Source: a virus
DNA length: 64,000 bases
Strand: one strand, 5' to 3'
Virus record (IMG/VR): IMGVR_UViG_3300036859_000424
In this document: positions 1-64,000 of the stretch, in pieces
Numbering within the stretch: the first letter of the stretch is position 1
How the letters are laid out: every line of letters begins with the position of its first letter
Notes under the pieces: model-generated
Seen by the model: only the letters and a program-made list of their open reading frames with translations
Database searches by the model: none
What the model was told of the DNA's origin: nothing
Program-made: the position numbers and the translations under genes

Positions 1-114
1 GAAGTCGAGCGCTGGGGCAACCTGGGCTGGGCGTCCTGCCGCGCGATCATCGAACAGACGATCCAGGCGAAGTACGAGGAGGCCCTGTGGGGCGAGGAGG
101 CTGCTGATGGCTGA
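1..114 (+). CDS. hypothetical protein, 3' fragment (runs off window start)
   Basis: Open frame EVERWGNLG...EEAADG* whose GAGGAG serves as RBS for the ATG at 107. Confidence 0.7.
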   Translation, partial: EVERWGNLGWASCRAIIEQTIQAKYEEALWGEEAADG

Positions 115-445
115 CGGCGTCAAGCTGCCACCGAAAGGGCCGATGCCGGTCCCGCCCTACGGGACCAGGATCACGATCGAGATGCCCGGCAACACCACGA
201 CCCTGGTCCTGGGCGGCAACCCGTCCGGGCACCCGGACTACCTGATCACCCGGTGCCGGACCGGCCAGCCGGGCGCCTGGACCGTCGGGCCTGAACTGTC
301 GTTCTCGGAGGGCTGGGAGCACACCAAGGACCGCGACCAGATCGCGGCGCTGCTGGCCCGCATGATCGGCCTCGAGCTTTTTTTCTACAGCGGGTTCTGG
401 GACCCGGAAACGGAGACGTTGCCCCGTGCATGGCCCACTGACTGA
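107..445 (+). CDS. hypothetical phage protein
   Basis: RBS GAGGAG, GC3-rich codons, overlaps neighbouring genes. Confidence 0.75.
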   Translation: MADGVKLPPKGPMPVPPYGTRITIEMPGNTTTLVLGGNPSGHPDYLITRCRTGQPGAWTVGPELSFSEGWEHTKDRDQIAALLARMIGLELFFYSGFWDPETETLPRAWPTD

Positions 446-656
446 CGCCGACCCCAACCGCGAGCCGAACAACTTCCGGGTCCAGCTTCAGTGCCGGGAC
501 TTCGACATCACCCTGGACGGCCACCTGCCGTACGGGGTCGTGATCGAGGTCCGCGACTACCGCCTGGCCCACGACGCCGAACCGGGCACCACCGTTGAGG
601 ACCCGGACGGGGAGCCGCATTTCCTGTTCGCGTTCGGCGACCGGGGCTGCGACTGA
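426..656 (+). CDS. hypothetical phage protein
   Basis: Coupled ORF with GC3-rich codons. Confidence 0.7.
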   Translation: MHGPLTDADPNREPNNFRVQLQCRDFDITLDGHLPYGVVIEVRDYRLAHDAEPGTTVEDPDGEPHFLFAFGDRGCD

Positions 657-705
657 CGCCTGGCCGGGTCCCGCTGTCGTTGTGGTCATCAGGAGGACAT
701 CTGTC

Positions 706-1089
706 ATGGCACACCCGTTCCCTGGTGACCGCTTTCCCCGCTGGGCCTGGCTGACCCTGGCGGTCGGGCCAATCCTGCTGCTGATCGTCGCCTTGATCGG
801 CATCGCGATCCGCCCGGCCCCCGTCAGGGCTGGGTCCGTGACCACTGAGTCACTGACCCGCTGCGAGGTATCGATCAGCGACTACCCATCGGTCAGTATC
901 CTGGCCGATGGGACCGACGCGGCCGGCATCTGCGCGCGGTTCCGGCGGACCAGCCGGGCGACGCACTCGCCGATCCAGGACGGCTACGTCGCCTGCACCA
1001 AAAAGTTTGAGAACACCTGGGTGACCGCGTCCAGCGCGCTGCCGCTGACGTCGGCTGAGCGGGCGCGCGTCTGTAGTAGCCTGCCCTAA
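706..1089 (+). CDS. single-pass membrane protein
   Basis: RBS AGGAGG before ATG 706; hydrophobic stretch WAWLTLAVGPILLLIVALIGIAI, then a Cys-containing soluble domain. Confidence 0.75.
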   Translation: MAHPFPGDRFPRWAWLTLAVGPILLLIVALIGIAIRPAPVRAGSVTTESLTRCEVSISDYPSVSILADGTDAAGICARFRRTSRATHSPIQDGYVACTKKFENTWVTASSALPLTSAERARVCSSLP

Positions 1090-1243
1090 TCCTGACGTCG
1101 TCACGCAGTGACGATGTTCACGGTCGGCACGACCCGGCCCCTAGCTGATCGGACATCACCCGATCATCCTGGGAGCGGGCCAACCCGCCCGCTGCGCGGC
1201 GCAAATATCGCCGCTGCGCAGCGACATCCTGAGAGGAGCCACG

Positions 1244-1852
1244 ATGGTCACATTCATCGGCGCCAACGACCGTGAGACCCTGGAGGGCGCGATCGAGGCG
1301 ATCGATCGCGAGCTACGATCCGAGAGGATCAAGGCGACCCGCGCGAAGCTGTCCAGGGACCGCTACGCCGCCCTGTACGCCGTCGCGAAGCTGTCCGGGC
1401 TGCGCGACTACTTCGAGGAGGCATCCAAGAACGGCCCGACCCCGACCCCGGCCCAAATCGCGGCGCTCCGGGTCACGATCCCGGACGACTCCCGCCGCCA
1501 ACTGCTAAAGGAGAAGCTGCACCAGTTGTGCATGGACGCCGGGGTCACCGTCTGGCTGGAAAACGACAACGCCGGCGGCGCCGAGCCGGATGCCTTCAAA
1601 TTCAAGATAAATACCGGCACCTGGTCACGGCCGTACGACACCGAAGCGGCGATGCTGGAGCAGGCGATCGATGACCTGACCCCGCCCGACCCGATGGAGG
1701 ACGGTGACGTCTATCGAGACGGGGGCTGGGAGGACCGGGACGGCTTCCCGGTCCCGACCACCACGGCGCCCGACTGTGACCGGACCTGTCTGTCCTGCCA
1801 GGGCGGCGATCACGGCGCCTGCGGGATGGGCTGTCATATCGAGGGGTTCTGA
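1244..1852 (+). CDS. hypothetical protein with Cys-rich C-terminus
   Basis: Preceded by CCTGAGAGGAG; ends CDRTCLSCQGGDHGACGMGCH. Confidence 0.8.
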   Translation: MVTFIGANDRETLEGAIEAIDRELRSERIKATRAKLSRDRYAALYAVAKLSGLRDYFEEASKNGPTPTPAQIAALRVTIPDDSRRQLLKEKLHQLCMDAGVTVWLENDNAGGAEPDAFKFKINTGTWSRPYDTEAAMLEQAIDDLTPPDPMEDGDVYRDGGWEDRDGFPVPTTTAPDCDRTCLSCQGGDHGACGMGCHIEGF

Positions 1853-2025
1853 TGGACGACCAGACCCGGCAGACCCTGCCGTGCGGCCACTGGACCCACC
1901 GCCTGCCCTTGTGGCACCTGCCGCCAGACGACTGCCTGACGAAGCGGCGACGCGATCGGGCGCAGCAGGTCGCCATCCAGGAAGCCTACGACGCCCAGCG
2001 GGGCGAACAGGAGGAGCGATCGTGA
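1852..2025 (+). CDS. small hypothetical protein (57 aa)
   Basis: TGATG coupling to upstream gene and GTGA coupling to downstream gene; not in ORF track. Confidence 0.6.
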   Translation: MDDQTRQTLPCGHWTHRLPLWHLPPDDCLTKRRRDRAQQVAIQEAYDAQRGEQEERS

Positions 2026-2225
2026 CCGGCCTGGGCAAGACCGTCGACCAGATGGATACCGACGACCTGCTGACGATCGCCCTGGCCTGGCTGGCCAACG
2101 TCCAGCGCCAGGATCGGGAGCGGTACCTGGACGCGATGCCGAACAACGTGCCGGGCCTGGGGGCGATGATCGAACGGCGCGACCAGATCCGCCGCGCCCA
2201 GGAACAAGCCGCCACCGTCACCTGA
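2022..2225 (+). CDS. small hypothetical protein
   Basis: GTG start after GAGGAG; stop lies inside CCTGAGAGGAG. Confidence 0.7.
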   Translation: MTGLGKTVDQMDTDDLLTIALAWLANVQRQDRERYLDAMPNNVPGLGAMIERRDQIRRAQEQAATVT

Positions 2226-2237
2226 GAGGAGCACCTG

Positions 2238-2537
2238 ATGGCCGACCGCTACCGCATCCACATCCTCCGGGTCGCCGACGAGACCTGGGAGATAGCCGAC
2301 GCCGGCGACGACCTGGAGTCGGCCCGCGCCCAGGTGGGCCGGATCGCTGACGACCTGCTGGACAAGGACGACGGGCTTGAAGCGCACCCGTCGGTCCCAA
2401 CGTTCATGGCCCGGCCCGGCGCCCGCCAGATCGGGATCTCTCGCGAGGACCCGCTGGCCCCGGAGATCGTGATCCGGCTGCTGGACACCACCCTCCACCA
2501 CTGCCCGACCTGCACCTGCGCCATGCTGGCGCGGTAG
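2238..2537 (+). CDS. hypothetical protein with C-terminal HHCPTCTC motif
   Basis: Preceded by CCTGAGAGGAG. Confidence 0.75.
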   Translation: MADRYRIHILRVADETWEIADAGDDLESARAQVGRIADDLLDKDDGLEAHPSVPTFMARPGARQIGISREDPLAPEIVIRLLDTTLHHCPTCTCAMLAR

Positions 2538-2613
2538 TCAGACCCGGCCCTGGCCGCCCGACATCACCGGACAGCCTGGGCCACCGGACCCCGCTGGTCG
2601 ACCTGAGAGGAGC

Positions 2614-2799
2614 ATGCCCGTGGAAGACGCTGCCGTGCGTCACCTGGAGCCGGTGGTCACCGTCCACTGCGCCCACTGCGAGGGGGCGCGCCCCCACACC
2701 CTGATTGACACCGTCGCCGGAGTCACCTTCCGTTGTACCTTCTGTGCAGTGACGACGACGCTGTACAGCCTGGAGGGGCAGCGTGGCCCGGAAAGCTAA
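2614..2799 (+). CDS. small zinc-ribbon protein
   Basis: CxxC pairs HCAHC and RCTFC; preceded by CCTGAGAGGAG. Confidence 0.7.
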   Translation: MPVEDAAVRHLEPVVTVHCAHCEGARPHTLIDTVAGVTFRCTFCAVTTTLYSLEGQRGPES

Positions 2800-3184
2800 G
2801 ACTGGCGCCGAACAGCTTGACCTGTTCGCGGCCGATCCAACCCCGATTGCGCTACGCCCGGAGGACCGGGCGCCGACCTGGGAAGAGATGCGCGAGCGTG
2901 GCCGCGTCCACCTACGGCAGATGACTGAACTGGCCCGCACCCGGGGCCAGCGGCGCCGTGAACGGATCGCGGCGGGCCTGGAGCAGCCGTGGACGCCGCC
3001 GACGTTCTGGATCAAGGACCGGCCCAAACGTCAACCGCCGAAAACCGCCGAAAATTCGCTAACGGCGATGAATCCCGGGGAAACCCGGGCAATTCCGGGC
3101 AATTCCGGGGACCCCCCACAGCCGGCCCGACTGCTCGCCGTTGACACCAAACCTGACACCCGGGTACGCTGGTGGCAGGGCTGA
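2783..3184 (+). CDS. hypothetical protein
   Basis: Overlapping ORF, plausible N-terminus MARKAKTGAEQLDLF. Confidence 0.6.
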   Translation: MARKAKTGAEQLDLFAADPTPIALRPEDRAPTWEEMRERGRVHLRQMTELARTRGQRRRERIAAGLEQPWTPPTFWIKDRPKRQPPKTAENSLTAMNPGETRAIPGNSGDPPQPARLLAVDTKPDTRVRWWQG

Positions 3185-3227
3185 CATCACCAGTTCGACC
3201 GTGAGTCGCTGAGAGGAGCAAGACACG

Positions 3228-3479
3228 ATGGCGACGACACCCCCCAGCGGGGCGCCGGTCAGTCCGGCTGCCACCCTGCACGACCACCGGACGGCGCTGA
3301 TGGCGCTGGCCGGCTTCTCCCGCAAGCTTGCCGAGAGCTTCGGGTCCCCGGTTGGCCGGGGCGATCAAGAGCGGTTCGAGATGGCGTTGCGACACGTTGC
3401 CGAGACCCGCGCCGCGTACGATGCAGCCGTCAACCTGATGATCCTGGACCAGGCCGGCAGATCTGACCGGAGCAACTGA
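3228..3479 (+). CDS. hypothetical protein
   Basis: Preceded by GCTGAGAGGAG; TGATG coupling to next gene. Confidence 0.7.
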   Translation: MATTPPSGAPVSPAATLHDHRTALMALAGFSRKLAESFGSPVGRGDQERFEMALRHVAETRAAYDAAVNLMILDQAGRSDRSN

Positions 3480-4036
3480 TGCTCGGCAACGGCGTCGGCA
3501 CGATGGGCCTGTTCCGAGACCGGCCCGACGTCGCCATCGAATACTTCAGCTACAGCGTATGGGACTGGGACGGCATCCAGTACCACTGGGACGTGACCGC
3601 CGCCCAGAAGCTGGCCAATCAGGCGATACGCGCGCAGAGCTGGGGTCGGTTCTCGGTTGAGGATACGTCGCAGTTGTACGCGATGCTGCTGGACGGGGCC
3701 GCTGAAGTCGACCCGGCGTACGCGCTGTCCCCGGAGATCAACCTGACCCTGCCGCTGATCGCGGTCCCGCTACCGTTCCCGAAGCTACCGGACGGCCGGC
3801 GCCAGCACGTCTTGATCGACGGCTGGCACCGGGTCTACCGCGCCCAGCATGAACAGATCCCGGAGCTGGTCCTGTTCCTGTTGAACGAGGCCGAGGAGCA
3901 GGCTGTGCGGCTGCGTCCGTCGACCCCCGATCTTGTCACCCAGGTGATGGGTATCCGGGCCGAACGGAAGCGCGCCGGCTGGCCCTGGCCGTACGACGCC
4001 CCACCACGGGATGGAGGTGCAGCCCAACCAACCTAG
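3479..4036 (+). CDS. stand-alone ParB/Srx-like domain protein
   Basis: PLIAVP...VLIDGWHRVYRA matches the ParB N-terminal DGxHR motif. Confidence 0.65.
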   Translation: MLGNGVGTMGLFRDRPDVAIEYFSYSVWDWDGIQYHWDVTAAQKLANQAIRAQSWGRFSVEDTSQLYAMLLDGAAEVDPAYALSPEINLTLPLIAVPLPFPKLPDGRRQHVLIDGWHRVYRAQHEQIPELVLFLLNEAEEQAVRLRPSTPDLVTQVMGIRAERKRAGWPWPYDAPPRDGGAAQPT

Positions 4037-4152
4037 GCACGCACACCTGCGCGTTTTTCCACATACCCTGAGAGGAACCCCGGCATGTGTGACAACCCCC
4101 CTGTCACCGGCGCCCGGGGCCGGGTCCTGCTGTTGACAGTAGGCCCGGTCTG

Positions 4153-4503
4153 ATGGTGCGCCCATACGACGGTAACGACACCCTCCAGGACGGCCCTTGT
4201 GGCCAGTTCGACCCCCTGGTCGACCCGGCAATTGTCGGTGTCGCCGGCCCTGATCGACCCGACCTGCGCTGCTGCTGTGGCTGGGAGTGGATGTTCCACG
4301 CCAGCGACGCGGACGGCCCGACCCCGGAACAACGGGGCGCCCTGGTGCAGGACCCGGCGACCAGTACTGCCCACGCGATGATCCTGGTCGCGCTGGCTGC
4401 CGACACCGGCCTAGACGACCTGATCGCGATGCTGGCCCAGGACAACCGGCTACTGGCGATCGGACGACACGCCGACGACGCCGCCCTGGAGGACCCTGCC
4501 TGA
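4153..4503 (+). CDS. hypothetical protein
   Basis: Coupled by TGATG to a 22-codon upstream ORF (4085-4153) and to the next gene. Confidence 0.65.
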   Translation: MVRPYDGNDTLQDGPCGQFDPLVDPAIVGVAGPDRPDLRCCCGWEWMFHASDADGPTPEQRGALVQDPATSTAHAMILVALAADTGLDDLIAMLAQDNRLLAIGRHADDAALEDPA

Positions 4504-4868
4504 TGAAAGTCATCGTCTGCGTCGGCACCCAGCCGCCCCAGATCTGCGAGATCGAACGGCTGACCCCGACCAACCGCATCCGCTGGGCCGACGGCCAGGG
4601 GCCGATCGGCAAGGTCTGGCACAGCGACAAACCCAAGCCGGTCTACACCAATCAGACCTACTTCCAGGTCTCCGACACCATCTTCCCCTACAGCGACGAC
4701 AACCTGTTGAAGCTGATTGAGCGCCAGGCGACCTGGGCGCTGGCTGAACAGGCCATGCGCGACGCCCGACTGGCGTACGAGACAACCCGGGCAGACGCCA
4801 ACAGCCGGGCCGGGGTCGGCAAGCTGGAGCTGAAGGCGATCCAGGAGGCGACGAACCGTGGGACGTGA
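4503..4868 (+). CDS. hypothetical protein
   Basis: TGATG coupling; starts MKVIVCVGTQ. Confidence 0.7.
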   Translation: MKVIVCVGTQPPQICEIERLTPTNRIRWADGQGPIGKVWHSDKPKPVYTNQTYFQVSDTIFPYSDDNLLKLIERQATWALAEQAMRDARLAYETTRADANSRAGVGKLELKAIQEATNRGT

Positions 4869-5505
4869 CGCACGCATAAAGCGCCAGCGGCGGGCGGCCC
4901 AGGACGTCCCCGGGCCGCCGGCTGACATCGTCCGGGACGTCCCGCCCCACGTCAGGCAGACACTGGCCCAGTCGATGCGCCAGTGGTTCGACCCCAGCCC
5001 GACACCACCGCCCTGGACGACTTTTGAGATTAGCGTTGAAAACCGGTACGCGGGAGGGCGGACCCGGGAGCAGGCGATCGATGAGCTGGTCGAGAAGACC
5101 GGCTTGTCGCGCGAGCACTGCGAGCAGGCGATTGCCGACCTGGCGGCCGAGACGATCTACGTCAACAGCCGGTACCAGGTCAACGTCAGGCGGCAGGACC
5201 CGGCTGAAGGGTCGGGCGCGCCGCCGCTGGTGCACCTGTCGATCAAGTGCATCTGGAACGGCAAGCGGCCCCCCGGCCCGGAGCGGTTCCGGGACTTCCA
5301 ACGGATCAAAAATGAGCTGGTCGGGCCGGAGTGCGAGGCGACTGAAGTCTACCCCGCGGAGTCTCGGCTCGTAGACACCAGTAACCAGTTCCACCTCTGG
5401 GTCTTCGATGACCCCACCTTCCGGATCCCGTGGGGCTTCGGGTCGCGGCTGGTGACCGACATCCAGATCCTGGACAGCGTCCAGCAGCCGTTTGAGGGGG
5501 GCTGA
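4858..5505 (+). CDS. conserved phage protein (HLSI...FQRIKNELVG...YP...HLW family; DUF7694-like from memory)
   Basis: Motif LVHLSIK...RDFQRIKNELVGPECEATEVYPAESRLVDTSNQFHLW. Confidence 0.65.
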   Translation: MGRDARIKRQRRAAQDVPGPPADIVRDVPPHVRQTLAQSMRQWFDPSPTPPPWTTFEISVENRYAGGRTREQAIDELVEKTGLSREHCEQAIADLAAETIYVNSRYQVNVRRQDPAEGSGAPPLVHLSIKCIWNGKRPPGPERFRDFQRIKNELVGPECEATEVYPAESRLVDTSNQFHLWVFDDPTFRIPWGFGSRLVTDIQILDSVQQPFEGG

Positions 5506-5507
5506 CC

Positions 5508-5825
5508 GTGGCGATAGTGCCCGAACTGACCGACGACGAACGGCCGGTCTTCATTGCCTGGGCGCGGTCGCGCACGCAGTTCATCCCGCGCATGGCGGAC
5601 GGTCAGGACATCGGCCGTAGGTCAATCCAGCGAGAATCGCTGGACCTGATCGGTGGAACGATCACCATCCGCCGGGTGGTCCAGTCGGTGGACGAGCTGG
5701 TCGACCGCTGGCGATCCCTGGGGCGCCCCGACGCCCCGATCCATAACCGACGGGCGCCCGGCCTGCCCATCTATCGTGGGGGCACCGGGCGGATCGGCCA
5801 GGGAAGGAGGCGACGCGAGACCTGA
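5508..5825 (+). CDS. hypothetical protein
   Basis: Coupled ORF. Confidence 0.65.
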   Translation: MAIVPELTDDERPVFIAWARSRTQFIPRMADGQDIGRRSIQRESLDLIGGTITIRRVVQSVDELVDRWRSLGRPDAPIHNRRAPGLPIYRGGTGRIGQGRRRRET

Positions 5826-6397
5826 TGACCACGAAAGCCCAGTTCAAGCGCGTCAAGGAGAGCCTGGAGCGCGAGCGGCTACGCCTGAGAGGCGAGGCGC
5901 TGACGCTGGAGAAGCGGCAGCGCGAGATGCGACAGGAGCGCGTCGACGCGATCGCCTATCTGCGGCTGCTGTGCGGCCAGTACGGCGACAACGACTGGCC
6001 CGACACCATGCCACTGGTCGAGATCCTCCAGGTCCACCTGGCCCACCGTCTCCAGGTCGACCTGTCCAGGATCAGCCGGCGGCTGGCCCAGCTTCAAGCT
6101 GAAGTCGAACGGCTCCGGCAGGCCCCGGAGCAGTCGCAGGACCCCCTGCGGGGCGCGACCATCGCAAGCGACGTCCCGGACACGGTCCGGGACGTCCCCC
6201 GCCCGACGCCGGCGTCGGGCGGTCCCGCCCCCCGCGACGTCCCGGGCCACCAGACCCTGCCGGTCGTATCTACGGGCGGGAAGTGGACCGGGACCTGTAG
6301 CTGCGGCTGGCGCCAGTTCGGCCTGCCCAACAAGGAGGCGGCCCAACTGGCCGGCGACGTCCACGCGTCCCGGATGCTGCCGCTGACCGCGACATGA
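5825..6397 (+). CDS. coiled-coil protein with C-terminal CxCGW zinc motif
   Basis: Helical charged N-half; HQT...WTGTCSCGW...H. Confidence 0.7.
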   Translation: MTTKAQFKRVKESLERERLRLRGEALTLEKRQREMRQERVDAIAYLRLLCGQYGDNDWPDTMPLVEILQVHLAHRLQVDLSRISRRLAQLQAEVERLRQAPEQSQDPLRGATIASDVPDTVRDVPRPTPASGGPAPRDVPGHQTLPVVSTGGKWTGTCSCGWRQFGLPNKEAAQLAGDVHASRMLPLTAT

Positions 6398-6906
6398 TGG
6401 ACATCCACCAGACGCTACGCCACTACCTGGAAGCGATGGTCGAGGCGATCCCGGCCCTGATGGGTCCCACGCCGCGACCCCAGCGCTACCGATCGTATGA
6501 GCACCTGGTCTACGACCTGGGGCAGCCCTGGGTGTCCGCCCCGCTGCCCCCGTTCGTGGTCCCCGGCCCGATGCGCTACTGCTATCAGAACACCCTGGAT
6601 TTGCTGCGCCAGGTGCGCGAAACGTCTGATCTGCCCCTACGCTACGTTGAGGGGTACGCGATCGCGGCGATCGGCGACTTCCAGGGTATCCCCTGCCAGC
6701 ACGCCTGGCTGATCGACCCGGCCGGCCAGATCTGGGACCGGACCTGGCCGGAGCCGGAGCGGTCGGCGTACTGGGGCATCGTGTTCGACAGGGACGAGGT
6801 CGAGCGGTTCGACTACCTGGGTCCCGACTACCTGGGCATCCTGGCCAGTGAATACCTGCTTTCGTTCCCATTGCTCCGCACAGGAAAGCTGTTCCCAGAT
6901 GGATAG
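6394..6906 (+). CDS. putative papain/transglutaminase-like Cys-His-Asp protein
   Basis: CYQNT...YVEGYA...PCQHAWLID...WDRTW. Confidence 0.6.
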   Translation: MMDIHQTLRHYLEAMVEAIPALMGPTPRPQRYRSYEHLVYDLGQPWVSAPLPPFVVPGPMRYCYQNTLDLLRQVRETSDLPLRYVEGYAIAAIGDFQGIPCQHAWLIDPAGQIWDRTWPEPERSAYWGIVFDRDEVERFDYLGPDYLGILASEYLLSFPLLRTGKLFPDG

Positions 6907-7357
6907 CCCGGCTGCTGACTGGCGATCCATGCCGTGCGAGGAGTGGGTCGGCCCGGTCTTCCAGGACACCGGCTACGGCCGGGTCCGCACGCGCCTGGGG
7001 GACCGCACCGCCCATTCCTACACGTGGGAGGAGTGCTTCGGCCCTATCGAGGACGGCCTGGTCATCGCCCACCACTGCGATAACCGCCCCTGCCGTCAGC
7101 CACTACACCTGTTCAAGACGACGAAAGCGGGCAACAACCGTGACATGGCCGCGAAGGGGCGGCATTTCAAGCAGCAGAACACCCACTGTCCCAACGACCA
7201 CCCGTTCGATACTGGGAACACTCGTACCGGCGATGGCTATCGCCGCTGTCGACAGTGCATGACCGACAAGCAGCAGCGATACCGCGCCCGGAAACGATCG
7301 CTGCTGCGGACTGGCCAGCTATTCCCACCAATCACGGAGGAGATCACGCACGCATGA
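6899..7357 (+). CDS. HNH endonuclease (HNH_3 type), putative homing endonuclease 1
   Basis: GYG...HHCDNRPCRQPLHL...NNRDM plus C-terminal THCPNDHPF...RRCRQC zinc module. Confidence 0.9.
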   Translation: MDSPAADWRSMPCEEWVGPVFQDTGYGRVRTRLGDRTAHSYTWEECFGPIEDGLVIAHHCDNRPCRQPLHLFKTTKAGNNRDMAAKGRHFKQQNTHCPNDHPFDTGNTRTGDGYRRCRQCMTDKQQRYRARKRSLLRTGQLFPPITEEITHA

Positions 7358-7689
7358 CCGACGACATGAACCGCCCGGTACAGCTTCTCATTTGAGCGTC
7401 GGGCGTCATAACCTGGCGGTCGCCGGGTCAGACCCTGATCAAAGGCTTCCCGGGCCTGCCGGTGTTCAGCGTGAACACCGAGCACCAGGCCCAGCAAGCC
7501 CAGGTCACCTTCGGCCAGTACGGCTGCGTCCAGGGGGTGTACCTGTACAAGTGGACCGAGTTTCCGACCGGCGACGTTGGCGCCCTGGGGATGGTCACCA
7601 GGACCCTGCGGGACTGGTGGGCAACGAACTACGGGCACGAACCGGACGCGCCGATCGTGTACCCGCCCCGCCGACGGCGGCGGCCCTGA
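7354..7689 (+). pseudogene. phage protein interrupted by an in-frame TGA at 7393-7395
   Basis: ATGA-coupled start with GGAGG RBS; frame reads MTDDMNRPVQLLI*ASGVITWR...LPVFSVNTE to a stop inside CCTGAGAGGAG. Confidence 0.6.
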
Positions 7690-7699
7690 GAGGAGCGAT

Positions 7700-8203
7700 G
7701 TGACCGCCCCCTACCGGAGCTTCTACACCCGCACGTCTTCTGTCACCTGTTCCCCCTGCATCCGCCGATCGCGATCGACCGGCGGCTACAAGGCCGATCT
7801 GCTGTTCTGGGTCCGGGGCCGGATCGGGATCGACGGCGGCCACCTGGTTTACCAGACCCACGTCGACCCCGATCAGACCATCCTGCTGTGCCAGGCCCGC
7901 CAGAAGGCGCTGACCGAAACGACGGCTGAGCACATGGCGGTCGGCCCGGTCGGCCACATGCTGTCCTGGAACGTGTTCCGGGAGGAGGACGGCTGCGAGA
8001 TCGACAGCGACATGAATCCGGCCGGGTCCTGGCTGGTCAACCGGTTCGAGACCGCCGACGGCCCCCGCTGGGCGATCCAGCGGCCCTGGGACACCACACT
8101 GAACACCGACGACGGGCGGGTCTACCTGACCGAGATCGAAGCGATCGCCGACGCGGTCGCCGGGATGGTCTCAAGCGCCCTGTCCGGCGACGAACAGGGC
8201 TGA
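7700..8203 (+). CDS. hypothetical protein
   Basis: GTG start 4 nt after CCTGAGAGGAG. Confidence 0.75.
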   Translation: MTAPYRSFYTRTSSVTCSPCIRRSRSTGGYKADLLFWVRGRIGIDGGHLVYQTHVDPDQTILLCQARQKALTETTAEHMAVGPVGHMLSWNVFREEDGCEIDSDMNPAGSWLVNRFETADGPRWAIQRPWDTTLNTDDGRVYLTEIEAIADAVAGMVSSALSGDEQG

Positions 8204-8230
8204 CCCCCACACCTGAGAGGAGCAGTCGAG

Positions 8231-8683
8231 ATGGCGTTCAATGATCGTGGGCATCACTTCATTCGGGTCACCAACGTGGTCTACCCACTGACACCCAGCA
8301 ACGGCTACGCAGCCGATCACACGATCCAGGTCTACGGACCGTTGGGGTACAGCGTCGATCTGAAGGCGACCGTCGTCAGCTATCACGGCGCCAGGAACGA
8401 CGCCGGCGTCATCGCCGCCGCCCTCAGCCAGTGCCCGGTCGATGAGATCGAAACCGACAACCGCTACTACTACCGCACGGATCGGCGCGCGTCGACCCCT
8501 AGTGGCGACTATGGCGTCCGGTTCACCCCATCCTGCCAGATCTCGCGCCGCCAGTACGAGGCCCTGCTGAACCATACCGCCGACCACACGGACATCTTGC
8601 TGGAGATTGAGCGAGCGCTGGCGTCTCCATCCGTGCGAATCACCACCGAGGCCATAGACGAGCAGCAGGCGCCCGCCGAGTGA
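8231..8683 (+). CDS. hypothetical protein
   Basis: Preceded by CCTGAGAGGAG. Confidence 0.75.
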   Translation: MAFNDRGHHFIRVTNVVYPLTPSNGYAADHTIQVYGPLGYSVDLKATVVSYHGARNDAGVIAAALSQCPVDEIETDNRYYYRTDRRASTPSGDYGVRFTPSCQISRRQYEALLNHTADHTDILLEIERALASPSVRITTEAIDEQQAPAE

Positions 8684-8725
8684 TCGACTTATGCACCGAG
8701 AAGACGGCCGTAACCCGGAGCAAGG

Positions 8726-9103
8726 ATGAACCGCCATCAGAACAATCTACGATCCAGCGGCAATCCGCGATGGGACTACCGGGTCTGGTGGAGCAAGTGG
8801 TGGGGGCAGCGTCGTTGCCCGTCCTGCTGGCTCTGGTTCCACGGGTCATACGAGTTTCGACCCAGGGCCGGCGGCACCGTTCACACTCCCGTAACCTGGC
8901 GGCACATCTGCCTGTGGCCGCCCCATGTTCCCTACCGCACCCGGATCAAGCCTGAGCCACCACTGAGAGTGGCAGGGCGGGCGGGACACCAGAACCGAGA
9001 CTACATCGTCATGCCGCCGGAGCATCCATTCTGGACTCGCCATAAGCGTCACAAGCGTAACGACCAGCGCCAGAAGCGCAAGGCTCGCAAGGCGTGGCGT
9101 TGA
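8726..9103 (+). CDS. Trp/Arg-rich basic hypothetical protein
   Basis: GGAG RBS; CPSC motif and very basic C-terminus; competing frame 8680-8955 exists. Confidence 0.5.
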   Translation: MNRHQNNLRSSGNPRWDYRVWWSKWWGQRRCPSCWLWFHGSYEFRPRAGGTVHTPVTWRHICLWPPHVPYRTRIKPEPPLRVAGRAGHQNRDYIVMPPEHPFWTRHKRHKRNDQRQKRKARKAWR

Positions 9104-9150
9104 GAGCCCGACCGCTGCACGCTTTCTGTCACGCACCCTGAGAGGAGCCC

Positions 9151-9351
9151 GTGATGCCACACCCTGACCACTACCGCGACATGCCGCCCACCGACGATCG
9201 GGCGCTGTACCACGAAACGCTGACCCGGGCCGAGAACGAACTGGCCGCCGCCTACGACCAGGCCCGGCGCCTGGGGCCGGCCTACGCCGGCGACGTCGCC
9301 CGTCTCCAGGAGATGATCGCGACCCTGCACCCGATGCGGAGGACCGCCTGA
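9151..9351 (+). CDS. small hypothetical protein
   Basis: Preceded by CCTGAGAGGAG; TGATG coupling. Confidence 0.7.
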   Translation: MMPHPDHYRDMPPTDDRALYHETLTRAENELAAAYDQARRLGPAYAGDVARLQEMIATLHPMRRTA

Positions 9352-9743
9352 TGCCGCGACCCGACTACCTGCCTGAAGGCTGGATCTACGCCGAACAGAC
9401 GGCCGACGATCGCGCCCACCCCTGCTGTGACTTCTGTAACGAGCCGTACCCCTGTTTCGTGTTCCCGGCCCGCGAGTTCACGATGGCGATCGTCGTGCCG
9501 GGCTTGGGCACGCGGGTCCAGGAGTTCGCCGACGACGGCTGGGCCACCTGCGCCATGTGCGCGCCGATGGTCACCGCCCACGACGTCAAGGGCCTGCTGA
9601 ACCGCTGGTCCCGCCTGCACCCGACCGACCACGGGGTGTTGCTGGGGGTCACCCGGACGATCTTCGAGAACTTCTTCCGGTACAAGACCGGGCCGGCGGT
9701 CGCCTACCTGCCCGGGACCACCCCGCCCACCGCCCGCCGATAG
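9351..9743 (+). CDS. zinc-binding hypothetical protein
   Basis: CDFC...WATCAMC motif. Confidence 0.75.
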   Translation: MPRPDYLPEGWIYAEQTADDRAHPCCDFCNEPYPCFVFPAREFTMAIVVPGLGTRVQEFADDGWATCAMCAPMVTAHDVKGLLNRWSRLHPTDHGVLLGVTRTIFENFFRYKTGPAVAYLPGTTPPTARR

Positions 9744-9872
9744 CCCGTTCAGGCCGTTATGCTGGTCGATAATTGTGAACTAGCTCACATCGCGAGCCGA
9801 AACGCGGTACTATGCGCGGAGGGTTGGAGTGATCTGCGCGTAGCGCCGACGAACGGGCACGAAGGAGCGACT

Positions 9873-10613
9873 GTGCAACAGACCAGCAGACAGAACGGTG
9901 CAGTGATGGGGCGAGACGACGATCTCGACAGAACCCCGGAGCGGGCGCTGGTCCCGAGCGACCAGCAGGCGCTGGCCCGGCTACCCGAGCGAGACCGGGC
10001 GCTGCTGACGCCCGACGTCGTCGCCCGCTGGACTGGGGGCCTGGCGCCCGACGACTACCTGGACCCAGTGGAGATCGTCCGCCTTGAGCGCGGACGGCAG
10101 CGCACCTTACAGACGATCCGCGAAGGTGCTGAGCTGACGGACCTGGAGTTCAAGCTGCTGCGCTACTTCCAGCGCAACGAACGGCGCACCCTGACCTACC
10201 AGCAGATGGCCCACCACCTGTGGGGGACGTCGGCCCGGCCGATCACGGCCTACATGCTGCGGTCCCAGATGGGGTACGCCAGCCCGTACATCCGCCACAT
10301 CTGGGTCCTGGTCAGCAGCATCCGCCAAAAGCTGGAGATCGATCCACTAAGGCCACAACATCTTGCAACAATAAGAGGAGTTGGCTACCGCTGGTACAAC
10401 GATCCCCCAAGTCTGGACGACGGCGAGAACTACCAGAAGCGCCTGGCCGAATCTGAGACCATGCGCGCCCAGGTGCGCTATGACTTCGGATACAGCGTTG
10501 AGGACGATGTGCGGGTCCTTGAACGCCCCCGATCGGGGCCGATGCTGGGTCCGAACCACCCCGCCTACGAAGCGGACGTCACGGAACGGCGATCGGTCAG
10601 ACACGATCCCTGA
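9873..10613 (+). CDS. OmpR/PhoB-type winged-helix DNA-binding protein lacking a receiver domain
   Basis: ELTDLEFKLL...LTYQQMAHHLWG...VLVSSIRQKLEIDPLRPQHLATIRGVGYRW; GTG start after GAAGGAG. Confidence 0.85.
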   Translation: MQQTSRQNGAVMGRDDDLDRTPERALVPSDQQALARLPERDRALLTPDVVARWTGGLAPDDYLDPVEIVRLERGRQRTLQTIREGAELTDLEFKLLRYFQRNERRTLTYQQMAHHLWGTSARPITAYMLRSQMGYASPYIRHIWVLVSSIRQKLEIDPLRPQHLATIRGVGYRWYNDPPSLDDGENYQKRLAESETMRAQVRYDFGYSVEDDVRVLERPRSGPMLGPNHPAYEADVTERRSVRHDP

Positions 10614-10621
10614 GAGGAGCC

Positions 10622-11065
10622 ATGCCGGAGATCACCCTGACCCTCACCGACGACGAGATGGCCCAACTAGAGCGGGTGGCTGCGTCCCGCAACCAGGACC
10701 CGATCGGCGCGATCCTGTACGTGATCCGCCGCGACATCTTCCGCGTGCCGGCCGGCCAGCGGCGATCGCTTGAACGGAGCACCCCCCAGTACAAACGGAG
10801 AGGCGCCGATCGCCTGGCCCGCCAGGTCAGCCTGGTCGCCCACATCAAACAGCACGGGCACCCAGAGAGCAAGGCCCACGCCCAGGTGCTGGCCGACAAG
10901 TTTGGGGTCTCAGCGCGGACGATCTACCGCGACCTGGAGCTGGCCCAGGAGGCGATCGACCGCGAAGCCGGGGACCCGGCCGTCCTGCCGGCCCCGGGGC
11001 CGCGCCCCAGGATGGGCCGCCCACCGAAGGTCCCCCGCTACCGCCACCAGGCGGCCACCGGGTAA
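10622..11065 (+). CDS. ribbon-helix-helix plus HTH_11-like transcription regulator
   Basis: N-terminal EITLTLTDDEMAQLERVA; C-terminal LADKFGVSARTIYRDL. Confidence 0.75.
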   Translation: MPEITLTLTDDEMAQLERVAASRNQDPIGAILYVIRRDIFRVPAGQRRSLERSTPQYKRRGADRLARQVSLVAHIKQHGHPESKAHAQVLADKFGVSARTIYRDLELAQEAIDREAGDPAVLPAPGPRPRMGRPPKVPRYRHQAATG

Positions 11066-11136
11066 CAAAATGGCTGCCCGGGACATCACCCCAGGCAGCC
11101 GTGCCGTCACCCTGCAAAACCCTGAGAGGAGTCTTC

Positions 11137-11766
11137 ATGGCTGATCAGGCAACCACAGTGTCGAGCAGCGGCGGGTCGGGCGTCAAGGCGAACCGACGGC
11201 GCTGGCCGACCGACACCCGGAGCAAGCCCCGCCGGCTGCTGTCGTATCGCCAGTCCTGGGTCCGGGGCCAGCGCAGAGACACCGGCGCCCCATTCTGGAT
11301 CGTGCCCGGCGACTCCGGGTCCCACTACACCGACCTGCTGGCCTGTAGCTGCGAGCGCTGGCAGTTCCTGCGGCGCTCGCCGGAGCAGGCGTGCACCCAC
11401 ATCATGGCGGTCCGCCTGTGGTACGCCGCCTTTAGAGACCACAAGCTGACCGACGACCCTGGCGAGCCCCACCGCAAGCTGCGGCCGGGCGACCGCGAGC
11501 ATTTTGAAGCCCAGGACCTGGTGCTGTCGGCGATCGCCGACAGCCTGCTGGCCCAGTTCGAGATCGGGACGTCCCAGCCGCTGGAGTGGGACACCCCCGG
11601 GACGACGTCGCTTGCGATGTTCGCGTCCAGCATGGACGACGACGGGCTGCGCCAGCAGTTGGCGCACGACAACGCGACCTACGCCAGGACCCGTCACCTG
11701 GCGATCGTGGACGATGATGGAACAACCCCTAGGGCCGTTCTCAACCCCCCTGATGAAAGGCCATAG
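11137..11766 (+). CDS. SWIM zinc-finger protein
   Basis: HYT...CSCERW...ACTHIMAV (CxC...CxH); preceded by CCTGAGAGGAG. Confidence 0.75.
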   Translation: MADQATTVSSSGGSGVKANRRRWPTDTRSKPRRLLSYRQSWVRGQRRDTGAPFWIVPGDSGSHYTDLLACSCERWQFLRRSPEQACTHIMAVRLWYAAFRDHKLTDDPGEPHRKLRPGDREHFEAQDLVLSAIADSLLAQFEIGTSQPLEWDTPGTTSLAMFASSMDDDGLRQQLAHDNATYARTRHLAIVDDDGTTPRAVLNPPDERP

Positions 11767-12133
11767 CATGGGAGAGTACCGCGACCTACCGGTCCCGATC
11801 CGGGAGCTCGATCCGCACCTGACCCACCTGATCGACGGCCACCGGATCATCTGCTACGGCGAGGCGAAGGCCCCGGCCGACTGGCCGGGGGATGGCCCCC
11901 GGATGCCGTTCCACCTGGCGCTGGGACCCGGTGGCACCCGGCTACTACTGCTGCGAGACGGCTACCCGCCGCAAGAGCTGGTGATCTCCGACCTGGTCTC
12001 GCGCTGGCTGATCGCGACCGGGTCACCGGCGATTCAGGTTGACGGGGATGGACCGGTCGGGCTGACCGACCGCGAGCGGGCGAAGCTGGCCGATCTTCGC
12101 CGGCAGCACGACCATCAGGCCGATGACCGGTAG
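11753..12133 (+). CDS. hypothetical protein (start 11753 or 11768)
   Basis: GC3-rich frame between coupled genes. Confidence 0.65.
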   Translation: MKGHSMGEYRDLPVPIRELDPHLTHLIDGHRIICYGEAKAPADWPGDGPRMPFHLALGPGGTRLLLLRDGYPPQELVISDLVSRWLIATGSPAIQVDGDGPVGLTDRERAKLADLRRQHDHQADDR

Positions 12134-12362
12134 GCCCGCGCGCCAGCGGGCGGTTGCCGAAGACTGGATCATCGCCCCGGGTGACCGGGTTCTGCTGGCG
12201 TACCGGCGCGGCGTCGGCATCCCGAGGCGGCTGGACCACACCTGGGCGACCGTCGTCGTCCCGAACGAACGGAGCCTGGACATCCGGTTGGACAGCGGCG
12301 ACACCCGGCGGGTCAGCCGGGGGACGGTCGTCGCCTGCATCCCGCCGAGATCGACGTCGTGA
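12123..12362 (+). CDS. small SH3/KOW-like hypothetical protein
   Basis: IAPGDRVLL...WATVV...DIRLDSG pattern. Confidence 0.55.
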   Translation: MTGRPARQRAVAEDWIIAPGDRVLLAYRRGVGIPRRLDHTWATVVVPNERSLDIRLDSGDTRRVSRGTVVACIPPRSTS

Positions 12363-12553
12363 TCACGATCAAAGAGGCTGCCGGCTTGACCGGCTACTCG
12401 ATCACCCACCTGGCCCGCCTGATCCGGACCGGCAAGCTAGCCGGTAAACGGATCGGCCCGATCTGGACGACGACCGTTGAGGCACTTGAGGTGTACCGTC
12501 GAACTGACCCGCGACCAGGTCCTGTGCCGGCGGCCGGGCGGCCCCATGACTGA
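12359..12553 (+). CDS. excisionase-like HTH (HTH_17/MerR-like) protein
   Basis: MITIKEAAGLTGYSITHLARLIRTGKLAGKRIG. Confidence 0.85.
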   Translation: MITIKEAAGLTGYSITHLARLIRTGKLAGKRIGPIWTTTVEALEVYRRTDPRPGPVPAAGRPHD

Positions 12554-13208
12554 CCGCCAGGATATCACCGTCCTGTTCCAGGGCCTGCGTCCGGAGAAGC
12601 GCCGCTTCTACCGGGCGACCCAGCCGACGGTCAGCGAGATCCGCGACGGCATCCCGGACGGCCTGATCGGGCGGCCCTCTCGGGCGGTCGGCAAGACGAT
12701 CGGCGGCATCTACACCTGCCGCGAGGACCCCAGATGGCCCGGACACAGCCCCTGGGCCTCTCATGGGCCGTACGTGCGCGAGATCGGCTCTCGGGACCCC
12801 CGGGCCGCGATCTGGCGCCTGCGGGCGCCTGGCGTCCGCCTGCTGACGATCGACAGCAGCGACGACCTGGCCGACGCCTATGACCGCTACCCGTCTGACT
12901 TCCTGGCCGGGCGCGGGGTCAGGTCGCTGCTGTCCGATCGGGCGTCCTGGTCGGTCCCGAAGATGCCGGAGATCGACCACGAAGCGGCGGCAGCCGACGG
13001 CTACGACGGCTTTGAAGTCACACCCCGGGGCCTGCGAGCCTGGGGCGACCCCCGGCACCCCCGCTGGGACGTCTACTGGCCGCTGGCGCTGGTCGGTTGG
13101 GACGTCCCAACCGTCCTGTTCTACCGCTGGGCGTTCGTGGGACGTCCCCAGCGGGTCACGCAAGAGGGTCACCATGTCGATGAATCAGAAGCTGACGAAC
13201 CTGTTTGA
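12546..13208 (+). CDS. conserved phage hypothetical protein
   Basis: GGIYT...IDSSDDL...IDHE...YDGFEVT...GWDVPT pattern. Confidence 0.7.
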   Translation: MTDRQDITVLFQGLRPEKRRFYRATQPTVSEIRDGIPDGLIGRPSRAVGKTIGGIYTCREDPRWPGHSPWASHGPYVREIGSRDPRAAIWRLRAPGVRLLTIDSSDDLADAYDRYPSDFLAGRGVRSLLSDRASWSVPKMPEIDHEAAAADGYDGFEVTPRGLRAWGDPRHPRWDVYWPLALVGWDVPTVLFYRWAFVGRPQRVTQEGHHVDESEADEPV

Positions 13209-13800
13209 CGCCTGCACCACGATGGCCCAGGGGATCGCCAAAGAGCACGAGCTGATCTACCCGTTCATGTGGACGATGGGCAAGGACGGGCGGGTTGCCG
13301 CCCACGTCCTGAACATACCGAACGTCAACGTCACGACGGCGGCGAAGCTAGTGGCGATCGCCACCAAGGCGACCCACGTGGCGCTGGCCGTTGAAGCCTG
13401 GGTCGGGCACCTGGACGCCGACGTCGAACAGGACCAGGAGATCCAGGACAAGTTCCGGCGCGGCGAGTTGCGGGCCAGCCAGCTACCGCCCAGCCAGCGG
13501 ATGGACATGCTGTGGGTGATGGCCGAATCGAACTGGGGCCAGCGCCTGGATCGCCGCTGGATCATCCACCCCGAAGCCGCGCCCGGCCTCTCCCGGACCT
13601 TGCAGGACTACGAGAACTGGGAGGAGCAGGGGGCGGTGATCCACACCGTCGACCCCAACTACAACCCCTGGCGACCGTTGATCCCCGACCCAGCCGCGGC
13701 GCGTCGGCTCCTGGGTAACCTGGGCGGCGCCGTCGGGCTGTGCCAGGTCATCCTGGCCCAGGCTGACCTGGTCGACCTGCGGACCGGACGGGTGAACTGA
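13174..13800 (+). CDS. hypothetical protein
   Basis: RBS AGAGGG; coupled to next gene. Confidence 0.75.
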   Translation: MSMNQKLTNLFDACTTMAQGIAKEHELIYPFMWTMGKDGRVAAHVLNIPNVNVTTAAKLVAIATKATHVALAVEAWVGHLDADVEQDQEIQDKFRRGELRASQLPPSQRMDMLWVMAESNWGQRLDRRWIIHPEAAPGLSRTLQDYENWEEQGAVIHTVDPNYNPWRPLIPDPAAARRLLGNLGGAVGLCQVILAQADLVDLRTGRVN

Positions 13801-14306
13801 TGGGACGATGTCGACAGCGTCGATATTCCCGCCCCGGAGGGGACAGCCCGTACTACCGCTGCGCCTGGTGCCTGCGCGAGAGTCACCATCCCGTCGACAT
13901 CATCAACCGCTACTGCCCCTGCTGCGGAACCGACGACCGGACCCTGCCGAAGACCTGCGAGCACCGGACCGGGTCGACCTTGCTGGATCTGTTCGGTGAG
14001 GGCGTCCGGTATGTCAGGCGCGACCCCTGGGCCGACGGCAACTACCTTGAGCTGTTGGACGTCGCCGGCTTCATGGGGCCGTTCGCCTGGATTCACAGCC
14101 CGCTGGAATGGGACGGGGTCGTGCCGACCGCGACCATCGCAAGCGACGTCCCCGACGACGTGGCGATGGCCGCCCGGGAAACACCACTGTGGCAGCTACC
14201 CCGGGGTGGCTGGGAAGCGTACACCGGGCCGACGGTCGATCAGCGAAGGTTCGGAACCTACATCGACCCCCGGGGCCGGGTCTGGCTGGAGAAGCCGGAG
14301 ACATGA
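13800..14306 (+). CDS. zinc-finger hypothetical protein
   Basis: YRCAWC...RYCPCC in the N-terminus. Confidence 0.7.
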   Translation: MGRCRQRRYSRPGGDSPYYRCAWCLRESHHPVDIINRYCPCCGTDDRTLPKTCEHRTGSTLLDLFGEGVRYVRRDPWADGNYLELLDVAGFMGPFAWIHSPLEWDGVVPTATIASDVPDDVAMAARETPLWQLPRGGWEAYTGPTVDQRRFGTYIDPRGRVWLEKPET

Positions 14307-14668
14307 TGCCGATGGTCGTCTACACCCTGACCGAAGAACAGCGCCAGATCATCCTGCTAGCGCTGGTCGAGCTGGCCCGGCAGCGACCGGGCTGGGGCGC
14401 CGCGATCCGCGAGATCACCGACGACATCTTCTCTGCCCGGCTGGTCCGCGAGGAGATTGAGCGGCTGCTGGGGGACCTGGCGGTCGCGTACAGCAGCGAG
14501 CACCAGCGGCGGCTGGAGACCGTGGAGCTGGGGTTGGCGAACGCCCAGCAGGCGATAGCCATCCTGGAAGCCCGCGACCGAATCGAGGCCGACCGCGCCA
14601 CTTCGCTGTGTCCGAACGCCGCCGATTCGTGTGACGTCCCGACGTCGACAGAAGGCGCCGCGTCGTGA
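14303..14668 (+). CDS. helical hypothetical protein
   Basis: ATGA coupling; coiled-coil composition. Confidence 0.7.
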   Translation: MMPMVVYTLTEEQRQIILLALVELARQRPGWGAAIREITDDIFSARLVREEIERLLGDLAVAYSSEHQRRLETVELGLANAQQAIAILEARDRIEADRATSLCPNAADSCDVPTSTEGAAS

Positions 14669-15018
14669 AGTTCACGGAAGAGGAGCGTCTGGAAGCGTTT
14701 CGGCAGTGTTACGCCTTGAGTCGGGCGATCGCCGCGCGGGCACGACAGCAGCAGGGGGAACACCCAGTGACGTACGGACCACCGATGGACCGCGACAACT
14801 GGCAGCCGCTGGACTACCTGTTTGAAGGGATCAGGCGTGGACTCGCTGAGGACGGCCTGAAGGTGACCTGGGGCGAGATCCGCGACGCCTACGAAGCGGC
14901 GGCCGCGCCGGCGGCCAATCGGGAAGGGCAGTCGAGATCCAACTGGGTCCGGGATCTCCGGGCGATGGCCCAACGGCGCCAGGGCGCTGGTGTGGGCGAT
15001 CCGGACTCTCAGGGGTAG
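14665..15018 (+). CDS. hypothetical protein
   Basis: GTGA coupling. Confidence 0.7.
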   Translation: MKFTEEERLEAFRQCYALSRAIAARARQQQGEHPVTYGPPMDRDNWQPLDYLFEGIRRGLAEDGLKVTWGEIRDAYEAAAAPAANREGQSRSNWVRDLRAMAQRRQGAGVGDPDSQG

Positions 15019-15024
15019 GGAACG

Positions 15025-15366
15025 ATGACGATCATGCAAAGCTGCGACCACCACGACGCGGGGCGATGCGTCCCAGATAACCGCTCTCGGGAGCGCATCC
15101 TCGAACAGTTCGCGCTGGCGATCGACTTCGGGGATGCCTTCCTGGAGATGGTTCGGGGGTCGGACCTGCATATCCAGGTGTTGGCGGCGGGGGCGCCAAC
15201 ACTGCAACCGACCATCACGATCTCGATGGCGAAGTTTCTGACGGCCTGGGTCCACTACGTCAGGTGGCAGGCCAATCAGCCCCGGGGCGACGACCTGGCC
15301 CCGCCAGTCCGCCCGCCTGCCGAGATCCGGGTGCCGGATCTCGAAGGCGAGCCGATCGGCGAGTAG
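15025..15366 (+). CDS. hypothetical protein
   Basis: Last rightward gene before the repressor. Confidence 0.65.
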   Translation: MTIMQSCDHHDAGRCVPDNRSRERILEQFALAIDFGDAFLEMVRGSDLHIQVLAAGAPTLQPTITISMAKFLTAWVHYVRWQANQPRGDDLAPPVRPPAEIRVPDLEGEPIGE

Positions 15367-15436
15367 CGGCGGGTCGACTGACGCTGGGGGTCATGGCAGA
15401 GGAGGCCACGGTGGTAGCAGCCGACCCAAAGACGGA

Positions 15437-16111
15437 TTAGGCACCACCGAACCGGGGTGGGGAGCTGTAGGTGCCCAGGAGAACGCCCGCCAGGCGGGCC
15501 AGGCGTGCATCAAGGTAGGTCCCGTCGCCCAGGCGGTAGCGTGACTCAACGCCGCCTGTCTCCGGGACTTCGAGATACCAGGCGACATGGGTCGAGCCCT
15601 GGTAGTCGATGACGACCGGGTCACGGTGAAGCGGGTCCCGGTCAGGATCGAAGATCGCCAGGGCGCCCACAGCCACGTACGGCGGCAGGCCGCCGCCGGT
15701 GACCAGCGTGGCCATGATGCCCTGGTGCTGCCCGTTGATCGACAGCGGCACCGGGATCAACTCCCCCGTTTCAAGGTGTCCGGCCCCGGTAGCCGTCGCG
15801 AACAGCCGGACGACCGGTACCAACAGGACTCCTTCGGCAACCAGGTCGCCGGCCGGCCCGCCCGGTAGGACGTACGGCATCAGAAAAGACCTGGGGACCT
15901 TGAAGGCCCGCGCCAACAGCTCGATGGTACGGATCTTCGGAAAGTCCACGATACCCCTGACCAGCAGGGACAGCGTGGAATGCGAGACGCCGGATTCGTC
16001 GGCCGCCTTGGACAGCGACCACCCCCGCTGCTCCATCAGCCACTTCACCCGCGCCCCAACGCTGGAATGCGTCGGTATCGACGTTGTTTCGGTCGGAACG
16101 GAAACGACCAT
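15437..16111 (-). CDS. CI-like immunity repressor: XRE HTH plus degenerate S24 (LexA-type) C-terminal domain
   Basis: VGARVKWLMEQRGWSLSKAADESGVSHSTLSLLVRG HTH; S24-like VTGGGLPP...GALAIFDP...VVIDYQGSTHVAW; divergent from a Cro-like gene. Confidence 0.85.
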   Translation of the reverse strand: MVVSVPTETTSIPTHSSVGARVKWLMEQRGWSLSKAADESGVSHSTLSLLVRGIVDFPKIRTIELLARAFKVPRSFLMPYVLPGGPAGDLVAEGVLLVPVVRLFATATGAGHLETGELIPVPLSINGQHQGIMATLVTGGGLPPYVAVGALAIFDPDRDPLHRDPVVIDYQGSTHVAWYLEVPETGGVESRYRLGDGTYLDARLARLAGVLLGTYSSPPRFGGA

Positions 16112-16201
16112 TGAGCCTCCTCACAAAGAGGAGGATACCACCCCGTAGGAGACGACACCGTGTGTAGACCTCCCCAATTTGGGTGGTTTTCGGCGACGGG
16201 T

Positions 16202-16230
16202 TTGACATGGTTCACAACCGGAGGTACATT
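16202..16230 (+). promoter_or_regulatory. sigma70/SigA-type rightward promoter (PR-like)
   Basis: TTGACA (16202-16207), 17-nt spacer, TACATT (16225-16230). Confidence 0.8.
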
Positions 16231-16289
16231 TGGAGGACGCGCGGAACCGACTGGGGGGTCACCGGACCGGGCGGCAGGAGCATCCCCAT

Positions 16290-16688
16290 ATGCGCACGTC
16301 CAGCAGCGCTGCGCTGCGGGCACCCGCCGCGCCCGACGACGGCCGCGACCTGATCTCGGCGCGTCCCCAGCACGACCTGATCGCCGGCCTGATGGCGATC
16401 GCCCTGCGCGAGGGCATCCCGCGCTACGCCCTGTGCGAGAAGATCGGGATCGATCACGCGATGCTCTCGCGGGCCAGTCGATCGGACACCCGTAAGGAGC
16501 GGCTGGGGATCGTCACCTGCGCCAAGATCGTCACGGCGTACCCGGAGCTATCGGACGCCGCCGCCAACTATCTGGCCGACGGCTTCGGCTGGCCGATCAT
16601 CCGCGCCCTGGCCGTGCTGGGCCAGGCAGCCGAAGCGGTCGAGGACGTCGGCGCAGCCGATGATGGCGCACCGCAGGTGGACCAGTGA
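16290..16688 (+). CDS. Cro-like HTH protein
   Basis: IPRYALCEKIGIDHAMLSR HTH; divergent from CI. Confidence 0.7.
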   Translation: MRTSSSAALRAPAAPDDGRDLISARPQHDLIAGLMAIALREGIPRYALCEKIGIDHAMLSRASRSDTRKERLGIVTCAKIVTAYPELSDAAANYLADGFGWPIIRALAVLGQAAEAVEDVGAADDGAPQVDQ

Positions 16689-16743
16689 TCGGGGCGCGGC
16701 TGACCCTGATCTACAGCTTCTGACGCCGCGCTTCGGCGCGGCC

Positions 16744-16770
16744 GGGCGGCGCACCGGGCGCCGCCCTTTT
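16744..16770 (+). terminator. intrinsic terminator after the Cro-like gene, preceded by a C(UUCG)G hairpin at 16725-16742
   Basis: GGGCGGCGC-ACCGG-GCGCCGCCC followed by TTTT. Confidence 0.8.
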
Positions 16771-16804
16771 GTGTCCGACCGAACCAGGTGGAAAGGGGGG
16801 TTCC

Positions 16805-17092
16805 ATGCCGAGGGGGTTTTGTAGACGGTGCGGGCGCGGTCGCGGCGCGATCCACACCTGCCCACCCCCTGACCCCACGATCGTACTGGAAGCCCGGCCG
16901 CTGGGGCCGGTCGCCCTGATCGGGCAGTACCTGCTGTGGCACGCCGTCACCGTCTGCGACGGCCGCTGCCTGGTCTGCCTGGACGCGGCCGCCTTCCTGG
17001 CTGAGAAGGACGCCCTACCGACCGATCTGGGCCGCCTGGTGGCCAGCGCCCACAGCCGCGCGAGCTTCAACGGGGAGGCTGCTGATGCGTAG
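16805..17092 (+). CDS. Cys-rich hypothetical protein
   Basis: CRRC...HTC, CDGRCLVC. Confidence 0.65.
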   Translation: MPRGFCRRCGRGRGAIHTCPPPDPTIVLEARPLGPVALIGQYLLWHAVTVCDGRCLVCLDAAAFLAEKDALPTDLGRLVASAHSRASFNGEAADA

Positions 17093-17303
17093 AAACGGAG
17101 ACCAGACGCTGCCGCCGACGCTGGTCCTGCACAGCTACAGCAGCGATCGTCACGGGCGGGCCGTCGCCGACGCACGCCTGGACGGCCTGATCCAGGGATT
17201 CTGCTGGGGCCTGGGCGCAGCGGGGCTGACCTGGTTCGTCCTGTCGGGGAACCTGGTCCGCCTGTTGATCGCCGTCGTCCGGTCGGCGCTGGCCCTGCCG
17301 TGA
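17085..17303 (+). CDS. small membrane protein
   Basis: C-terminal hydrophobic helix. Confidence 0.65.
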   Translation: MRRNGDQTLPPTLVLHSYSSDRHGRAVADARLDGLIQGFCWGLGAAGLTWFVLSGNLVRLLIAVVRSALALP

Positions 17304-18280
17304 GACTGTCGATCGACGCCATCGTGGTCGACCCGACCGTCCAGATCAGGGCGGCGAACGACCCCGACACCGTGCAGCGCTACGCCGAAGCGCTCGACGC
17401 GCTGCCACCGGTCGACGTGTTCCTGGTCGACGGCGCCTACCTGCTGGTCGACGGCTTCCACCGCGTCGAAGCGGCCGTCCTGGAAGGCCGGACCGAGATC
17501 GAGGCGGTGGTCCACCGGGGCAGTCGGCAAGACGCCATCGAATTCGCGGCGCTGGCCAACCTGGCCCACGGCAAGCCGCTGGATCGGGAAGAACGGAACG
17601 CCGCGATCCGCCGCCTGGCCGGGCTGCCGGGCGACGCCTGGTCCCACCAGCGGCTGGCCCAGCGGTTTGGGGTCTCGCGCCCGGTCATCAGTAAGTTATT
17701 CGCGGCCGACCGGGTGCGCGCGGAGGTTGTCGAACCAACGCGACTGAACGACTTCGCTACTAGTAGCGAAGCTGACGACCGCCTGACCGACAGCCACTAC
17801 GCCGAGATCAGCCGCGCGCCACGCGAGACCTGGCAGCCGCTGGTCGACGCGGCGGTCGAAGAAGACTGGGACAGTGTCGAGACCAGCGCGGCGGTCGCGA
17901 TCGTCAAGGACCCCACGGTCCCGGAGGCGGACAAGCAGGCCCTGTTGAACGGGGACGCCGACCTGTCCGAATTCGGCACGGACCGTCGCCGGATGCCGCC
18001 CGACCCGACGGCGCTGCCGGTGCCACCCCCGCCGACGTTCGGCGACGTCAAGCACGACATCGTGCGCGAGGTTGAAGCGACGGGCGCCGAAGGCCGGATG
18101 CTGCGCAACCTGCTGTATTCGATCGAGTCGGCCGGTCGCTGGCCGCTACCTGACCTGGTGCGGGGCCTGGACGCGACGGAACGCCGACAGATCCTGGATG
18201 ACCTGCCGGGTCGGATCGCCTGGCTGACGTCCCTGCGCGACGCGATCGACCGCGACTTGAAGCCCCTGGAGATGGTGTGA
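17300..18280 (+). CDS. ParB-like protein (ParB/Srx domain plus HTH)
   Basis: LPPVDV...YLLVDGFHRVEAA...ANLAHGKPL; HTH WSHQRLAQRFGVSRPVIS. Confidence 0.85.
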   Translation: MRLSIDAIVVDPTVQIRAANDPDTVQRYAEALDALPPVDVFLVDGAYLLVDGFHRVEAAVLEGRTEIEAVVHRGSRQDAIEFAALANLAHGKPLDREERNAAIRRLAGLPGDAWSHQRLAQRFGVSRPVISKLFAADRVRAEVVEPTRLNDFATSSEADDRLTDSHYAEISRAPRETWQPLVDAAVEEDWDSVETSAAVAIVKDPTVPEADKQALLNGDADLSEFGTDRRRMPPDPTALPVPPPPTFGDVKHDIVREVEATGAEGRMLRNLLYSIESAGRWPLPDLVRGLDATERRQILDDLPGRIAWLTSLRDAIDRDLKPLEMV

Positions 18281-18807
18281 TGACCGCCCCCGCGACCCCC
18301 GCGCGACCCCGACGGCGGGCACTGACGATCAAGGCGGCGACCGCCGCCGCCGTGCAGGAAGTCGAGACCTGGCCGGGCGAGTTCTCGACGGACGATGTGG
18401 TCGGGCTGACGCGCGGCTTCATGCGGGTCGGCGACGAGATCAAGTTCCAGGAGATCCTGTCGCCCGGCCACAGGCACAAGGAGCACCTGGACGTCTTCCT
18501 GCGGTTCCCGATGCGCGAATGGGTACTGGTCCGCCTGCGCAAGACCAGGGACGACCTGGGCCTGCGCAAGTTCATCTGCTACCGGATCGAAGGCCAGCGG
18601 CGACGCCACTGGCTGAAGGTCGACAACCTGACCCTGAACACCCTGGACTACCTGACCCGAGACCGCCACGTCCTGATCGAGAAGATCGGCCGACTGCTGG
18701 ACTACCTGGTGGCCGGGCGTCAGCGGATGATCGCGTTGGGGCCGGACGCCACGTTCGGCGACGTCAAAGTCGCCGTCTTCCGCGAACTGAACCAGGACTC
18801 CGCATGA
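18277..18807 (+). CDS. hypothetical protein
   Basis: Coupled ORF, GC3-rich. Confidence 0.75.
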   Translation: MMTAPATPARPRRRALTIKAATAAAVQEVETWPGEFSTDDVVGLTRGFMRVGDEIKFQEILSPGHRHKEHLDVFLRFPMREWVLVRLRKTRDDLGLRKFICYRIEGQRRRHWLKVDNLTLNTLDYLTRDRHVLIEKIGRLLDYLVAGRQRMIALGPDATFGDVKVAVFRELNQDSA

Positions 18808-18809
18808 GA

Positions 18810-19199
18810 TCAGCGCTGGCGGTCAGGGTGGTTTTCCAGCGCCCAGGTCAGACCGTTCGCCGTCGTCCGGTCGGCGCTGGCGCTGCCATGAGATCTAGGG
18901 CCGTACAGGGCGACCAGCCAGGCCGGACACCGACAACGGTTGAACGGTGGGTGAAACTGGTGGATCAATTCCGACTCAACGTCACGGCACGTCAGCGGGT
19001 CTTCAGCACGCCAGGCGATCCGTTCCGCGCCAGTCCGCGACAATCGCGCGATCAAGCTGTGGGACTGCCAGCGCTGGCGCAGGTTCAGCGACTGCCCGAT
19101 GTACAAGGGCGTCCCGTCGCCGGACAGCACGACGTAGACACCGGCGACCCGTGGCAGGTCCCGGCGCCGATTCAGTGCGACCGACGGCAGTCCGGTCAG
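18810..19199 (-). CDS. GIY-YIG nuclease family protein (start uncertain, probably CTG 19199)
   Basis: LPSVAL...DLPRVAGVYVVLSGDGTPLYIGQSLNLRQRWQSH...ESELIHQFHPPFN. Confidence 0.75.
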   Translation of the reverse strand: MTGLPSVALNRRRDLPRVAGVYVVLSGDGTPLYIGQSLNLRQRWQSHSLIARLSRTGAERIAWRAEDPLTCRDVESELIHQFHPPFNRCRCPAWLVALYGPRSHGSASADRTTANGLTWALENHPDRQR

Positions 19200-19393
19200 G
19201 ATGCCATGCGGCTGTACTGGGCCACTTCCTCCGGCTTCGGCTCGGTCTTGTCCTGGAGACGACTGGCCATCAGGTACTTCATCGCCGCGATCCTCGACGG
19301 AAAGCGGTACGTGAACCGGAAGTCGTCCACCAGGGCAAGCAGGTCTCGCTCCAGCGGCAGGTTGATGAACTGCTTGTCCTTGTCCCTGGCCAT
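19196..19393 (-). CDS. ribbon-helix-helix (Arc/CopG-like) regulator
   Basis: KQFINLPLERDLLALVDDFRFTYRFPSRIAAMKYLM; GGAGG RBS before ATG 19393. Confidence 0.8.
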   Translation of the reverse strand: MARDKDKQFINLPLERDLLALVDDFRFTYRFPSRIAAMKYLMASRLQDKTEPKPEEVAQYSRMAS

Positions 19394-19443
19394 CGGGTCC
19401 TCCCCCATCAATATATCGCATCCATCATGCCCCAGGTCTACAG

Positions 19444-19488
19444 TCGGTACCGACGATAGTACCAGATGGTGTATCCTTTCGGTACCGA
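19444..19488. promoter_or_regulatory. two TCGGTACCGA palindromes in the divergent RHH/Sak intergenic region
   Basis: Exact copies at 19444-19453 and 19479-19488. Confidence 0.65.
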
Positions 19489-19512
19489 TTATCCCAAAGG
19501 GATGGTACTGCC

Positions 19513-20310
19513 ATGCAGACCGACGACGACCAGCCATCCGAGATCTTGGACGCGACCCAGGACGACCAGACCGGCACCTGGACCGTCCAGCCGACCGACT
19601 ACCGCCAGCTTGCGCGCCCGTTCGACGTCGTGTTCCGCGACAACCGGGGCGGCGTCGAGTTCGACTACTTCACCGGCGAACAGGCGATCTCGCGCCTGAA
19701 CGAACAGGGGCCGGGCTTCTGGGACTTCGAGATCATCGAACACGGGGTCTCGTCCGACGCCGACGAATGCTGGGTCCTGGCCAAGCTGACCTGCCGGGTG
19801 ATCCAGGCCGACCCGAACCTGCCGGGCGAGCTGATGATCCAGCCCGTCGTCAAAATGCAGTTCGGGTCGCAAAAACTGAAAAGGGCGCGGTCAACCGGCA
19901 ACATCCTGGACATCGGGTTCGACCTGAAGGGCGCGGCGACCGATGCCCTGAAGAAGTGCGCCAGCCAGATCGGGGTCGGGACCTACCTGTGGCGCAAGGA
20001 GGGCGGTATCCCGGCCGCCCTGGACGACGGGGTCCCGGAGACCGCCCAGCAGGTCGGGCAGGGCGGCCGTCCGCGCCAGCTACCGCCACGGCGATCGGCG
20101 ACGGCACCGGCACCCCAGCCGGCCAGCCGCGAGTACCCGGACGACGAGACCGTCGGCAAGTACGAAGTGATCCGCGCCGAAGCCGTGACGCTGGGCTTCA
20201 AGTCGCCGTGGATCGACGAGGACCCCCGACGCTGGACGTTACCCCAGCTTGCCGGCTACCAGCGGCTACTGGAAAGCCACATCACGAAGCGTCAGGCGCT
20301 CGCCTCTTGA
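19513..20310 (+). CDS. sak: Rad52/Rad22-family single-strand annealing protein (Sak-like)
   Basis: YFTGEQAISRLNE...WDFEII...KGAATDALKKCASQIGVGTYLW. Confidence 0.9.
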   Translation: MQTDDDQPSEILDATQDDQTGTWTVQPTDYRQLARPFDVVFRDNRGGVEFDYFTGEQAISRLNEQGPGFWDFEIIEHGVSSDADECWVLAKLTCRVIQADPNLPGELMIQPVVKMQFGSQKLKRARSTGNILDIGFDLKGAATDALKKCASQIGVGTYLWRKEGGIPAALDDGVPETAQQVGQGGRPRQLPPRRSATAPAPQPASREYPDDETVGKYEVIRAEAVTLGFKSPWIDEDPRRWTLPQLAGYQRLLESHITKRQALAS

Positions 20311-20332
20311 CCCCGTCCAGTCCTGGACGCAG

Positions 20333-20360
20333 AGAGACCGGCCCTGGCAGGCCGGTCTCT
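20333..20360 (+). terminator. 11-bp hairpin after sak (probable terminator)
   Basis: AGAGACCGGCC-CTGGCA-GGCCGGTCTCT; weak U tract. Confidence 0.5.
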
Positions 20361-20368
20361 TCGCGGCT

Positions 20369-20455
20369 CGGGACGTCCCACGTGCTACACAAGCAGCACT
20401 GTGAGACATCTCACAAGCCCGACTCAGGGTCCAGTGTAGCACGTGGGACGTCCCG
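20369..20455. repeat. perfect 22-bp inverted repeat enclosing a TGTGA-N6-TCACA box
   Basis: CGGGACGTCCCACGTGCTACAC (20369-20390) and its reverse complement (20434-20455). Confidence 0.95.
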
Positions 20456-20471
20456 GCCGGAAGGGATTCCC

Positions 20472-20702
20472 GTGAAGAAGCGACACCGGAAGGCGATCGA
20501 CAAGGGCCGTCGGCACGCCAGTAATCTGGCCCCACCCGTCAGCATGGTCGTCAGGCGTCATCTGGACATGGTCGTACCCGTCGTGGGTGCGCCGTCAGCG
20601 TATCTCGGCGAGACCGTCTACCTCCCGTCCCCCGATCGCCCGGACTTGATCGTCAACGACCGTGCCAAAGACGCCGCGCTCGCCGCCCGTAGGGGGATCT
20701 GA
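20472..20702 (+). CDS. small basic hypothetical protein
   Basis: GTG start after GGAAGGG; TGATG coupling to the initiator. Confidence 0.6.
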   Translation: MKKRHRKAIDKGRRHASNLAPPVSMVVRRHLDMVVPVVGAPSAYLGETVYLPSPDRPDLIVNDRAKDAALAARRGI

Positions 20703-21739
20703 TGGTGGTCGCACATGAGCTGCCGATCGAATACACCCCCCGCGAGACCGGACAGCCGGGACTGCGCATGGTTGAGCCGTTCGTGATCCTGCGCAAGGCG
20801 ATGCTGTACGACCTGACGCTGACCCCCCAGCTCAAGATCCTGTACCTGGTCATCGCCGACCAGGCGTGGCGCGATGAGACCGGGACCTGCCGCCTGTCCC
20901 ACGGCGAGCTAGCCCAGCTAGTCGGCCGCGAGACCCGGACCGTCCGGGCGCTGGTCAAGCCCCTGGTCGACTGCGGGTTACTGGGCCAGAAGCGGACCGG
21001 TCCGACCCAGGCGAAGGCGTACTGGCCGATCGATCCGGGCGAACAGGTTGGACACCGGCCAAAAAATGACGGTGTCTCGGATCGGGACGGTGGACACCGG
21101 CCAAAAAATGACGCGACACCGTCAGAAAATGGACGGTCACACCGGCCAAAAAATGACGGTTATCTTAACCGGAGACCGGATCCGGAGACTCCGGAGATAA
21201 AAAGACCGGCGGTTGCTTCGCAACCGGCCGGTCCCGGCGGCGCGACAGAAGGTGAATTTTCTTCGCAAGAAGTTTCGACATCAAAGCCGCCGAAGCCACG
21301 GCCGTCTCCGTCGGCGATCGCCCTGTCGCCGGGTGCCCAGGCCGTCATGGACCACTACGCCGTGGAGTGGGGGGCGGCGCACCCGACCCTGAATCCGACC
21401 CAGGTCCGGCTGCTGGAGGAAGCGGTCGCCGAGATCGGCGCCGACGAGATCATGGCGTCGGTGACCTACCTGGCCGGCGACGGGGTGCGCGGGATCGACA
21501 AGGCCAGGCGCGGTGCCCTGAATCGGCTGGGCAAGAATCCGATCAGGGCTGGCCAGCTTGCCGCCGCCACCCGGGGCGACGATCGTCCGCCGTCTCGCTT
21601 CCTGGAGACCCGGGACCGTCAGGCTGGACGCGGCCGCTTCTACGGGGCCTCGCCGGTCGAACGCCCGTACGACGGCACCCGCCACGGTGGGGGGACCCGC
21701 GCCCAGAAGCAGAACATCCGCGAGAACAAGAGGTTCTAG
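20702..21739 (+). CDS. phage replication initiator (lambda O-like layout, N-terminal winged HTH)
   Basis: LKILYLVI...LSHGELAQLVGRETRTVRALVKPLVDCGLL; internal iterons; followed by a DnaC-like loader. Confidence 0.85.
   Translation: MVVAHELPIEYTPRETGQPGLRMVEPFVILRKAMLYDLTLTPQLKILYLVIADQAWRDETGTCRLSHGELAQLVGRETRTVRALVKPLVDCGLLGQKRTGPTQAKAYWPIDPGEQVGHRPKNDGVSDRDGGHRPKNDATPSENGRSHRPKNDGYLNRRPDPETPEIKRPAVASQPAGPGGATEGEFSSQEVSTSKPPKPRPSPSAIALSPGAQAVMDHYAVEWGAAHPTLNPTQVRLLEEAVAEIGADEIMASVTYLAGDGVRGIDKARRGALNRLGKNPIRAGQLAAATRGDDRPPSRFLETRDRQAGRGRFYGASPVERPYDGTRHGGGTRAQKQNIRENKRF
21052..21158 (+). repeat. iterons inside the initiator gene (probable replication origin)
   Basis: ACACCGGCCAAAAAATGACG exact at 21052, 21094 and 21139; degenerate copy at 21116. 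Confidence 0.9.
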
Positions 21740-21740
21740 G

Positions 21741-22889
21741 ATGGCCGTCGAGCGCGAGCTACGCCACATCGGGGCGCACGCGGCCGACTACACGGCCGGC
21801 GTGACGTTCGACCTGGACGCGCTGAAGGCCGGGGCATCAGACGCGGTCTCGCCGTTCGACCTGTTCTCAGCCGGCCCGCCGCTGCACTGCCAGCAGATGC
21901 TCAATCGGGTCGATCGGGCGATCGCTGGCTACGTTGACGCCGACAAGAAGCCGCCGAAAGAGCTGCTTAGAGACCGTGACGCCGCTGCTAAGAAGCTGGC
22001 GATCGCCCAGCGGGCGGCCGAGCTGGCGATGGCGCGCCAGGACGCCTGGCCGGGCTGCGTCTGCCTGGGTTTCGGTGGCCGCTGGCCGAAGGAAGGGCTC
22101 TCGTTCAGGACCCCCGACGGCCGGATCCTGGCCGACCCGACCGTCACGACGTTCCGCGACATCTGCCCCTGCCCGCTGGGCGACGACGCTCGCGCCCGGA
22201 TTGAGGCCGCCAGGACGGCCCTGCTGGCTGACGATCGCGCCCGCCGGCTGGACAAGCTGTGGCGCGACCTGAAGATGCCGGAGCTACCGGACTGGGTCAG
22301 CCTGGACAGTCACCCGGACCGGGTCAAGATCGGCCTGGTGCGGCGCTGGTGGGACGGTCAGTTCAAGCCGGGGCTGGTGATCGCCGGCGAGAATCAGGTC
22401 GGCAAGTCGGTCACGGCGTACCTGCTGGCCCGCGAGGCGATCCTTCGTCAGCGGGGTTGTATCGCGATGACGGTGCCCGACCTGCTGGACCGGCTGCGCG
22501 AGACGTTCAACCACGACCAGCGGCTGAAATCAGACCCGGAGCAGCCGGTCCAGGTCACCCACCAGACCCTGATCAAGTCGCTCCAGGAAGTCCAGTTCCT
22601 GCTGCTGGACGATCTCGGCGCCGAGAAGATGACCGAGTACGTCGAGACGGCCCTGTGGCAGATCTTGAACGGCCGCGCCGACAACGCCCGCGACCCCCAC
22701 GACGGGCGGATCAAGCTGTGGACCGTCATCACCACGAACCTGCGCAAGGAAGCGTTGCTGGGCCACTACGGGCCACGGATCTACTCGCGGATCAGCCACC
22801 TGTGCGACCGGGTCGTCTTTGAAGGCGACGCGCTGGGGCCGGCCGAACGGGGACTCCAAGATCTCGAAGACCTGGCTGAGGGTACATGA
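21741..22889 (+). CDS. DnaC/IstB-like AAA+ helicase loader
   Basis: Walker A GENQVGKS, Walker B LLLDDLGAE, TVITTNL, RIYSRI. Confidence 0.9.
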   Translation: MAVERELRHIGAHAADYTAGVTFDLDALKAGASDAVSPFDLFSAGPPLHCQQMLNRVDRAIAGYVDADKKPPKELLRDRDAAAKKLAIAQRAAELAMARQDAWPGCVCLGFGGRWPKEGLSFRTPDGRILADPTVTTFRDICPCPLGDDARARIEAARTALLADDRARRLDKLWRDLKMPELPDWVSLDSHPDRVKIGLVRRWWDGQFKPGLVIAGENQVGKSVTAYLLAREAILRQRGCIAMTVPDLLDRLRETFNHDQRLKSDPEQPVQVTHQTLIKSLQEVQFLLLDDLGAEKMTEYVETALWQILNGRADNARDPHDGRIKLWTVITTNLRKEALLGHYGPRIYSRISHLCDRVVFEGDALGPAERGLQDLEDLAEGT

Positions 22890-24187
22890 CGATCGATCGC
22901 CGGCTTCTGCTGCCCCAGGACGTTCCGACTGCTGCGTTCGCTGGGACGGACGACAACCCGACCCTGCTGGTGACCGCCGATGAGCGGTACTACGTCACCG
23001 AGACCGCGACCGGCCTGCGGTTCCGCCCTGACACCCCGCTTGCGGTCTGGGCCGGCCTGACCTCGCGGCTGATCCGCGCCCACAAGCGCCTGGAATTCGC
23101 GCTGGCCGACGCGATCAACTTCGGGCGCGACTACGGCGAGAAGTACGCCCAGTGGGTCCACGAATCCGGGCTGTCGGTCCAGACCCTGCATGACATCGCC
23201 TGGGTCGGCCGCCGGATCGAGCCCTCGCGCCGGCGCGAGGATATCTCATTTGCCCACCACCGCGAAGTCGCGGCCCTGCCGCCGGTGATGCAGGACGCGA
23301 TCCTGGACATCGCCGAAGAGAAGGGCTGGAAGCGCGAGGACGTTCGCCGGGCGGCCGGCGAGGCCCGCGCCCAGATCAAGGCGAATGAACGGGCGCAGCT
23401 TCCGCCGCCGACGATCGTCCCCAGTTGCCAGATCGCCGTCGGCGACGCCCGCCGCATGGATCTGGGCGACGACATGGTCGACCTGATCGTGACCTCGCCG
23501 CCGTACGCGCTGGGGAAGCGGTACCTGAAGGGCGACATCGCGGTCGATCAGTGGCGCGCGTTGATGCAGGACTGGTTGACCGAAGCGTACCGGTACACCA
23601 AGCCAGGCGGCCGGCTGGCGCTGAACGTGCCGCTGGACACCGCCCCGATCGCCGAAGACCCGGCCACCGGCCAGCCCTACGTGCCGGCCCGGCCGACCTA
23701 CGCCCAGGCCCTGACCGACGCCCAGCGGGCCGGCTGGACCTACCGCAACACGATCGTCTGGCACGACGACCAGTTGGGCAAGTCGACCGCCCGGGGGTCC
23801 CGAGACAGCGCGGCCAGCCCGTTCATCTACTTCCCCGGCGAAGTGATCATCCTGCTGTTCAAGGGTGACGAATGGGGGCAGACCCGGACCGACGTCTCGT
23901 CCGACCTCTCCCACGAAGGGTGGCTGATCTGGACCAACGGCTACTGGCCGGTCCGAGGCGAGACCAACGCGGTCGACGGCCACCCGGCCCCGTTCCCGAT
24001 CGAGATCCCGCGCCGGCTGATCTACCTGCTGTCGTTCCCGGGTGACCTGGTGGTGGACCCGTTCGTCGGATCGGGGACCACCGCCGAAGCGGCGGCCGTC
24101 GCCGGCCGCCGCTTCTACGGCACCGACACCGAAGAGAGCTACGTGCTGTCAGCCAGGCGGCGCGTGGCGGAAAGGATCGCTGCATGA
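22886..24187 (+). CDS. LmbU-like DNA-binding domain fused to a beta-class N4C/N6A DNA methyltransferase
   Basis: GLSVQTLHDIAWVGRR...RRREDISFAHHREVAAL; DLIVTSPPY; HPAPFP; LVVDPFVGSGTT. Confidence 0.85.
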   Translation: MTIDRRLLLPQDVPTAAFAGTDDNPTLLVTADERYYVTETATGLRFRPDTPLAVWAGLTSRLIRAHKRLEFALADAINFGRDYGEKYAQWVHESGLSVQTLHDIAWVGRRIEPSRRREDISFAHHREVAALPPVMQDAILDIAEEKGWKREDVRRAAGEARAQIKANERAQLPPPTIVPSCQIAVGDARRMDLGDDMVDLIVTSPPYALGKRYLKGDIAVDQWRALMQDWLTEAYRYTKPGGRLALNVPLDTAPIAEDPATGQPYVPARPTYAQALTDAQRAGWTYRNTIVWHDDQLGKSTARGSRDSAASPFIYFPGEVIILLFKGDEWGQTRTDVSSDLSHEGWLIWTNGYWPVRGETNAVDGHPAPFPIEIPRRLIYLLSFPGDLVVDPFVGSGTTAEAAAVAGRRFYGTDTEESYVLSARRRVAERIAA

Positions 24188-24405
24188 CCGACGTCAAGAT
24201 CCCCGACCACCTGCGCGGCGTGCTGCCGGGGCAGCATGAGCTGCGGCTGTTGCGGGCCTACCGCCAGCGGCCCCGGCAGCGGTGCAGTCTCGAAGACTAC
24301 GCCGACGGCTACCTGGCGGCGCTGAGAGACAACGGCCTGGTGACCGTCCACGCCAACCTGCCGGCCGGGGTCGACCCGGCCAGTGTGGTCCGCACCGTCC
24401 GATGA
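24184..24405 (+). CDS. hypothetical protein
   Basis: ATGA coupling. Confidence 0.7.
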   Translation: MTDVKIPDHLRGVLPGQHELRLLRAYRQRPRQRCSLEDYADGYLAALRDNGLVTVHANLPAGVDPASVVRTVR

Positions 24406-24599
24406 AGGGCCGTAAGCAGGTGAGGCGCTGCGACTTCATCATCGAATTGCCAGGTGGTGCGCTTTACCCATGCGGGCGCCACACGAAGGACCGGAGGACG
24501 TCGAAGTGTCAGCAGCACGTCGCCGACGCGGACCGTCCCCGGACAGCTACCGCGTCGGCAGACAGGCGATGGGCCAGCGGAAGGGGATCGGCGGCATGA
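24402..24599 (+). CDS. small Cys/His protein
   Basis: ATGA coupling; RC...PCGRH...KCQQH. Confidence 0.55.
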   Translation: MKGRKQVRRCDFIIELPGGALYPCGRHTKDRRTSKCQQHVADADRPRTATASADRRWASGRGSAA

Positions 24600-24751
24600 A
24601 GTTCCGCGCCCCACGGGCCACCAGCGCGTCGTACGTGGCCAAAACCATGTTCAACGACACGAAGGACAGGGCGGCGGCCCAGACGGGCACCAAGACGATC
24701 CGGGCACGTAGGAAGACGGAGCGACAGAACAAGAAGCGAGGACGGAAGTGA
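24569..24751 (+). CDS. small highly basic protein
   Basis: MGQRKGIGG...RKTERQNKKRGRK; GTGA coupling to next gene. Confidence 0.6.
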   Translation: MGQRKGIGGMKFRAPRATSASYVAKTMFNDTKDRAAAQTGTKTIRARRKTERQNKKRGRK

Positions 24752-25098
24752 CACGACGGCAACGGTTTGGCCAGGGCGACGCCTGGCTGCGCGAGTACGT
24801 CAAGGAGATCTCGGCCAGGGAGATCGATAAGCTGGTCGGGTCGGCCGTGATGGTCGGAGTCTGGGACGACAGCGACTGGGACACCGCCCGACTGATGTTC
24901 GCGACCCAGGTGGGGATCATGCTGCTGCTGGGCAAGCCGCTGGTGCTGTGCGTCGAACCGGGCGGCACGGTGCCGCCCGGCCTGGCCAGGGCCTGCGAAG
25001 CGGTCATCACCGACTACGACGGCAGCCCGCTGAAGAAAGACGAGCTGGCCGGGGTGGTGGTGGCCCTGCGGGAGAAGCTCGATGGACCGGCCCCGTAA
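24748..25098 (+). CDS. hypothetical protein
   Basis: GC3-rich coupled ORF. Confidence 0.75.
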   Translation: MTRRQRFGQGDAWLREYVKEISAREIDKLVGSAVMVGVWDDSDWDTARLMFATQVGIMLLLGKPLVLCVEPGGTVPPGLARACEAVITDYDGSPLKKDELAGVVVALREKLDGPAP

Positions 25099-25221
25099 GC
25101 GCGCCTGGCAGCGCGACCCGCCGAAGCGACCCCATAAGCCCAGCAGCCAGGTGCGGGGTGCGCGGACGCTGAATCGTCAGCACTGGCGCAAGGCCGCCAG
25201 TCTCGACAGAAAGTAGGGCCT

Positions 25222-25497
25222 TTGACCGAACGGACCGACCCCCGCAACCGGCGCGACTATCGCTGCCGGGGCTGCGGGGTAGAAGCGCCAGCCGAAGTCC
25301 AGGGCAGCAGTGTGTCGATGCCGGTCGGCTGGTACAGCGTGATGCGCCAGGTGGGGATCGGCTACCGGGGCCAGCGGGTGGGGATCTACTGCTCGCCAGC
25401 CTGCGTCGGACGGGCGATGCCGGAAGTCTCCGAGACGGCGGCCCAGATGGGGGATAGCTGGCTTGAGTTCGCGCGATCGGAAAGTGCCTGGCGATGA
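25222..25497 (+). CDS. zinc-binding hypothetical protein
   Basis: TTG start; YRCRGC...YCSPAC. Confidence 0.65.
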   Translation: MTERTDPRNRRDYRCRGCGVEAPAEVQGSSVSMPVGWYSVMRQVGIGYRGQRVGIYCSPACVGRAMPEVSETAAQMGDSWLEFARSESAWR

Positions 25498-25922
25498 CGG
25501 TACCACTGGAGAACCGACCGGTGCTGCCGGTCCCGCACAGCGACCTGCGCCTGGCCGACGGGCGCCGGCTGAAGCTGTGGGGGCCAGGCGATCCGCGCCG
25601 CTTCCGGATGCGCGGCAACCCGTTGGCCCCGTTCGCCGACTTCGAGGGCTGGGACGGCCCCCAGCAGTTGATCGTGCTGTGCACCCTGGACCTGACCCAC
25701 CTGGGGCCGTTGCTGCACGCGTCGGTCAGCTACCAGAAGCGAGACCCAACCTGGGCCGACCTGAAGGCGGTCCGGTACGCGATCTTCCCGCGCGATATCG
25801 ACGTGATGTGTGTTCTCCCCCGGGATGAGCTGTACGTGTCGGGGGTAGAGGGCGCACCGGGCGGGATGGACAGCCACGTCTTCCACCTGTCCCAGACCCC
25901 CCAACGATGGGAGATGCTGTAG
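25494..25922 (+). CDS. conserved phage protein, same family as 4858-5505
   Basis: LLHASVS...PTWADLKAVR...LP...HVFHL. Confidence 0.65.
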   Translation: MTVPLENRPVLPVPHSDLRLADGRRLKLWGPGDPRRFRMRGNPLAPFADFEGWDGPQQLIVLCTLDLTHLGPLLHASVSYQKRDPTWADLKAVRYAIFPRDIDVMCVLPRDELYVSGVEGAPGGMDSHVFHLSQTPQRWEML

Positions 25923-26570
25923 ATGGCCAGTATTGACAGAACGTTTGCCCGCCTACGCCAACAGGCGCTGCGACGCCCGGTCACCCGGGCCAACACCCGG
26001 CCGGATCCGGTGGAGCTGGGGGGTGGCGTCACGGTGGCGCTGTCGGTCAACAAATGATCGGACGCAATGAAGGGCCGACCGGTCTGGTTGGCGAGCATCG
26101 GGCGCCGGAGCCCGTTGGTGCGGGGCAAGTCGCTCTCGACCCAGGTCTGGACGCCCCGGACCCTGGCCGAGGCGGAAGCGACGCTGCTGCGGGTTTTGGC
26201 TGGGGCCGGCGATACCCGCTACGAACGGCTGTTCAGGATGCAGATCACTTTGTGCCTGCACCGGGCGCTGACCGCCGACGAGATCAGCATCCTGCCCAGC
26301 TACTTTCATACCGATCCGGCCGTCGACCTGGCCGGGGGACCGGTGGAGATCCTGCGCGAGACCGAACCGGGCTGGGAGACCACGAAGCCCTGCCACCAGC
26401 CGGTCCGGCACAGCCTGGACCCCAGAGACCCTTTGCTGTGGTTCCCGCTGGACTGCGGCGACTGTCCGCCCTGCCTGGCCCGGCAGGCGCTGGACGACCA
26501 GCACGACCGGAAGGTCGGGGCGGCGAAGCTGTACCTGGCCGACCAGTTCCGCGAGGTTGGCGTCTCCTGA
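25923..26570 (+). pseudogene. phage protein with an in-frame TGA at 26055-26057 (or two genes, 25923-26057 and 26067-26570)
   Basis: Both ORFs are in the same frame: ...VALSVNK*SDAMKGRPVWLAS... Confidence 0.5.
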
Positions 26571-26722
26571 TGCGCCGGCCCGACGAGATCCGCCTGTACT
26601 GGGAGTGGCGCGACGGGTGGTTCGGCTACTTCTTCGATCCCCAGCCCGAACGGACGCGGCTGTACGTCTGCGTTATCCCGTACCTGCCGATCCGCTTCAC
26701 CTGGGAGAAAGGGGGCACATGA
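26570..26722 (+). CDS. small aromatic-rich protein
   Basis: TGATG and ATGA coupling. Confidence 0.6.
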   Translation: MRRPDEIRLYWEWRDGWFGYFFDPQPERTRLYVCVIPYLPIRFTWEKGGT

Positions 26723-26997
26723 CGACCCAGGACGCCGTCCGGGTAGGGGACATCGTCCAGCACGACGGCCACAGTTGGGACGTCGTCGGCGAAGACCTGA
26801 TGCTGCCCCGCGAGCGGGACGGCTACCAGCCGGTTCGCCTGCATCTCCAGCGGGTCAAGCGGGAAGAAGGGAAGCGCAAGCAGGTGACGAAAGCCCAGAT
26901 CGACAGTCGCCAGGTCAGCCTGATCGGCCGCCAGGTCGCGATGCCGGGCCTCCCGTTGACGGTAGCTGAAGGGCCACACGATGACCACCGAAGCTAG
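26719..26997 (+). CDS. hypothetical protein
   Basis: ATGA-coupled start. Confidence 0.7.
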   Translation: MTTQDAVRVGDIVQHDGHSWDVVGEDLMLPRERDGYQPVRLHLQRVKREEGKRKQVTKAQIDSRQVSLIGRQVAMPGLPLTVAEGPHDDHRS

Positions 26998-27220
26998 CCG
27001 GGTCACCTGGGTCCTGGTCCGGAAGCCGGCCTGGGGCAAGACGGCCTGGGACGCCGGCGCTTCCTGCCCCCACGGGACCGCCAGCTACATCGTGTTCGGG
27101 ACACCCGACGTCGTCAAGCAAAACGCCCGCGACCTGTCGCTGCCGCACACGCTGCGCCACGGCTGCGACTGCACGATCGGCAGCGTCACCCTGAACGGAG
27201 AGGAGGAGAAACTGGGATAG
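26981..27220 (+). CDS. small Cys/His protein
   Basis: SCPHG...HGCDC. Confidence 0.65.
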   Translation: MTTEASRVTWVLVRKPAWGKTAWDAGASCPHGTASYIVFGTPDVVKQNARDLSLPHTLRHGCDCTIGSVTLNGEEEKLG

Positions 27221-27221
27221 C

Positions 27222-27599
27222 ATGGCCGCGACGAACTGGGCGACCCCCGACGATCTCGCGAAGCTGAAGGGGACCGCTCAGCCCCGGCGTCGGCGGCAGC
27301 AGCCCGAACGCCACCTGACCGACCGGATCAAACGGTACGCCCGCCGGGGCGGCTGGCTGCCGTTCCACCCGTACCGGTCCGAGAAGTCCGACCCCGGCTT
27401 TCTGGACCTGACCCTGATCCGGGTCCCACGCCTGGTGGTCGCTGAACTGAAGGTCGGCGACAACACGCTGACCGACTGGCAGAACGTCTGGAGGGTGAAT
27501 TGGGAGATCCTGTCGATGCTCGCCGGCCCGCACCTCTCGATCGAAGTGTACGAATGGCGCCCGGAGGATTGGCCGGAGATCGAGAGAATCCTCAAGTAG
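27222..27599 (+). CDS. VRR-NUC (PD-(D/E)XK) nuclease / resolvase-like protein
   Basis: ERHL...GFLDLTLIR...VVAELKV...LTDWQ. Confidence 0.85.
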   Translation: MAATNWATPDDLAKLKGTAQPRRRRQQPERHLTDRIKRYARRGGWLPFHPYRSEKSDPGFLDLTLIRVPRLVVAELKVGDNTLTDWQNVWRVNWEILSMLAGPHLSIEVYEWRPEDWPEIERILK

Positions 27600-27616
27600 T
27601 CGCTGCCGAGAAGGTG

Positions 27617-27826
27617 ATGCGGCTCATGAAGATCGCCCGGCGTTGGCTGATGGTCACCCGGTACGCGGCGGCCGTGGCCATGCTGCTGGGCGCCTTCGGG
27701 TCGTTCGCCAACGCCGCGTGGGCGCCGTACCTGATCGGGGTCGCCGCCCTGGCAATCCTGGTCGTGCTGCTGCTCGACCGCACGCTGGACCGGACCGCCA
27801 GCCAGGCTCGCTGGGGGCGCCCATGA
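27617..27826 (+). CDS. two-helix membrane protein
   Basis: Two hydrophobic segments. Confidence 0.7.
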   Translation: MRLMKIARRWLMVTRYAAAVAMLLGAFGSFANAAWAPYLIGVAALAILVVLLLDRTLDRTASQARWGRP

Positions 27827-28404
27827 TGCTGTCGAACCGGACGCTGCTCTCGCGGCTGCACGACGCCGACATCTGGGAGCCGTGGCAGCGGATCGAAGTC
27901 GACCCGGTCGACCCGGCCGCGATCCAGCCGCACAGTATCGACGTCCACCTGGGCGACACGATCCTGCTCTACACCGGCGCCGTCACCGACACCCAACGTG
28001 ACAACAGCCCCTGGTGGAAAAAGCTCGAGCCCGAAGCCCACCCCGACGGTCCCGATGGGCCACGGCTGTGGGTGCTCCAGCCCGATCGGCTGTACCTGTC
28101 GGTGCTGAAGGAACGGATCGTCGTCCCGGAGGACTGCTGCGCCCAGTTGGGTGGGGTCTCGTCGCGTGCCCGAGACGGGGTGATGATCCACCAGCAGGCC
28201 GGCCTGCTGGACGCCGGCTGGGAAGGACGGGCGACCCTGGAGATCAGCGTGAAGAATCCGCATACCGTGATCTACACCGGCCAGCGGATCGGCCAGGTGA
28301 CGTTCACCCTGCTGGACGCTCGCGCCGACCCGCCGTACCGGGGCCGCTACCAGCACGACAGTGAGCCCCAGCCAGCCCGGATGCTGCTGGGGGTGGCCGC
28401 CTGA
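27823..28404 (+). CDS. dcd: dCTP deaminase
   Basis: IQPHSIDVHLG...GVSSRARDG...AGLLDAGWEGRATLEI...GQRIGQVTF...YRGRYQ. Confidence 0.9.
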   Translation: MMLSNRTLLSRLHDADIWEPWQRIEVDPVDPAAIQPHSIDVHLGDTILLYTGAVTDTQRDNSPWWKKLEPEAHPDGPDGPRLWVLQPDRLYLSVLKERIVVPEDCCAQLGGVSSRARDGVMIHQQAGLLDAGWEGRATLEISVKNPHTVIYTGQRIGQVTFTLLDARADPPYRGRYQHDSEPQPARMLLGVAA

Positions 28405-28487
28405 TGGACGTCTGCCTCGCGATCATCTCACTGGCCGCCCTGCTGGCCGCCCTGGCCTGGCTGGTGACATCCACCGTAGCCCAATGA
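28404..28487 (+). CDS. 27-aa single-helix membrane peptide
   Basis: TGATG and ATGA coupled; MDVCLAIISLAALLAALAWLVTSTVAQ. Confidence 0.55.
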   Translation: MDVCLAIISLAALLAALAWLVTSTVAQ

Positions 28488-28876
28488 CCGACCAGCACGC
28501 CTCCGAGATCAACGGGCGGTCGACGGAATACCAGCAGTTCCTGGAGACCTGGGCGCGCCACTGCGGGGCGCCGTTCAGCGTGTTCCAGGGCCACCTGAAC
28601 TGCCTGATCTACGCCGAATTGCAGATGGCGGCCCAGGACGTCATCGACCACGTCCAGGATCTCCAGAAGCGGACCCACCCGAACCGCAAGGCGCTGGACC
28701 GGCTGCTGACCGACCTGCTGAACCATCTCGAAGGACACGACTGTTTTGAAGAAGGGTGCCTGGCGCTGATGGGCGTCGATGACCTGATCTGTGCCGGCAA
28801 GGCCAGCCTGGCCGGCCGGATCCGGCAGGCCCGCCGGGTCCTGGAATTTGACGCCGTTCCACCTGCATCGACCTGA
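28484..28876 (+). CDS. hypothetical protein
   Basis: Stop lies inside CCTGAGAGGAG. Confidence 0.7.
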   Translation: MTDQHASEINGRSTEYQQFLETWARHCGAPFSVFQGHLNCLIYAELQMAAQDVIDHVQDLQKRTHPNRKALDRLLTDLLNHLEGHDCFEEGCLALMGVDDLICAGKASLAGRIRQARRVLEFDAVPPAST

Positions 28877-28887
28877 GAGGAGAGCCG

Positions 28888-29295
28888 ATGGTGGCCCGCG
28901 TGCCGCTGCGCCCGGTCCAGACCGATGGTGTCGCCTTCGGGCCGATGCTGCGGCGGCTGCGGACCAGGTCCGGGCTGTCCCAGAACCAACTGGCGAGGCG
29001 GTCAGGGGTCGATCCGGCCTACGTCAATCGCCTGGAACGGGCGGTGGCCGCGACCGGGCAGGCGTCGGTCTCGCTGCCCAGCCGGAAGGTCGTGACGGCG
29101 CTGTGGGAAGCACTGGAGGCGGCTGTGGAAGATCGTGAACGGCTGCTGGTGGCGGCCGGCCACTGCCCGGAGACGATCCTGCTGGCCGGCGGCTGGGACG
29201 CCTACATCGGATCGGTCAGGCGCCAGGTCGTGGCCGCCCTGGACGCCCTGGACGTCGCGCTGACGGTCCCGCCCGACACCACCTGGGAGAGATGA
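28888..29295 (+). CDS. XRE-family HTH regulator
   Basis: FGPMLRRLRTRSGLSQNQLARRSGVDPAYVNRLERA. Confidence 0.9.
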   Translation: MVARVPLRPVQTDGVAFGPMLRRLRTRSGLSQNQLARRSGVDPAYVNRLERAVAATGQASVSLPSRKVVTALWEALEAAVEDRERLLVAAGHCPETILLAGGWDAYIGSVRRQVVAALDALDVALTVPPDTTWER

Positions 29296-29296
29296 C

Positions 29297-29686
29297 GTGA
29301 CCCCAGCAGAACGACTGCGACATGAGCTGACGCGCCAGCAGGCGGCGAACGACGACCTGGCGGCCCGCCTCGCGATCATGACCGACAACAACCGGCGACT
29401 GGGGACCCTGATCGCCAAGCTGGTGTTGTCGGACGGGGCCGAAGATCGGGCGCTGCGGCTGTCCGGGCCGCATGACCTGCCGATCTTCCACCTGACCACG
29501 GAGCATTTCTGCGGCCCGACCCGGGACGACCCCTGCGACGACGTCGTCCAGTACCACCGGGGGAACGCCGACGACTGCGCGCCCTGCCGCGAGGCGATCG
29601 AGAGCCGCCAGCAGCAGGCGGTCCAGCGCCACAACCACCTGCTGCCCGGCCGGCCGTACGGGATGGCTGCGGAGGATCGGAACTGA
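29297..29686 (+). CDS. coiled-coil protein with C-terminal Cys/His motif
   Basis: YHRG...DCAPCREA. Confidence 0.7.
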   Translation: MTPAERLRHELTRQQAANDDLAARLAIMTDNNRRLGTLIAKLVLSDGAEDRALRLSGPHDLPIFHLTTEHFCGPTRDDPCDDVVQYHRGNADDCAPCREAIESRQQQAVQRHNHLLPGRPYGMAAEDRN

Positions 29687-29961
29687 TGCTGAACACCGGG
29701 ACCCATCGCGTCACGATCAAGCGGGCCAACGGTGGCAGAGACACCAACGGGCTGCACCTGTGCGACAACTGCGTCACGATCGTCCTCCGGGCGTTCCCGT
29801 CGCCCGACCATCTGGTCGTGATCTCGCCGACGCCCTGGGGCGGGCCGTGCGACCTGGACCGCTACACCCAGGCCCTGTCGGCGCTGCTGGGGGTCGACCC
29901 GACACTTTTGAACGTCGACCAGGAACCGGCGATCCCCCAGGACCCGGGCATCATCCCCTGA
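29686..29961 (+). CDS. hypothetical protein
   Basis: TGATG coupling on both sides; HLCDNC. Confidence 0.7.
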   Translation: MLNTGTHRVTIKRANGGRDTNGLHLCDNCVTIVLRAFPSPDHLVVISPTPWGGPCDLDRYTQALSALLGVDPTLLNVDQEPAIPQDPGIIP

Positions 29962-30146
29962 TGACCGCCGAGATCGACGCGCTGATCGTCAGCCTGAACG
30001 TGATCACGCTGCACCCGGGCGACCGGTACGAGGTTGTGCTGCGCCTGCGGGCGGACGCCCCGGAGGCGATCCAGGCGCTGCTGGCGGCGTACCGATCGGG
30101 GCTACCGGTCCACCTGGTGGCCGTGACTGTGGAGGAAGAGACCTGA
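29961..30146 (+). CDS. small hypothetical protein
   Basis: TGATG coupling on both sides. Confidence 0.7.
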   Translation: MTAEIDALIVSLNVITLHPGDRYEVVLRLRADAPEAIQALLAAYRSGLPVHLVAVTVEEET

Positions 30147-30484
30147 TGGCAAAGAAGTCTCGACAGAAGGTGGTCGCGGAGACCGACGGGGCCACCGGGC
30201 CACCCAGGATGATCGTGGCCAGGGGTCTGGTCATGTTCCAGATCATGCTGGGCGACGAGACGATGGGGGCGGCGATCGAAGTCCACACCAACCCGGCCGG
30301 CAAGTTCAAGGGTCGGGAGAAAGAGCTGACGGTGGCGCTGCACCCGGAGATGGTCGCGGTCCTGGAGAAGCTGAAGACCCTGACCGGCTGCACCTACGAC
30401 GTCGCATCACTGACCCAGACCCTGATCGATCGGCCGGCCAGGCCGCCGATCGTCGCCAGCCCGGGTCGGCCCGGCCATGCCTGA
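30146..30484 (+). CDS. hypothetical protein
   Basis: Coupled ORF. Confidence 0.7.
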   Translation: MAKKSRQKVVAETDGATGPPRMIVARGLVMFQIMLGDETMGAAIEVHTNPAGKFKGREKELTVALHPEMVAVLEKLKTLTGCTYDVASLTQTLIDRPARPPIVASPGRPGHA

Positions 30485-30803
30485 CCACGTCGCCCGCTGC
30501 ACGACGTGCTACCCGGAGATCGCCCCCAGTGGCGGACGGACCGGACCCCACCACGTCGGCATCCGATTCAACCCCCTGACCGAAGGGATCAGATGGCAGT
30601 TCCTGTTGGACGGGAACGAAGTCAAGCACGTACTGGAAGCAGTCGCCGGTCCGAAGGGCTGGATCTACCACCACCAGGACCGGCCGGGCGGGGGCGGCAT
30701 GCACCCCTGCGAGAACTGCGGCAAGGCTGTTTGCGCCAGGCTGCTGTTCGGCCGGGTCCAGATCTTCCGCGACGACGTCGAGATCATAGCCCCGCACGCC
30801 TGA
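30477..30803 (+). CDS. Cys-containing hypothetical protein
   Basis: RCTTC, HPCENC; stop inside CCTGAGAGGGA. Confidence 0.7.
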   Translation: MPDHVARCTTCYPEIAPSGGRTGPHHVGIRFNPLTEGIRWQFLLDGNEVKHVLEAVAGPKGWIYHHQDRPGGGGMHPCENCGKAVCARLLFGRVQIFRDDVEIIAPHA

Positions 30804-30815
30804 GAGGGAAGGACG

Positions 30816-31616
30816 ATGCACGCCGTCCCCCGAACCAAGACCTACAGCTACCCCTGCCTGGCACCAGGCTGCGAGACGATCGTCACATTGGCCTGGGACG
30901 ATCGTCATCTCTGTAAGGCGTGCTACCAGCGGGTCAAGGACGCAATGGCGGGCGCCAGAGACAGTCTGATGGCGCTAATGCCAGCGGCTCATGATGAAGT
31001 CGCGCGCTGGCTGAACACGCCCTGGGTGCCGCCGTCGCGCTACGCCATCATTGATGAAGAGTTCTCCGTCCTGGACCCGAAGGACGTTGCCCGCGAGATG
31101 GCCGACGATCTGGCCGATGAACACCGGGCGACCGGCCTGGCGTTCAAGCTGGATCGCCCGCCGATGTTCAAGGGCGAGTCGGAGCGCGCGCCGTGGCGGT
31201 TCGCTGACGGACCGGCTCTGTCGGCCTGGCGCGACCACCTGGCGTCGCACCTGGCTCCGGCGCTGCGGACGGCCCTGGAGACGTTCGACGGCGGCCACGT
31301 CGGGGATGAGATCAAAGCGGCACTGCTGGGCGGCCAGGGGTACACCCGCCATGACACCTACGAAGCGCTGGACGACACCGACGCACTGTCGGGGCTCTCG
31401 CCCGACGCGCTGATGTACATCGACATCCGGTTCGCGCCAACCAGCATCTACCTGGACCACGACAACGGCGAGCGGGTCAAGCCGCACTGGTGGCAGTACC
31501 CGGTGCTGCCGGCGGAGATCATGGCGATCCTGGATGCCGTCCAAGCGCACGTTACGGGGCGAGAACGCGCCGAAGAAGCCAGGGCGGCGCAGCAGCGCGA
31601 AACCGACGACACGTGA
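30816..31616 (+). CDS. hypothetical protein with N-terminal zinc finger
   Basis: YPCLAPGC...HLCKAC. Confidence 0.8.
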   Translation: MHAVPRTKTYSYPCLAPGCETIVTLAWDDRHLCKACYQRVKDAMAGARDSLMALMPAAHDEVARWLNTPWVPPSRYAIIDEEFSVLDPKDVAREMADDLADEHRATGLAFKLDRPPMFKGESERAPWRFADGPALSAWRDHLASHLAPALRTALETFDGGHVGDEIKAALLGGQGYTRHDTYEALDDTDALSGLSPDALMYIDIRFAPTSIYLDHDNGERVKPHWWQYPVLPAEIMAILDAVQAHVTGRERAEEARAAQQRETDDT

Positions 31617-31629
31617 CCAGGTATAGATG

Positions 31630-31681
31630 CTGGTCGTGCTAATACTGATTAGCACGACCAGTCGAACTAAGACGCTTAGTT
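31630..31681. promoter_or_regulatory. AT-rich double palindrome upstream of an RHH gene
   Basis: CTGGTCGTGCTAAT-ACTG-ATTAGCACGACCAG (14 bp perfect), then AACTAAG-ACG-CTTAGTT. Confidence 0.75.
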
Positions 31682-31699
31682 GGTAAGAAGATCCCGACC

Positions 31700-31888
31700 G
31701 TGCCAGCAGGGCACCTGGAAGGAAAGACCGTGGAGATCACTGTCACCCTGCCTGACGAGATCATTGAACGCCTGAACGCCGTGACGGCGATCAACGACAT
31801 CAGCGTCGATGCTGCCGTCACCGACGCGCTGCTGCCCTGGTTAGAGGACCAGGAGGAGCGCCGGGTTGGCCCGGTCAACCTGGGCTAA
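31700..31888 (+). CDS. ribbon-helix-helix (CopG-like) protein
   Basis: VEITVTLPDEIIERLNAVTAINDISVDAAVTDALLPWL. Confidence 0.7.
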   Translation: MPAGHLEGKTVEITVTLPDEIIERLNAVTAINDISVDAAVTDALLPWLEDQEERRVGPVNLG

Positions 31889-31900
31889 GGGGAGAGACCG

Positions 31901-32143
31901 ATGCCAGTCCTACACATTCACGTCGAGGGCGAGGGCGTCTGGCCCGACCTGGCGGACAAGCCGCCGGAGTCCGCCGTCAAGCTGTCGATCGCCGCGCTGC
32001 CAGCCGGCATGCTGTCCGGTGCGCCCAGCGTCATGATCCGGATGGATCTCGGTGATGGGCGGGTCGTCGTGGGCGAGACCAGCTTGAAGCTGTTGTTGAC
32101 GGCCGCCGACGCCTTCCGCGCCCGCCACGGTGACCCCCGATGA
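31901..32143 (+). CDS. hypothetical protein
   Basis: RBS GGGAG; ATGA coupling. Confidence 0.75.
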   Translation: MPVLHIHVEGEGVWPDLADKPPESAVKLSIAALPAGMLSGAPSVMIRMDLGDGRVVVGETSLKLLLTAADAFRARHGDPR

Positions 32144-32484
32144 CGAACGCGATCCCGGTCCCCGACCCCGACCGCCTGGACCCTTCCGACGAAGCCGAAC
32201 TGCGCGGCTACCTGGAAGCCGGTGAACACGACCCGTCCGGGCTTAGCTGCGACTTCCGGCTGGCTGCCGCCCTGGCCGAGATCGACGCCCTGCGCGCCGA
32301 CGTGCGACGTGCCGATGAGCGGGCCGAGGCGGCCGACGCGATGGCGATGGAGACGATCACGTTCGCGTCGACCGCCGTCGACCGCCTGCACACCCGGTTC
32401 CTGCGACTACTAGACCGAACGCTCGCCGAACGCGACGACGCCCGCCGTTGGGCGATGCGGCTGTTTGAACGGGCGGTCCCGTGA
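32140..32484 (+). CDS. coiled-coil hypothetical protein
   Basis: RLAAALAEIDALRA... Confidence 0.75.
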   Translation: MTNAIPVPDPDRLDPSDEAELRGYLEAGEHDPSGLSCDFRLAAALAEIDALRADVRRADERAEAADAMAMETITFASTAVDRLHTRFLRLLDRTLAERDDARRWAMRLFERAVP

Positions 32485-32738
32485 TCGTCCACCTGCGTTC
32501 AGAGATGCACGGGGTCCCGATCCCGCCGGGCCTGCCGCCCCAGGTCAGCATCATCGGCAACACCCCGGCGGAATTCGAGAGCTTCATGGCGATGGCGCTG
32601 GCCTACCTGCGCAGCAAGTACCGGAGCCTGACGTTCATCCGGGTCGAGACCGGCCTGCGCATCCAAAGCCAGATCCAGCCAGACCAGTACTGCCTGATCC
32701 ACATCACCTGGACCACTGACGACCCCCAGACGGGCTAG
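32481..32738 (+). CDS. hypothetical protein, last gene of the rightward arm
   Basis: GTGA coupling; stop overlaps the stop of the convergent gene. Confidence 0.7.
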   Translation: MIVHLRSEMHGVPIPPGLPPQVSIIGNTPAEFESFMAMALAYLRSKYRSLTFIRVETGLRIQSQIQPDQYCLIHITWTTDDPQTG

Positions 32739-33463
32739 CCGGTCGACCCCCGATGTCCGGACAGTACTGCCAGAAGTCGTCGCCAGAACGACGGACGTTG
32801 CAATTCTATTTCAAGCGCAGACACCCGATTCTCGGCGCGTCCACGCGCCTCCCGTTCGACTGCCAGTAGCTGGCGTAGCTCCTCCGTAAGCTGCTCCTGC
32901 GACGCTAGCGCCACCCGAAGTGACCCCACTTCCGCGTCCTTCACGCCCAGCAGCCGTTCACCCATCTCGACCTGGACGCGCAGCCCGCCGACCTGCTCGC
33001 GCAGCGCCCCGATCAGCTCCATCCGGGCGCTGGCCTGGCGGTCGACGTCGGCCAGCCGCCCCACCAGCGGCGCGATCAGGGCGTCGCGAATCTCCGGAAT
33101 CGTCAGCCGGGGCTCGCTGGACGGGCCTTCGTCCACTGCGACGTGCCGGACCGGCTCCGGTGCGTCCTGGACGGCCTCCGGGACGGCCTCCGGGACGTCC
33201 CCCGTGGGGGTATCGGCGCCCGGGGACGTCCCGGGCTGGGCGGTCGGCCTCGTCAGAAGGGGGTCGTCGGCCGGCAGGTAGAACACGTAGACCTCGCCCT
33301 GCGGCCGCTGTTCCGTGTCCCAGGTCCAGCCCGGCGGCAGGACCCACTGACCGGTCGCGTCGTTGAATCTTCGCTTGACAGTCGACCGCGATATCCCCAA
33401 CAGCCGGGCGAGCTCGGGGGTCGAAAGCTTGACAAGTGGTCTCGGATCATCCATGACCACCAT
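32735..33463 (-). CDS. HTH plus coiled-coil protein with C-terminal amphipathic helix
   Basis: LSTPELARLLGISRSTVKRR; long heptads; ends RPSFWRRLLAVL. Confidence 0.8.
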   Translation of the reverse strand: MVVMDDPRPLVKLSTPELARLLGISRSTVKRRFNDATGQWVLPPGWTWDTEQRPQGEVYVFYLPADDPLLTRPTAQPGTSPGADTPTGDVPEAVPEAVQDAPEPVRHVAVDEGPSSEPRLTIPEIRDALIAPLVGRLADVDRQASARMELIGALREQVGGLRVQVEMGERLLGVKDAEVGSLRVALASQEQLTEELRQLLAVEREARGRAENRVSALEIELQRPSFWRRLLAVLSGHRGSTG

Positions 33464-33467
33464 TTTA

Positions 33468-33526
33468 TGTGAGCTACCTCACAACGGGACGACCCGTGAC
33501 GTCACAAACGGGTCGTGGGACGTCCC
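33468..33526. promoter_or_regulatory. operator cluster: TGTGA-N6-TCACA, ACGACCCGT inverted repeat around GTGACGTCAC, and GGGACGTCCC
   Basis: Elements at 33468-33483, 33489-33516 and 33517-33526, directly upstream of ATG 33463. Confidence 0.75.
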
Positions 33527-33579
33527 CGACCACCCGATCCCCGGCGTAACGGGCGCCCATCACCCGGCGTGGGAGGATT

Positions 33580-34150
33580 GACGGGGTCCGATGCGACGTT
33601 ACGTCGAGAACCAGGCTGTCCGGTCGCGGGGGAGATCCTGACGCTGGCCAGGCGTCAAGGCGACGCACCGAACGCGGTACCCACTTGTGAAGGGGATCAC
33701 AGAGAAGGTGCGCCTAGGATACCCAGGATCGCAACCCAAAATCCACCCGGTACCACCGATCGGCGCTGTCGTCGGCCCGTAGGATGCGATAGCATCCACC
33801 GGCATTGGCTGGTGGCCGACCGGGGGGGGTCCGGATCGGCCACCAGTCACGCCACCCCCAGGTCCGGGGTCGTTCGCGGTCCCGGGCCTGGCCACCTCGC
33901 GGCGGTGCAGTGCGCGAGGTTCCGCACGTGGGGTAGCCCGGCCGGCCCACCCCTTTTGGCTCCGAGATGCAGTCACGAGCCGAGACACCAGGGGGCTGGA
34001 GAGGAATATAGCACCGGCACCCTGACGAAAAGCCCCGCCGAACCGCTACGACGCGGTTACTGACATTTCGGTCAGTATGCCGGCGCTCCCCCCGAGTCGA
34101 TAGGCTACACCAACCCCCCCAGATAGGACCCCACGGAAAACCGTAGGCCC
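33580..34150 (+). ncRNA. candidate long structured non-coding RNA (boundaries approximate)
   Basis: At least 9 adjacent stems with G-U pairs on the plus strand and a UUCG loop; no credible ORF. Confidence 0.35.
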
Positions 34151-34221
34151 ACCCTTCCTACAGGACGGCGCCTGACCGTTGCGAAATGTCGGAAAACATC
34201 TATACAACTTTGATAGATTCA

Positions 34222-34527
34222 TCAGGCCGGTTGACCCGGTCGCGACAGCAGCGCCCGGGTCAACTCATCGACTTTGGCGTGACTGCGGTCGATCTCGGCC
34301 TCCTGCCGCTCAATCAGATGGACGATGTTGCCCATCATCCGCTCACGCTCAGCGGCCCACATCGCTTCCCTGGCTGTGGCCAGCTCGTCACGGTACTCGA
34401 TCCGGGCGTCGTACAGGCTGAACACCTTGGCCAGTATCACCCCCATGAACCGCCACAGGACGATCACACCGGCCCCGAGAAACGCGACCGGCAGCCCGAC
34501 CCGCTCGGCCACGTCCAGCCACTCCAT
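34222..34527 (-). CDS. holin-like membrane protein
   Basis: N-terminal TM helix VGLPVAFLGAGVIVLWRFMGVIL plus coiled coil; directly after the endolysin. Confidence 0.65.
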   Translation of the reverse strand: MEWLDVAERVGLPVAFLGAGVIVLWRFMGVILAKVFSLYDARIEYRDELATAREAMWAAERERMMGNIVHLIERQEAEIDRSHAKVDELTRALLSRPGQPA

Positions 34528-34532
34528 CGCGA

Positions 34533-35882
34533 TCAGCCGCCAGGGTTCGGGTTGTTCGCGGCCAGGAAGTTGATGACGTTCTGGATCTCCTGGCGCATCG
34601 ACTCAACGTCGGTCTGGGCCTTCGCGCCTTCCAGGCCCAGTCGGACCGACCCGTCAGCGTTGTAGGCGACGCCGCACAAGGTCTGAAGGCTTTCGTAGCT
34701 CGGTGCTGTGTCAGTCACAGGTCCGCTCCCTTCGTAGCCGAACTCGGCAACGATCGTCTCGATGTCGACCAGCGCGTTGTTGTGGTCGCAGTCACCCCCC
34801 ACTCCCGGCACGCTCGCCGTTGCGCTGTCCTGCCAGATCTGGATGGTCGACCAGGGCGCCGGTGCCGATGGTGGCGGCGGTTCACGGTAGTTGGCGATCC
34901 AGAGCCCGAGACTGCCCAGGCTCAGATCGTTCGCCAGACCGTGCTCAGTAGCGAACGGACCGCCGGTGTAGATCATCGGCAACAGTCCGGTCAGAAGCTG
35001 CACCCGGTCAGCGAACGCCCTGGACCAGGCGGACAGATCACCATTCCCCCGCTCCAGATCCAGCACCAGCAGGTCGCCCGCGACCAGTGGCCCCTGTGCC
35101 AGCACTTGCTGACAGAAGTAGCTGGCTTCGGCGTCCGCCCCATCGGTCAGGTCCGGCCGGGCGAAGTGGTAGGCCCCCCGCTTCATCCCGACCCGGGGGA
35201 TCTCGGCCCAGTCACGGGCAAACTCCGGGTTCAGGTAGTCGATCGATTCGGTCGCCTTGACGATCGCGAACCGGTGGCCGGCGGCTGCGACCTGATCCCA
35301 GTCGACGTCCGGTTGGTGGCTGCTGACGTCGATCCCGGTCTGCCAGGTCGTCTGGGGCGGCGCCGCGTGATCCCAGCGAAGCGTGACCGCGCTCCACGGT
35401 CCTAGTGCGCCGAACTGGGATCGAGACAGCGTCTGGTAGACCCCCATGTAGCCGTTGGCGGAGTTGTGCAGCACCAGTGCGTCGGTCGGGGGATCGTAGG
35501 CCCGGATCCCGACCCAGTGGTAGAAGTTTCGGCCGCCGGCGCAGACCCCCTGGTCGGCCGACCCGACCTTGTCGATCAAGTCGTTGAACGTCACGCTCGG
35601 GAAGTTCTCGGAGAACAGCCCGTCCATGCCGTAATACTCGTTGTTCCAGGCCGCCATGCCGGCCCCGCTGGCGTCCATCAGGCCGTACTGGGGCGTCATC
35701 ACCCCCTCATCGATCCAGCTCCGGGTCATCCAGGCATCGCTGGGCGTGCGACCCCAGCCGCGCAGCATGTACTCGTCGGACTCCTGGCTACAGTCGTAGT
35801 CAGCGTCCTGCTGTTGCAGTGGTACCCACGGGTTGTAGGTCACGCTTGCCACGGTCGGGGCTGGTGCTACCGCGACGGACAT
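34533..35882 (-). CDS. endolysin: C39-like peptidase domain plus GH25 muramidase
   Basis: QQDADYDCSQ...FYHWVGI...HNS; GIDVSSHQ...FAIVKATES...GAYHFARP...LVLDLE...LWIANY...IWQ. Confidence 0.9.
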   Translation of the reverse strand: MSVAVAPAPTVASVTYNPWVPLQQQDADYDCSQESDEYMLRGWGRTPSDAWMTRSWIDEGVMTPQYGLMDASGAGMAAWNNEYYGMDGLFSENFPSVTFNDLIDKVGSADQGVCAGGRNFYHWVGIRAYDPPTDALVLHNSANGYMGVYQTLSRSQFGALGPWSAVTLRWDHAAPPQTTWQTGIDVSSHQPDVDWDQVAAAGHRFAIVKATESIDYLNPEFARDWAEIPRVGMKRGAYHFARPDLTDGADAEASYFCQQVLAQGPLVAGDLLVLDLERGNGDLSAWSRAFADRVQLLTGLLPMIYTGGPFATEHGLANDLSLGSLGLWIANYREPPPPSAPAPWSTIQIWQDSATASVPGVGGDCDHNNALVDIETIVAEFGYEGSGPVTDTAPSYESLQTLCGVAYNADGSVRLGLEGAKAQTDVESMRQEIQNVINFLAANNPNPGG

Positions 35883-35992
35883 GGCTGGCTCCCGTCGTAG
35901 TTCGTGAAGCAGAAGTAGGTGTCGTCCTCGCCGGCGGCCGCCAGCGCCGCCAGGGGCGCCGCCAGGCCCTGGGTGATTAGCTGGGGGTCCAC
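35867..35992 (-). CDS. 41-aa acidic peptide (DDTYFCFTNYDG)
   Basis: GTG-start ORF; paralogous tail to the ORF at 35977-36204. Confidence 0.45.
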   Translation of the reverse strand: MDPQLITQGLAAPLAALAAAGEDDTYFCFTNYDGSQPCPSR

Positions 35993-36204
35993 GGTGACCC
36001 CCCGTCGTAGTTCGTGAAGTAGAAGTAGGTGTCGTCATCGCCGTCGTCGGCGGCCGCGTCAGCGGCGTCGATCCGGTCAAGCGTGGGCCAGAAGATCTCC
36101 GGCTTGATGTCGATCAGCACCTGTTCCCATTCCCCGAAGGCGGGGCACCGCGCCGGCATCGGGGCGATCCGGGAGCCAGAGTCGTGGGGGGTGGACGGCA
36201 TCAC
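35977..36204 (-). CDS. small acidic protein (DDTYFYFTNYDG)
   Basis: About 45-bp direct repeat shared with the next ORF; overlaps the C39 gene tail. Confidence 0.45.
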   Translation of the reverse strand: MMPSTPHDSGSRIAPMPARCPAFGEWEQVLIDIKPEIFWPTLDRIDAADAAADDGDDDTYFYFTNYDGGSPWTPS

Positions 36205-36676
36205 CCAGTCCTTTCGGGAGGACGCGCACCATCACCAGGGGACGGAGTGCGTCAAAGCGTGCCCGTGTCAGGACCCGGGCGACCCCCAGCCAGGGAGACC
36301 GCAGGGGGTTCGCCAGAATCAGCGCGCGTAGCTCCGGGCTGTAGGCCCGGACCGCAGCATAATGCTGCCATCCCAAGCCGCCCAGCACCAGGGGCCAGCG
36401 GCCGGCTTCCAGCGCGACCTCGTCAAAGCTGACGCCGTCGACGTAGCTGGCTGAGATGTCAAGCTCCTGGCTGGCGAAGTGGGCCAACTCGGCCCCGGTC
36501 TTGTCGACCAGGTTGCCGTGCGGCGAGATGATCTGCTGGCGTAGCACCAGCCGTTCAGCCGCCCGCCGCCCGACCGGCTGGCCCAGCGACGCCGCGCACC
36601 AGCGCAGGCTGGTGACGAAACATGACCAGCCGTTCACCTGGCGGATCGCCGGCAGCCGCGCGTCGAACTCAATCAC
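36077..36676 (-). CDS. stand-alone C39-like peptidase, paralogue of the endolysin N-domain
   Basis: IRQVNGWSCF...WQHYAAVRAY...LANP; C-terminal about 40 aa look like read-through. Confidence 0.75.
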   Translation of the reverse strand: MIEFDARLPAIRQVNGWSCFVTSLRWCAASLGQPVGRRAAERLVLRQQIISPHGNLVDKTGAELAHFASQELDISASYVDGVSFDEVALEAGRWPLVLGGLGWQHYAAVRAYSPELRALILANPLRSPWLGVARVLTRARFDALRPLVMVRVLPKGLGDAVHPPRLWLPDRPDAGAVPRLRGMGTGADRHQAGDLLAHA

Positions 36677-36682
36677 GATCGG

Positions 36683-37294
36683 TCACGACATGCTGGGGGC
36701 CGCCCGCCCCGCCGACGTCATCTCCTGGATATCCGCGAAGATCCCGACCGACTCCGGAAACAGGACCAGGCCCCAGGTCGCCCCGTTGTTGCTGGACCGC
36801 CAGATGCCGGTCTGAAAGAGATCTTCGGCCCCCGGCCCGACCCACCAGATCCCGCTGCCCAGGCCGAAGTAGGCGATCTGGATACTGCCGTGCTTGCCGG
36901 AGATGTCGGTCGGCCATTCATGCACCTTCTCGAAGGTCGCGCCGCCGTCGATCGACCGCCAGATCTGGGCGACGTCGCTGTCGACCGGGCCGCTGTTCTC
37001 GATACAGACCACGATGACGGTCAGCCCCTTGCTTGCCGACCCGCTGTAGGTCAGGTACGGCCCGACCTCGCCGGGCTCCGGGGTCCCTTCAACGAACGAC
37101 TCCGGCAGTGACGCGACGTCAGTCGGGCTGCCGCCGACGATCTTGACGACCGGCGCCGGCGTGATCAGCGTCCCGTTCGATGCCGTTGAATCGACCGCCA
37201 GGACCCCGTCCGAACACGGCCCGATCAACTGCCCGAACTCCAACACCCTGGTGCCGACGCCGCCGGCGATCGGCGCCACCCACACTCCGGTCAC
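36683..37294 (-). CDS. minor tail protein with Asp-box (BNR) repeats
   Basis: WRSIDGGATF and WRSSNNGATW. Confidence 0.75.
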   Translation of the reverse strand: MTGVWVAPIAGGVGTRVLEFGQLIGPCSDGVLAVDSTASNGTLITPAPVVKIVGGSPTDVASLPESFVEGTPEPGEVGPYLTYSGSASKGLTVIVVCIENSGPVDSDVAQIWRSIDGGATFEKVHEWPTDISGKHGSIQIAYFGLGSGIWWVGPGAEDLFQTGIWRSSNNGATWGLVLFPESVGIFADIQEMTSAGRAAPSMS

Positions 37295-37298
37295 AGGC

Positions 37299-37820
37299 TC
37301 ACTCCTCCAGTGGAATCGTCACAAAGTAGATCTCGGTCGGGGTGACCAGGAAGGTGTCGATCGCCTGCGGCCCGGGGTCGCCGGGTGGCGGGTCCGGCGG
37401 GGCCGCCACCCGTTCGACGTACTCGCCGAAGTTGATCGCTTCAAAGATCGCGGTGTCTGACGCGGCCCAGTGGCGGCCGGCACCGGTCTGGATCTGCACC
37501 CCAAGCGCGCTGAACTGGTTGTCGGTCTCGCCGAACGCCAGCCCGCCATCGTCGCTCCGGTAGTGGAAGTGCAGGTAGGGCTCGCCGCCTTCGGCCACGA
37601 TCTCGACCCGCCCCTGTTCTTCCAGGCTGGACAGGAACGTGTAGCCGCCGTCGGTCGGGATCGGCGGCAGCGTCGCCTCGATCTGTTTGATCTCGCCGGT
37701 CCCGTTGCCGGCGATGCCCTTGTACAGCCCGTCGCCGATGAACATATAGACTTCAGCGTCGATATCCGGCCAGGCCGGGACGGCCCATTCGGCGTGCCGC
37801 ACACCCAGGAAGCCGGCCAT
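37299..37820 (-). CDS. minor tail protein
   Basis: TGATG coupling at 37820; YRSDDGG Asp-box-like motif. Confidence 0.7.
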   Translation of the reverse strand: MAGFLGVRHAEWAVPAWPDIDAEVYMFIGDGLYKGIAGNGTGEIKQIEATLPPIPTDGGYTFLSSLEEQGRVEIVAEGGEPYLHFHYRSDDGGLAFGETDNQFSALGVQIQTGAGRHWAASDTAIFEAINFGEYVERVAAPPDPPPGDPGPQAIDTFLVTPTEIYFVTIPLEE

Positions 37821-40015
37821 CAGGTGTTGCTCCAGGAGACCAGGCTGAACTGCCCGCCGCCGGTAGAGAGGCCCCGGGCGTACGGCCCGACTTCGGTCGC
37901 GGCTGTCAGGATGCCGGACAGGTCGTGGATCGACAGCGACTGCCAGACCCGGCCGTCCATGCTCCACCAGACCTGGAAGTTGACGTTGTCGGTCGTCCGG
38001 AGCCGGAACCAGATCGGGTGCAGGCTGAACAGATCCTGGCTGAACAGCGTGGTTGGCAGGGTCACGGTGCCGGTCGAGGAGACGACCCTGGCTTCAAAAT
38101 GATCGGTGTCGTAGGCGATCTCGACGCCGGCGTAGCCGCCGCCAGATCCGGTCAGCATGACGCCGACCGCCGCGTCGGTGTCAGGCGAGAGCGTCGGCAC
38201 GATGAACGCCGCGATGTCCCAGGTCGGGCTCGGAACGTTGCGTCGCCAGCCGACCATCTCGGTGCCAGTGCCGCCCTTCTGGGCGGTGAAGGCGCCGAAG
38301 TTCGCGGCGTTCCAGCCACCGGTGCTGCCAAAGGTGAACCAGCCGGATGTGCCGACCGGCGAGACGATCGGGCGGGTGTAGCCCGGCACCAGGGTCAGCA
38401 TCTCGATCGCGCCGCCGCTGCCGACCCCAAGGACGGTGCCGGCCCCGCCGTCGGTCACCGAGAACCGCTCCGGCGCGCCGCTGGCCCCGCCGACGATGAT
38501 GTCGCCGGCGTCGGTCATCGGGTTGGCAAAGCCACCCCCGGACCCCGGCGCGCCCCAGAACGGCCGCCCGCTGCCGTCAAGCTGAAGCACGTCGCTCTCA
38601 GTGAAACTGCTGGGGAGACGGACTGGGGCGCCGGCGGCCGCGCCGTCGTACAGGTAAAACTCTGTGATCCGCCAGCCGTTGGCGCCGCCGCTAACCCCCA
38701 GCAGCCGCCAGCGCTGGGCCGTGGCCGGGGTGTCCAGGATGACCAGGCCGGTCCCGAACGACGACCCCTGACCGGTCTGGGTGTTGGCCACCTGCCAGGT
38801 GGCCCCGTCCCAATACTCCAGGTCGTACTCGTCAGCCCGGAAGCCGGCCCCGGTCTCGTTGGTCACCACCTCAAAGGCGACGATCTCGATCGGGGACCCC
38901 AGATCGATCTCGACCCAGCCGCCGTCCGCCGGGCCGGCACCCTGGTCCCAGAAGGTGTCGAAATCGGCGTCATGAACGTTGTCGGGGCTGGACCCGGCTT
39001 CGGTCGATGACGCGGTCGCCGTCGCTGGGTCCAGGTGTGAGACGGCGCTGTACGGCTCGCCAGGCACAGCGCCGTAGATCATGTCGAACGGGGCGATCAT
39101 CGGGTTGGTCAGGCCACCGCCGCTGCCACCTTCACCGGGTGGGCCAGCGGGTCCGGTCGGTCCGGCCGGGCCGGTAGCTCCGACAGCTCCGGTGTCACCC
39201 TTCGCCGCCAGCAGGCCCCAGTAGAGAGCTGCGGGCGGTTCCTGGTTGACGTGGGCCAGGATGCACAGGTAGCTGGACCCTTCGTGGCTGACGGCGTCGA
39301 ACAGGGCGTAGGTCTGGGCGCTGTTCCAGTCCCCCTGCCAGACGATGCTGCCGCCGCTGCCACCGCCACCGGTCGCGGCCGTCCACAGCTCGATCGTGTT
39401 CACGACCCAGAAGTGGCCGACGTCGGCGCCGGCGAGTCCGTACAGGCGCCAGTAGCGGGCGGTGACGGCGACCGGCAGGGCGACCTTGCCGGTGTCGGTG
39501 AACGGTCCGGTGATCGTGACCTGGTCGGTCCAGATGACGTCATCGGTGCTGCTTTGCAGCTTCGCCGACGTCGCCCGGTTGGCGATCGACTCCGGGCTGT
39601 TCAAGACCCGGTATTCGGCGATCGTCTCGGCCGTCCCGAGATCGATCCTGACCCATTCGTCGGACGCGTCGTTGGGGAAGGCGCCAGCCCAGCTTGTCCC
39701 GTCGTCACCGTCGATCGTCAAGCCGGGGACGCGCTCCGGGCCACTAGCATTCTGTGAACTGGCCGTGGCGACAGCGCCGGCGGTCGCCAGGGCGACGTTC
39801 TCGCCGGGCGTGCCCCCGCCGCCGCCGCCGCCGATGCTGACCGGCCCGACCGGCAGCCATTCGTCGTCGCTCTCCGATCGGACCTTCAGTCGGTACGGCA
39901 CGCCGCCCGACGTGTCGACCCAGAAGATCTTCGCCCGGACGTCCTCGTCGGTCGGTTCTTCGGACTGGACGAACGCGGCCAGGTGGATGTCGTTCAGCTC
40001 AGCGTGATCGGCCAT
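37820..40015 (-). CDS. receptor-binding protein: two F5/8 type C (discoidin) domains, short collagen, WxGxW module, beta-sandwich tip
   Basis: NVALAT...ATASSQ...IDGDDGTSW...WVRIDLG...ARYWRL and a second copy. Confidence 0.85.
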   Translation of the reverse strand: MADHAELNDIHLAAFVQSEEPTDEDVRAKIFWVDTSGGVPYRLKVRSESDDEWLPVGPVSIGGGGGGGTPGENVALATAGAVATASSQNASGPERVPGLTIDGDDGTSWAGAFPNDASDEWVRIDLGTAETIAEYRVLNSPESIANRATSAKLQSSTDDVIWTDQVTITGPFTDTGKVALPVAVTARYWRLYGLAGADVGHFWVVNTIELWTAATGGGGSGGSIVWQGDWNSAQTYALFDAVSHEGSSYLCILAHVNQEPPAALYWGLLAAKGDTGAVGATGPAGPTGPAGPPGEGGSGGGLTNPMIAPFDMIYGAVPGEPYSAVSHLDPATATASSTEAGSSPDNVHDADFDTFWDQGAGPADGGWVEIDLGSPIEIVAFEVVTNETGAGFRADEYDLEYWDGATWQVANTQTGQGSSFGTGLVILDTPATAQRWRLLGVSGGANGWRITEFYLYDGAAAGAPVRLPSSFTESDVLQLDGSGRPFWGAPGSGGGFANPMTDAGDIIVGGASGAPERFSVTDGGAGTVLGVGSGGAIEMLTLVPGYTRPIVSPVGTSGWFTFGSTGGWNAANFGAFTAQKGGTGTEMVGWRRNVPSPTWDIAAFIVPTLSPDTDAAVGVMLTGSGGGYAGVEIAYDTDHFEARVVSSTGTVTLPTTLFSQDLFSLHPIWFRLRTTDNVNFQVWWSMDGRVWQSLSIHDLSGILTAATEVGPYARGLSTGGGQFSLVSWSNT

Positions 40016-40071
40016 CTCAGGACGCCGGACCTGTGCTGTGACCGGCCATTGCCGAGAACAGGCTGTTGACG

Positions 40072-40626
40072 TCAGCGGGTGTGTGGGCAGTACCCGTAGC
40101 GCCCGAGGGCGAAGTTACAGTTGGCGCAGAGCACCCGGTAGCCCTCCGGAAAACCGTTCCGCCGGAGCCAGTAAAAGACGCCGGTCGACCCGCGAGACCC
40201 AGACTGGGCGCGCTGAACTCCTCCACCGCCGTTGACGTGGTCAAGCTGCAAGAACTCGTCGGCGGTCTCGTCACAGCAGGCGCAGTGGGGCTCGCCGCCG
40301 GCGTAGTGGGATAGGACGAGTCGGCGGATTGCGATGGCGGCTGCGCGCGTCTCACGGTTCCGTTGATCTCGCCAGTCGGGATCGCTGGCGTACCGGCGCC
40401 GGTTGCGGGCTGCGTTGTCGGTGTAGACGGCGTCCTTGTTCGCCTCGACATAGGCGCGTCGGGCGGCCAGTTTCTGCTCGCGGTTGGCGGCATAGTAGCG
40501 TTTGGATCGCGCACTGTCACACTGCTTGCAGACGGCAGCAACGCCGAAGCGCCCGCCCGGCTTCCTGGGGAAGTCGTTGTCGGTATCTTTCGGTTTCTCG
40601 CAGGCACGACAGACCTTGATCGGCAT
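40072..40626 (-). CDS. HNH-type endonuclease, putative homing endonuclease 2
   Basis: CRAC...CKQC zinc finger; HCACC...LQLDHVNG...VLCANCN. Confidence 0.85.
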   Translation of the reverse strand: MPIKVCRACEKPKDTDNDFPRKPGGRFGVAAVCKQCDSARSKRYYAANREQKLAARRAYVEANKDAVYTDNAARNRRRYASDPDWRDQRNRETRAAAIAIRRLVLSHYAGGEPHCACCDETADEFLQLDHVNGGGGVQRAQSGSRGSTGVFYWLRRNGFPEGYRVLCANCNFALGRYGYCPHTR

Positions 40627-40669
40627 GCGGCCAGTGTACTAGGCATGTTGTGCTCCTCGCACTGTATGT

Positions 40670-40972
40670 TCACGACGTTGGGCCTGTGCTGTGACCCGCC
40701 ATCGCACTGAAGAGGCTGTTGACGGTGAACTCTAGATCGCCATCGACGCTCTCGGCCGTGATGGCCGGGTTGCCGGCGACCGCCATCGCCATCGGGCCGG
40801 AGGCGCTGGCCGGGTTGTTCAGCGCGTAGGTCGCGTAGGTCGCGCGCAAGTCGTGCCCGTCGACATTCTGGACTTCGGCCATCACGGCCGTTGACGCCTT
40901 GATCAGCGCCATCTCGACCCGGGCGCGGAAGGCCGGGTCGACCCCAAGTGCGTACTGGTCAGCGAACGCCAT
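40670..40972 (-). CDS. virion-associated hypothetical protein
   Basis: Coupled in the tail operon; its 3' end is duplicated at 40017-40070. Confidence 0.8.
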   Translation of the reverse strand: MAFADQYALGVDPAFRARVEMALIKASTAVMAEVQNVDGHDLRATYATYALNNPASASGPMAMAVAGNPAITAESVDGDLEFTVNSLFSAMAGHSTGPTS

Positions 40973-41316
40973 CAGATCTCTCCCAGGGTCAGCTTTGCGA
41001 GCGCGGCGTAGGCCGGGTCGGTCGCCGCCCGCTGTTGCACGACCGTCAGCAGTTCTTCCCGATCGCGATCAGGGTAGGTCTGGGCCGGCGTCAGGGCCGG
41101 GCTGTGGGCACCGATCACGGCCTGGACGGCTGCCAGCAGCGCCGGGTCGTCGTCCGGCAGGTGGATGTAGGTCTCGCCGAGATCAGGATTCCAGGACAGC
41201 GAGACCAGGCTGGACGCCCGGCCATCCGGCGCTGGCGGTCCGACCGCTTCGGGCAGCGCCTGGAGATCGGTCAGCAGTCGGTCACGGTTGACCGGGTCGG
41301 TGATGGTGATCTGCAT
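40972..41316 (-). CDS. tail-fibre chaperone-like protein
   Basis: Follows a fibre gene; LLAAVQAVIGAHSP pattern. Confidence 0.6.
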   Translation of the reverse strand: MQITITDPVNRDRLLTDLQALPEAVGPPAPDGRASSLVSLSWNPDLGETYIHLPDDDPALLAAVQAVIGAHSPALTPAQTYPDRDREELLTVVQQRAATDPAYAALAKLTLGEI

Positions 41317-41317
41317 C

Positions 41318-42553
41318 TCAGTCTCCCAGCCGATCGGCTTTCAAGTAGGTGCCGTTGTAGTGGATGCCGATAGCGGTGGCCGGGCCTTGCGTGAGGTAGG
41401 CGTTCATGACGATCGTCTCGCCGCCGGCGAAGTAGGCGGTCTCAGAAAACTGGGGCACCACATAGGCGCCGTTGTTCTGGTAGCTACCAACCCCCGGCTC
41501 GCCATTGGCCCCGTTGATCAGGAAGCCGCCGCTGATCGAGAAGTAGGCGGTAAAGTTGCCGACCCCGCCGGTCGTTTGATGGCTGTAAATCTGCCCGGTG
41601 ACCCGGTAGCGGCCCGGGGTCTGGATCAACAGACCGTTGCCGCTGGCCATGTTGTCGTTGTCGACCATCACCTGCGAGAGCGGCAGGGCCGCTGGCGTGC
41701 TGCTGATCGTCATGAAGTTGGTGCCCGCCCACTTCACGCATCTCGGCGCCCGCTGAACGCTCGTCGAACTGGCGCCACTGAACATCGGCGGGATTGCCGG
41801 CGGCAGGATCTTCGGGACGAACGAGCCTTCAACCAGCGCCGCGTTGTCGACAAACACGTTCACGCCGCTGGCGTTCACGAACAGCTCAACCCCAACCGCG
41901 ATGACGCCGCCGGGTGGGCCGCTGCACTGCTGGATCAGGGTCTCCCACTGGTTGGTCAGGGTGTTCGATGGCCCGTAGGTCGTCGTGACACCGTTCCAGT
42001 AGAACGGCCGGGCCGCGCTGGGGACGGCCGCGTTGACCCGGAACCGGGTCGCAAACGCCTTGTTGCGCAGATGCTTGACCAGGCGCGGTGGCAGCCACTG
42101 GGCCAGTTGCTGCACGCCGTTCATGCCGACTTTGGACAGACGCAGCGCGGTCTCGCCGCCGTACGCCGTGTCGACGGTGGTGCCCTGCAACAGGACGTTG
42201 GCGGCGTCCGACGCATGGCCCTTCAGCGCCAGCCAGCCGGGCACGGCCGGCGTGTAGGCGGTGGTCGTCAGCGCCAGCACACCGGTCGTGCCCCCATCCT
42301 CAAACGACGGGTTCGCCAGGTAGTTCGCCACTGGTGCGCCCTGATACAGCGAGAACTCATCCGGCGCCCCTGGTGGCGTCAGCGAGATCGTCGTGTTGTC
42401 GACCTCAAGGGTCTTCAGCCCGTCAAGCCGCAGCTCCGGCAGCTTCGCGTCTGGCAGTGTCACGATGCTGGCGCCGGCCGGGGCCGTGGCCAGCGGCTGA
42501 CCGTAGGCCAGGATGCGGCGGTCCGACGTGCGGACCTGGACGTCGACGCTCAT
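41318..42553 (-). CDS. tail fibre / carbohydrate-binding minor tail protein
   Basis: NYLANPSFEDG CBM-like start; LIQTPGRYRVTGQI C1q-like tip. Confidence 0.75.
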   Translation of the reverse strand: MSVDVQVRTSDRRILAYGQPLATAPAGASIVTLPDAKLPELRLDGLKTLEVDNTTISLTPPGAPDEFSLYQGAPVANYLANPSFEDGGTTGVLALTTTAYTPAVPGWLALKGHASDAANVLLQGTTVDTAYGGETALRLSKVGMNGVQQLAQWLPPRLVKHLRNKAFATRFRVNAAVPSAARPFYWNGVTTTYGPSNTLTNQWETLIQQCSGPPGGVIAVGVELFVNASGVNVFVDNAALVEGSFVPKILPPAIPPMFSGASSTSVQRAPRCVKWAGTNFMTISSTPAALPLSQVMVDNDNMASGNGLLIQTPGRYRVTGQIYSHQTTGGVGNFTAYFSISGGFLINGANGEPGVGSYQNNGAYVVPQFSETAYFAGGETIVMNAYLTQGPATAIGIHYNGTYLKADRLGD

Positions 42554-42831
42554 GACGCTGGTCCGTACAACAGGGTCGCAAGCTCCGGGTCGGACCGGCG
42601 CACCCGGGCGATCGTCTCCTCCTGCTCACGCTCGCCGATCGTCGGGACCAGCACGACCGGGATGACCGTGACCTCGCCATTCTCGGCGATGTACTTGACC
42701 CCTGGTGCTGCCAGCGCCGCTTCCTGCGCCGGCGTCAGGGTGACCAGCACCAGATCGGGATCGACGGGGTCGGCACTCCATTCCCCCAGCGCGACGACCT
42801 GCCGGTCGGAGAGTCTGACCAGGGCTTGCAT
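42550..42831 (-). CDS. tail-fibre chaperone-like protein
   Basis: Paralogous to the N-terminus of 41318-42553 (VRLSDRQVVALG vs VRTSDRRILAYG). Confidence 0.65.
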   Translation of the reverse strand: MQALVRLSDRQVVALGEWSADPVDPDLVLVTLTPAQEAALAAPGVKYIAENGEVTVIPVVLVPTIGEREQEETIARVRRSDPELATLLYGPAS

Positions 42832-42839
42832 CTCGCCTC

Positions 42840-45800
42840 CTAGCTCGACTTGTGCTCAACGACGTACAGCCGGCAGAACTCGGAGACGACCGACACCGCC
42901 CGGAGGTAAATCGTCGGGGTCCCGCTCATGATGAAGACGCGCAGCCGGACGACATGGGCACCGACACTCAGGCCGCTCAGGTAGATCGTCCCACTGCCGG
43001 AGAACGGGTTGCCGTTGCTGCCGGCCGTCTGGATGTAATCGGCGCCGACCTGCACGGCGATGGCGTTGTCGACCAGCAGTTGAACCATCGCACCGTGATT
43101 GACCGACCCCTGGACGACCATCGCGCCAGTGACGGCGAATCCGATGACGCTGCTAGCCGACTCAACCGTGAACGCCTGATCGGCCATGATGTTGTAGAAA
43201 CTGCCGGTGGTGGTGACCGTACCGCTGAAGACGTCGGTCAGCAGTTGGAAGCCCAGCCGTGACTGCACGACAGCATTCGGCGCGATCTCGGCCCGTTCGA
43301 CCTGGTGGTAGCCCAGCACGCCGGCGCTGTTGACCCCGAAGGCCCGCGAATTGGCCCCCTTCGCCAGCCGGCCCGGCGCCCCGGCCACGCCACCGACGAT
43401 GATGTCGTCGGGCGTCGTCATCGGGTTGGTCATGTCGCCCGGATCGCCCTTTGACGCGACCACCTGCCAGTAGGCGATCTGGGTGGCTGGATTCTGATTG
43501 GTGCCGTTCTGTAGGGCCAGGTAGGTCGACCCATCGTAGGTGACGGTGTCGTTCGTGACGTAGGCGGTCGCGGCCGACCAGGCCCCGCGCCAGGTCCAGG
43601 TCGAGACCGACGTCTGGTACTCGATCACGTCGAGACGGAGATACTCGGTCGCAATCGTGGTCGGCCGGAGGTAGATCGTGTTGCTGCCGACGGTGAAGTA
43701 GACCTGGACCCGAACGGTGTGGGTACCGGCGGCGAGACCACTGACCCAGACGTCGCCGGCGGCTGACAGGTTGATCGTCTGCATATTTGTCGACGTGTAG
43801 GCCGCTTCGATCGGGTGCCGCGACGTTCCATCGAGCAGCAGGTTGACAGCGGCCCCCTGAAGCGCCCCCGTGTTCGCCCACTGCATCCCGGTCGCCACCG
43901 CGAGCTTGACGAGACTTTGTGGACCACTAACGGTAAAGTTGAAGTCAGATGTGATGTTCTGGGGGCCAGACCCGAACGGGGTCCCGTTATGGAGATCGGT
44001 GGGCTGGTTGTAGGCCAACCGCTGGACCGGCGCCCCCGGCGATCCCCTGGCCGCCACCTGCTGCCAGTAGGACGGGCTGGACGCCGGCGGCTGGTTGGTC
44101 CCCGCTAGCAGCGCAAGCCAGGTTGACCCGTCGTCGGTGACGGCATCGTTGGCGTTGTAGGCCGTCCCCGACCCCCAGGCGCCGCGCCAGGTCCAGTCCG
44201 ACGCTGACGTCAGGAACTCCGTGATCTGGATGCGCAGGAACTCTTCGCCTGGGCGGGTGCCGGGGCGGAAGTACATCGCCGTGCTGCCGTGGGCGACGGC
44301 CCGGACCAGCACCGTGTGGGTACCGGCTGAGAGCCCGCTGATGCGCAGCGGGCCGACCCCGGCGAACGGGTTGCCGTACTGGTTGGTGGCATTGTTGGCG
44401 TCCTGACCCAGGTTGTAGACCGTGCTGTCGATCAAAATATGGATCGTGGCGCCGGTCCCGGCATTGACCCCGCCGACCAGCATCGATCCCGAGATGGCGA
44501 TCTCGACGATGTTGGCCGGGCCGGCCACCGTGAAATTCTGCTGACCGTGCAGGGCGTAGGCGACCCCATCAGCGGCGCCGCCGCCCAGCGCATCACTGGT
44601 GGCCTGGTAGTTCAGTCGCATGATCGGGGCACCCGGCGTCCCTGGATCGCCCTGGGTGCCGCCACCAGACAGCCGGGTCACCTGGACCGACAGGAATTCG
44701 GTCGCGTTGGCCCGGCAGTAGGCTGTCGCCGCTTCGTCGGCGTACAACTGGACCTTGACGGTGTGGCTGCCTTCGTCCAGGTGGTACAGCTTGATCGGGC
44801 CGGCCCCGGCCAGCGGGTTGGCCTGCATGCCAGCGACCTGAAGGACGTCGCCGCCTAGCCGGTAGGTCTCAGTGCTGTCGATCATGACCCGGGCTGCCAT
44901 CGACAGCACATCGACGGCCGAGCCGACCTTGACGGCGCCCCGGACGGCGATCTCGGTGCACTGGTCGGCGACGTCGACCGTGAACGTCTGGGCCGGGCAG
45001 AGATCGGTCCAGGTCGAATCGGCCATTGCGAGGCCGTCCTCGGCCACCCCATCCGGGTTGTAGTCCAGCAGCGGGATCGGCTGGCCCGGCTCGCCGATCG
45101 GTCCCTGCGGCCCTTCCGGACCCTCCGGACCGGCCGGGCCGGGATCGCCCTGGATGCCCGGCACACCCTGGATACCTTGCGGTCCCGGGTCACCCTGGGG
45201 GCCGGGATCGCCCTGCGGCCCGACAGCTCCAGTGGCACCGGTCGCACCAGTGCTGCCCCGGAGTGCGAACGGCAGCCAGAAGTCGGGGTTGGCTTCCGGC
45301 TCTTGATTGGTGTTGTTGGCGACCGCGATGTAGGTCGACCCTTCAAACTCGGCCAGGTCGTCAATCAGGTAGGCGGTGCTGTCAAACCAGGCGCCCCGCC
45401 AGCGCGGGCCGTCCTCGCCGTCAGCCCCGGCCGGCCCCGGATCGCCCTCCGGCCCCTGGGCGCCAGCAGCGCCAGTTGGCCCCTGGGGACCAGCGTCGCC
45501 CTGCGCCGCCAACAGATCCCAGAACAGTGGCCCCAGCTCCGGATCGACCCCAGTGCTGGACCCGGTCGCGATATAGCTGGACCCGTTCCGCTCAACGGCG
45601 TCGTCAACCAGGTATTCGGTCGCGATGTCCCAGGCGCCGCGCCAGACCAGCCCGGTCCCAGATCCGCCGCCGCCATCGACGCCCTTGCGGGCCAGCACCT
45701 GCCAGTGGATCTCGCCGTCGGTGGCCGGGTTGTCGCCGGTCGTCGGCTGGATCGCCACGTAGCTCGATCCCTGGTATTCGACAACGTCGTTCGGGATGTA

Positions 45801-47270
45801 GCTGGTCCCAACACCCCAGACGCCGCGCCAGACCAGCCCAGGCGGCCCCTGCGGGCCGATCGGACCTGGTACCGTGCTGTCGGCGCCTGGCGGCCCGGTC
45901 TCGCCGTTGGCGCCAACCGGACCCTGGGGACCGGTCGGTCCGATCGGGCCGGTGTCACCCTGGGGTCCCTGGGGGCCGGCTGGGCCGATCGGCCCCTGTG
46001 GCCCGGTTACCCCGGTCGCGCCGGCCGGCCCGGTTGGGCCGGTCGCACCCTGGGGACCCTCCGGCCCAACCGGCCCCTGCGGCCCAACCGGCCCCTGCGG
46101 CCCGGTATCACCTTCGGGACCGGCGACCCCCTGGGGGCCTTGCGGGCCGGCCGGGCCTGCGCTACCCTGGGCACCGGGTGCCCCCGCCGGGCCTGCTGGG
46201 CCTTGCGGACCTGCTGGGCCAGGGTCCCCCTGGGGACCGGCCGGGCCAGTGGCTCCGGCCGGTCCTGTCGCCCCAGGGGCGCCCTGGGGACCCTCCGGTC
46301 CCATTGCGCCCGTTGCGCCCGTTGCACCGGTCGCGCCAGCCGGTCCGGTCGGTCCCGCTGGTCCTGGCACGGTGCTGTCCGCCCCAGGGGCACCCTGGGG
46401 ACCGGCCGGACCGACCGGACCGGCCGGCCCGGCTACCCCCTGCGGCCCCTGGTCCCCCTGCTCGCCCTGGACACCCTGTAGCCCCTGGGGGCCGACAGCG
46501 CCAGTCGCGCCAGTCGCGCCAGTCGCCCCGGTTGCCCCGGTCGGGCCGGGGTCGCCCTGGACACCTTGTGGCCCCTGAACGCCGATCGGGCCGGCCGGGC
46601 CTTGCTCGCCCTGGGGGCCGGCGGGACCGGCCGGACCGGCGGGACCGACCGGTCCCTGGGGACCAGGGACCGTGCTGTCCGCGCCGGCCGGCCCGGCTGA
46701 CCCCAGGGGGCCGGTATCGCCGGTATCACCCTTCGGACCCTGGGCACCCTGGAGACCGGCGGGACCCTGGGGACCGGGCTCACCTTCGGCGCCCTGGGGG
46801 CCGGTCGCACCCGTAGCACCCGTGGCGCCGGTGGCCCCGGGGGCACCCTGGGGACCCTGGGGACCGGCTGGCCCGGCCGGTCCCTGGGGACCCGTGGCAC
46901 CAGGTGCGCCGTCGGCACCGGCCGGGCCAGCCGCCCCCTGCGGCCCCGGTTCACCTTCCGGACCCATCGGCCCCTGCGGACCTTGCGGCCCCGGCGCGCC
47001 CTGGGGACCTGGCGGACCTGGTACCGTCGACGGTAGGCCGGGCTCGCCTTGCGGCCCGATCTCGCCCTGGGGGCCTTCGGGACCGGGTATGCCCTGGGGG
47101 CCAGGGGGTCCGACCGACCCGGGCGGCCCCATCACCCCGAACTGGGCGACGGTGACCGGGCCTTCGTTGACGACCTCGACGCTGACCGTGCTGCCGTCCG
47201 GTTCGGTCACGACGACCTGGGTGATGATCGGCGGCGAGATGATAACGATCGTGTCGGTCTCAGGGCTCAT
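42840..47270 (-). CDS. collagen-like long tail fibre (1476 aa)
   Basis: About 434-aa Gly-X-Y tract, repeated WRGxW...Y...D.V...GS.Y modules, four paralogous beta-rich domains. Confidence 0.95.
45837..47138 (-). repeat. 9-bp-period Gly-X-Y collagen repeat tract
   Basis: [12 protein letters not shown] triplets with a few STVP interruptions. Confidence 0.95.
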
Positions 47271-47617
47271 TTCGTCGCCTCCGGGCCGATCTCAGCCGTG
47301 CCTTGCAGCAGCCGGATGACCCTGCCGTCAGGTGCGACAAGCTCCAGGTCGTAGACCCCGGCACCGAAGTCGATCAGCGCCGTCTGGGCGGCCGTCATGG
47401 TGATGTCCAGCAGGTTCGGGGCGGTGATGACGATCCCGCCGCCAGGGTCGCTGTCCAGCGAGACGATCGGTTCGTCCGATCGGTACCGCTCGCGGATCAT
47501 CATCCGGGCGCTGTACCCGACGATGTTGATCGGATCGCCGTTCTCCTGGGTCCAGGCGACCTGACGCTGCCAGGTCGCCCCCTGCTCGACGTAGATGTTC
47601 AGCACCCCGGCGGCCAT
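47267..47617 (-). CDS. baseplate/fibre-attachment Ig-like protein
   Basis: [10 protein letters not shown]...GYSARMMIR...GVYDLEL...RLLQG. Confidence 0.75.
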
Positions 47618-48033
47618 CAGATCGGCACCTCAGTCATCACGATGTCGCCATTTGAGAAGACGATCTGTTCATTGCCCGGCCCACCGGTGACGACCGGTTC
47701 CCAGCGGGTCGACGTCGCCCCCCGCTTCGGCTGCCACTGCTGATCGGCCGCGTCCCAGGTGTAGACGTCGCCGTGGGTCGGCACGGCTTCCGACAGCGGG
47801 CGGCCCCGAAACCCGGCGACGATCGTCTCGATGATCCGCCCGGTGACGTCGCCCAGCAGCGGCGGGACGCTGTGGACCCGGATCGCGCCGCCAGGGGTCG
47901 CGATGTCGCTTTGGACACGCAGCGCCATCGCTTCGGCGACCTCGCGGTTTTTGGCCAGCATCCGCCCGAACATCTGGGTCAGCCGACGTCTCGACGCCGG
48001 GGAGATCCGCGTGCGCACTGGCGGAACGGTCAT
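47617..48033 (-). CDS. minor tail protein
   Basis: GFRGRPL...P..GDVYTWD...WQP fibre-type motif. Confidence 0.7.
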   Translation of the reverse strand: MTVPPVRTRISPASRRRLTQMFGRMLAKNREVAEAMALRVQSDIATPGGAIRVHSVPPLLGDVTGRIIETIVAGFRGRPLSEAVPTHGDVYTWDAADQQWQPKRGATSTRWEPVVTGGPGNEQIVFSNGDIVMTEVPI

Positions 48034-50432
48034 GGCGTCAGCCTCCCAACCTCGCGCAGCCGGAGATACCCCTGCTCAGTCCGGAAGCCATCAACGGTCT
48101 TGAACAGGCCAGCTTCCTGCGCGGCGAAATACACCAGGTCGACCATCTGACCGTCGCGGTAGGCGCCGGCCGTGTAGGGGAAGCCGGCCGGGATGTCGAC
48201 CCCCTGGACCAGCGTGAAGCTGCCGGAGACGGGCGTGTACCAGGTCGTGCCGTCTTCGGCGATCGCGTAGAACTTGTCTTCCCGGATATGGGCGGTGGCG
48301 GCGGCGATCGGCGCGCTGTTGCCAGTGAACGGGGTGCCGGTCTCGCCCTGCTGAAGCTGGCCACCGGCTGCGATCACGATGTTGCGGCTGTGGCTCAGCT
48401 CCAGGTAGTCGAAATTCCCAGCCCTGACGGTCTCCCAGGTCAGCCCCTGGTCCTGGGACTTGCGCCACCCCTCCGGGGTCACCACGTGGATCTCGCGCTG
48501 GTCATGAATCGAGATGATGATGAAGTTGACCCGCGACCCTGGCGACGGCTTGATCGTCCAGACCGCACCGCCGTCGGTGGTGACCGCGACCGTGCCGGAC
48601 GATCCGCCGACCGCGACCACGCGCAGGTTGGTCTCGTGGACCCAGATCGCCGTCACGTCCTCGCCCGGCGGTAGGACGGCCGATTCGGTCGGTGGCGTCA
48701 GCAGGTCGTCGGCCGAATAGGCGACGACGTTGCTGCTGCCCCACCAGGGGCCGTTACCCACCACCTGGCAGGGGCGGCTGGGATCGTAGGTGCGCCAGAC
48801 GTTGCCGTCGAACGCTTCGTAGCTCGCATCGGTGACCGCGTACAGCTTGCGGGATCTCACAGGCACAGCTCCCGTCGATGCTTGCTGGGTGATCGCAGCC
48901 GTGAAGCCGTGGTTGTCGGTGACGGTCAGGGTAATGAGAGAGAGCGGGGTCAGGTCGGTAAAGAACGTCGTGAACGTCATCCCTTCCTGGGGGCCGACCA
49001 CGGTGCAGCCGGGGCCGGAGGCTTGCCAGACGCGGGACACGATCTGACCCTGCAAGCTGGTCGACTGGTCGGTCGCCAGGACGCAGAAGATCGCCTGGCC
49101 CCGGTTCGTCAGGTCGATCGCGGGGGCGGCCTTCTCGACGTCGATCGCCTGGATCGACATCCGGGGCCGGATCTGGTCCGCTGCCGGCGGCAGGTCGGGC
49201 ACAGCCGGTGGGACCGGCAGCGTCGTGCCTGGTGGGACGGGATCTGGCGGCTCTACCGGCGGCACCTGGACCCGTCGGTTGTACGGCCCCAGTTCAGAGA
49301 CCGCCGTGATCGTCTGGGTGAACTGGCCGTTGGCGTCGATCTGGGTCTGGCAGGACTGGACCCAGAACTTCTGGTTGATGTCCATCCTGGGCGACTGGAC
49401 GTGGATCACTTCAGCGCCTTCGATCAGCAGATCCAGGTGGGTGCTGAAGGTCACCTTCAGGATGTTCTTGTTCAGTTGCGACAGGATGTATTCGGCAACC
49501 AGGGTCGGATTCAGCAACCCCGCGCCGCCGGCGGTCCCCTGCAACATCATGAAGCGGACCCAGTAGCTATTCCGCCGCCAGTAGAAGGGGTCCATGTCTT
49601 CGGGCATCTCGGCGCCGTATTCGACCCCATCCCAGCCTGAGACCGTGATCTCGTTCTTCGGGTCGATCTGTTCGGTCGACATCGACCCGTCCAGGATGTC
49701 GACGCCCTCGCGGAAGCTGTGGACTTCGGTGACCGTGTTCGGGTTGGTCGGGATCTGCTCGCGGACGATCAACCCGCCGACGGTGGCGTAGGTCCGGAAG
49801 CCCAGGGAGACGCTGTCGATGTCTTTGACCTTCTCCAGCGCGGTCTGCCCCAACTCCCAGAACAGGTTGGCGTCCGGCATGTCGCCGATCACTTCGTGCA
49901 GGCCGTCGATCCGGAGCAGCGACAACTGGTAGCCGACGCCGCCCAGGTTGTCGCCTTCGCCCGGCCCCAGGATCCGGACGATCGCCTGGACGTCGGTGTC
50001 CCCCCGGATGTCCATCTCTTCGGGGGTGTAGGTCCAGGCCGCTAAGGCCAGGACGTCCAGGCAGTTGATCGTGACGGTGCCGGGCCACAGCCCGTTCGTG
50101 AACGTCATCACGTACCCCGTGAACCGCTCAATCAGCCCGCTATACGGCAGGGCCGGGTTGGGGTCGGTCGCCGTCATCAGGATGCTGACCCGCGCCCACT
50201 TCGGAATCCAGGCCGGCAGCGGATAGGGGTAGGTGATCTGGGCCGTCGCCAGGTCCAGATCCAGGCCCCGGGTGACGGTGATGTCCAGGCAGTGGGGCAT
50301 CAGCATCCCGTTGACGTAGACCTGGAAGCGGGGCCGCCTGACGATCGTCCCCGACGCCGGCGTCGGCTGGGGGATCGGCAGCGGGGCCGGCGGGTTGATG
50401 AACGGGGTCTGCGGAAAGGTCGGAATCGACAT
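48030..50432 (-). CDS. tail tip/hub (Tal-like) protein with PKD-like and beta-propeller domains
   Basis: Follows Dit; RFTGYV...TINCLD hub pattern; TTDGGAVW Asp-boxes. Confidence 0.8.
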   Translation of the reverse strand: MSIPTFPQTPFINPPAPLPIPQPTPASGTIVRRPRFQVYVNGMLMPHCLDITVTRGLDLDLATAQITYPYPLPAWIPKWARVSILMTATDPNPALPYSGLIERFTGYVMTFTNGLWPGTVTINCLDVLALAAWTYTPEEMDIRGDTDVQAIVRILGPGEGDNLGGVGYQLSLLRIDGLHEVIGDMPDANLFWELGQTALEKVKDIDSVSLGFRTYATVGGLIVREQIPTNPNTVTEVHSFREGVDILDGSMSTEQIDPKNEITVSGWDGVEYGAEMPEDMDPFYWRRNSYWVRFMMLQGTAGGAGLLNPTLVAEYILSQLNKNILKVTFSTHLDLLIEGAEVIHVQSPRMDINQKFWVQSCQTQIDANGQFTQTITAVSELGPYNRRVQVPPVEPPDPVPPGTTLPVPPAVPDLPPAADQIRPRMSIQAIDVEKAAPAIDLTNRGQAIFCVLATDQSTSLQGQIVSRVWQASGPGCTVVGPQEGMTFTTFFTDLTPLSLITLTVTDNHGFTAAITQQASTGAVPVRSRKLYAVTDASYEAFDGNVWRTYDPSRPCQVVGNGPWWGSSNVVAYSADDLLTPPTESAVLPPGEDVTAIWVHETNLRVVAVGGSSGTVAVTTDGGAVWTIKPSPGSRVNFIIISIHDQREIHVVTPEGWRKSQDQGLTWETVRAGNFDYLELSHSRNIVIAAGGQLQQGETGTPFTGNSAPIAAATAHIREDKFYAIAEDGTTWYTPVSGSFTLVQGVDIPAGFPYTAGAYRDGQMVDLVYFAAQEAGLFKTVDGFRTEQGYLRLREVGRLTP

Positions 50433-50800
50433 CAGACCGGCCCCGGATCGCCGTCGGACAGCAGTGCCCATTCGGCCTGGAACATATGAAACTCGCGGCG
50501 GGGCGTCATGGTGTGACCGGTCAGGCCCAGCAGGACGGCGGTCTCGTAGGTGGTGCCGTCGATGACCAGGGCCGACGTCTGACCCAGCGACGCCATGAAC
50601 CGGCCGGCGTACTGGGGCAGCAGCAGGATCGCCGCCCGGTATCTCGGGGTCGTCGTCCCGCCCAGGTCGATGACGTTGAAGGTGCTGTAGGGGACGTGTC
50701 GCTCGCCCTGGAGAAGCTCGCCAGGGTCTGGCATCGACACACTGTCCTGGACTGCCGGACCAAACGGGACCCCGCCCCAGAAGTAGTCATGCAGGGCCAT
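50432..50800 (-). CDS. distal tail protein (Dit-like)
   Basis: Position directly after the tape measure gene. Confidence 0.65.
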   Translation of the reverse strand: MALHDYFWGGVPFGPAVQDSVSMPDPGELLQGERHVPYSTFNVIDLGGTTTPRYRAAILLLPQYAGRFMASLGQTSALVIDGTTYETAVLLGLTGHTMTPRREFHMFQAEWALLSDGDPGPV

Positions 50801-53800
50801 CTACAGGGCTCCCGGTAGGATGCGTGTGACGGGTGACAGCGACGTCTGCTGGGTGACGTCCAGGATGTTCACGATCGCGTCGACCGTCTGGTCGGTGACC
50901 ATCTGGGCGAACGCCTGGGGGTCGGTGATCCCGTCGGCCGAGATCCGCTGTTCGATGTGGATGTTGACCGGACCTCTCGACTGGGCAGCCTGGGGATCTG
51001 AAGGTCGCGGACTCGCCGCTCGTGCCACGGCGTCCTGCATGGCCGCTGCTGGTAGGACCGCCCCGGCCTGGGCCTGGGGTATCCAGTCGCCGCCGCCAAA
51101 CGCGATCGGCGGGGTCGGGGAGAACGGCATGCACTGGCCGAACGCCGTCGACCAGCGGGTGCCCGGCGGACACTGCGGGGTCGGCTGGGGGGTCGGGGTC
51201 GGGGCAGGCCCGGTCCCGCCCGGGTCCGGCCCTTCCCGACGACGACCGCCGCCTTCACCACCGCCGCCTGGCGCCGTGGCCTGCGGGATCGGCGGGGTCC
51301 AGCCGTTCATCGCCGCAACCCAGCCGTTCTGCCAGTTGATGGCCGCGTTGCTGCCCAGGGTCGTGAAGCCCGGGTCGTACTCAGCCAGCCGCGCCTGAAC
51401 GCTGAACATCGTGGCGTCGATCGCCGCGATGATCGCCGCCTGGCCGCTGGACCAGCCGTTGGCCCAGGCAGCAGCGGCGGCCTGCCCACTCCCTTCAAAA
51501 TGGGCAGGCAGGCCCGGCAGCCAGGTGTCGATCATCTCTTCAAACGGCCGCCGCTGGACCGCGTACAGGTCGGCCGCGTCGTAGGCGGTCGTGAACGCGG
51601 CCGCGCTGTCAGACGCGGCCGTCCGGTACTGGTCCGCCAGGCCCGGCAGCCAGCCGATCATCTCTTCGTACGGGAACCTCAGTACCCCGTACAGGTCGGC
51701 CGCTTCGTAGGCGGCCCGGAAGGCGCCGGTACTGTCGGTGGCGGCCTGGGTGTAGAAGGCCGGGGTGCCGGGCAGCCAGGTGTACAGGAACTCTTCAAAC
51801 GGCGCCCGGAGGATCGCCCCCAGGTCGACGCTGCTGTAGCCGGCCTGCCACTGGGCGGCCGCTTCCGCGCCGGTCGCGGCGTAGAACGGCGGGACACCCG
51901 GCAGCCAGGTGTACAGAAACTCTTCAAACGGCGCGCGCAGGGTGGCCGACAGGTCCGGCGGACTGAACGCCTCTTCCATCGCCGCCCGGATGAACGGCCC
52001 CTGGTACTGGATCTGGAGAATGAAGCCCTGGGCGACGTCGTAGGCCAGCGCTTCGGTCCGGCGGGACGGCGAGTCGGTCTGCCAGACGTCCTTCTCGACG
52101 TAGACCGCGCCCCGCTCGCCCCAGTCCCGGATCGCCTCCGGGCCGGTGTTCTCGGTACGCCAGAAATTATTCCAGCCGTCGCGGATGGCGGCCGTCAGGT
52201 CGGTCAGCCACTGCACCCAGCCGCCGTCGCCCGATGGTAGCTGGAACGGCGACCTGGTGCCCTCCGGCACCGGGGTCTCGTCGGGGCCGGGCCGGCTCCG
52301 GATCTGAAGCTCGCGCTGGATGCGCTCGATCTCTCGGGTGATCGCGTCGATCCGGGCCTGGGATTCCGACAGCTCCAGGTCAAGCTGAATCCGCCGCGCT
52401 TCGATCGGCGCCATCCTGGTCGCCGCCAGCGCTTCAAGCTCGGCGATCTCCTGACGCAGGGGCAGCGCCCGGATCTGCTGGGTCAGTTGATCGATCTTCT
52501 GGGCGTTCTCCAGAATCGCCAGGACGTAGTCGGCGATGACCCGGTCACGGGCCGCCGTGGCGGCGGCGGTGCGGTCCTGGAGATCCAGGGTCCGCTGGCG
52601 CAGCTCCAGCGCCCGGATCTCCAGTGTGCGGGCTTCCCGAAGTCGTTCTAGCTGGCGGTTGTTCTGCTCCTCTTCCTCGCGGCGCTGACGTTCGCGTTCT
52701 TCCTTCTGGCGCTGCTGGTAGGCCCGTTCTTCGGCGCGCAGTTGGGCGTCTTCGGCCCGCTGGGCGGCTTTTGCTGCCGCTTCTTCGTCGCGGAGACGGC
52801 GGTCTTCCTCGCGTTGAAGCCGGCGGTCTTCGGTTTCGGCGGCCCGGACGCGGGCCTCTTCCTCACGGGTGAGACGGCGGTCTTCGGCTTCGGCGGCCCG
52901 GAGCCGGGCCTGGTCGGCCTGTTCTGCGGCGCGGGCGGCCTGTTCAGCGTCCCGGATGGTCCGTTCTTCTTCGCGCTCAGCGGCGCGGGCGGCCTGTTCT
53001 TCCTGCCGGAGCCGTTCCTGATCGGCACGATCAGCAGCAGCAGCGGACCGTTCGGCCTCGCGGATGGCGCGTTCTTCTTCGCGCTGTAGCTCGCGCTCGC
53101 GTTTCTCTTGCTCGCGGATCTGGGCCTGTTCTTGCTTGGTGGCTTCCCGGTCGGCCCGTTCAAGCTCGCGGACCTGGCGGTCCTCTTCGCGCTGGCGCTC
53201 GCGTTCGGCCCGGTCTTCGGCCCGGTTGGCGTCTTCAAGGGCTTGCCTGGCCTGCTGGTGGGCAAGCTCTTGCCGGTCGCGCTGCTCGCGGTAGGCGCGG
53301 TCTTCGGCGGCCGCCCGTCGCTCAAGCTCGGCGATCTCTTCCTGGCGCTGGAACGACCGTTCCTCACGGGCGTTCCTTTCCTCTTCGATCCGCTGTTGAA
53401 GGGCTTCGCGTTGGCGTTCATAGGCTTGCTGTTCCTGGACGACGGCCAGCCGGCGGCGGGCGTCGCGCCATTCTCTCGACGTCCTGGCTTCGGCGACCGC
53501 AAGCTGCGCGTCTTCCAGGGTCCTGGCCCGCTGACGCTCGCGGTTGACCCGTTCCAGGGCCTCCAGCTCCCGTTCAGCCGCCGACGGCCCGCGCTCTCGG
53601 TTCCGTTCCTGGCGGTCGGCTTCCCGAAGCTGGTCGATCCGGTCCCGGTACTCTTGCTGCCTGGCCTGGTGGGCGCGGTCGGCCGCGTCGCGCTCGCGCC
53701 GGTACTGGCGTTCGGCTTCGTCGGCTAGCTCGCGGGCGGCTTCCCTGGCCAGGTCGTACGCTTCCCGCCTGGCCCGGATCTGATCGTTCAGGTTTTCGAT

Positions 53801-56575
53801 CGCCGCGCGGCGTTCTTCCTGGTGGGCCTGGATGATCTCGCGAGCCGCTTCCAGCGCGATCTGGCGGGCTTCCTGACGCGCCCGGATCTCTTCACGCAGG
53901 CCGTCCAGCGACGCCTGGCGGGCGGCCTGGTTGGCCCGGATCTCTTCGCGGATCGCGTCCAGCCGCTGCTGCCTGGCTTCCTGGCTGGCCCGGACTTCCT
54001 CTCTCAGCGCTTCCAGGCGGGCCTGCCGGCTCGCCTGGGCGGCCTGGATCTCTTCGCGGATCGCTTCGATCCGGGTCTGGCGGACTTCCTGGGCGGCCCG
54101 GACTTCCTCTCTCAGCGCTTCCAGGCGCTGCTGGCGCACCTCCTGGGCGGCCTGGATCTCGGCCCGGAGCGCTTCGATCCGTTCCTGGCGGGCCGTCTGG
54201 ATCTGTTCGATCTCTTCGCGCCTGGCGCGGATGCGTTCCTGTTCGTTGTCCAGTTCGGCCTGGCGGACCCGGCGGCCGTTCTCCTGCTCGCGCTGGGCGA
54301 TCTCTTCGTTGATCTCGGCCCGGCGGTGGCGGATCGCCAGCGCTTCCTCTTCAAAGTCCAGCAGGGCCTGGGCTTCGGCGATGTCGGCCCGCTGGCTGAC
54401 CGGCCCCTGGGCTTGCTGGGCGCGATCGGCGATCCGGGCCTGCTCGCGCTGGGCCTCCAGGATCGCGGCCGCGCGGGCGTTCATCGCCTGGGTCGGTGCT
54501 TCGATCGCCGCGATCTGGGCCTTCAGGACGACGATCTGGGCTTCGTACTCACTGGTGACCCGCTTAGCGGCGGCCTGGTTTTCGTTGATCTGGCGCCCGA
54601 TCTCGGCGTGGGCGGCCTTGACCTGGCCCAGCGCGCCCTGCTGGGCGGCCAGATCGATCTGCAACTGGCGCTGTTCTTCCTGGCGCTGGGCGCGGGCCGC
54701 CCGGATCTGCTGTTCCTGCTCCGGGGTGTACGCCGTCGTCGGGGCGAACGGGATCGGCGGGCGGGTCGGGGCCGCTTCCTCGCGGGCCTGGCGCTGCTCG
54801 CGACGGGTTTGGGCTAGGCCCTGAAGGCCGCCACCAGTCAGCCCCAGCAGGTCGCGCAGCCCCGCCAGGCTACTGGCCAACCCGGACGTGATGGCCAGGA
54901 ACTTCTGGCCTTCAACGACGGCGGTCCCGATCCCTTCCGCCAGCAGCTCCCATCCCTGGCGGTTGGCGGACAGGACGGTGTTCGCTTCCTGAAGGCCGCC
55001 CAGCAGCGCTTCAAAGAAGCCGCGCCCCAGGGCGCCCTGGATGCCGGCAGCGGTCGACTGAAGCTGGGCAAGCTGGGCGTCGAAACCCTGGGCCGACTTG
55101 ACCAGCAGCTCGGTCGACCCGCCGGCCGCTTCGACCGCCTTGCGGTAGAGCTCCATCCCACTGAAGCCCTGCTGGGCAAGCTGACGGACCGTCCCGATCG
55201 CGATGTTGGTGCGGTCTTCAAAGGCCCGGAAGTCGCCGGAGATGAGCTGTTGAATGGCGGCCTGCATCGCCTCGAAGCCCAGCTCCGGGTGCGCGGAGGC
55301 CAGGGCGACCGTTAGCTGGGTCAGCTCCTTCATCCGCTCGACGTCGCCGCCGCTGACCCGCAGGAAGGTGGCGCCGGCCGCGATCTCCTGTTCGTCGCCA
55401 AACGGCGAGATCGCGGCCTGCTGGCGTAGCTCTTGGATCGCCTTCTGCCCGGCCGAGACCGATCCGGTGTAGTGCTCAAAGGTGCGGGTCTGCTGTTCCA
55501 GCACCGCGTTGTAGCGGATGCTGGCGGCGATCCCGTCGATCGTCGCCCGGGTGACCGCCTGAATGGCGATCGCCGCCGCCGTCGCCGCCAATTGGGCGCC
55601 GGCCAGCCCGCCACCGATCAGCAGGCCGCCGCCGAGACCAGACCCGGAGATCGCGCCCCGGAGCCCACCGGACAGGGCGGCCCGGGGGACCGACTCGCGT
55701 TCTTCGGCGCGCCGACGCTGTTCCTCGCGGCGGGCTTCCTGTTCGATCTCGCGCTGCTCGCGGCGGCGCTGCTGTTCTCTTCGGACCGCCGCCCGGATCT
55801 CTTCGTCGTGCTGGCGCTGGTTGTGGCGCAGGATCTCTTCGGTCGATCGCCGACGGTCCCTAGCGGCTTCGGCTTCGGCCCGCTGGCTGGCCCGGATCCC
55901 GGCCTGTTCTTCGGCGTACAGCCGCCGGTTGGCGGCCATGACCTCTTCGACCTGGCGCCGCCGATCCTGTGCCCTGGACGCTTCCTCGCGGGCCGCTTCG
56001 GCCCTGGCGCGCGCGACCGCCCGTTCACCTTCGGCGATGATCCGGTTGGTCGCCGCCGCTTCCTGGCGGATCTGCTGCTGGGCGCGTTGGGCGTTGCGGA
56101 ATTCTTCGGTCTCGACCCCAATCCCGCCGCGTTCGGCCCGCCGGTACTCCCGTTCCGCCGCGTCGCTGCCCGGGGCGTTCCGGCGAGAGGCGCGCAGTTC
56201 GGCGGCGGCCGCCTGTTCGATCCGGCGCAGCCGGCGGGCGGCGATCCGCTCCTCTTCGATCTCGACGGCCCTGGCCAGCCGCAGCGCCGCCGTGTACGCC
56301 GCTTCATCCGCCCGGATCTTCGCGGCCGCCGCCCGTTCAGCAGCGGCCGCCTGGCGGGCGGTCTGGGTCTCGATCGCCGTGGTCGCGGCCTGGGCCTGCC
56401 CGGCCAGCCCACCGCCGGCGGCACCCCCCAGGTTCGGCCCCCGGATCCGGTCGAACGACTGCTGGACCTGGGCGGTGGCCGCGACGACCCGGGCGACGAA
56501 CGCCTGAAGGGCAGCATCGGCCTGGGTCGTATCGAACCCGACACTGAACCCGAAGCCGCCCAACGGAATCGACAC
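50801..56575 (-). CDS. tape measure protein (1924 aa)
   Basis: Longest gene, follows the chaperones; AALEQQTRTFEHYTGS...SPF TMP motif; charged helical repeats. Confidence 0.95.
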   Translation of the reverse strand: MSIPLGGFGFSVGFDTTQADAALQAFVARVVAATAQVQQSFDRIRGPNLGGAAGGGLAGQAQAATTAIETQTARQAAAAERAAAAKIRADEAAYTAALRLARAVEIEEERIAARRLRRIEQAAAAELRASRRNAPGSDAAEREYRRAERGGIGVETEEFRNAQRAQQQIRQEAAATNRIIAEGERAVARARAEAAREEASRAQDRRRQVEEVMAANRRLYAEEQAGIRASQRAEAEAARDRRRSTEEILRHNQRQHDEEIRAAVRREQQRRREQREIEQEARREEQRRRAEERESVPRAALSGGLRGAISGSGLGGGLLIGGGLAGAQLAATAAAIAIQAVTRATIDGIAASIRYNAVLEQQTRTFEHYTGSVSAGQKAIQELRQQAAISPFGDEQEIAAGATFLRVSGGDVERMKELTQLTVALASAHPELGFEAMQAAIQQLISGDFRAFEDRTNIAIGTVRQLAQQGFSGMELYRKAVEAAGGSTELLVKSAQGFDAQLAQLQSTAAGIQGALGRGFFEALLGGLQEANTVLSANRQGWELLAEGIGTAVVEGQKFLAITSGLASSLAGLRDLLGLTGGGLQGLAQTRREQRQAREEAAPTRPPIPFAPTTAYTPEQEQQIRAARAQRQEEQRQLQIDLAAQQGALGQVKAAHAEIGRQINENQAAAKRVTSEYEAQIVVLKAQIAAIEAPTQAMNARAAAILEAQREQARIADRAQQAQGPVSQRADIAEAQALLDFEEEALAIRHRRAEINEEIAQREQENGRRVRQAELDNEQERIRARREEIEQIQTARQERIEALRAEIQAAQEVRQQRLEALREEVRAAQEVRQTRIEAIREEIQAAQASRQARLEALREEVRASQEARQQRLDAIREEIRANQAARQASLDGLREEIRARQEARQIALEAAREIIQAHQEERRAAIENLNDQIRARREAYDLAREAARELADEAERQYRRERDAADRAHQARQQEYRDRIDQLREADRQERNRERGPSAAERELEALERVNRERQRARTLEDAQLAVAEARTSREWRDARRRLAVVQEQQAYERQREALQQRIEEERNAREERSFQRQEEIAELERRAAAEDRAYREQRDRQELAHQQARQALEDANRAEDRAERERQREEDRQVRELERADREATKQEQAQIREQEKRERELQREEERAIREAERSAAAADRADQERLRQEEQAARAAEREEERTIRDAEQAARAAEQADQARLRAAEAEDRRLTREEEARVRAAETEDRRLQREEDRRLRDEEAAAKAAQRAEDAQLRAEERAYQQRQKEERERQRREEEEQNNRQLERLREARTLEIRALELRQRTLDLQDRTAAATAARDRVIADYVLAILENAQKIDQLTQQIRALPLRQEIAELEALAATRMAPIEARRIQLDLELSESQARIDAITREIERIQRELQIRSRPGPDETPVPEGTRSPFQLPSGDGGWVQWLTDLTAAIRDGWNNFWRTENTGPEAIRDWGERGAVYVEKDVWQTDSPSRRTEALAYDVAQGFILQIQYQGPFIRAAMEEAFSPPDLSATLRAPFEEFLYTWLPGVPPFYAATGAEAAAQWQAGYSSVDLGAILRAPFEEFLYTWLPGTPAFYTQAATDSTGAFRAAYEAADLYGVLRFPYEEMIGWLPGLADQYRTAASDSAAAFTTAYDAADLYAVQRRPFEEMIDTWLPGLPAHFEGSGQAAAAAWANGWSSGQAAIIAAIDATMFSVQARLAEYDPGFTTLGSNAAINWQNGWVAAMNGWTPPIPQATAPGGGGEGGGRRREGPDPGGTGPAPTPTPQPTPQCPPGTRWSTAFGQCMPFSPTPPIAFGGGDWIPQAQAGAVLPAAAMQDAVARAASPRPSDPQAAQSRGPVNIHIEQRISADGITDPQAFAQMVTDQTVDAIVNILDVTQQTSLSPVTRILPGAL
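53780..54200 (-). repeat. 54-bp (18-aa) tandem repeats in the tape measure gene
   Basis: About 8 units of L/I-E-A-L-R-E-E-I-R-A-x-Q-x-x-R-Q-x-R; an identical stretch of over 30 bp recurs 108 bp apart. Confidence 0.85.
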
Positions 56576-56967
56576 TATCTCGCCCTCGCCCGGTGCTGAT
56601 CAGCCATCCGACACATCTCGACCCAGCGGTCCCACCCGTCTTCCACGGCGTTCTGGCCCGGCCGCTTCGGCAGGTCGACCAGGTTGTCCGGCCGATCCGC
56701 CACCTGGACGGTCGGATCGAAGAACCGGGGGACGGCCAGGCTGGGGAAGAAGTCGGCCGGGCCGAAGGGCAGGCCGTTCGACTTCTTGGCACCGCCCAAT
56801 GACGCCACCAGGGTCGCTAGCTCGCCGAAGCGCAGGTCTTCGGCCCGTTCCAGCTCAAGCCGACGATCCGCGAGCGCGCGGAACTCCCGTGGGGTCAGGT
56901 CCCAGAACCGGGCTTCAGAAAGGCCCAGGTCCACGATCCCGACCGTCCACAGGTCGATCCACCGCAC
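56575..56967 (-). CDS. tail assembly chaperone C-terminal extension (gpGT-like, reached by -1 frameshift)
   Basis: FWDLTPREF motif; joined to the upstream ORF via C CCA AAC. Confidence 0.85.
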   Translation of the reverse strand: MRWIDLWTVGIVDLGLSEARFWDLTPREFRALADRRLELERAEDLRFGELATLVASLGGAKKSNGLPFGPADFFPSLAVPRFFDPTVQVADRPDNLVDLPKRPGQNAVEDGWDRWVEMCRMADQHRARAR

Positions 56968-57473
56968 TACGCGGCGCTGGCGTTTGGGCCGCCACCTCCG
57001 GTCGCGGAAGCTGTGGCCGGGTCGGCCGGCGGCTGGTTACGGCCCCAGCACAGGTCCAGGCAGTGCAGGATGTAGTAGATGTTCCCGAACTCCAGCCCAG
57101 GCATCCGCTCGACCTGATCCAGCGTCAGCGTGTCGTCTTCGTCCAGCAGGGCGACCCACAGCAGGGTCGTGATCACGGCCAGCTTGGGTGGCCAGTCGAA
57201 GATGATCTTCTCATCCCAGGCGTTGATCCCGGTCCGCTCCTCGAACATCTTCAGCGCCCAGAACGGCAGCCGCAGGTGGCGGGTCTTGTCAAGCTCGATC
57301 GGCACCGGCTCGATCAGCCTGGGCTTGCGGTGGTTCAGCGGTTCGGCGACCAGGGCCGGTTTCGGCGCCACCGGGGTCGCGGCCGCCGCAGCGGCCGCCG
57401 CCTGCTCCTCGACCTTGATGCTCTCGATCGCCTGCGTGATCGGACTGGCGTTGTCGCGGGTGGTCTCTTCCAT
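56967..57473 (-). CDS. tail assembly chaperone (gpG-like)
   Basis: IELDKTRHLRLPFWALKMFEERTG; lies between major tail and TMP genes. Confidence 0.85.
   Translation of the reverse strand: MEETTRDNASPITQAIESIKVEEQAAAAAAAATPVAPKPALVAEPLNHRKPRLIEPVPIELDKTRHLRLPFWALKMFEERTGINAWDEKIIFDWPPKLAVITTLLWVALLDEDDTLTLDQVERMPGLEFGNIYYILHCLDLCWGRNQPPADPATASATGGGGPNASAA
56982..56988 (-). other. programmed -1 ribosomal frameshift heptamer CCCAAAC
   Basis: X XXY YYZ phasing is correct; the -1 frame reads PKRQRRVVRWID into the next ORF. Confidence 0.8.
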
Positions 57474-57547
57474 CGTGGCTGGGCCGGCGGGACGGCCGCC
57501 GGCCGCTCCTTGAGACGTCGTGCCCGGAGATCGATCGGGATCGGCTG

Positions 57548-57583
57548 CCTGAATGTCAGGCTTACCCTGAATGTCAGGCTTAC
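57548..57583. repeat. perfect 18-bp tandem duplication, each unit palindromic
   Basis: CCTGAATGTCAGGCTTAC x2 (CCTGA-ATG-TCAGG), overlapping the major tail stop codon. Confidence 0.9.
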
Positions 57584-58026
57584 GACGACCCGTAGGTCGG
57601 CGCCGACGTCGGCTGTAGCTGCACCGCCGCCTGGTAGACGTTGTCGACCGGGGCGGTCGGGCGGAAGCTGGACACCGTCGCCGAGAAGTGGACCACCACC
57701 GGTGGGACGACCGCGCTGTTGTAGTGGACCTGGAAATTCGTCCGTTCGCCGGTCAACTGCCGTTGCAGCAGGCCGGTCACGTGGTTGTGGGTCGGGTGGT
57801 TCGGCAGGTAGTTGATGTCGAACCCGACGGCCGGCAGGTCGTTCAGGTTGTTGACGTACGACCGGAAGAAGGCCGGGTTGTCGTGGGTCGACGTGTCGAT
57901 CCGGGGCGACTCGATCTGGGGGACCGGGATCGATCGAAGCTCAGCGACGTTCGTGAAGACCTCCGGGTCTTCGCCGTCCCCCATCTTCAGCAGCGTCCCA
58001 AATGCGTGGATAGCCAGGTCGGTCAC
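57580..58026 (-). CDS. major tail tube protein
   Basis: GTLLKMGDGEDPEVFTNVAEL...IDTSTHD...FDINYLP...HFSATVSSF. Confidence 0.9.
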   Translation of the reverse strand: MTDLAIHAFGTLLKMGDGEDPEVFTNVAELRSIPVPQIESPRIDTSTHDNPAFFRSYVNNLNDLPAVGFDINYLPNHPTHNHVTGLLQRQLTGERTNFQVHYNSAVVPPVVVHFSATVSSFRPTAPVDNVYQAAVQLQPTSAPTYGSS

Positions 58027-58034
58027 GGTTCAGC

Positions 58035-58241
58035 CTAACTGTCGGCGTGCCCGCGCGAGGCAACGTGCTGCCTCACGATCTCTTCATTGACGTGATCGAA
58101 GGGACAGCTCTCGCACTGGTAGACGGTCACCTGGTGCGGTGGCTTGCCCCACGGCTTCTCGTAATAGCCGTCGTGCCGCCGGCTCGCCCGGGGCTGGGCG
58201 GCGGTCGGCTTCGGGGTTGGGGTTGGGGTCTCATCAGCCAT
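58035..58241 (-). CDS. small C2H2 zinc-finger-like protein
   Basis: YQCESCPFDHVNEEIVRQHVASRGH. Confidence 0.65.
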   Translation of the reverse strand: MADETPTPTPKPTAAQPRASRRHDGYYEKPWGKPPHQVTVYQCESCPFDHVNEEIVRQHVASRGHADS

Positions 58242-59457
58242 CGGTACCTCCGACCGTGGTGGGAATGCCGGCCTGACGGGCCGTGTAGTCGGCCACCAGG
58301 TGGGACCAGGCGGCCGGCCAGCGGTGGGCGTTGGCCTGCAAGCTGTGAAGGCTTTCGACCTTCTGCAACAGGCGGTCGGCGAAGTGGCGGCGCCGTGCGC
58401 GATCCTCGATCAGCCATGACAGGGAAGCCTCCCAGTCGTCGGCGTTCGTACAGATCAGCCCATCTTCGCCATGATCGATCAGGTGCCGGTAGACGGTCGG
58501 GGACGCCAGCACGGCCGACCCGGCTGCCGCCCCTTCCAGCGCCTTGATCGGCGACTTGCTGGCGTTGAACGTGTTCGCTTCCAGGGGGCAGCACAGGATG
58601 TCGATCTCGGCCATCAGCCCCGGGTACCGTTCGATCGTCTCTTTCGGCCGCAGGGTCAGGCGATCGGCGTCGACCGACCGCAGCAGGACCCCCAGCGGGT
58701 AGCCGCCGACCAGGAAGCGGACGTCGGGGTAGCGGTTGGCGATCCGGGTCCAGGCGACCGCCAGATGACGGGCGTCTTCGTCCGGGCGGTTACCGCCGGC
58801 CCAGCCGATCGTCAGCGGACGATCCGGGTCCAGGGCGCCCCGCTTCGGGCCGTACTTCTCGACCCCAGCCCGGAACCGGGGCAGGTCGATCGCGTTCGGG
58901 ACGACGATGACCGGCTTGTCGGTGAACCGACTGACGACCTCAGCCAGCCTGGGGGTCGCCACGGTCACCCCGTCCGAGAGCGCCAGTGGCAGAATCCTGG
59001 CCTGCCGCTCGCGCTCCATCAACTCCTGGGGCTTATTCGCCTGGGCCGGGTCGCCGGTCACCCGGATCCGGTCGATGCTCTCCTCGCTGTACAGGTCGTC
59101 GTCGGTCTCGTAGATGACGGTCGTACCCAGGCCGTGCATCAGCGCAACCCAGCGATCCGCGACCCAGTCCTGCTCCGGCGCCCATTCCAGGCGCGCCATC
59201 ACCACGGCGTCGGCGTCTCGAAGCCAGTCGGCCGATCGGGCGTCGCCGACGGCGCACCAGCCGACCGGGTAGCCCCGCCGGTGCAGCTCAGAGAACGGCT
59301 GTGCGATCCGCCAGGCGGTACATCCCGCCATCATCTCAGGGTGGACCAGCGCCAGGACGCGCGGGCTCGTCGTGCCGACCGCTAGATCCCCGATCCTCTC
59401 GGCTGCGCCCCGCTGCGCGGCGCGAATATCGACTGCTTCGACATCTCTCCAGGTCAT
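58234..59457 (-). CDS. GT4-family (GT-B) glycosyltransferase
   Basis: IYETDDDL...VTVATPRL...VVPNAID...IGWAGG...SKSPIKALEGAAAG..VLASP. Confidence 0.9.
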   Translation of the reverse strand: MTWRDVEAVDIRAAQRGAAERIGDLAVGTTSPRVLALVHPEMMAGCTAWRIAQPFSELHRRGYPVGWCAVGDARSADWLRDADAVVMARLEWAPEQDWVADRWVALMHGLGTTVIYETDDDLYSEESIDRIRVTGDPAQANKPQELMERERQARILPLALSDGVTVATPRLAEVVSRFTDKPVIVVPNAIDLPRFRAGVEKYGPKRGALDPDRPLTIGWAGGNRPDEDARHLAVAWTRIANRYPDVRFLVGGYPLGVLLRSVDADRLTLRPKETIERYPGLMAEIDILCCPLEANTFNASKSPIKALEGAAAGSAVLASPTVYRHLIDHGEDGLICTNADDWEASLSWLIEDRARRRHFADRLLQKVESLHSLQANAHRWPAAWSHLVADYTARQAGIPTTVGGTDG

Positions 59458-59960
59458 CACGTCCCCCCGCCCGGCTTCGTCGCCCACAGGTACAGGTCGC
59501 CCCGCTGCTTGTGGGTCTCCAGGCGCTGGATGGCCATCCCGTCGACCCAGTCGTGAAGCTCGCCGGGGCGGACGTTCAGGTACCACTCGCTGGGCCGGAG
59601 CCGGTTGCCGTCGATCCCGGAGTGCGGGGGCCGGGGCGGCATCGCGCAGGTCACGATCAGGTGGCCGCCCGGGGCCAGCATCGCGATCATGTTCTCGACC
59701 AGCAGGGCGGCTGCCCGCGCGTGCTCGAGCACTTCGCAGCAGACGACCAGGTCGACCCGGGCCAGCGGCCGCCAGGTGGAAGCGTCAGCGACGACGTTGA
59801 CCCCCGGGCCAGGGATAAGGTCCAGGCCGGTGTAGGCGGTCCCCGGGAATAGCTCGCGGACCGACCCGTTGATGTCGCGGCTGCCGATCTCGACAGCAGT
59901 CTTGACCCCGACCAGCACCGTAGCGACGCTGGCGACGAACGCGTACGCTTCCGCGTGCAC
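59457..59960 (-). CDS. class I SAM-dependent methyltransferase
   Basis: VEIGSRDING...YTGLD...VVADA...DLVVCCEVLEH...LAPGGHLIVT. Confidence 0.9.
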   Translation of the reverse strand: MHAEAYAFVASVATVLVGVKTAVEIGSRDINGSVRELFPGTAYTGLDLIPGPGVNVVADASTWRPLARVDLVVCCEVLEHARAAALLVENMIAMLAPGGHLIVTCAMPPRPPHSGIDGNRLRPSEWYLNVRPGELHDWVDGMAIQRLETHKQRGDLYLWATKPGGGT

Positions 59961-60352
59961 TAGTCGACCCCCATCCAGCATTCGTAGTTGCAGCCGACCA
60001 AGCTCCGGCCGCTGGAATCACCGGTCATCGCGAACGGCTCAGACATCGCGTAGATCGCCTTGTAGGTCCGGCCGTTGACGCTGGCGATCGCACCACCCCG
60101 GATCGCTACCAGCAGGTCGCGGATGTCTCTGGCGCGGGTCCGGGCGGCCTGGGGGTCCCGGTCTCGGACGATGACCTGGACATGCGGGTAGCGCCGCTCG
60201 CCGCCGTTGTGGACCCAGGCGGCCGGGCGGCCGGCGGTGTCGGCGATCGCCGCGCAGACGTCCGGCTGCTCCGGCAGCCGGCCCATCACCAGGGTCGTGC
60301 CCAGGGTGCCCAGGCCGGCCGTGACCAGCAGGTCCGCGATGTCTTCCGGCAT
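59960..60352 (-). CDS. tail terminator / minor capsid 3-like neck protein
   Basis: DIADLL...GLGTLG...GRLPEQPD...PHVQVIVR. Confidence 0.8.
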   Translation of the reverse strand: MPEDIADLLVTAGLGTLGTTLVMGRLPEQPDVCAAIADTAGRPAAWVHNGGERRYPHVQVIVRDRDPQAARTRARDIRDLLVAIRGGAIASVNGRTYKAIYAMSEPFAMTGDSSGRSLVGCNYECWMGVD

Positions 60353-60378
60353 CACAGCCTCCCTGCTAGAGTTGCGGC

Positions 60379-61008
60379 GTGAAGCGCTGTTCGCGGTGCG
60401 GGGCCGACCCGACCGCCGAAAACTCGTACCCGACCGGCCAGGTCTGCCGGCCCTGTAAGGTCGCGAGCGCGATGGCCTGGAACAAGGCCAACCTCGAACG
60501 ACGCCGTCAAATCAGTGCTGCGTCGGCGCGGCGGGCATACCACGCCGATATCGACGCCACGCGGGCCAGGAAACGCGCCTGGCGGGCCGAGAACGCCGAT
60601 CGGGAGAACACCCGCACCCAGCGCTGGCGTGATGCCAACCCCGGCGCGGTCCGCGCCCAGAACGTCCGTTACTACCACGCCAACCCTGACGCCAGTCGGG
60701 CGCGCTGGCTGACCCACTACCTGGCAGACCCGGAGCCGACCCGTCAGCGCAACCGTCGGCGTCAGGCGCTGGTGCGCGGGGCAACCGTCTACCCGTTCAC
60801 GGTGGCCGACTGGCAGGCCCAGGTCGACGGCTTCAACCGGCGCTGCGCCTACTGCCTGCGACCGCTGATCCGGGTGACGATGGATCACATGACCCCGGTC
60901 TCGCGGGGCGGGGATCACGCGATCGAAAACCTGGTCCCCTGCTGCCAATCGTGCAACAGCCGAAAGAAGGACCGAACACTGCTGGAATACCTGCCGCTTC
61001 TTGGGTGA
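60379..61008 (+). CDS. HNH endonuclease (antisense to the late operon), putative homing endonuclease 3
   Basis: RCAYC...TMDHMTPVSRGG...NLVPCCQSCNSRK. Confidence 0.9.
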   Translation: MKRCSRCGADPTAENSYPTGQVCRPCKVASAMAWNKANLERRRQISAASARRAYHADIDATRARKRAWRAENADRENTRTQRWRDANPGAVRAQNVRYYHANPDASRARWLTHYLADPEPTRQRNRRRQALVRGATVYPFTVADWQAQVDGFNRRCAYCLRPLIRVTMDHMTPVSRGGDHAIENLVPCCQSCNSRKKDRTLLEYLPLLG

Positions 61009-61010
61009 CA

Positions 61011-61418
61011 TCACAGCCCCCAACTTCGCAACAGAACACCAGCGACACCACGCATCAGGTTTTCAGGTCCATCCCTGGTCCATTCTAGTAATGGACGCTC
61101 AAGGAACTTCGCCTGTTTTCCTTGCGCATGTTTGTAGTCCAATCTTTCGTGTTGGATCAGCGCGTAGGGGACGTCGTTGTCGCCGCCGTAGCTGATGTAG
61201 ACGTTGACGATCCCGCCACCGATCTCCGGGTCATCGACCCGACCGGAGTTGACCAGGCGCTTCGTGTCGACGGGGCACAGCCGCTGCGAGACCTCCAGCA
61301 CACCGACCATCTCGCGCTTCAGCCCTACCGCGCCGACCGCTTCGACCTGGGGCACCAGCGACAGCACCCGTCGTCGGAAAGCGTCCAATCCGACCACCTG
61401 GCACGTCGTGTCGATCAT
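61011..61418 (-). CDS. HK97 gp10-like neck / tail-completion protein
   Basis: SQRLCPVDTKRLVNSG...PYALIQHE...AKFLERP. Confidence 0.85.
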   Translation of the reverse strand: MIDTTCQVVGLDAFRRRVLSLVPQVEAVGAVGLKREMVGVLEVSQRLCPVDTKRLVNSGRVDDPEIGGGIVNVYISYGGDNDVPYALIQHERLDYKHAQGKQAKFLERPLLEWTRDGPENLMRGVAGVLLRSWGL

Positions 61419-61561
61419 CCGCGTCCCCCATCGCCATCGGCGGTTTTCGGGGCGCTGCCTACCATCGACGGTAGGCTTGACTGGGGGGCGGGTGGCGTCG
61501 GGTCGAACGGCCTGCCCAGCCCCCGGATTCGCGTGTGGAGATGACTGATCTGCCCGTTCAT
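61415..61561 (-). CDS. 48-aa hypothetical peptide
   Basis: TGATG and ATGA coupled; N-terminus resembles the C-terminus of the upstream gene. Confidence 0.45.
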   Translation of the reverse strand: MNGQISHLHTRIRGLGRPFDPTPPAPQSSLPSMVGSAPKTADGDGGRG

Positions 61562-62202
61562 CAGGCGGTGCCTTCTTCCCCCGGTGGCGCCATCGGCAGG
61601 TCGTCAGCGCCGCCCAGGCTCCGGACCAGCCGCTGGAGATGGTGGACCTGGCCGGCCGCCAGGGTGTGCCGTTCCAGGATCATCCGCAGGTCGGCGGCCT
61701 GCTCCGGGGTCAGGTTGTCGGCGCGCAGCAGCAGTTCGATCGCTGACGCGGAGATCGCCAGGTCGTTCACCAGCGTGTGCAGCATCGGCCGGCCGATCCG
61801 GGCCGTCTCGGTCATCCGTTCGCTATCGGTCGGATTCAGTGGCTGGGCGCCGACGACCTCTTCAAAGTGCGTCCAGCGGTGAACCTGCTGAAGTGCCAGG
61901 CCCAGCAGCAGCAGCAGGGTCACCAGCGGCGAGAGGTTGGCGCCCAGGGCGCCGGGCGTCAACACCAGCGGGTCCGGGGTCGCCGCCGCGATCGTGGTCT
62001 GGAAGCCCAGGACCAGGTTGATCGCCAGGAAGGCGATCATCTCGGTCCGGCGATCAGCGATCATGCGGTCGCGGATAACTGACGCGAAGGCGAACTTGCC
62101 GTCGCCGGCCCGCAGCAGGCCCCAGAGACTAACGGCGACCCCGCAGCAGGCGACGAACAGGCGCAGCGCTTCCAGACCGCTGGTGTTATCGAGCGTGGCC
62201 AC
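61561..62202 (-). CDS. multi-TM protein with a HisKA-like C-terminal helical hairpin
   Basis: Three hydrophobic segments, then MLHTLVNDLAISASAIELL...LRMILERHTLAAGQVHHL. Confidence 0.65.
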   Translation of the reverse strand: MATLDNTSGLEALRLFVACCGVAVSLWGLLRAGDGKFAFASVIRDRMIADRRTEMIAFLAINLVLGFQTTIAAATPDPLVLTPGALGANLSPLVTLLLLLGLALQQVHRWTHFEEVVGAQPLNPTDSERMTETARIGRPMLHTLVNDLAISASAIELLLRADNLTPEQAADLRMILERHTLAAGQVHHLQRLVRSLGGADDLPMAPPGEEGTA

Positions 62203-62596
62203 GCATGCCCCCCCGGCGACCGCCCTGCTCTTGCTCACGGCCCAGCAGGCGATCCAGCCGGATCTCATCCAGCAGGTCGAGAATCGCCAGGCCCATCAGG
62301 ATGGCGACGATCAGCACCGCGCCCCAGCCGGTCACGACGGTCAGCAGCCAGTCGCGGTTGTGGGTCACCAGCGCCCACAGCCCGACCAGGACGCCGATCG
62401 CGTGGCACAGCAGGCGGCCGACGTCGTTGCGGATGTACCGATCGGCCGACAAGATGCTCGGCCCACCGACCTGGTGGCCCGCAGCTAGCGACGCGGCTCG
62501 CTTCCGCCACGCCACCACGATCAGTCGGACATTACCCAGGATGCCCAGGGTATTCACGACGGTCCAGATCAGCTCAACCCACTCCCAGGTGATCAT
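62186..62596 (-). CDS. multi-TM membrane protein
   Basis: Three hydrophobic segments. Confidence 0.75.
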   Translation of the reverse strand: MITWEWVELIWTVVNTLGILGNVRLIVVAWRKRAASLAAGHQVGGPSILSADRYIRNDVGRLLCHAIGVLVGLWALVTHNRDWLLTVVTGWGAVLIVAILMGLAILDLLDEIRLDRLLGREQEQGGRRGGMRGHAR

Positions 62597-62823
62597 CGGA
62601 TCGATCGCTCCAGGTCGACGTCGATGTCCAGGGCGCGGGCGCGTCGGACGATCAGCTCGGTCTCGCGGCGCGCCCAGCGCAGCTCATCCTCGGCCGGCGG
62701 CGGCGGCCCGATCTCGTGACGCACCGAAGCGATCGGCGGCCCCTCCGGGTCCGGGCCACCGGGTGGCGGTGGCGGGGGTGGCTGGGGGCTCAGCCACTGC
62801 CTGATCATGGCGACCACGTCCAC
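62593..62823 (-). CDS. Pro-rich small protein
   Basis: PQPPPPPPPGGP; coupled. Confidence 0.65.
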   Translation of the reverse strand: MDVVAMIRQWLSPQPPPPPPPGGPDPEGPPIASVRHEIGPPPPAEDELRWARRETELIVRRARALDIDVDLERSIR

Positions 62824-62824
62824 G

Positions 62825-63157
62825 TCAGCCCCTTTCGTGGTAGGTCGGGCGCTCCCGGTCGAGACGATCGACGACCGCCCCGGCGACGCCGATCATCGGC
62901 CGGAGCAGCGACCACAGCTCGTTCGTCCGATCGCGCTCGGCCAGCAGCGCGGCGGCTGCATCCTCGCGCTCGCGCTTGATCGCGTCGGCGGCGGTCGTCT
63001 GCTCGCGGATGATCTGGTCGTCCTTCGCCTTCAGCAGCGCTTCGTGGTTTTTCTTGGTGACGACGTCGCCCCGGAGCAGCGCCAGCACGCCGACAGCCGC
63101 CAGGGCGAACGCCAGCCCGCCGACTTCGACCAGCTTCAGGAAGATCCCGTCCACCAC
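62825..63157 (-). CDS. single-TM coiled-coil membrane protein (holin-like topology)
   Basis: VGGLAFALAAVGVLALLRGDVV, then a coiled coil. Confidence 0.7.
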   Translation of the reverse strand: MVDGIFLKLVEVGGLAFALAAVGVLALLRGDVVTKKNHEALLKAKDDQIIREQTTAADAIKREREDAAAALLAERDRTNELWSLLRPMIGVAGAVVDRLDRERPTYHERG

Positions 63158-63169
63158 CCATCCTCTCGA

Positions 63170-63613
63170 TCACTCCGGCGCCGCCTCTTCGTCCGGTCCG
63201 CGCAGTACGGCGATCCGCTGGGTGGTCGGGCCGAAGCCGGCGTGGGCCAGCACCGCGACCACCACGGCCGGGCCAGCGAGCAACAGGGTGCCATCCTGGT
63301 CGCGGATCTCAGAGACCAGGTCGTCCTCCTTCAGTGGATCGTCCCAGTCGATCATCAGCGTCTCCCGCAGGACGACCGACCCCCGCAGCAGCGGCTTGCT
63401 CCGGATGGCGAAGCCGCCGTCGTTGACGTCGACACTGGCCCGGTCGGCGTAGCTGCACGCGACACCGGTCACTGGGGTGCCGTCAGACTGGGGCGTGGTC
63501 GCCCAGGCGTCGCGGGGGCCGGCGGTCCGGGGGGTCCGGGTGTAGGTGTGGGCCAGTGCCATCCCGAAGATCTCGCGGATGCCCTGGGCCAGGCCCTTAT
63601 CAACGTACGTCAT
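63170..63613 (-). CDS. head closure / head-tail adaptor
   Basis: Position in the neck module; PVTGVACSY...LKEDDLVSEI. Confidence 0.65.
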   Translation of the reverse strand: MTYVDKGLAQGIREIFGMALAHTYTRTPRTAGPRDAWATTPQSDGTPVTGVACSYADRASVDVNDGGFAIRSKPLLRGSVVLRETLMIDWDDPLKEDDLVSEIRDQDGTLLLAGPAVVVAVLAHAGFGPTTQRIAVLRGPDEEAAPE

Positions 63614-64000
63614 GTCGATCGCGGGTCCCGTCCGACGTACGGCGTGCCGGCGTACCTGGGATCGTTGGCGTCCGGCGGGGACGACGGGACGACCGGGGCT
63701 TGATTCCGCAGCTTGCCGATCCGGTAGCCACCGGCCCGCCCGGCCGACGCGGCGGCCGCTTCGGTCCGATTGATCGCGGCCTGGACCCGGGCCAGCTTCC
63801 GCTCATACATCCCGGTGACCTGGGACGCCTTGATGTCCAGGCCACTGGCGCTGTTCGCCGCGTCAATCCGGCGCGGCCCCAGGACCGCGATGATCAGCTC
63901 CAGGCCGTCGCGTTCGACGTACAACGCGCGCAGACCGCCGACGATCAGATCCTTCGCCGCCCACTGGTCCCACAGCAGGTCCAGGTTGCGGTAGACAATG
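63610..64000 (-). CDS. head-tail connector-like protein (5' end beyond the window)
   Basis: Frame open from 63999; ATGA overlap with the next gene. Confidence 0.6.
   Translation of the reverse strand, partial: IVYRNLDLLWDQWAAKDLIVGGLRALYVERDGLELIIAVLGPRRIDAANSASGLDIKASQVTGMYERKLARVQAAINRTEAAAASAGRAGGYRIGKLRNQAPVVPSSPPDANDPRYAGTPYVGRDPRST

What the first reader, a model, noticed from the sequence alone, without database searches (positions are those of the whole stretch)
42840..59960. Candidate virion glycan shield: glycosyltransferase + methyltransferase in the tail operon and a 434-aa Thr-containing collagen fibre
SEEN: a GT4 glycosyltransferase and a SAM methyltransferase are translationally coupled between the tail terminator and major tail genes. 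The fibre has about 145 Gly-X-Y triplets with many GAT/GPT/GDT units and STVP kinks (about 120 nm at 0.29 nm per residue). KNOWN: some mycobacteriophages glycosylate virion proteins with structural-operon glycosyltransferases; Bacillus anthracis BclA collagen is O-glycosylated with O-methylated sugars; mimivirus fibrils are also glycosylated. INFERENCE: this phage may decorate its collagen fibre or tail tube with methylated glycans for stability, adhesion or receptor/immune masking.
Basis: partly seen in the sequence, partly recalled or inferred. Interest (0 to 1): 0.7.

Follow-up and report, generated by a model that had tools for sequence, protein, structure and literature searches.

The report
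Phage tail-tube sugar-coating gene cassette
An uncultivated soil phage carries a sugar-transferase and a methyltransferase gene wedged between its tail-terminator and tail-tube genes. They most likely attach a methylated sugar to the last two serines of the tail-tube protein, not to the collagen-like fibre; this kind of decoration is already known from mycobacteriophages.

Summary
On the minus strand, the tail terminator, a 167-aa SAM methyltransferase, a 407-aa GT-B (GT4-like) glycosyltransferase, a 68-aa zinc-ribbon gene and the 148-aa major tail protein overlap or abut. The fibre is a 1476-aa protein with a 436-aa collagen block (140 Gly-X-Y triplets, four STVP kinks; 175 triplets and 30 Thr at Y in all).

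In soil-metagenome relatives the GT-B stays beside the tail-tube gene while its partner varies: methyltransferase, GT2, or an aminotransferase/acetyltransferase/GT2 set. Relatives without the GT exist. The tail-tube protein ends in Ser-Ser in 14 of 14 GT-bearing relatives, with both serine codon families in use, and in 0 of 8 GT-less ones. Tree-corrected support for this link is weak.

The methyltransferase family has at least 524 IMG/VR loci. In 33 of the best 80, the order is methyltransferase, GT-B, then a different major-tail family.

Nothing ties the enzymes to collagen: one GT-bearing relative has no collagen run in its tail-fibre region.

Best reading (about 0.55): late-expressed O-glycosylation of the tail tube. 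This is a new variant of the Che8/Corndog kind, with unrelated enzymes. This scan has reported similar cassettes in over 100 other genomes.

The parts
59960..60355 (-). Tail terminator gene (131 aa). It forms the upstream border of the cassette.
   Evidence: PF12691 at E 1.3e-12. Its TAG stop overlaps the methyltransferase start.
59457..59960 (-). Small class-I SAM methyltransferase (167 aa; GTG start at 59960). Proposed to methylate the glycan.
   Evidence: Pfam Methyltransf_23/12/11 and phrog_32762. The AF2 model has pLDDT 96 and a Rossmann fold; the best PDB match is NodS, followed by other small-molecule and sugar methyltransferases. The family alignment has the invariant residues H2, E24, G26, N31, G32, D47, E76, E79, H80, R110, H113 and S114. 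There are at least 524 IMG/VR loci, and 46 of the best 80 have a GT-B nearby.
58234..59457 (-). GT-B (GT4-like / PF13524-like) glycosyltransferase (407 aa). Proposed to be the priming protein O-glycosyltransferase.
   Evidence: PF13692, PF13524 and PF00534. AF2 pLDDT is 91 and Foldseek matches MshA, PimA, BshA and PglA. At least 195 homologues, nearly all from metagenomes and phage-sized contigs. It lies next to the tail-tube gene in L019, L021, L022, L023, L024 and L036.
58035..58241 (-). 68-aa C2H2/zinc-ribbon-like gene with a TPTPTPKPT N-terminus. It is a backbone gene, not part of the cassette.
   Evidence: Homologues lie between the terminator and the tail-tube gene in both GT-bearing relatives (L022, L021, L019) and GT-less ones (L029, L028). 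No Pfam or PHROG family matched.
57580..58026 (-). Major tail (tube) protein, 148 aa, ending ...LQPTSAPTYGSS. Proposed acceptor; the two terminal Ser codons lie at 57583-57588.
   Evidence: phrog_158 'major tail protein' at E 2e-12 and weak PF16461. The C-terminus ends in SS in 14/14 GT-bearing and 0/8 GT-less relatives. The Ser codons switch between TCN and AGY among GT-bearing lineages.
50801..57473 (-). Tail assembly chaperones (56967-57473 and 56575-56967) and the tape measure protein (50801-56575, 1924 aa). These are context for the late tail operon.
   Evidence: PF09550 Phage_TAC_6; ORF list.
42840..47270 (-). 1476-aa tail fibre. It has a collagen block at 45831-47138 (residues 45-480), further collagen runs, three CBM5/12 modules and repeated beta-rich modules. 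It is a possible but unsupported acceptor.
   Evidence: Collagen PF01391 at E 5.5e-66 and CBM_5_12 at E 2.5e-19; triplet count.

Best explanation
The methyltransferase and the GT-B glycosyltransferase form a late-expressed virion-glycosylation cassette, translated together with the tail genes.

Proposed mechanism:
1. The GT-B takes a sugar from a host nucleotide-sugar and O-links it to one or both serines at the extreme C-terminus of the tail-tube protein (...APTYGSS).
2. The small SAM methyltransferase then methylates that sugar.
3. The tail tube therefore carries a methylated mono- or short glycan on each of its many subunits.

In related phages the same priming GT-B is paired with other tailoring enzymes, which would give different glycans on the same protein tag. 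The partners are GT2, or a sugar aminotransferase with an acetyltransferase and two GT2 genes.

What is shown and what is inferred:
- Shown: gene order, start/stop overlaps, enzyme folds, conservation of the cassette's position, and the co-variation with the Ser-Ser end.
- Inferred: that the substrate is a protein, that it is the tail tube, which residue is used, which sugar is added, and that the methyl group goes on the sugar.
For: (a) Tight packing with late genes. The junction overlaps are TAGTG, TGATG and 8 nt, and no internal promoter-like or terminator-like site was found.

(b) Conserved position with a variable partner:
- L022: terminator, methyltransferase, GT-B, Zn-ribbon, tail tube.
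- L021, L023, L024: GT2, GT-B, tail tube.
- L019: Zn-ribbon, GT2, GT-B, tail tube.
- L036: GT2, GNAT acetyltransferase, GT2, DegT aminotransferase, GT-B, terminator, tail tube.

(c) A natural experiment. Relatives L028-L035 and L039/L040 have the same head-to-tail synteny but no GT; the GT profile finds nothing in them at E <= 0.01. The tail-tube protein ends in Ser-Ser in 14/14 GT-bearing rows, seven with the GT seen in the same locus and the rest inferred. It ends in Ser-Ser in none of the 8 GT-less lineages, which end TA, AT, AT, AA, ST, AA, QS and LS. GT-bearing rows only 47-52% identical to the window keep APTYGSS, while GT-less rows at 63-67% identity have lost it. Among GT-bearing lineages the Ser codons alternate between TCN and AGY, which indicates purifying selection on Ser.

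(d) The methyltransferase family is a glyco-cassette component. Of the 80 best IMG/VR loci, 33 read methyltransferase, GT-B (PF13524), then a major tail protein of a different family (phrog_1407/10528). Six are methyltransferase-GT fusions, and GT2 lies upstream in 13-15 of 72.

(e) More distant homologues of the GT lie in head modules, in the order portal/MuF, GT, protease, HK97 capsid. This mirrors Corndog gp35-38, which lie between portal and protease.

(f) The GT family is almost absent from 185,579 species genomes. The only two close hits are on MAG contigs; the longer one (L041) has phage gene content, and the other is a 2.2-kb fragment whose context was not examined.

(g) Precedent: mycobacteriophages glycosylate capsid and tail-tube proteins with their own GTs next to an O-methyltransferase (PMC11600133, PMC12363180, both citing Freeman et al. 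2023). Corndog's putative capsid and tail-tube proteins also end in Ser (...VGS and ...KGDS).
Against: - There is no direct evidence that any protein is glycosylated.
- The Ser-Ser/GT link is perfect in raw counts but weak once relatedness is allowed for. The tree needs 4 coincident changes, and only 1 independent pair lies on well-supported branches.
- Eight of the GT-bearing rows were assigned only because the GT and the tail-tube protein report the same longest-contig length.
- APTYG- is conserved in some GT-less relatives too, so most of the tail motif is structural.
- The second major-tail family that follows methyltransferase-GT pairs in IMG/VR has no Ser-rich C-terminus, so the acceptor rule does not generalise.
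- The capsid protein of this phage has no Ser/Thr tail, unlike the two-target mycobacteriophage case.
- The GT's structural neighbours act on small molecules and lipids (MshA, PimA, BshA), not on proteins.
- The methyltransferase has an atypical glycine loop (EIGSRxING) and a generic fold, so its substrate cannot be read off.
Confidence: 0.55

Rival explanations
1. The enzymes O-glycosylate Thr residues in the Gly-X-Thr triplets of the collagen-like tail fibre, as in Bacillus anthracis BclA. This would give a methylated glycan sheath on a fibre of about 120 nm.
For: The fibre has 30 Thr at the Y position, including runs of GAT triplets. BclA-type collagen is O-glycosylated on Thr with methylated sugars (recalled from memory, not checked here). 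The fibre gene is in the same late operon.
Against: - The fibre gene lies 11-16 kb from the enzymes, whereas the enzymes abut the tail-tube gene.
- The GT-bearing relative L027 has no collagen run of 8 or more triplets anywhere in the 10 kb that covers its fibre genes.
- None of the other GT-bearing loci, nor five partial IMG/VR records, has a collagen match.
- Only one Lys sits at the Y position, so hydroxylysine-type collagen glycosylation of the animal/mimivirus kind is not possible.
Confidence: 0.1
2. The GT and methyltransferase act on a host envelope component (cell-wall glycopolymer, lipid-linked precursor or receptor) late in infection. The purpose could be to stop progeny from re-adsorbing to debris or to exclude other phages. 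On this view their place in the tail operon is only a convenient expression site.
For: The nearest structures are envelope or small-molecule GT4 enzymes (MshA, PimA, PglA, BshA). PHROGs files the GT under 'moron, auxiliary metabolic gene and host takeover', and JGI auto-annotation calls its homologues 'involved in cell wall biosynthesis'. No membrane or protein-binding feature argues against this.
Against: - The cassette has no promoter or terminator of its own and overlaps its neighbours.
- Cassettes of this kind lie beside tail-tube or capsid genes in several unrelated phage backbones.
- Presence of the GT tracks a two-residue change in the adjacent structural protein.
Confidence: 0.15
3. 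The GT glycosylates a virion protein, but the methyltransferase methylates a tail protein directly (on N, O or a carboxyl group) rather than the sugar.
For: Methylation of a mycobacteriophage tail protein by a host enzyme is needed for infectivity (PMC13445384). The methyltransferase fold is generic, and its best match, NodS, is an N-methyltransferase. A conserved TCAxPPRxPHS loop follows strand 4, where amino-methyltransferases carry their catalytic motif (my reading of the alignment).
Against: - In relatives the methyltransferase slot is filled by a GT2 or by sugar-tailoring enzymes, as expected for a glycan-building step.
- In IMG/VR the methyltransferase is fused to or abuts GT-B genes, and GT2 is a frequent upstream neighbour.
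- Corndog pairs its GTs with a sugar-type (TylF) O-methyltransferase.
Confidence: 0.12
4. The enzymes modify phage DNA, by glycosylating and methylating bases, to evade restriction.
For: Phage GT-B enzymes that glucosylate DNA exist (T4 beta-glucosyltransferase; from memory). The early region encodes a dCTP deaminase-like protein.
Against: - The genes lie in the late tail operon.
- A separate N6/N4 DNA methyltransferase is encoded in the early arm.
- No thymidylate-synthase-like hydroxymethylase was found. That search tool also missed the known GT, so this negative is weak.
- All structural neighbours are GT4-type enzymes, not DNA glucosyltransferases.
Confidence: 0.04

Closest known systems
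Mycobacteriophage virion glycosylation systems: Corndog gp35-38 and Che8 (gp110 is named by PMC12363180) (Freeman et al. 2023, Cell Host Microbe 31:1216; not held here, cited through PMC11600133 and PMC12363180)
   Same: Phage-encoded glycosyltransferase(s) together with a methyltransferase lie inside the virion structural operon. The capsid and tail-tube subunits are the reported acceptors. Corndog's putative capsid and tail-tube proteins end in Ser, as this tail-tube protein does.
   Different: - The enzymes are unrelated. Corndog has a TylF-type O-methyltransferase and GT-A (GT2/GT25-like) transferases. Here there is a NodS-like 167-aa methyltransferase and a GT-B.
- tblastn of the window's GT and methyltransferase against 50,697 phage records found no mycobacteriophage.
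- The cassette lies between the terminator and the tail tube, not between portal and protease.
- There is only one GT, and the capsid has no Ser tail.
- The host is unknown and the source is soil, so antibody shielding cannot be the selective reason.
Annotated but uncharacterised GT/methyltransferase clusters of Pontimonas phage phiPsal1 and Streptomyces phages Zuko and KimJongPhill
   Same: Homologous small methyltransferase (32-35% identity) next to GT genes. In phiPsal1 the order is capsid, group-1 GT, methyltransferase, GT2, neck. Zuko has GT, methyltransferase, GT at its right end, plus UDP-glucose dehydrogenase and a GT beside the terminase.
   Different: The GTs are only 25-27% identical to the window's or not detectably related. 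The cassettes sit at other positions, and no function has been shown for them either.
Bacillus anthracis BclA collagen-like exosporium glycoprotein (from memory)
   Same: A collagen-like Gly-X-Thr repeat protein on a particle surface. BclA's Thr residues carry O-glycans with methylated sugars.
   Different: The enzymes here have no detectable link to the collagen gene, and GT-bearing relatives lack collagen fibres. The fibre's dominant triplets are GPQ and GPA rather than GPT.
PF13524 (Glyco_trans_1_2, CgeB-like) GT-B family and GT4 enzymes MshA/PimA/BshA
   Same: A two-Rossmann-domain GT-B fold. A conserved C-terminal-domain Lys/Glu cluster (K301, K305, E308) lies where GT4 enzymes bind the nucleotide-sugar.
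   Different: Sequence identity is 12-19%. The first Glu of the GT4 E-X7-E motif appears to be replaced (Ser300 by my reading of the alignment). The DDD119-121 triad and R89/W92 are invariant and specific to this phage family. The known members act on small molecules or lipids.

Membership tests
Phage virion O-glycosylation cassette (Che8/Corndog kind) | Phage-encoded glycosyltransferase gene(s) embedded in, and co-expressed with, the virion structural operon | tested here: met
   The GT lies between the terminator and the tail-tube gene and overlaps its neighbours' start/stop codons. No internal promoter-like or terminator-like site was found. The same position is kept in six relatives.
Phage virion O-glycosylation cassette (Che8/Corndog kind) | Enzymes homologous to the characterised ones (Corndog gp35 TylF O-methyltransferase; gp36-38 and Che8 gp110 GT-A transferases) | tested here: not met
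   Corndog gp35 matches PF05711 TylF, and gp37/gp38 match GT-A families. The window's enzymes match PF13692/PF13524 and Methyltransf_23. The tblastn hit lists contain no mycobacteriophage.
Phage virion O-glycosylation cassette (Che8/Corndog kind) | Acceptor Ser/Thr at the C-terminus of the capsid and tail-tube subunits | tested here: inconclusive
   The tail tube ends ...APTYGSS. Ser-Ser is present in 14/14 GT-bearing and 0/8 GT-less relatives, with mixed Ser codon families, but only one independent contrast lies on supported branches. The capsid protein ends ...AIVVLDV, with no Ser/Thr tail.
Phage virion O-glycosylation cassette (Che8/Corndog kind) | Glycan demonstrated on virion proteins | not testable with these tools
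   The phage is uncultivated and known only from soil metagenomes.
GT-B fold, GT4-like glycosyltransferase | Two Rossmann-like domains, with structural similarity to GT4 enzymes | tested here: met
   AF2 pLDDT 91.3. Foldseek against PDB and Swiss-Prot: MshA, PimA, BshA and PglA at E 1e-13 to 1e-16 and TM 0.55-0.66.
GT-B fold, GT4-like glycosyltransferase | E-X7-E motif in the C-terminal domain | tested here: inconclusive
   E308 is invariant, but the residue eight positions before it is Ser300. K301 and K305 are invariant instead. No structural superposition was inspected residue by residue.
Class I SAM-dependent methyltransferase | Seven-stranded Rossmann fold with an acidic residue at the end of strand 2 | tested here: met
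   AF2 pLDDT 96.2. Foldseek finds NodS, TehB, Trm9 and EvdMO1 at E about 1e-8 to 1e-7. D47 is invariant.
Class I SAM-dependent methyltransferase | Glycine-rich motif I (E/D-x-G-x-G-x-G) | tested here: inconclusive
   The family has the variant V-x-E-I-G-S-R-x-I-N-G, with G26, N31 and G32 invariant. SAM binding was not modelled.
BclA-type glycosylated collagen-like surface protein | Collagen triple-helix repeats rich in Gly-X-Thr | tested here: met
   175 triplets, 30 with Thr at the Y position; PF01391 at E 5.5e-66.
BclA-type glycosylated collagen-like surface protein | A dedicated glycosylation enzyme that co-occurs with the collagen gene | tested here: not met
   The GT-bearing relative L027 has no collagen run in its fibre region. 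Five partial IMG/VR records with GT homologues have no PF01391 match.

The most novel reading that the evidence does not exclude
A widespread, modular tail-tube tagging system in environmental (soil) phages. A phage-specific GT-B would recognise a short C-terminal tag (APTYGSS) on the tail-tube subunit. Interchangeable tailoring genes (methyltransferase, GT2, or aminotransferase plus acetyltransferase) would then diversify the glycan, much as serotype loci do. Lineages that lose the cassette lose the Ser-Ser tag, and some have a ~100-aa insertion in the tube protein. Because these phages live in soil, the glycan coat would serve something other than antibody evasion, for example protease resistance, anti-aggregation, or adhesion to or release from matrix and cell-wall debris.
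Probability: 0.3. Interest if true: 0.65.

Novelty: new variant of a known kind. Interest (0 to 1): 0.42.

Why it matters
Virion glycosylation has been demonstrated only in a few mycobacteriophages. By my recollection of its abstract, that study reported little evidence for it in other phages.

Here an unrelated enzyme pair occupies an equivalent place in a soil phage, and its methyltransferase family has at least 524 loci in IMG/VR, many directly upstream of major tail genes. If these cassettes do glycosylate tail tubes, sugar-coated phage tails are common in the environment.

The APTYGSS/GT-B pair would also give a compact, testable enzyme-and-tag system: three genes co-expressed in a laboratory host. 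It could be used to study why phages decorate their particles, and possibly to glyco-engineer them.

The collagen-glycan picture that made the finding attractive is not supported.

Tried and rejected
- DNA-level search of the cassette against 50,697 phage records found no match. The phage is remote from isolates.
- Sequence search of the PDB with the GT found nothing. The methyltransferase gave only NodS at E 0.014, and the tail-tube profile gave only a non-significant 'Antigen A' hit at E 0.39.
- Complex prediction on the GT with the tail-tube protein gave no verdict (score 0.00, controls not run). This is not evidence either way.
- The genome search on the phage's own genome with PF00303 and PF00535 found nothing. 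The same tool also missed the known GT with PF13692, so these negatives carry little weight.
- The search for related loci with the tail-tube alignment found nothing in genome contigs and little in viral contigs. No prophage relative or host clue was obtained.
- The Freeman 2023 paper could not be read. Its details are taken from citing papers and from memory.
- Sequencing-run search: no RNA holder is listed, only two soil DNA runs that may be the source. This gives no evidence on expression.
- I considered the S/T/G-rich C-tail of the 128-aa head protein that follows the capsid gene as a possible acceptor. I rejected it because a GT-less relative (L029) has an even more Ser-rich tail and GT-bearing relatives (L019, L021) have none.
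- I considered the zinc-ribbon ORF with its TPTPTP N-terminus as part of the cassette. I rejected this because it is also present in GT-less relatives.
Surface exposure of its C-terminus is therefore untested.

Full report
**What the window is.** The window is the reverse strand of bases 14731-78730 of a complete 86,416-bp virus record with direct terminal repeats. It has 68% G+C, and the same DNA is held by two soil-metagenome runs. Early genes run on the plus strand up to about 32.7 kb. The late structural genes run on the minus strand from 64000 downwards. No phage isolate resembles it at the DNA level.

**Check of the observation.** The minus-strand order is as follows:
- tail terminator, 59960-60355 (PF12691)
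- 167-aa methyltransferase, 59457-59960 (Methyltransf_23/12/11, phrog_32762)
- 407-aa glycosyltransferase, 58234-59457 (PF13692, PF13524, phrog_7162)
- 68-aa zinc-ribbon ORF, 58035-58241
- 148-aa major tail protein, 57580-58026 (phrog_158)
- two tail assembly chaperones, then a 1924-aa tape measure protein
- ORFs of 122, 813, 138 and 116 aa
- the 1476-aa fibre, 42840-47270

The junctions read TAGTG, TGATG and an 8-nt overlap. The region has no promoter-like or terminator-like site. The methyltransferase start at 59960 gives the N-terminus MHAEA, which fits the family consensus MHxEA.

The fibre's N-terminal collagen block (residues 45-480) has 140 Gly-X-Y triplets and four STVP interruptions. 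The whole protein has 175 triplets, with Thr at the Y position 30 times and Lys once. It also has three CBM5/12 modules. A 434-aa plus-strand ORF at 45177-46481 is an antisense artefact.

**The enzymes.**
- The GT model (pLDDT 91) is a GT-B fold. It is closest to the GT4 enzymes MshA, PimA, BshA and PglA, at 12-19% identity.
- Its family has its own invariant residues: R50, R89, W92, D119-D121, R224, D228, K301, K305 and E308. By my reading it lacks the first Glu of the GT4 E-X7-E motif.
- The methyltransferase model (pLDDT 96) is a minimal class-I Rossmann fold. It is closest to NodS and other small-molecule or sugar methyltransferases. It has an unusual EIGSRxING loop and a conserved TCAxPPRxPHS segment.
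- Neither fold tells the substrate.

**Relatives supply the main evidence.** The GT has at least 195 homologues, almost all on metagenomic contigs of phage size. It is nearly absent from 185,579 species genomes. The two close hits there are on MAG contigs. The longer one (L041) reads terminase, portal, GT2, GT2, GT-B, protease, HK97 capsid; the other is a 2.2-kb fragment whose context I did not examine.

Syntenic relatives of this phage share the order Mu-type portal, S49 protease, gpE-type capsid, terminator, tail tube. They keep the GT-B beside the tail-tube gene but change its partner:
- L022: methyltransferase
- L019, L021, L023, L024: GT2
- L036: two GT2 genes, a GNAT acetyltransferase and a DegT-type sugar aminotransferase

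That pattern is what a glycan-building locus with a constant priming enzyme looks like. The zinc-ribbon ORF is a backbone gene, because it is also present in relatives without the cassette.

**A natural experiment.** Other syntenic relatives (L028, L029, L030, L031/32, L033, L034, L035, and the more distant L039/40) have no GT anywhere between portal and tape measure. The GT profile finds nothing in them at E <= 0.01.
- The tail-tube protein ends ...APTYGSS or a near variant ending in Ser-Ser in all 14 GT-bearing rows. In seven of these the GT was seen in the same locus.
- It ends TA, AT, AT, AA, ST, AA, QS or LS in the GT-less lineages.
- GT-bearing proteins only 47-52% identical to the window keep the tag, while GT-less ones at 63-67% identity have lost it.
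- The two Ser codons switch between TCN and AGY among GT-bearing lineages, which points to selection for serine.
- On a maximum-likelihood tree built without the last three residues, both traits need four changes and these coincide. The tree is poorly resolved, and only one independent contrast lies on supported branches.

The link is therefore suggestive, not proven. It agrees with the published statement that mycobacteriophage glycans lie on capsid and tail-tube subunits (PMC11600133, PMC12363180). By my recollection of the Freeman abstract, they lie at the C-termini. Corndog's putative capsid and tail-tube proteins end ...VGS and ...KGDS.

**The methyltransferase family.** IMG/VR holds at least 524 loci. 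Among the best 80:
- 46 have a GT-B nearby.
- 33 read methyltransferase, GT-B (PF13524 type, not an orthologue of the window's GT), then a ~132-aa major tail protein of another family (phrog_1407/10528).
- Six are methyltransferase-GT fusions.
- The upstream neighbour is GT2 in 13-15 of 72, an HK97 capsid gene in 6 and a tail terminator in 3.

phiPsal1 (capsid, GT, methyltransferase, GT2, neck) and Streptomyces phage Zuko carry homologous methyltransferases in GT clusters. The methyltransferase is thus a regular component of phage glycosylation cassettes, often directly upstream of tail-tube genes. This favours a sugar-tailoring role over direct protein methylation. Methylation of a tail protein by a host enzyme has a precedent (PMC13445384), so that alternative remains open.

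**The collagen fibre.** Nothing connects it to the enzymes beyond its Thr content. The GT-bearing relative L027 has no collagen run in the 10 kb that holds its fibre genes. No other fetched GT locus has one, and neither do five partial IMG/VR records. Collagen glycosylation via hydroxylysine is excluded by the single Lys at Y.

**Other rivals.**
- DNA modification is unlikely. The genes lie in the late operon, a separate N6/N4 DNA methyltransferase is encoded in the early arm, and all structural neighbours are GT4-like. The failure to find a hydroxymethylase is weak, because that tool also missed the known GT.
- Modification of the host envelope cannot be excluded. It does not explain the positional conservation or the Ser-Ser co-variation.

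**Comparison with what is known.** The system works like the Che8/Corndog virion-glycosylation cassettes but is not homologous to them. Corndog gp35 is a TylF O-methyltransferase and gp37-38 are GT-A enzymes, lying between portal and protease. I rate it a new variant of a known kind.

This scan has reported analogous GT/methyltransferase islands in structural operons of more than 100 other genomes, none with look-alike sequences. One earlier report also proposed a methylated sugar on serines of a major tail protein.

**Verdict.** Confidence in tail-tube O-glycosylation is about 0.55. Interest is moderate.

Noticed in passing
L028:8001-8762, L031:1190-1951, L034:1452-2213, L035:1405-2160: Four GT-less relatives have a 251-253-aa tail-tube protein. 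It keeps the same N- and C-terminal parts but has an insertion of about 100 aa after roughly residue 20. This could be a protein decoration domain in lineages that lack the glycosylation cassette. Pfam recognises only the tube part (residues 128-244).
   Followed up: partly
window 58035-58241 (-): A small C2H2/zinc-ribbon-like gene (Y-x-C-x2-C-P-[FY]-D ... H-x5-H) is conserved between the tail terminator and the tail-tube gene, in relatives both with and without the GT. It matches no Pfam or PHROG family. Its role in a tail operon is unexplained.
   Followed up: partly
L036:2192-9096: A relative carries a larger sugar locus just upstream of its tail terminator: GT2, GNAT acetyltransferase, GT2, DegT/DnrJ/EryC1 aminotransferase and GT-B. 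This implies an acetamido-sugar glycan.
   Followed up: no
L084:1898-2965, L092:1219-2802, L094:5001-6641, L103:5001-6590, L105:5001-6590, L133:4153-5394: In these IMG/VR phages the small methyltransferase lies in one long ORF of about 355-546 aa. In L092, L094, L103 and L105 a GT-B profile hit lies in the same ORF. In L084 the GT hit is in the next ORF, and in L133 no GT hit was found.
   Followed up: partly
L003:5283-7376: In a distant GT-bearing phage, a 697-aa ORF in the head module matches an intein splicing domain and a C-terminal ADP-ribosyltransferase exoenzyme domain (PF03496, E 1e-16). It lies at the position held by the MuF-like gene in related loci.
   Followed up: no
window 60379-61008 (+): An HNH endonuclease gene lies antisense between the gp10-like neck gene and the tail terminator, interrupting the otherwise minus-strand late operon.
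   Followed up: no
window 45177-46481 (+) and other frames over 45000-47300: Long spurious ORFs, including one of exactly 434 aa, are open on the strand opposite the collagen repeat because of its GC-rich triplet periodicity. Only the minus-strand frame has Pfam support.
   Followed up: yes
window 22886-24187 (+), 27643-28404 (+), 19513-20310 (+), 34533-36080 (-), 37820-40015 (-): Other genes of the phage: an N6/N4 DNA methyltransferase, a dCTP deaminase-like protein, a Rad52-family recombinase, a GH25 lysin, and a 731-aa protein in the late (minus-strand) arm with two discoidin (F5/8 type C) domains.
   Followed up: no
own genome G000 (tool behaviour): the genome search on the phage's own genome with PF13692 returned no candidate. 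hmmscan of the translated gene against the same family gives E 7e-11. Negative family searches with that tool on this genome are therefore unreliable.
   Followed up: yes
own genome C1:14161-14547 (outside the window) and L029:5584-5943: The small head-module protein after the capsid gene has a Ser/Thr/Gly-rich C-tail. In the GT-less relative L029 it ends in a run of about 20 Ser. These tails do not track presence of the GT.
   Followed up: partly

Follow-up and report, generated by a model that had tools for sequence, protein, structure and literature searches.

Comparison of a 64-kb stretch of viral DNA with related phage loci directly establishes that a free-standing HNH endonuclease gene (here HNH 3) has been inserted between a neck gene and the tail-terminator gene with duplication of their junction, that the end of the neck gene beside it is recoded in linkage with the HNH gene, and that the clade of this nuclease is associated with the 3′ ends of gp10-like genes. 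We favor, with moderate confidence, the reading that the insertion is an intronless-homing cassette whose mobile unit includes the diverged, probably cleavage-resistant gene end.

The window (the whole stretch of DNA that was analyzed, 64,000 nucleotides) represents the minus strand of an 86,416-bp IMG/VR virus record (IMGVR_UViG_3300036859_000424; GC content, 68%) with direct terminal repeats. The virus was present in two soil metagenome runs at ~55× depth, and it is actinophage-like and high in GC. On the minus strand of the window, reading toward lower coordinates, the virion genes comprise several small head-tail genes, then a 135-aa gene, a tail terminator, a methyltransferase, a glycosyltransferase, and a tail tube protein. 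The features of the insertion region are as follows.

61155 to 61418, minus strand: native part of the gp10-like (Neck1-type) gene, codons 1 to 88, from the open reading frame and codon table (GC3, 0.89).
61023 to 61154, minus strand: recoded tract of the gp10-like gene, codons 89 to 132, delimited by a change point after codon 88 (protein 84% identical to L003 over codons 89 to 120).
61009 to 61021: direct repeat, copy 1; on the minus strand, the last gp10-like codons, the TGA stop (61013 to 61011), and "TG."
60379 to 61008, plus strand (opposite in sense to the operon of structural genes): gene of the 209-aa HNH endonuclease (PF01844, E value of 1.9e-12, above the cut-off; PHROG HNH/endonuclease VII families).
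60367 to 60372, plus strand: −10-like hexamer TAGAGT, separated by 6 nt from the GTG; candidate promoter for leaderless transcription.
60350 to 60363: direct repeat, copy 2; on the minus strand, GGGAGG (60363 to 60358), a 5-nt spacer, and the terminator ATG (60352 to 60350).
59960 to 60352, minus strand: tail terminator gene, 130 aa (PF12691, E value of 1.3e-12); GC3 of 0.92 from its first codons, unrecoded.

The 135-aa neck protein (61011 to 61418, minus strand) had no Pfam match of its own and, used as a profile, no match in a PDB sequence search. Because it matched phrog_5 ("tail completion or Neck1") weakly (E value of 0.0025), and because 1 of 12 of its homologs matched PF04883 (HK97-gp10_like; E value of 1.4e-5), the label "gp10-like" is reasonable, although unproven. 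The gene stands immediately upstream of the tail terminator in all relatives.

Relatives were collected by protein search, which returned 11 proteins related to the neck protein (36 to 69% identity by BLASTP), and contigs were compared for four lineages without the HNH gene (L003 to L006, L007 to L009, L014 to L016, and L017 to L019; 57 to 69% protein identity). No match was obtained when the DNA of the region or the tail-terminator protein (tblastn) was searched against 50,697 phage records, and exact-peptide scans of viral contigs with either neighbor protein returned no relatives. In all four HNH-less lineages, the neck and terminator genes overlap by one base (TGATG), with no HNH gene, and in L003 to L006, synteny with the window continues through the methyltransferase, glycosyltransferase, and tail-tube genes. 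Alignment to L003 by blastn covered 61452 to 61078 and 60362 to 59608 and skipped the cassette; because the second alignment begins within copy 2, that copy is the counterpart of the final bases that the neck gene had ancestrally. The terminator start peptide, MPEDIAD, is identical in the window and L003. The initial annotation had predicted that relatives lacking the HNH gene would have a GC3-rich gene end and a single junction, and this is what L003 to L009, L014, and L017 to L019 have (GC3, 0.87 to 0.96). The recoded stretch, whose presence in such relatives was to count against that annotation, was absent from the four lineages. Given one TGATG junction and a gene end rich in GC3 in the relatives without it, the HNH gene is an insertion that the recoded end accompanies.

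The 10-bp direct repeat that the initial annotation placed on both sides of the HNH gene, at a minus-strand stop/start junction, bears out in both copies. The sequence CATCACAGCC occurs exactly twice in the 64-kb window, at 60350 to 60359 and 61009 to 61018 (0.21 occurrences expected by shuffling); the copies agree at 10 of 10 nt, or at 12 of 13 nt with one mismatch, and are spaced 659 nt apart. Read on the minus strand, copy 1 consists of three sense codons, TGA, and "TG," and the stop codon of the antisense HNH gene adjoins it directly. This "TG" behind the neck-gene stop is functionless at its present place and is a vestige of the TGATG overlap, which makes this a true duplication of the junction. 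The GGGAGG of copy 2 serves as the Shine-Dalgarno sequence of the tail terminator. Between the HNH start and the terminator gene, no homology to the gp10-like gene end was found, the old end surviving for only 10 to 13 nt. From these comparisons, we conclude that the HNH cassette is inserted precisely in the stop/start junction of the gp10-like and terminator genes. The HNH gene is the sole gene of the cassette. A transposon-type insertion with target-site duplication was rejected, since the cassette lacks terminal inverted repeats (none was found at its ends) and carries no transposase gene. Among contigs of the two soil runs with the virus, which may be the source sample, only the HNH-bearing form was found, with no joint that skips the cassette. 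Junction duplications like that of the window were not found in L010, L099, or L102, three loci with related nucleases that are described below.

The HNH 3 protein carries a CxxC…CxxC zinc ribbon at its N terminus and five helices, each ~14 residues long; the HNH domain, at the C terminus, contains two Cys pairs along with His170, Asn184, and Asn193. Residues C156, C159, H170, N184, C189, C192, and N193 are invariant in 14 homologs, and since all catalytic and zinc ligands are thereby kept, the enzyme is probably active. A structure model (pLDDT, 85) contains the ribbon, a long helix, and the five ~14-residue helices and ends in the HNH domain; residues 171 to 196 form two strands and a helix. 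Foldseek searches with the model returned weak matches to HNH domains only, the best being the Gme HNH nicking endonuclease (4h9d), and the helical repeats had no match at all. Alignments to homologs begin at the GTG at 60379, extend over 99% of the query, and include a conserved zinc ribbon, which favors the long, 209-aa start over the 178-aa call of the database. GC3 of the gene is 0.83, and that of its last 15 codons is 0.60. A packaging role, as for the terminase-associated HNH proteins of cos phages, was ruled out for this gene, which is antisense in the neck module and absent from syntenic relatives, in a genome with direct terminal repeats.

No Shine-Dalgarno sequence precedes the GTG of HNH 3. 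As the initial annotation had it, the start reads TAGAGT-N6-GTG (60367 to 60381), a layout shared with HNH 2, a second HNH gene of this virus. Across both strands of the window, TANNNT-N6-RTG occurs at six sites; two are the exact starts of HNH 3 and HNH 2, and these alone precede long, GC3-rich reading frames. A sigma-70 promoter scan of the region found none. As with leaderless mRNAs of actinobacteria, TAGAGT would fit the −10 element of a putative leaderless HNH mRNA that begins at the GTG itself (60379); the support for this is statistical.

The last ~45 codons of the neck gene had been described as switching to A/T-ending and rare codons. The switch is real, but its extent is 61023 to 61154, the last three sense codons, which lie within the repeat, being GC3 rich. 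GC3 is 0.89 in codons 1 to 88 and 0.47 in codons 89 to 135, with the maximum-likelihood change point after codon 88 (window position 61154; Fisher P = 2.8e-7). [quoted passage not shown] In control comparisons of L003 with the other HNH-less lineages, codon identity in the N part was 63 to 70%, and the C part gave 68 to 69% against L014 and L007 and 45% against L017/L018. At sites invariant in the four HNH-less lineages, changes specific to the window number 8 of 46 in the C part and 4 of 100 in the N part (P = 0.01); among third positions invariant in those lineages, the window differs at 6 of 11 and 2 of 22, respectively. Over the last 45 codons, GC3 reaches 0.96 in L003 to L006 and 0.87 to 0.89 in L007/L008, versus 0.47 in the window. 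Among all sampled relatives, the recoded gene end is specific to the HNH-bearing allele. No HNH-less sister more than 70% identical was found among the relatives, the closest reaching 69% protein identity, and the recoding can therefore be neither dated nor tied to the insertion event.

Related nucleases recur at the same kind of gene. The nearest homolog of HNH 3 (P0014, at locus L010) is 44% identical, and its gene is antisense to another gp10-like gene, which it overlaps by 60 nt at the 3′ end; the next (P0015, L100) also lies antisense at a gp10-like 3′ end, in the same layout as in L010. In L102 (P0018) and L099, the HNH gene closely follows a gp10-like gene in the same orientation, and other, mostly more distant relatives of HNH 3 sit elsewhere. 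To judge from these loci, the nuclease clade of HNH 3 is associated with gp10-like 3′ ends in other phages, an association that is new here. Among ~110 loci fetched with the neck protein, none has an HNH gene directly beside the gp10-like gene, and one (L163) has one ~2.2 kb away.

A GC3 dip at the gp10-like end was seen in three of four scorable loci of the nearest nucleases. GC3 was compared across 86 distinct gp10-like genes, 82 of them without an adjacent HNH gene. For those 82, the N-minus-C difference has a mean of 0.01 (standard deviation, 0.085; maximum, 0.23), and it is 0.42 in the window (z = 5.5), 0.21 in L102, 0.15 in L010, and 0.03 in L099, an HNH-adjacent gene without a dip. The L100 gene lacks the N part, and its last 22 codons have a GC3 of 0.27 after 0.85. 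In L102, the gene end (GC3, 0.24), spacer (GC, 0.41), and HNH gene (GC3, 0.47) form a low-GC island between flanks with a GC3 of 0.63 to 0.76, and by composition the gene end there plainly belongs to the mobile unit together with the nuclease. Each dip begins near a conserved G..AKFLE.P motif, which is the best-conserved DNA of the gp10-like gene among HNH-less relatives. The antisense tail of the HNH reading frame extends into the dip in L010 and L100 and may by itself restrict codon choice there. Three gp10-like genes without an HNH gene (L184, L123, and L114) have dips of 0.20 to 0.23; their next gene adjoins directly, with no nuclease.

The expected enrichment of GC3 dips beside HNH genes stands for gp10-like genes (one-sided Mann-Whitney P = 0.005; P = 0.022 without the window) and does not extend to the wider survey (P = 0.20). 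That survey took in the adjoining gene 3′ ends of 43 high-GC loci with a related HNH gene and gave a mean dip of 0.059, versus 0.035 elsewhere; dips of at least 0.2 occurred in 14% versus 5%, a trend only. The survey was rough, and many of its HNH genes are probably not homing genes. With a nonsignificant trend as the outcome, a general mechanism for invading essential operons stays a proposal.

On the homing reading, a free-standing HNH cassette of ~650 bp, made up of its own −10-like element and gene and nothing else, was inserted exactly where the gp10-like neck gene and the tail-terminator gene overlapped by one base (TGATG). The duplicated junction of 10 to 13 nt would leave both neighbors functional, copy 1 supplying the neck-gene stop and copy 2 the terminator Shine-Dalgarno sequence and ATG, with translational coupling now presumably lost. 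In phages without the cassette, the nuclease most likely recognizes and nicks or cuts the DNA encoding HERLDY..H..GK.AKFLERPLLEW, the conserved C-terminal motif of gp10-like genes, and by repairing the break from a coinfecting carrier such phages would acquire both the nuclease gene and the gene end next to it, a tract running from about codon 89 to the terminator start. Codons 89 to 132 of the carrier are synonymously respelled, with the protein kept; the DNA would no longer be a target, making the carrier immune, and the functional unit would be a resistant gene end plus nuclease. The recoding toward A/T may have built up in situ where the DNA was broken time and again, or it may have been imported from a donor of lower GC.

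Two further observations count for this reading. In relatives without the HNH gene, no part of the neck gene is better conserved in its DNA than the C part (77 to 80% nucleotide identity, versus 61%), as expected of a homing target, and the catalytic and zinc ligands of the enzyme are intact. Several count against it. Resistance usually needs only a few substitutions, and a respelling of 44 codons exceeds what immunity would need. The HNH gene of the window is GC3 rich (0.83), unlike the gene end beside it, no close HNH-less sister is available, L099 has no dip, the wider survey was nonsignificant, and the dips of L010 and L100 overlap the antisense HNH tail. In the T4 MobA system, moreover, flank polymorphisms alone left nicking unblocked (https://doi.org/10.1101/2022.08.31.505936). 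The broader proposition, that a zinc-ribbon/helical-repeat HNH clade is specialized on gp10-like 3′ ends and moves between distant high-GC phages as a "cut and rescue" unit with a resistant, respelled end, we regard as a tentative one that is more open to doubt than the homing reading itself.

The low-GC3 end might instead be a conversion or recombination patch from a homologous phage of lower GC, with the HNH gene marking or having provoked the boundary of the exchange and the respelling a by-product of donor composition, without selection for immunity. Homing endonuclease genes have been reported at the borders of exchanged segments (PMC10448857), the gene end of L102 shares the low GC of its whole cassette, and a 43-nt stretch of the recoded tract is 88% identical to L017 to L019, closer than to L003 (few sites). 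By protein, however, the nearest relatives of the C part are the same as those of the N part (L003 to L006 and L014 to L016; few sites), and no lower-GC donor was found among the ~110 gp10-like loci. The HNH gene of the window is itself GC3 rich (0.83), so that gene end and nuclease have no simple common foreign history here, unlike in L102; a common foreign origin would require the composition of the nuclease, but not of the gene end, to have adapted. On this evidence, we rate a mosaic patch as unlikely.

An alternative that places the cause in the carrier itself is that its DNA is repeatedly nicked by the nuclease near the gene end and undergoes error-prone GC-to-AT repair under purifying selection, resistance being a late by-product. 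The changes do span the whole 132-nt tract and run toward A/T at sites invariant in relatives, and GC is 0.57 to 0.61 at 60900 to 61049, a stretch that includes the last ~35 HNH codons, so that the dip is a local island centered on the convergent gene ends. Such a hot spot is nonetheless quite improbable, since the abrupt switch at codon 88 and the last 13 nt, which escaped recoding, look more like the edge of a tract than like a gradient, and the tail terminator across the cassette is unaffected (GC3 of 0.93 to 1.00 over its first 45 codons). Very improbable, in our judgment, is a regulatory origin of the respelling, through selection for RNA structure, for slow translation before the uncoupled terminator, or for weaker sense-antisense pairing with the HNH transcript. 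The sense RNA of the tract folds better than shuffled sequences (z = −2.2; 6 of 200), and the rare codons CCA, TTA, and GAA yield a perfect 7-bp hairpin at 61078 to 61096; that z score is modest, however, the antisense strand gave no structure signal (z = −0.9), and scans of the region found no intrinsic terminator and nothing meaningful in Rfam. A like dip also occurs beside related nucleases in either orientation, which the sense-antisense idea does not cover.

The principle behind the homing reading is already known from phage T4 and from the WHO elements of yeast; the gain here is in breadth, as a clean example in a high-GC phage, and the insertion is accordingly a clean variant rather than a new mechanism or kind of element. 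Free-standing nucleases of T4 home by double-strand-break repair with coconversion (PMC2988022). As in the window, the genes of SegF, SegG, MobE, and MobA with the gene 60 cassette are located between conserved essential genes or within their ends, and the nucleases of T4 intronless homing are sporadic among relatives; the Mob enzymes are HNH nickases, and in the MobA cassette the insert-derived region has diverged from the target around the nick site (https://doi.org/10.1101/2022.08.31.505936). The window differs from T4 in that its HNH protein belongs to an unrelated clade (zinc ribbon, five helical repeats, and a Gme/McrA-type HNH domain), its target is a gp10-like neck gene, and its host genome is actinophage-like with high GC. 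The divergence in the window, known here from sequence, is almost purely synonymous, with a GC3 shift of 0.42 and a sharp boundary, and the duplicated junction rebuilds the ribosome-binding site of the next gene.

The yeast WHO elements at FBA1 (Coughlan et al. 2020; PMC7282813) resemble the proposed unit of the window in pairing a nuclease gene with a substitute 3′ end, upstream of it, for an essential gene: they swap the FBA1 3′ end for a resistant copy, and evolution of the target gene is far faster in its 3′ part than in its 5′ part. Unlike the HNH gene of the window, they encode intein-derived LAGLIDADG nucleases and act in eukaryote meiosis. The old 3′ end that a WHO element displaces also stays behind to act as a homology arm; the window keeps only 10 to 13 nt, and the next gene must be the right arm. 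In fungal mitochondria, free-standing endonuclease open reading frames are found at the 3′ ends of essential genes along with a second copy of the C-terminal part, for example at atp6 and cob of Endoconidiophora resinifera (PMC6279837); both copies of the gene end persist there and the enzymes are of the GIY-YIG or LAGLIDADG families, whereas the window has a single, respelled end and an HNH enzyme.

Comparative data, rather than a single sequence, here place a nuclease gene inside a tightly coupled essential virion operon without an intron or intein. They also indicate ways of fitting into such an operon, namely, a duplicated stop/start junction, a promoter-like element of its own, and linkage to a respelled neighbor end, and the recurrence of the same clade at the same gene in other phages offers a testable target. 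If the respelling proves to be what confers immunity, homing targets of uncultured phages could be located from change points in codon usage, and the arrangement would be a natural counterpart of engineered cleave-and-rescue gene drives. If "cut and rescue" is true, sharp GC3 or codon-usage change points in essential genes of phages would be a general and purely computational marker both of homing targets and of how far coconversion tracts reach.

The virus carries three HNH insertions, and the one described here had been put forward as the third independent example of a recoded-end homing cassette. HNH 3 does have its recoded end, but independence holds only in part. HNH 1 is an HNH_3 protein, and HNH 2 had no Pfam match. 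HNH 2 and HNH 3 are weakly similar in the N-terminal DNA-binding part (E value of 0.005), where both have the zinc-ribbon and helical-repeat layout, and they are alike in the TANNNT-N6-start layout as well; with these N-terminal and promoter-like layouts in common, the three insertions are not fully independent designs. A genome-wide scan made without gene calls found nine blocks in 86 kb in which no codon phase exceeds 0.62 GC per 135 nt, two of which adjoin HNH genes: the recoded tract itself and a block at HNH insertion 2.

The start codons of HNH 2 (40626, minus strand) and HNH 3 (60379, plus strand), two HNH nuclease insertions in the same virus, are both preceded at 6 nt by a TANNNT hexamer, with CTAG-like bases ahead of it. 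Their N-terminal regions were weakly similar (E value, 0.005), but the nuclease domains were different. Features of HNH 3, its surroundings, and its homologs on two other contigs (L010, nearest homolog; L203, more distant relative) were as follows.

Window 58234-59981, minus strand: methyltransferase and group-1 glycosyltransferase genes, flanked by the genes for the tail terminator and tail tube.
Window 60379-60780, plus strand: some five helices in tandem, each spanning about 14 residues (HNH 3 residues 24-132; motif W-R-x-x-N-P/x...Y).
Window 61561-62268, minus strand: gene within the head-tail joining group, encoding a 235-aa protein that contains hydrophobic stretches.
L010:316-410: GC-rich hairpin and AGGAGG ribosome-binding site before the ATG of the nearest HNH homolog.
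L203:1220-2211: more distant relative of the HNH 3 nuclease, in convergent orientation to another gene's 3' end.

Judged from its sequence layout, HNH 3 is a putative leaderless gene in the window, whereas the L010 homolog, given its ribosome-binding site, is not leaderless. The tandem-helix region, also visible as imperfect repeats in the DNA, matched no solved structure and may form a modular DNA-reading array. On L203, the product of the convergent gene resembles a large terminase C terminus (by eye only), and this contig may be a further case of a nuclease at the 3' end of an essential gene.

Within the recoded tract of the gp10-like neck gene, at 61078-61096, the rare codons CCA, TTA, and GAA give rise to an inverted repeat of 7 bp without mismatch around a loop of 5 nt; in relatives, the palindrome at this position is only partial. 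The 235-aa protein had no match in Pfam or PHROG, and the relatives carry a gene of 210 to 213 aa at the corresponding position.

The genes between tail terminator and tail tube look like a variable virion-glycosylation module. Among the HNH-less relatives, L003 has the same two genes; in L017 and L018 the methyltransferase is replaced by two family-2 glycosyltransferases, and in L017 the group-1 enzyme comes next.
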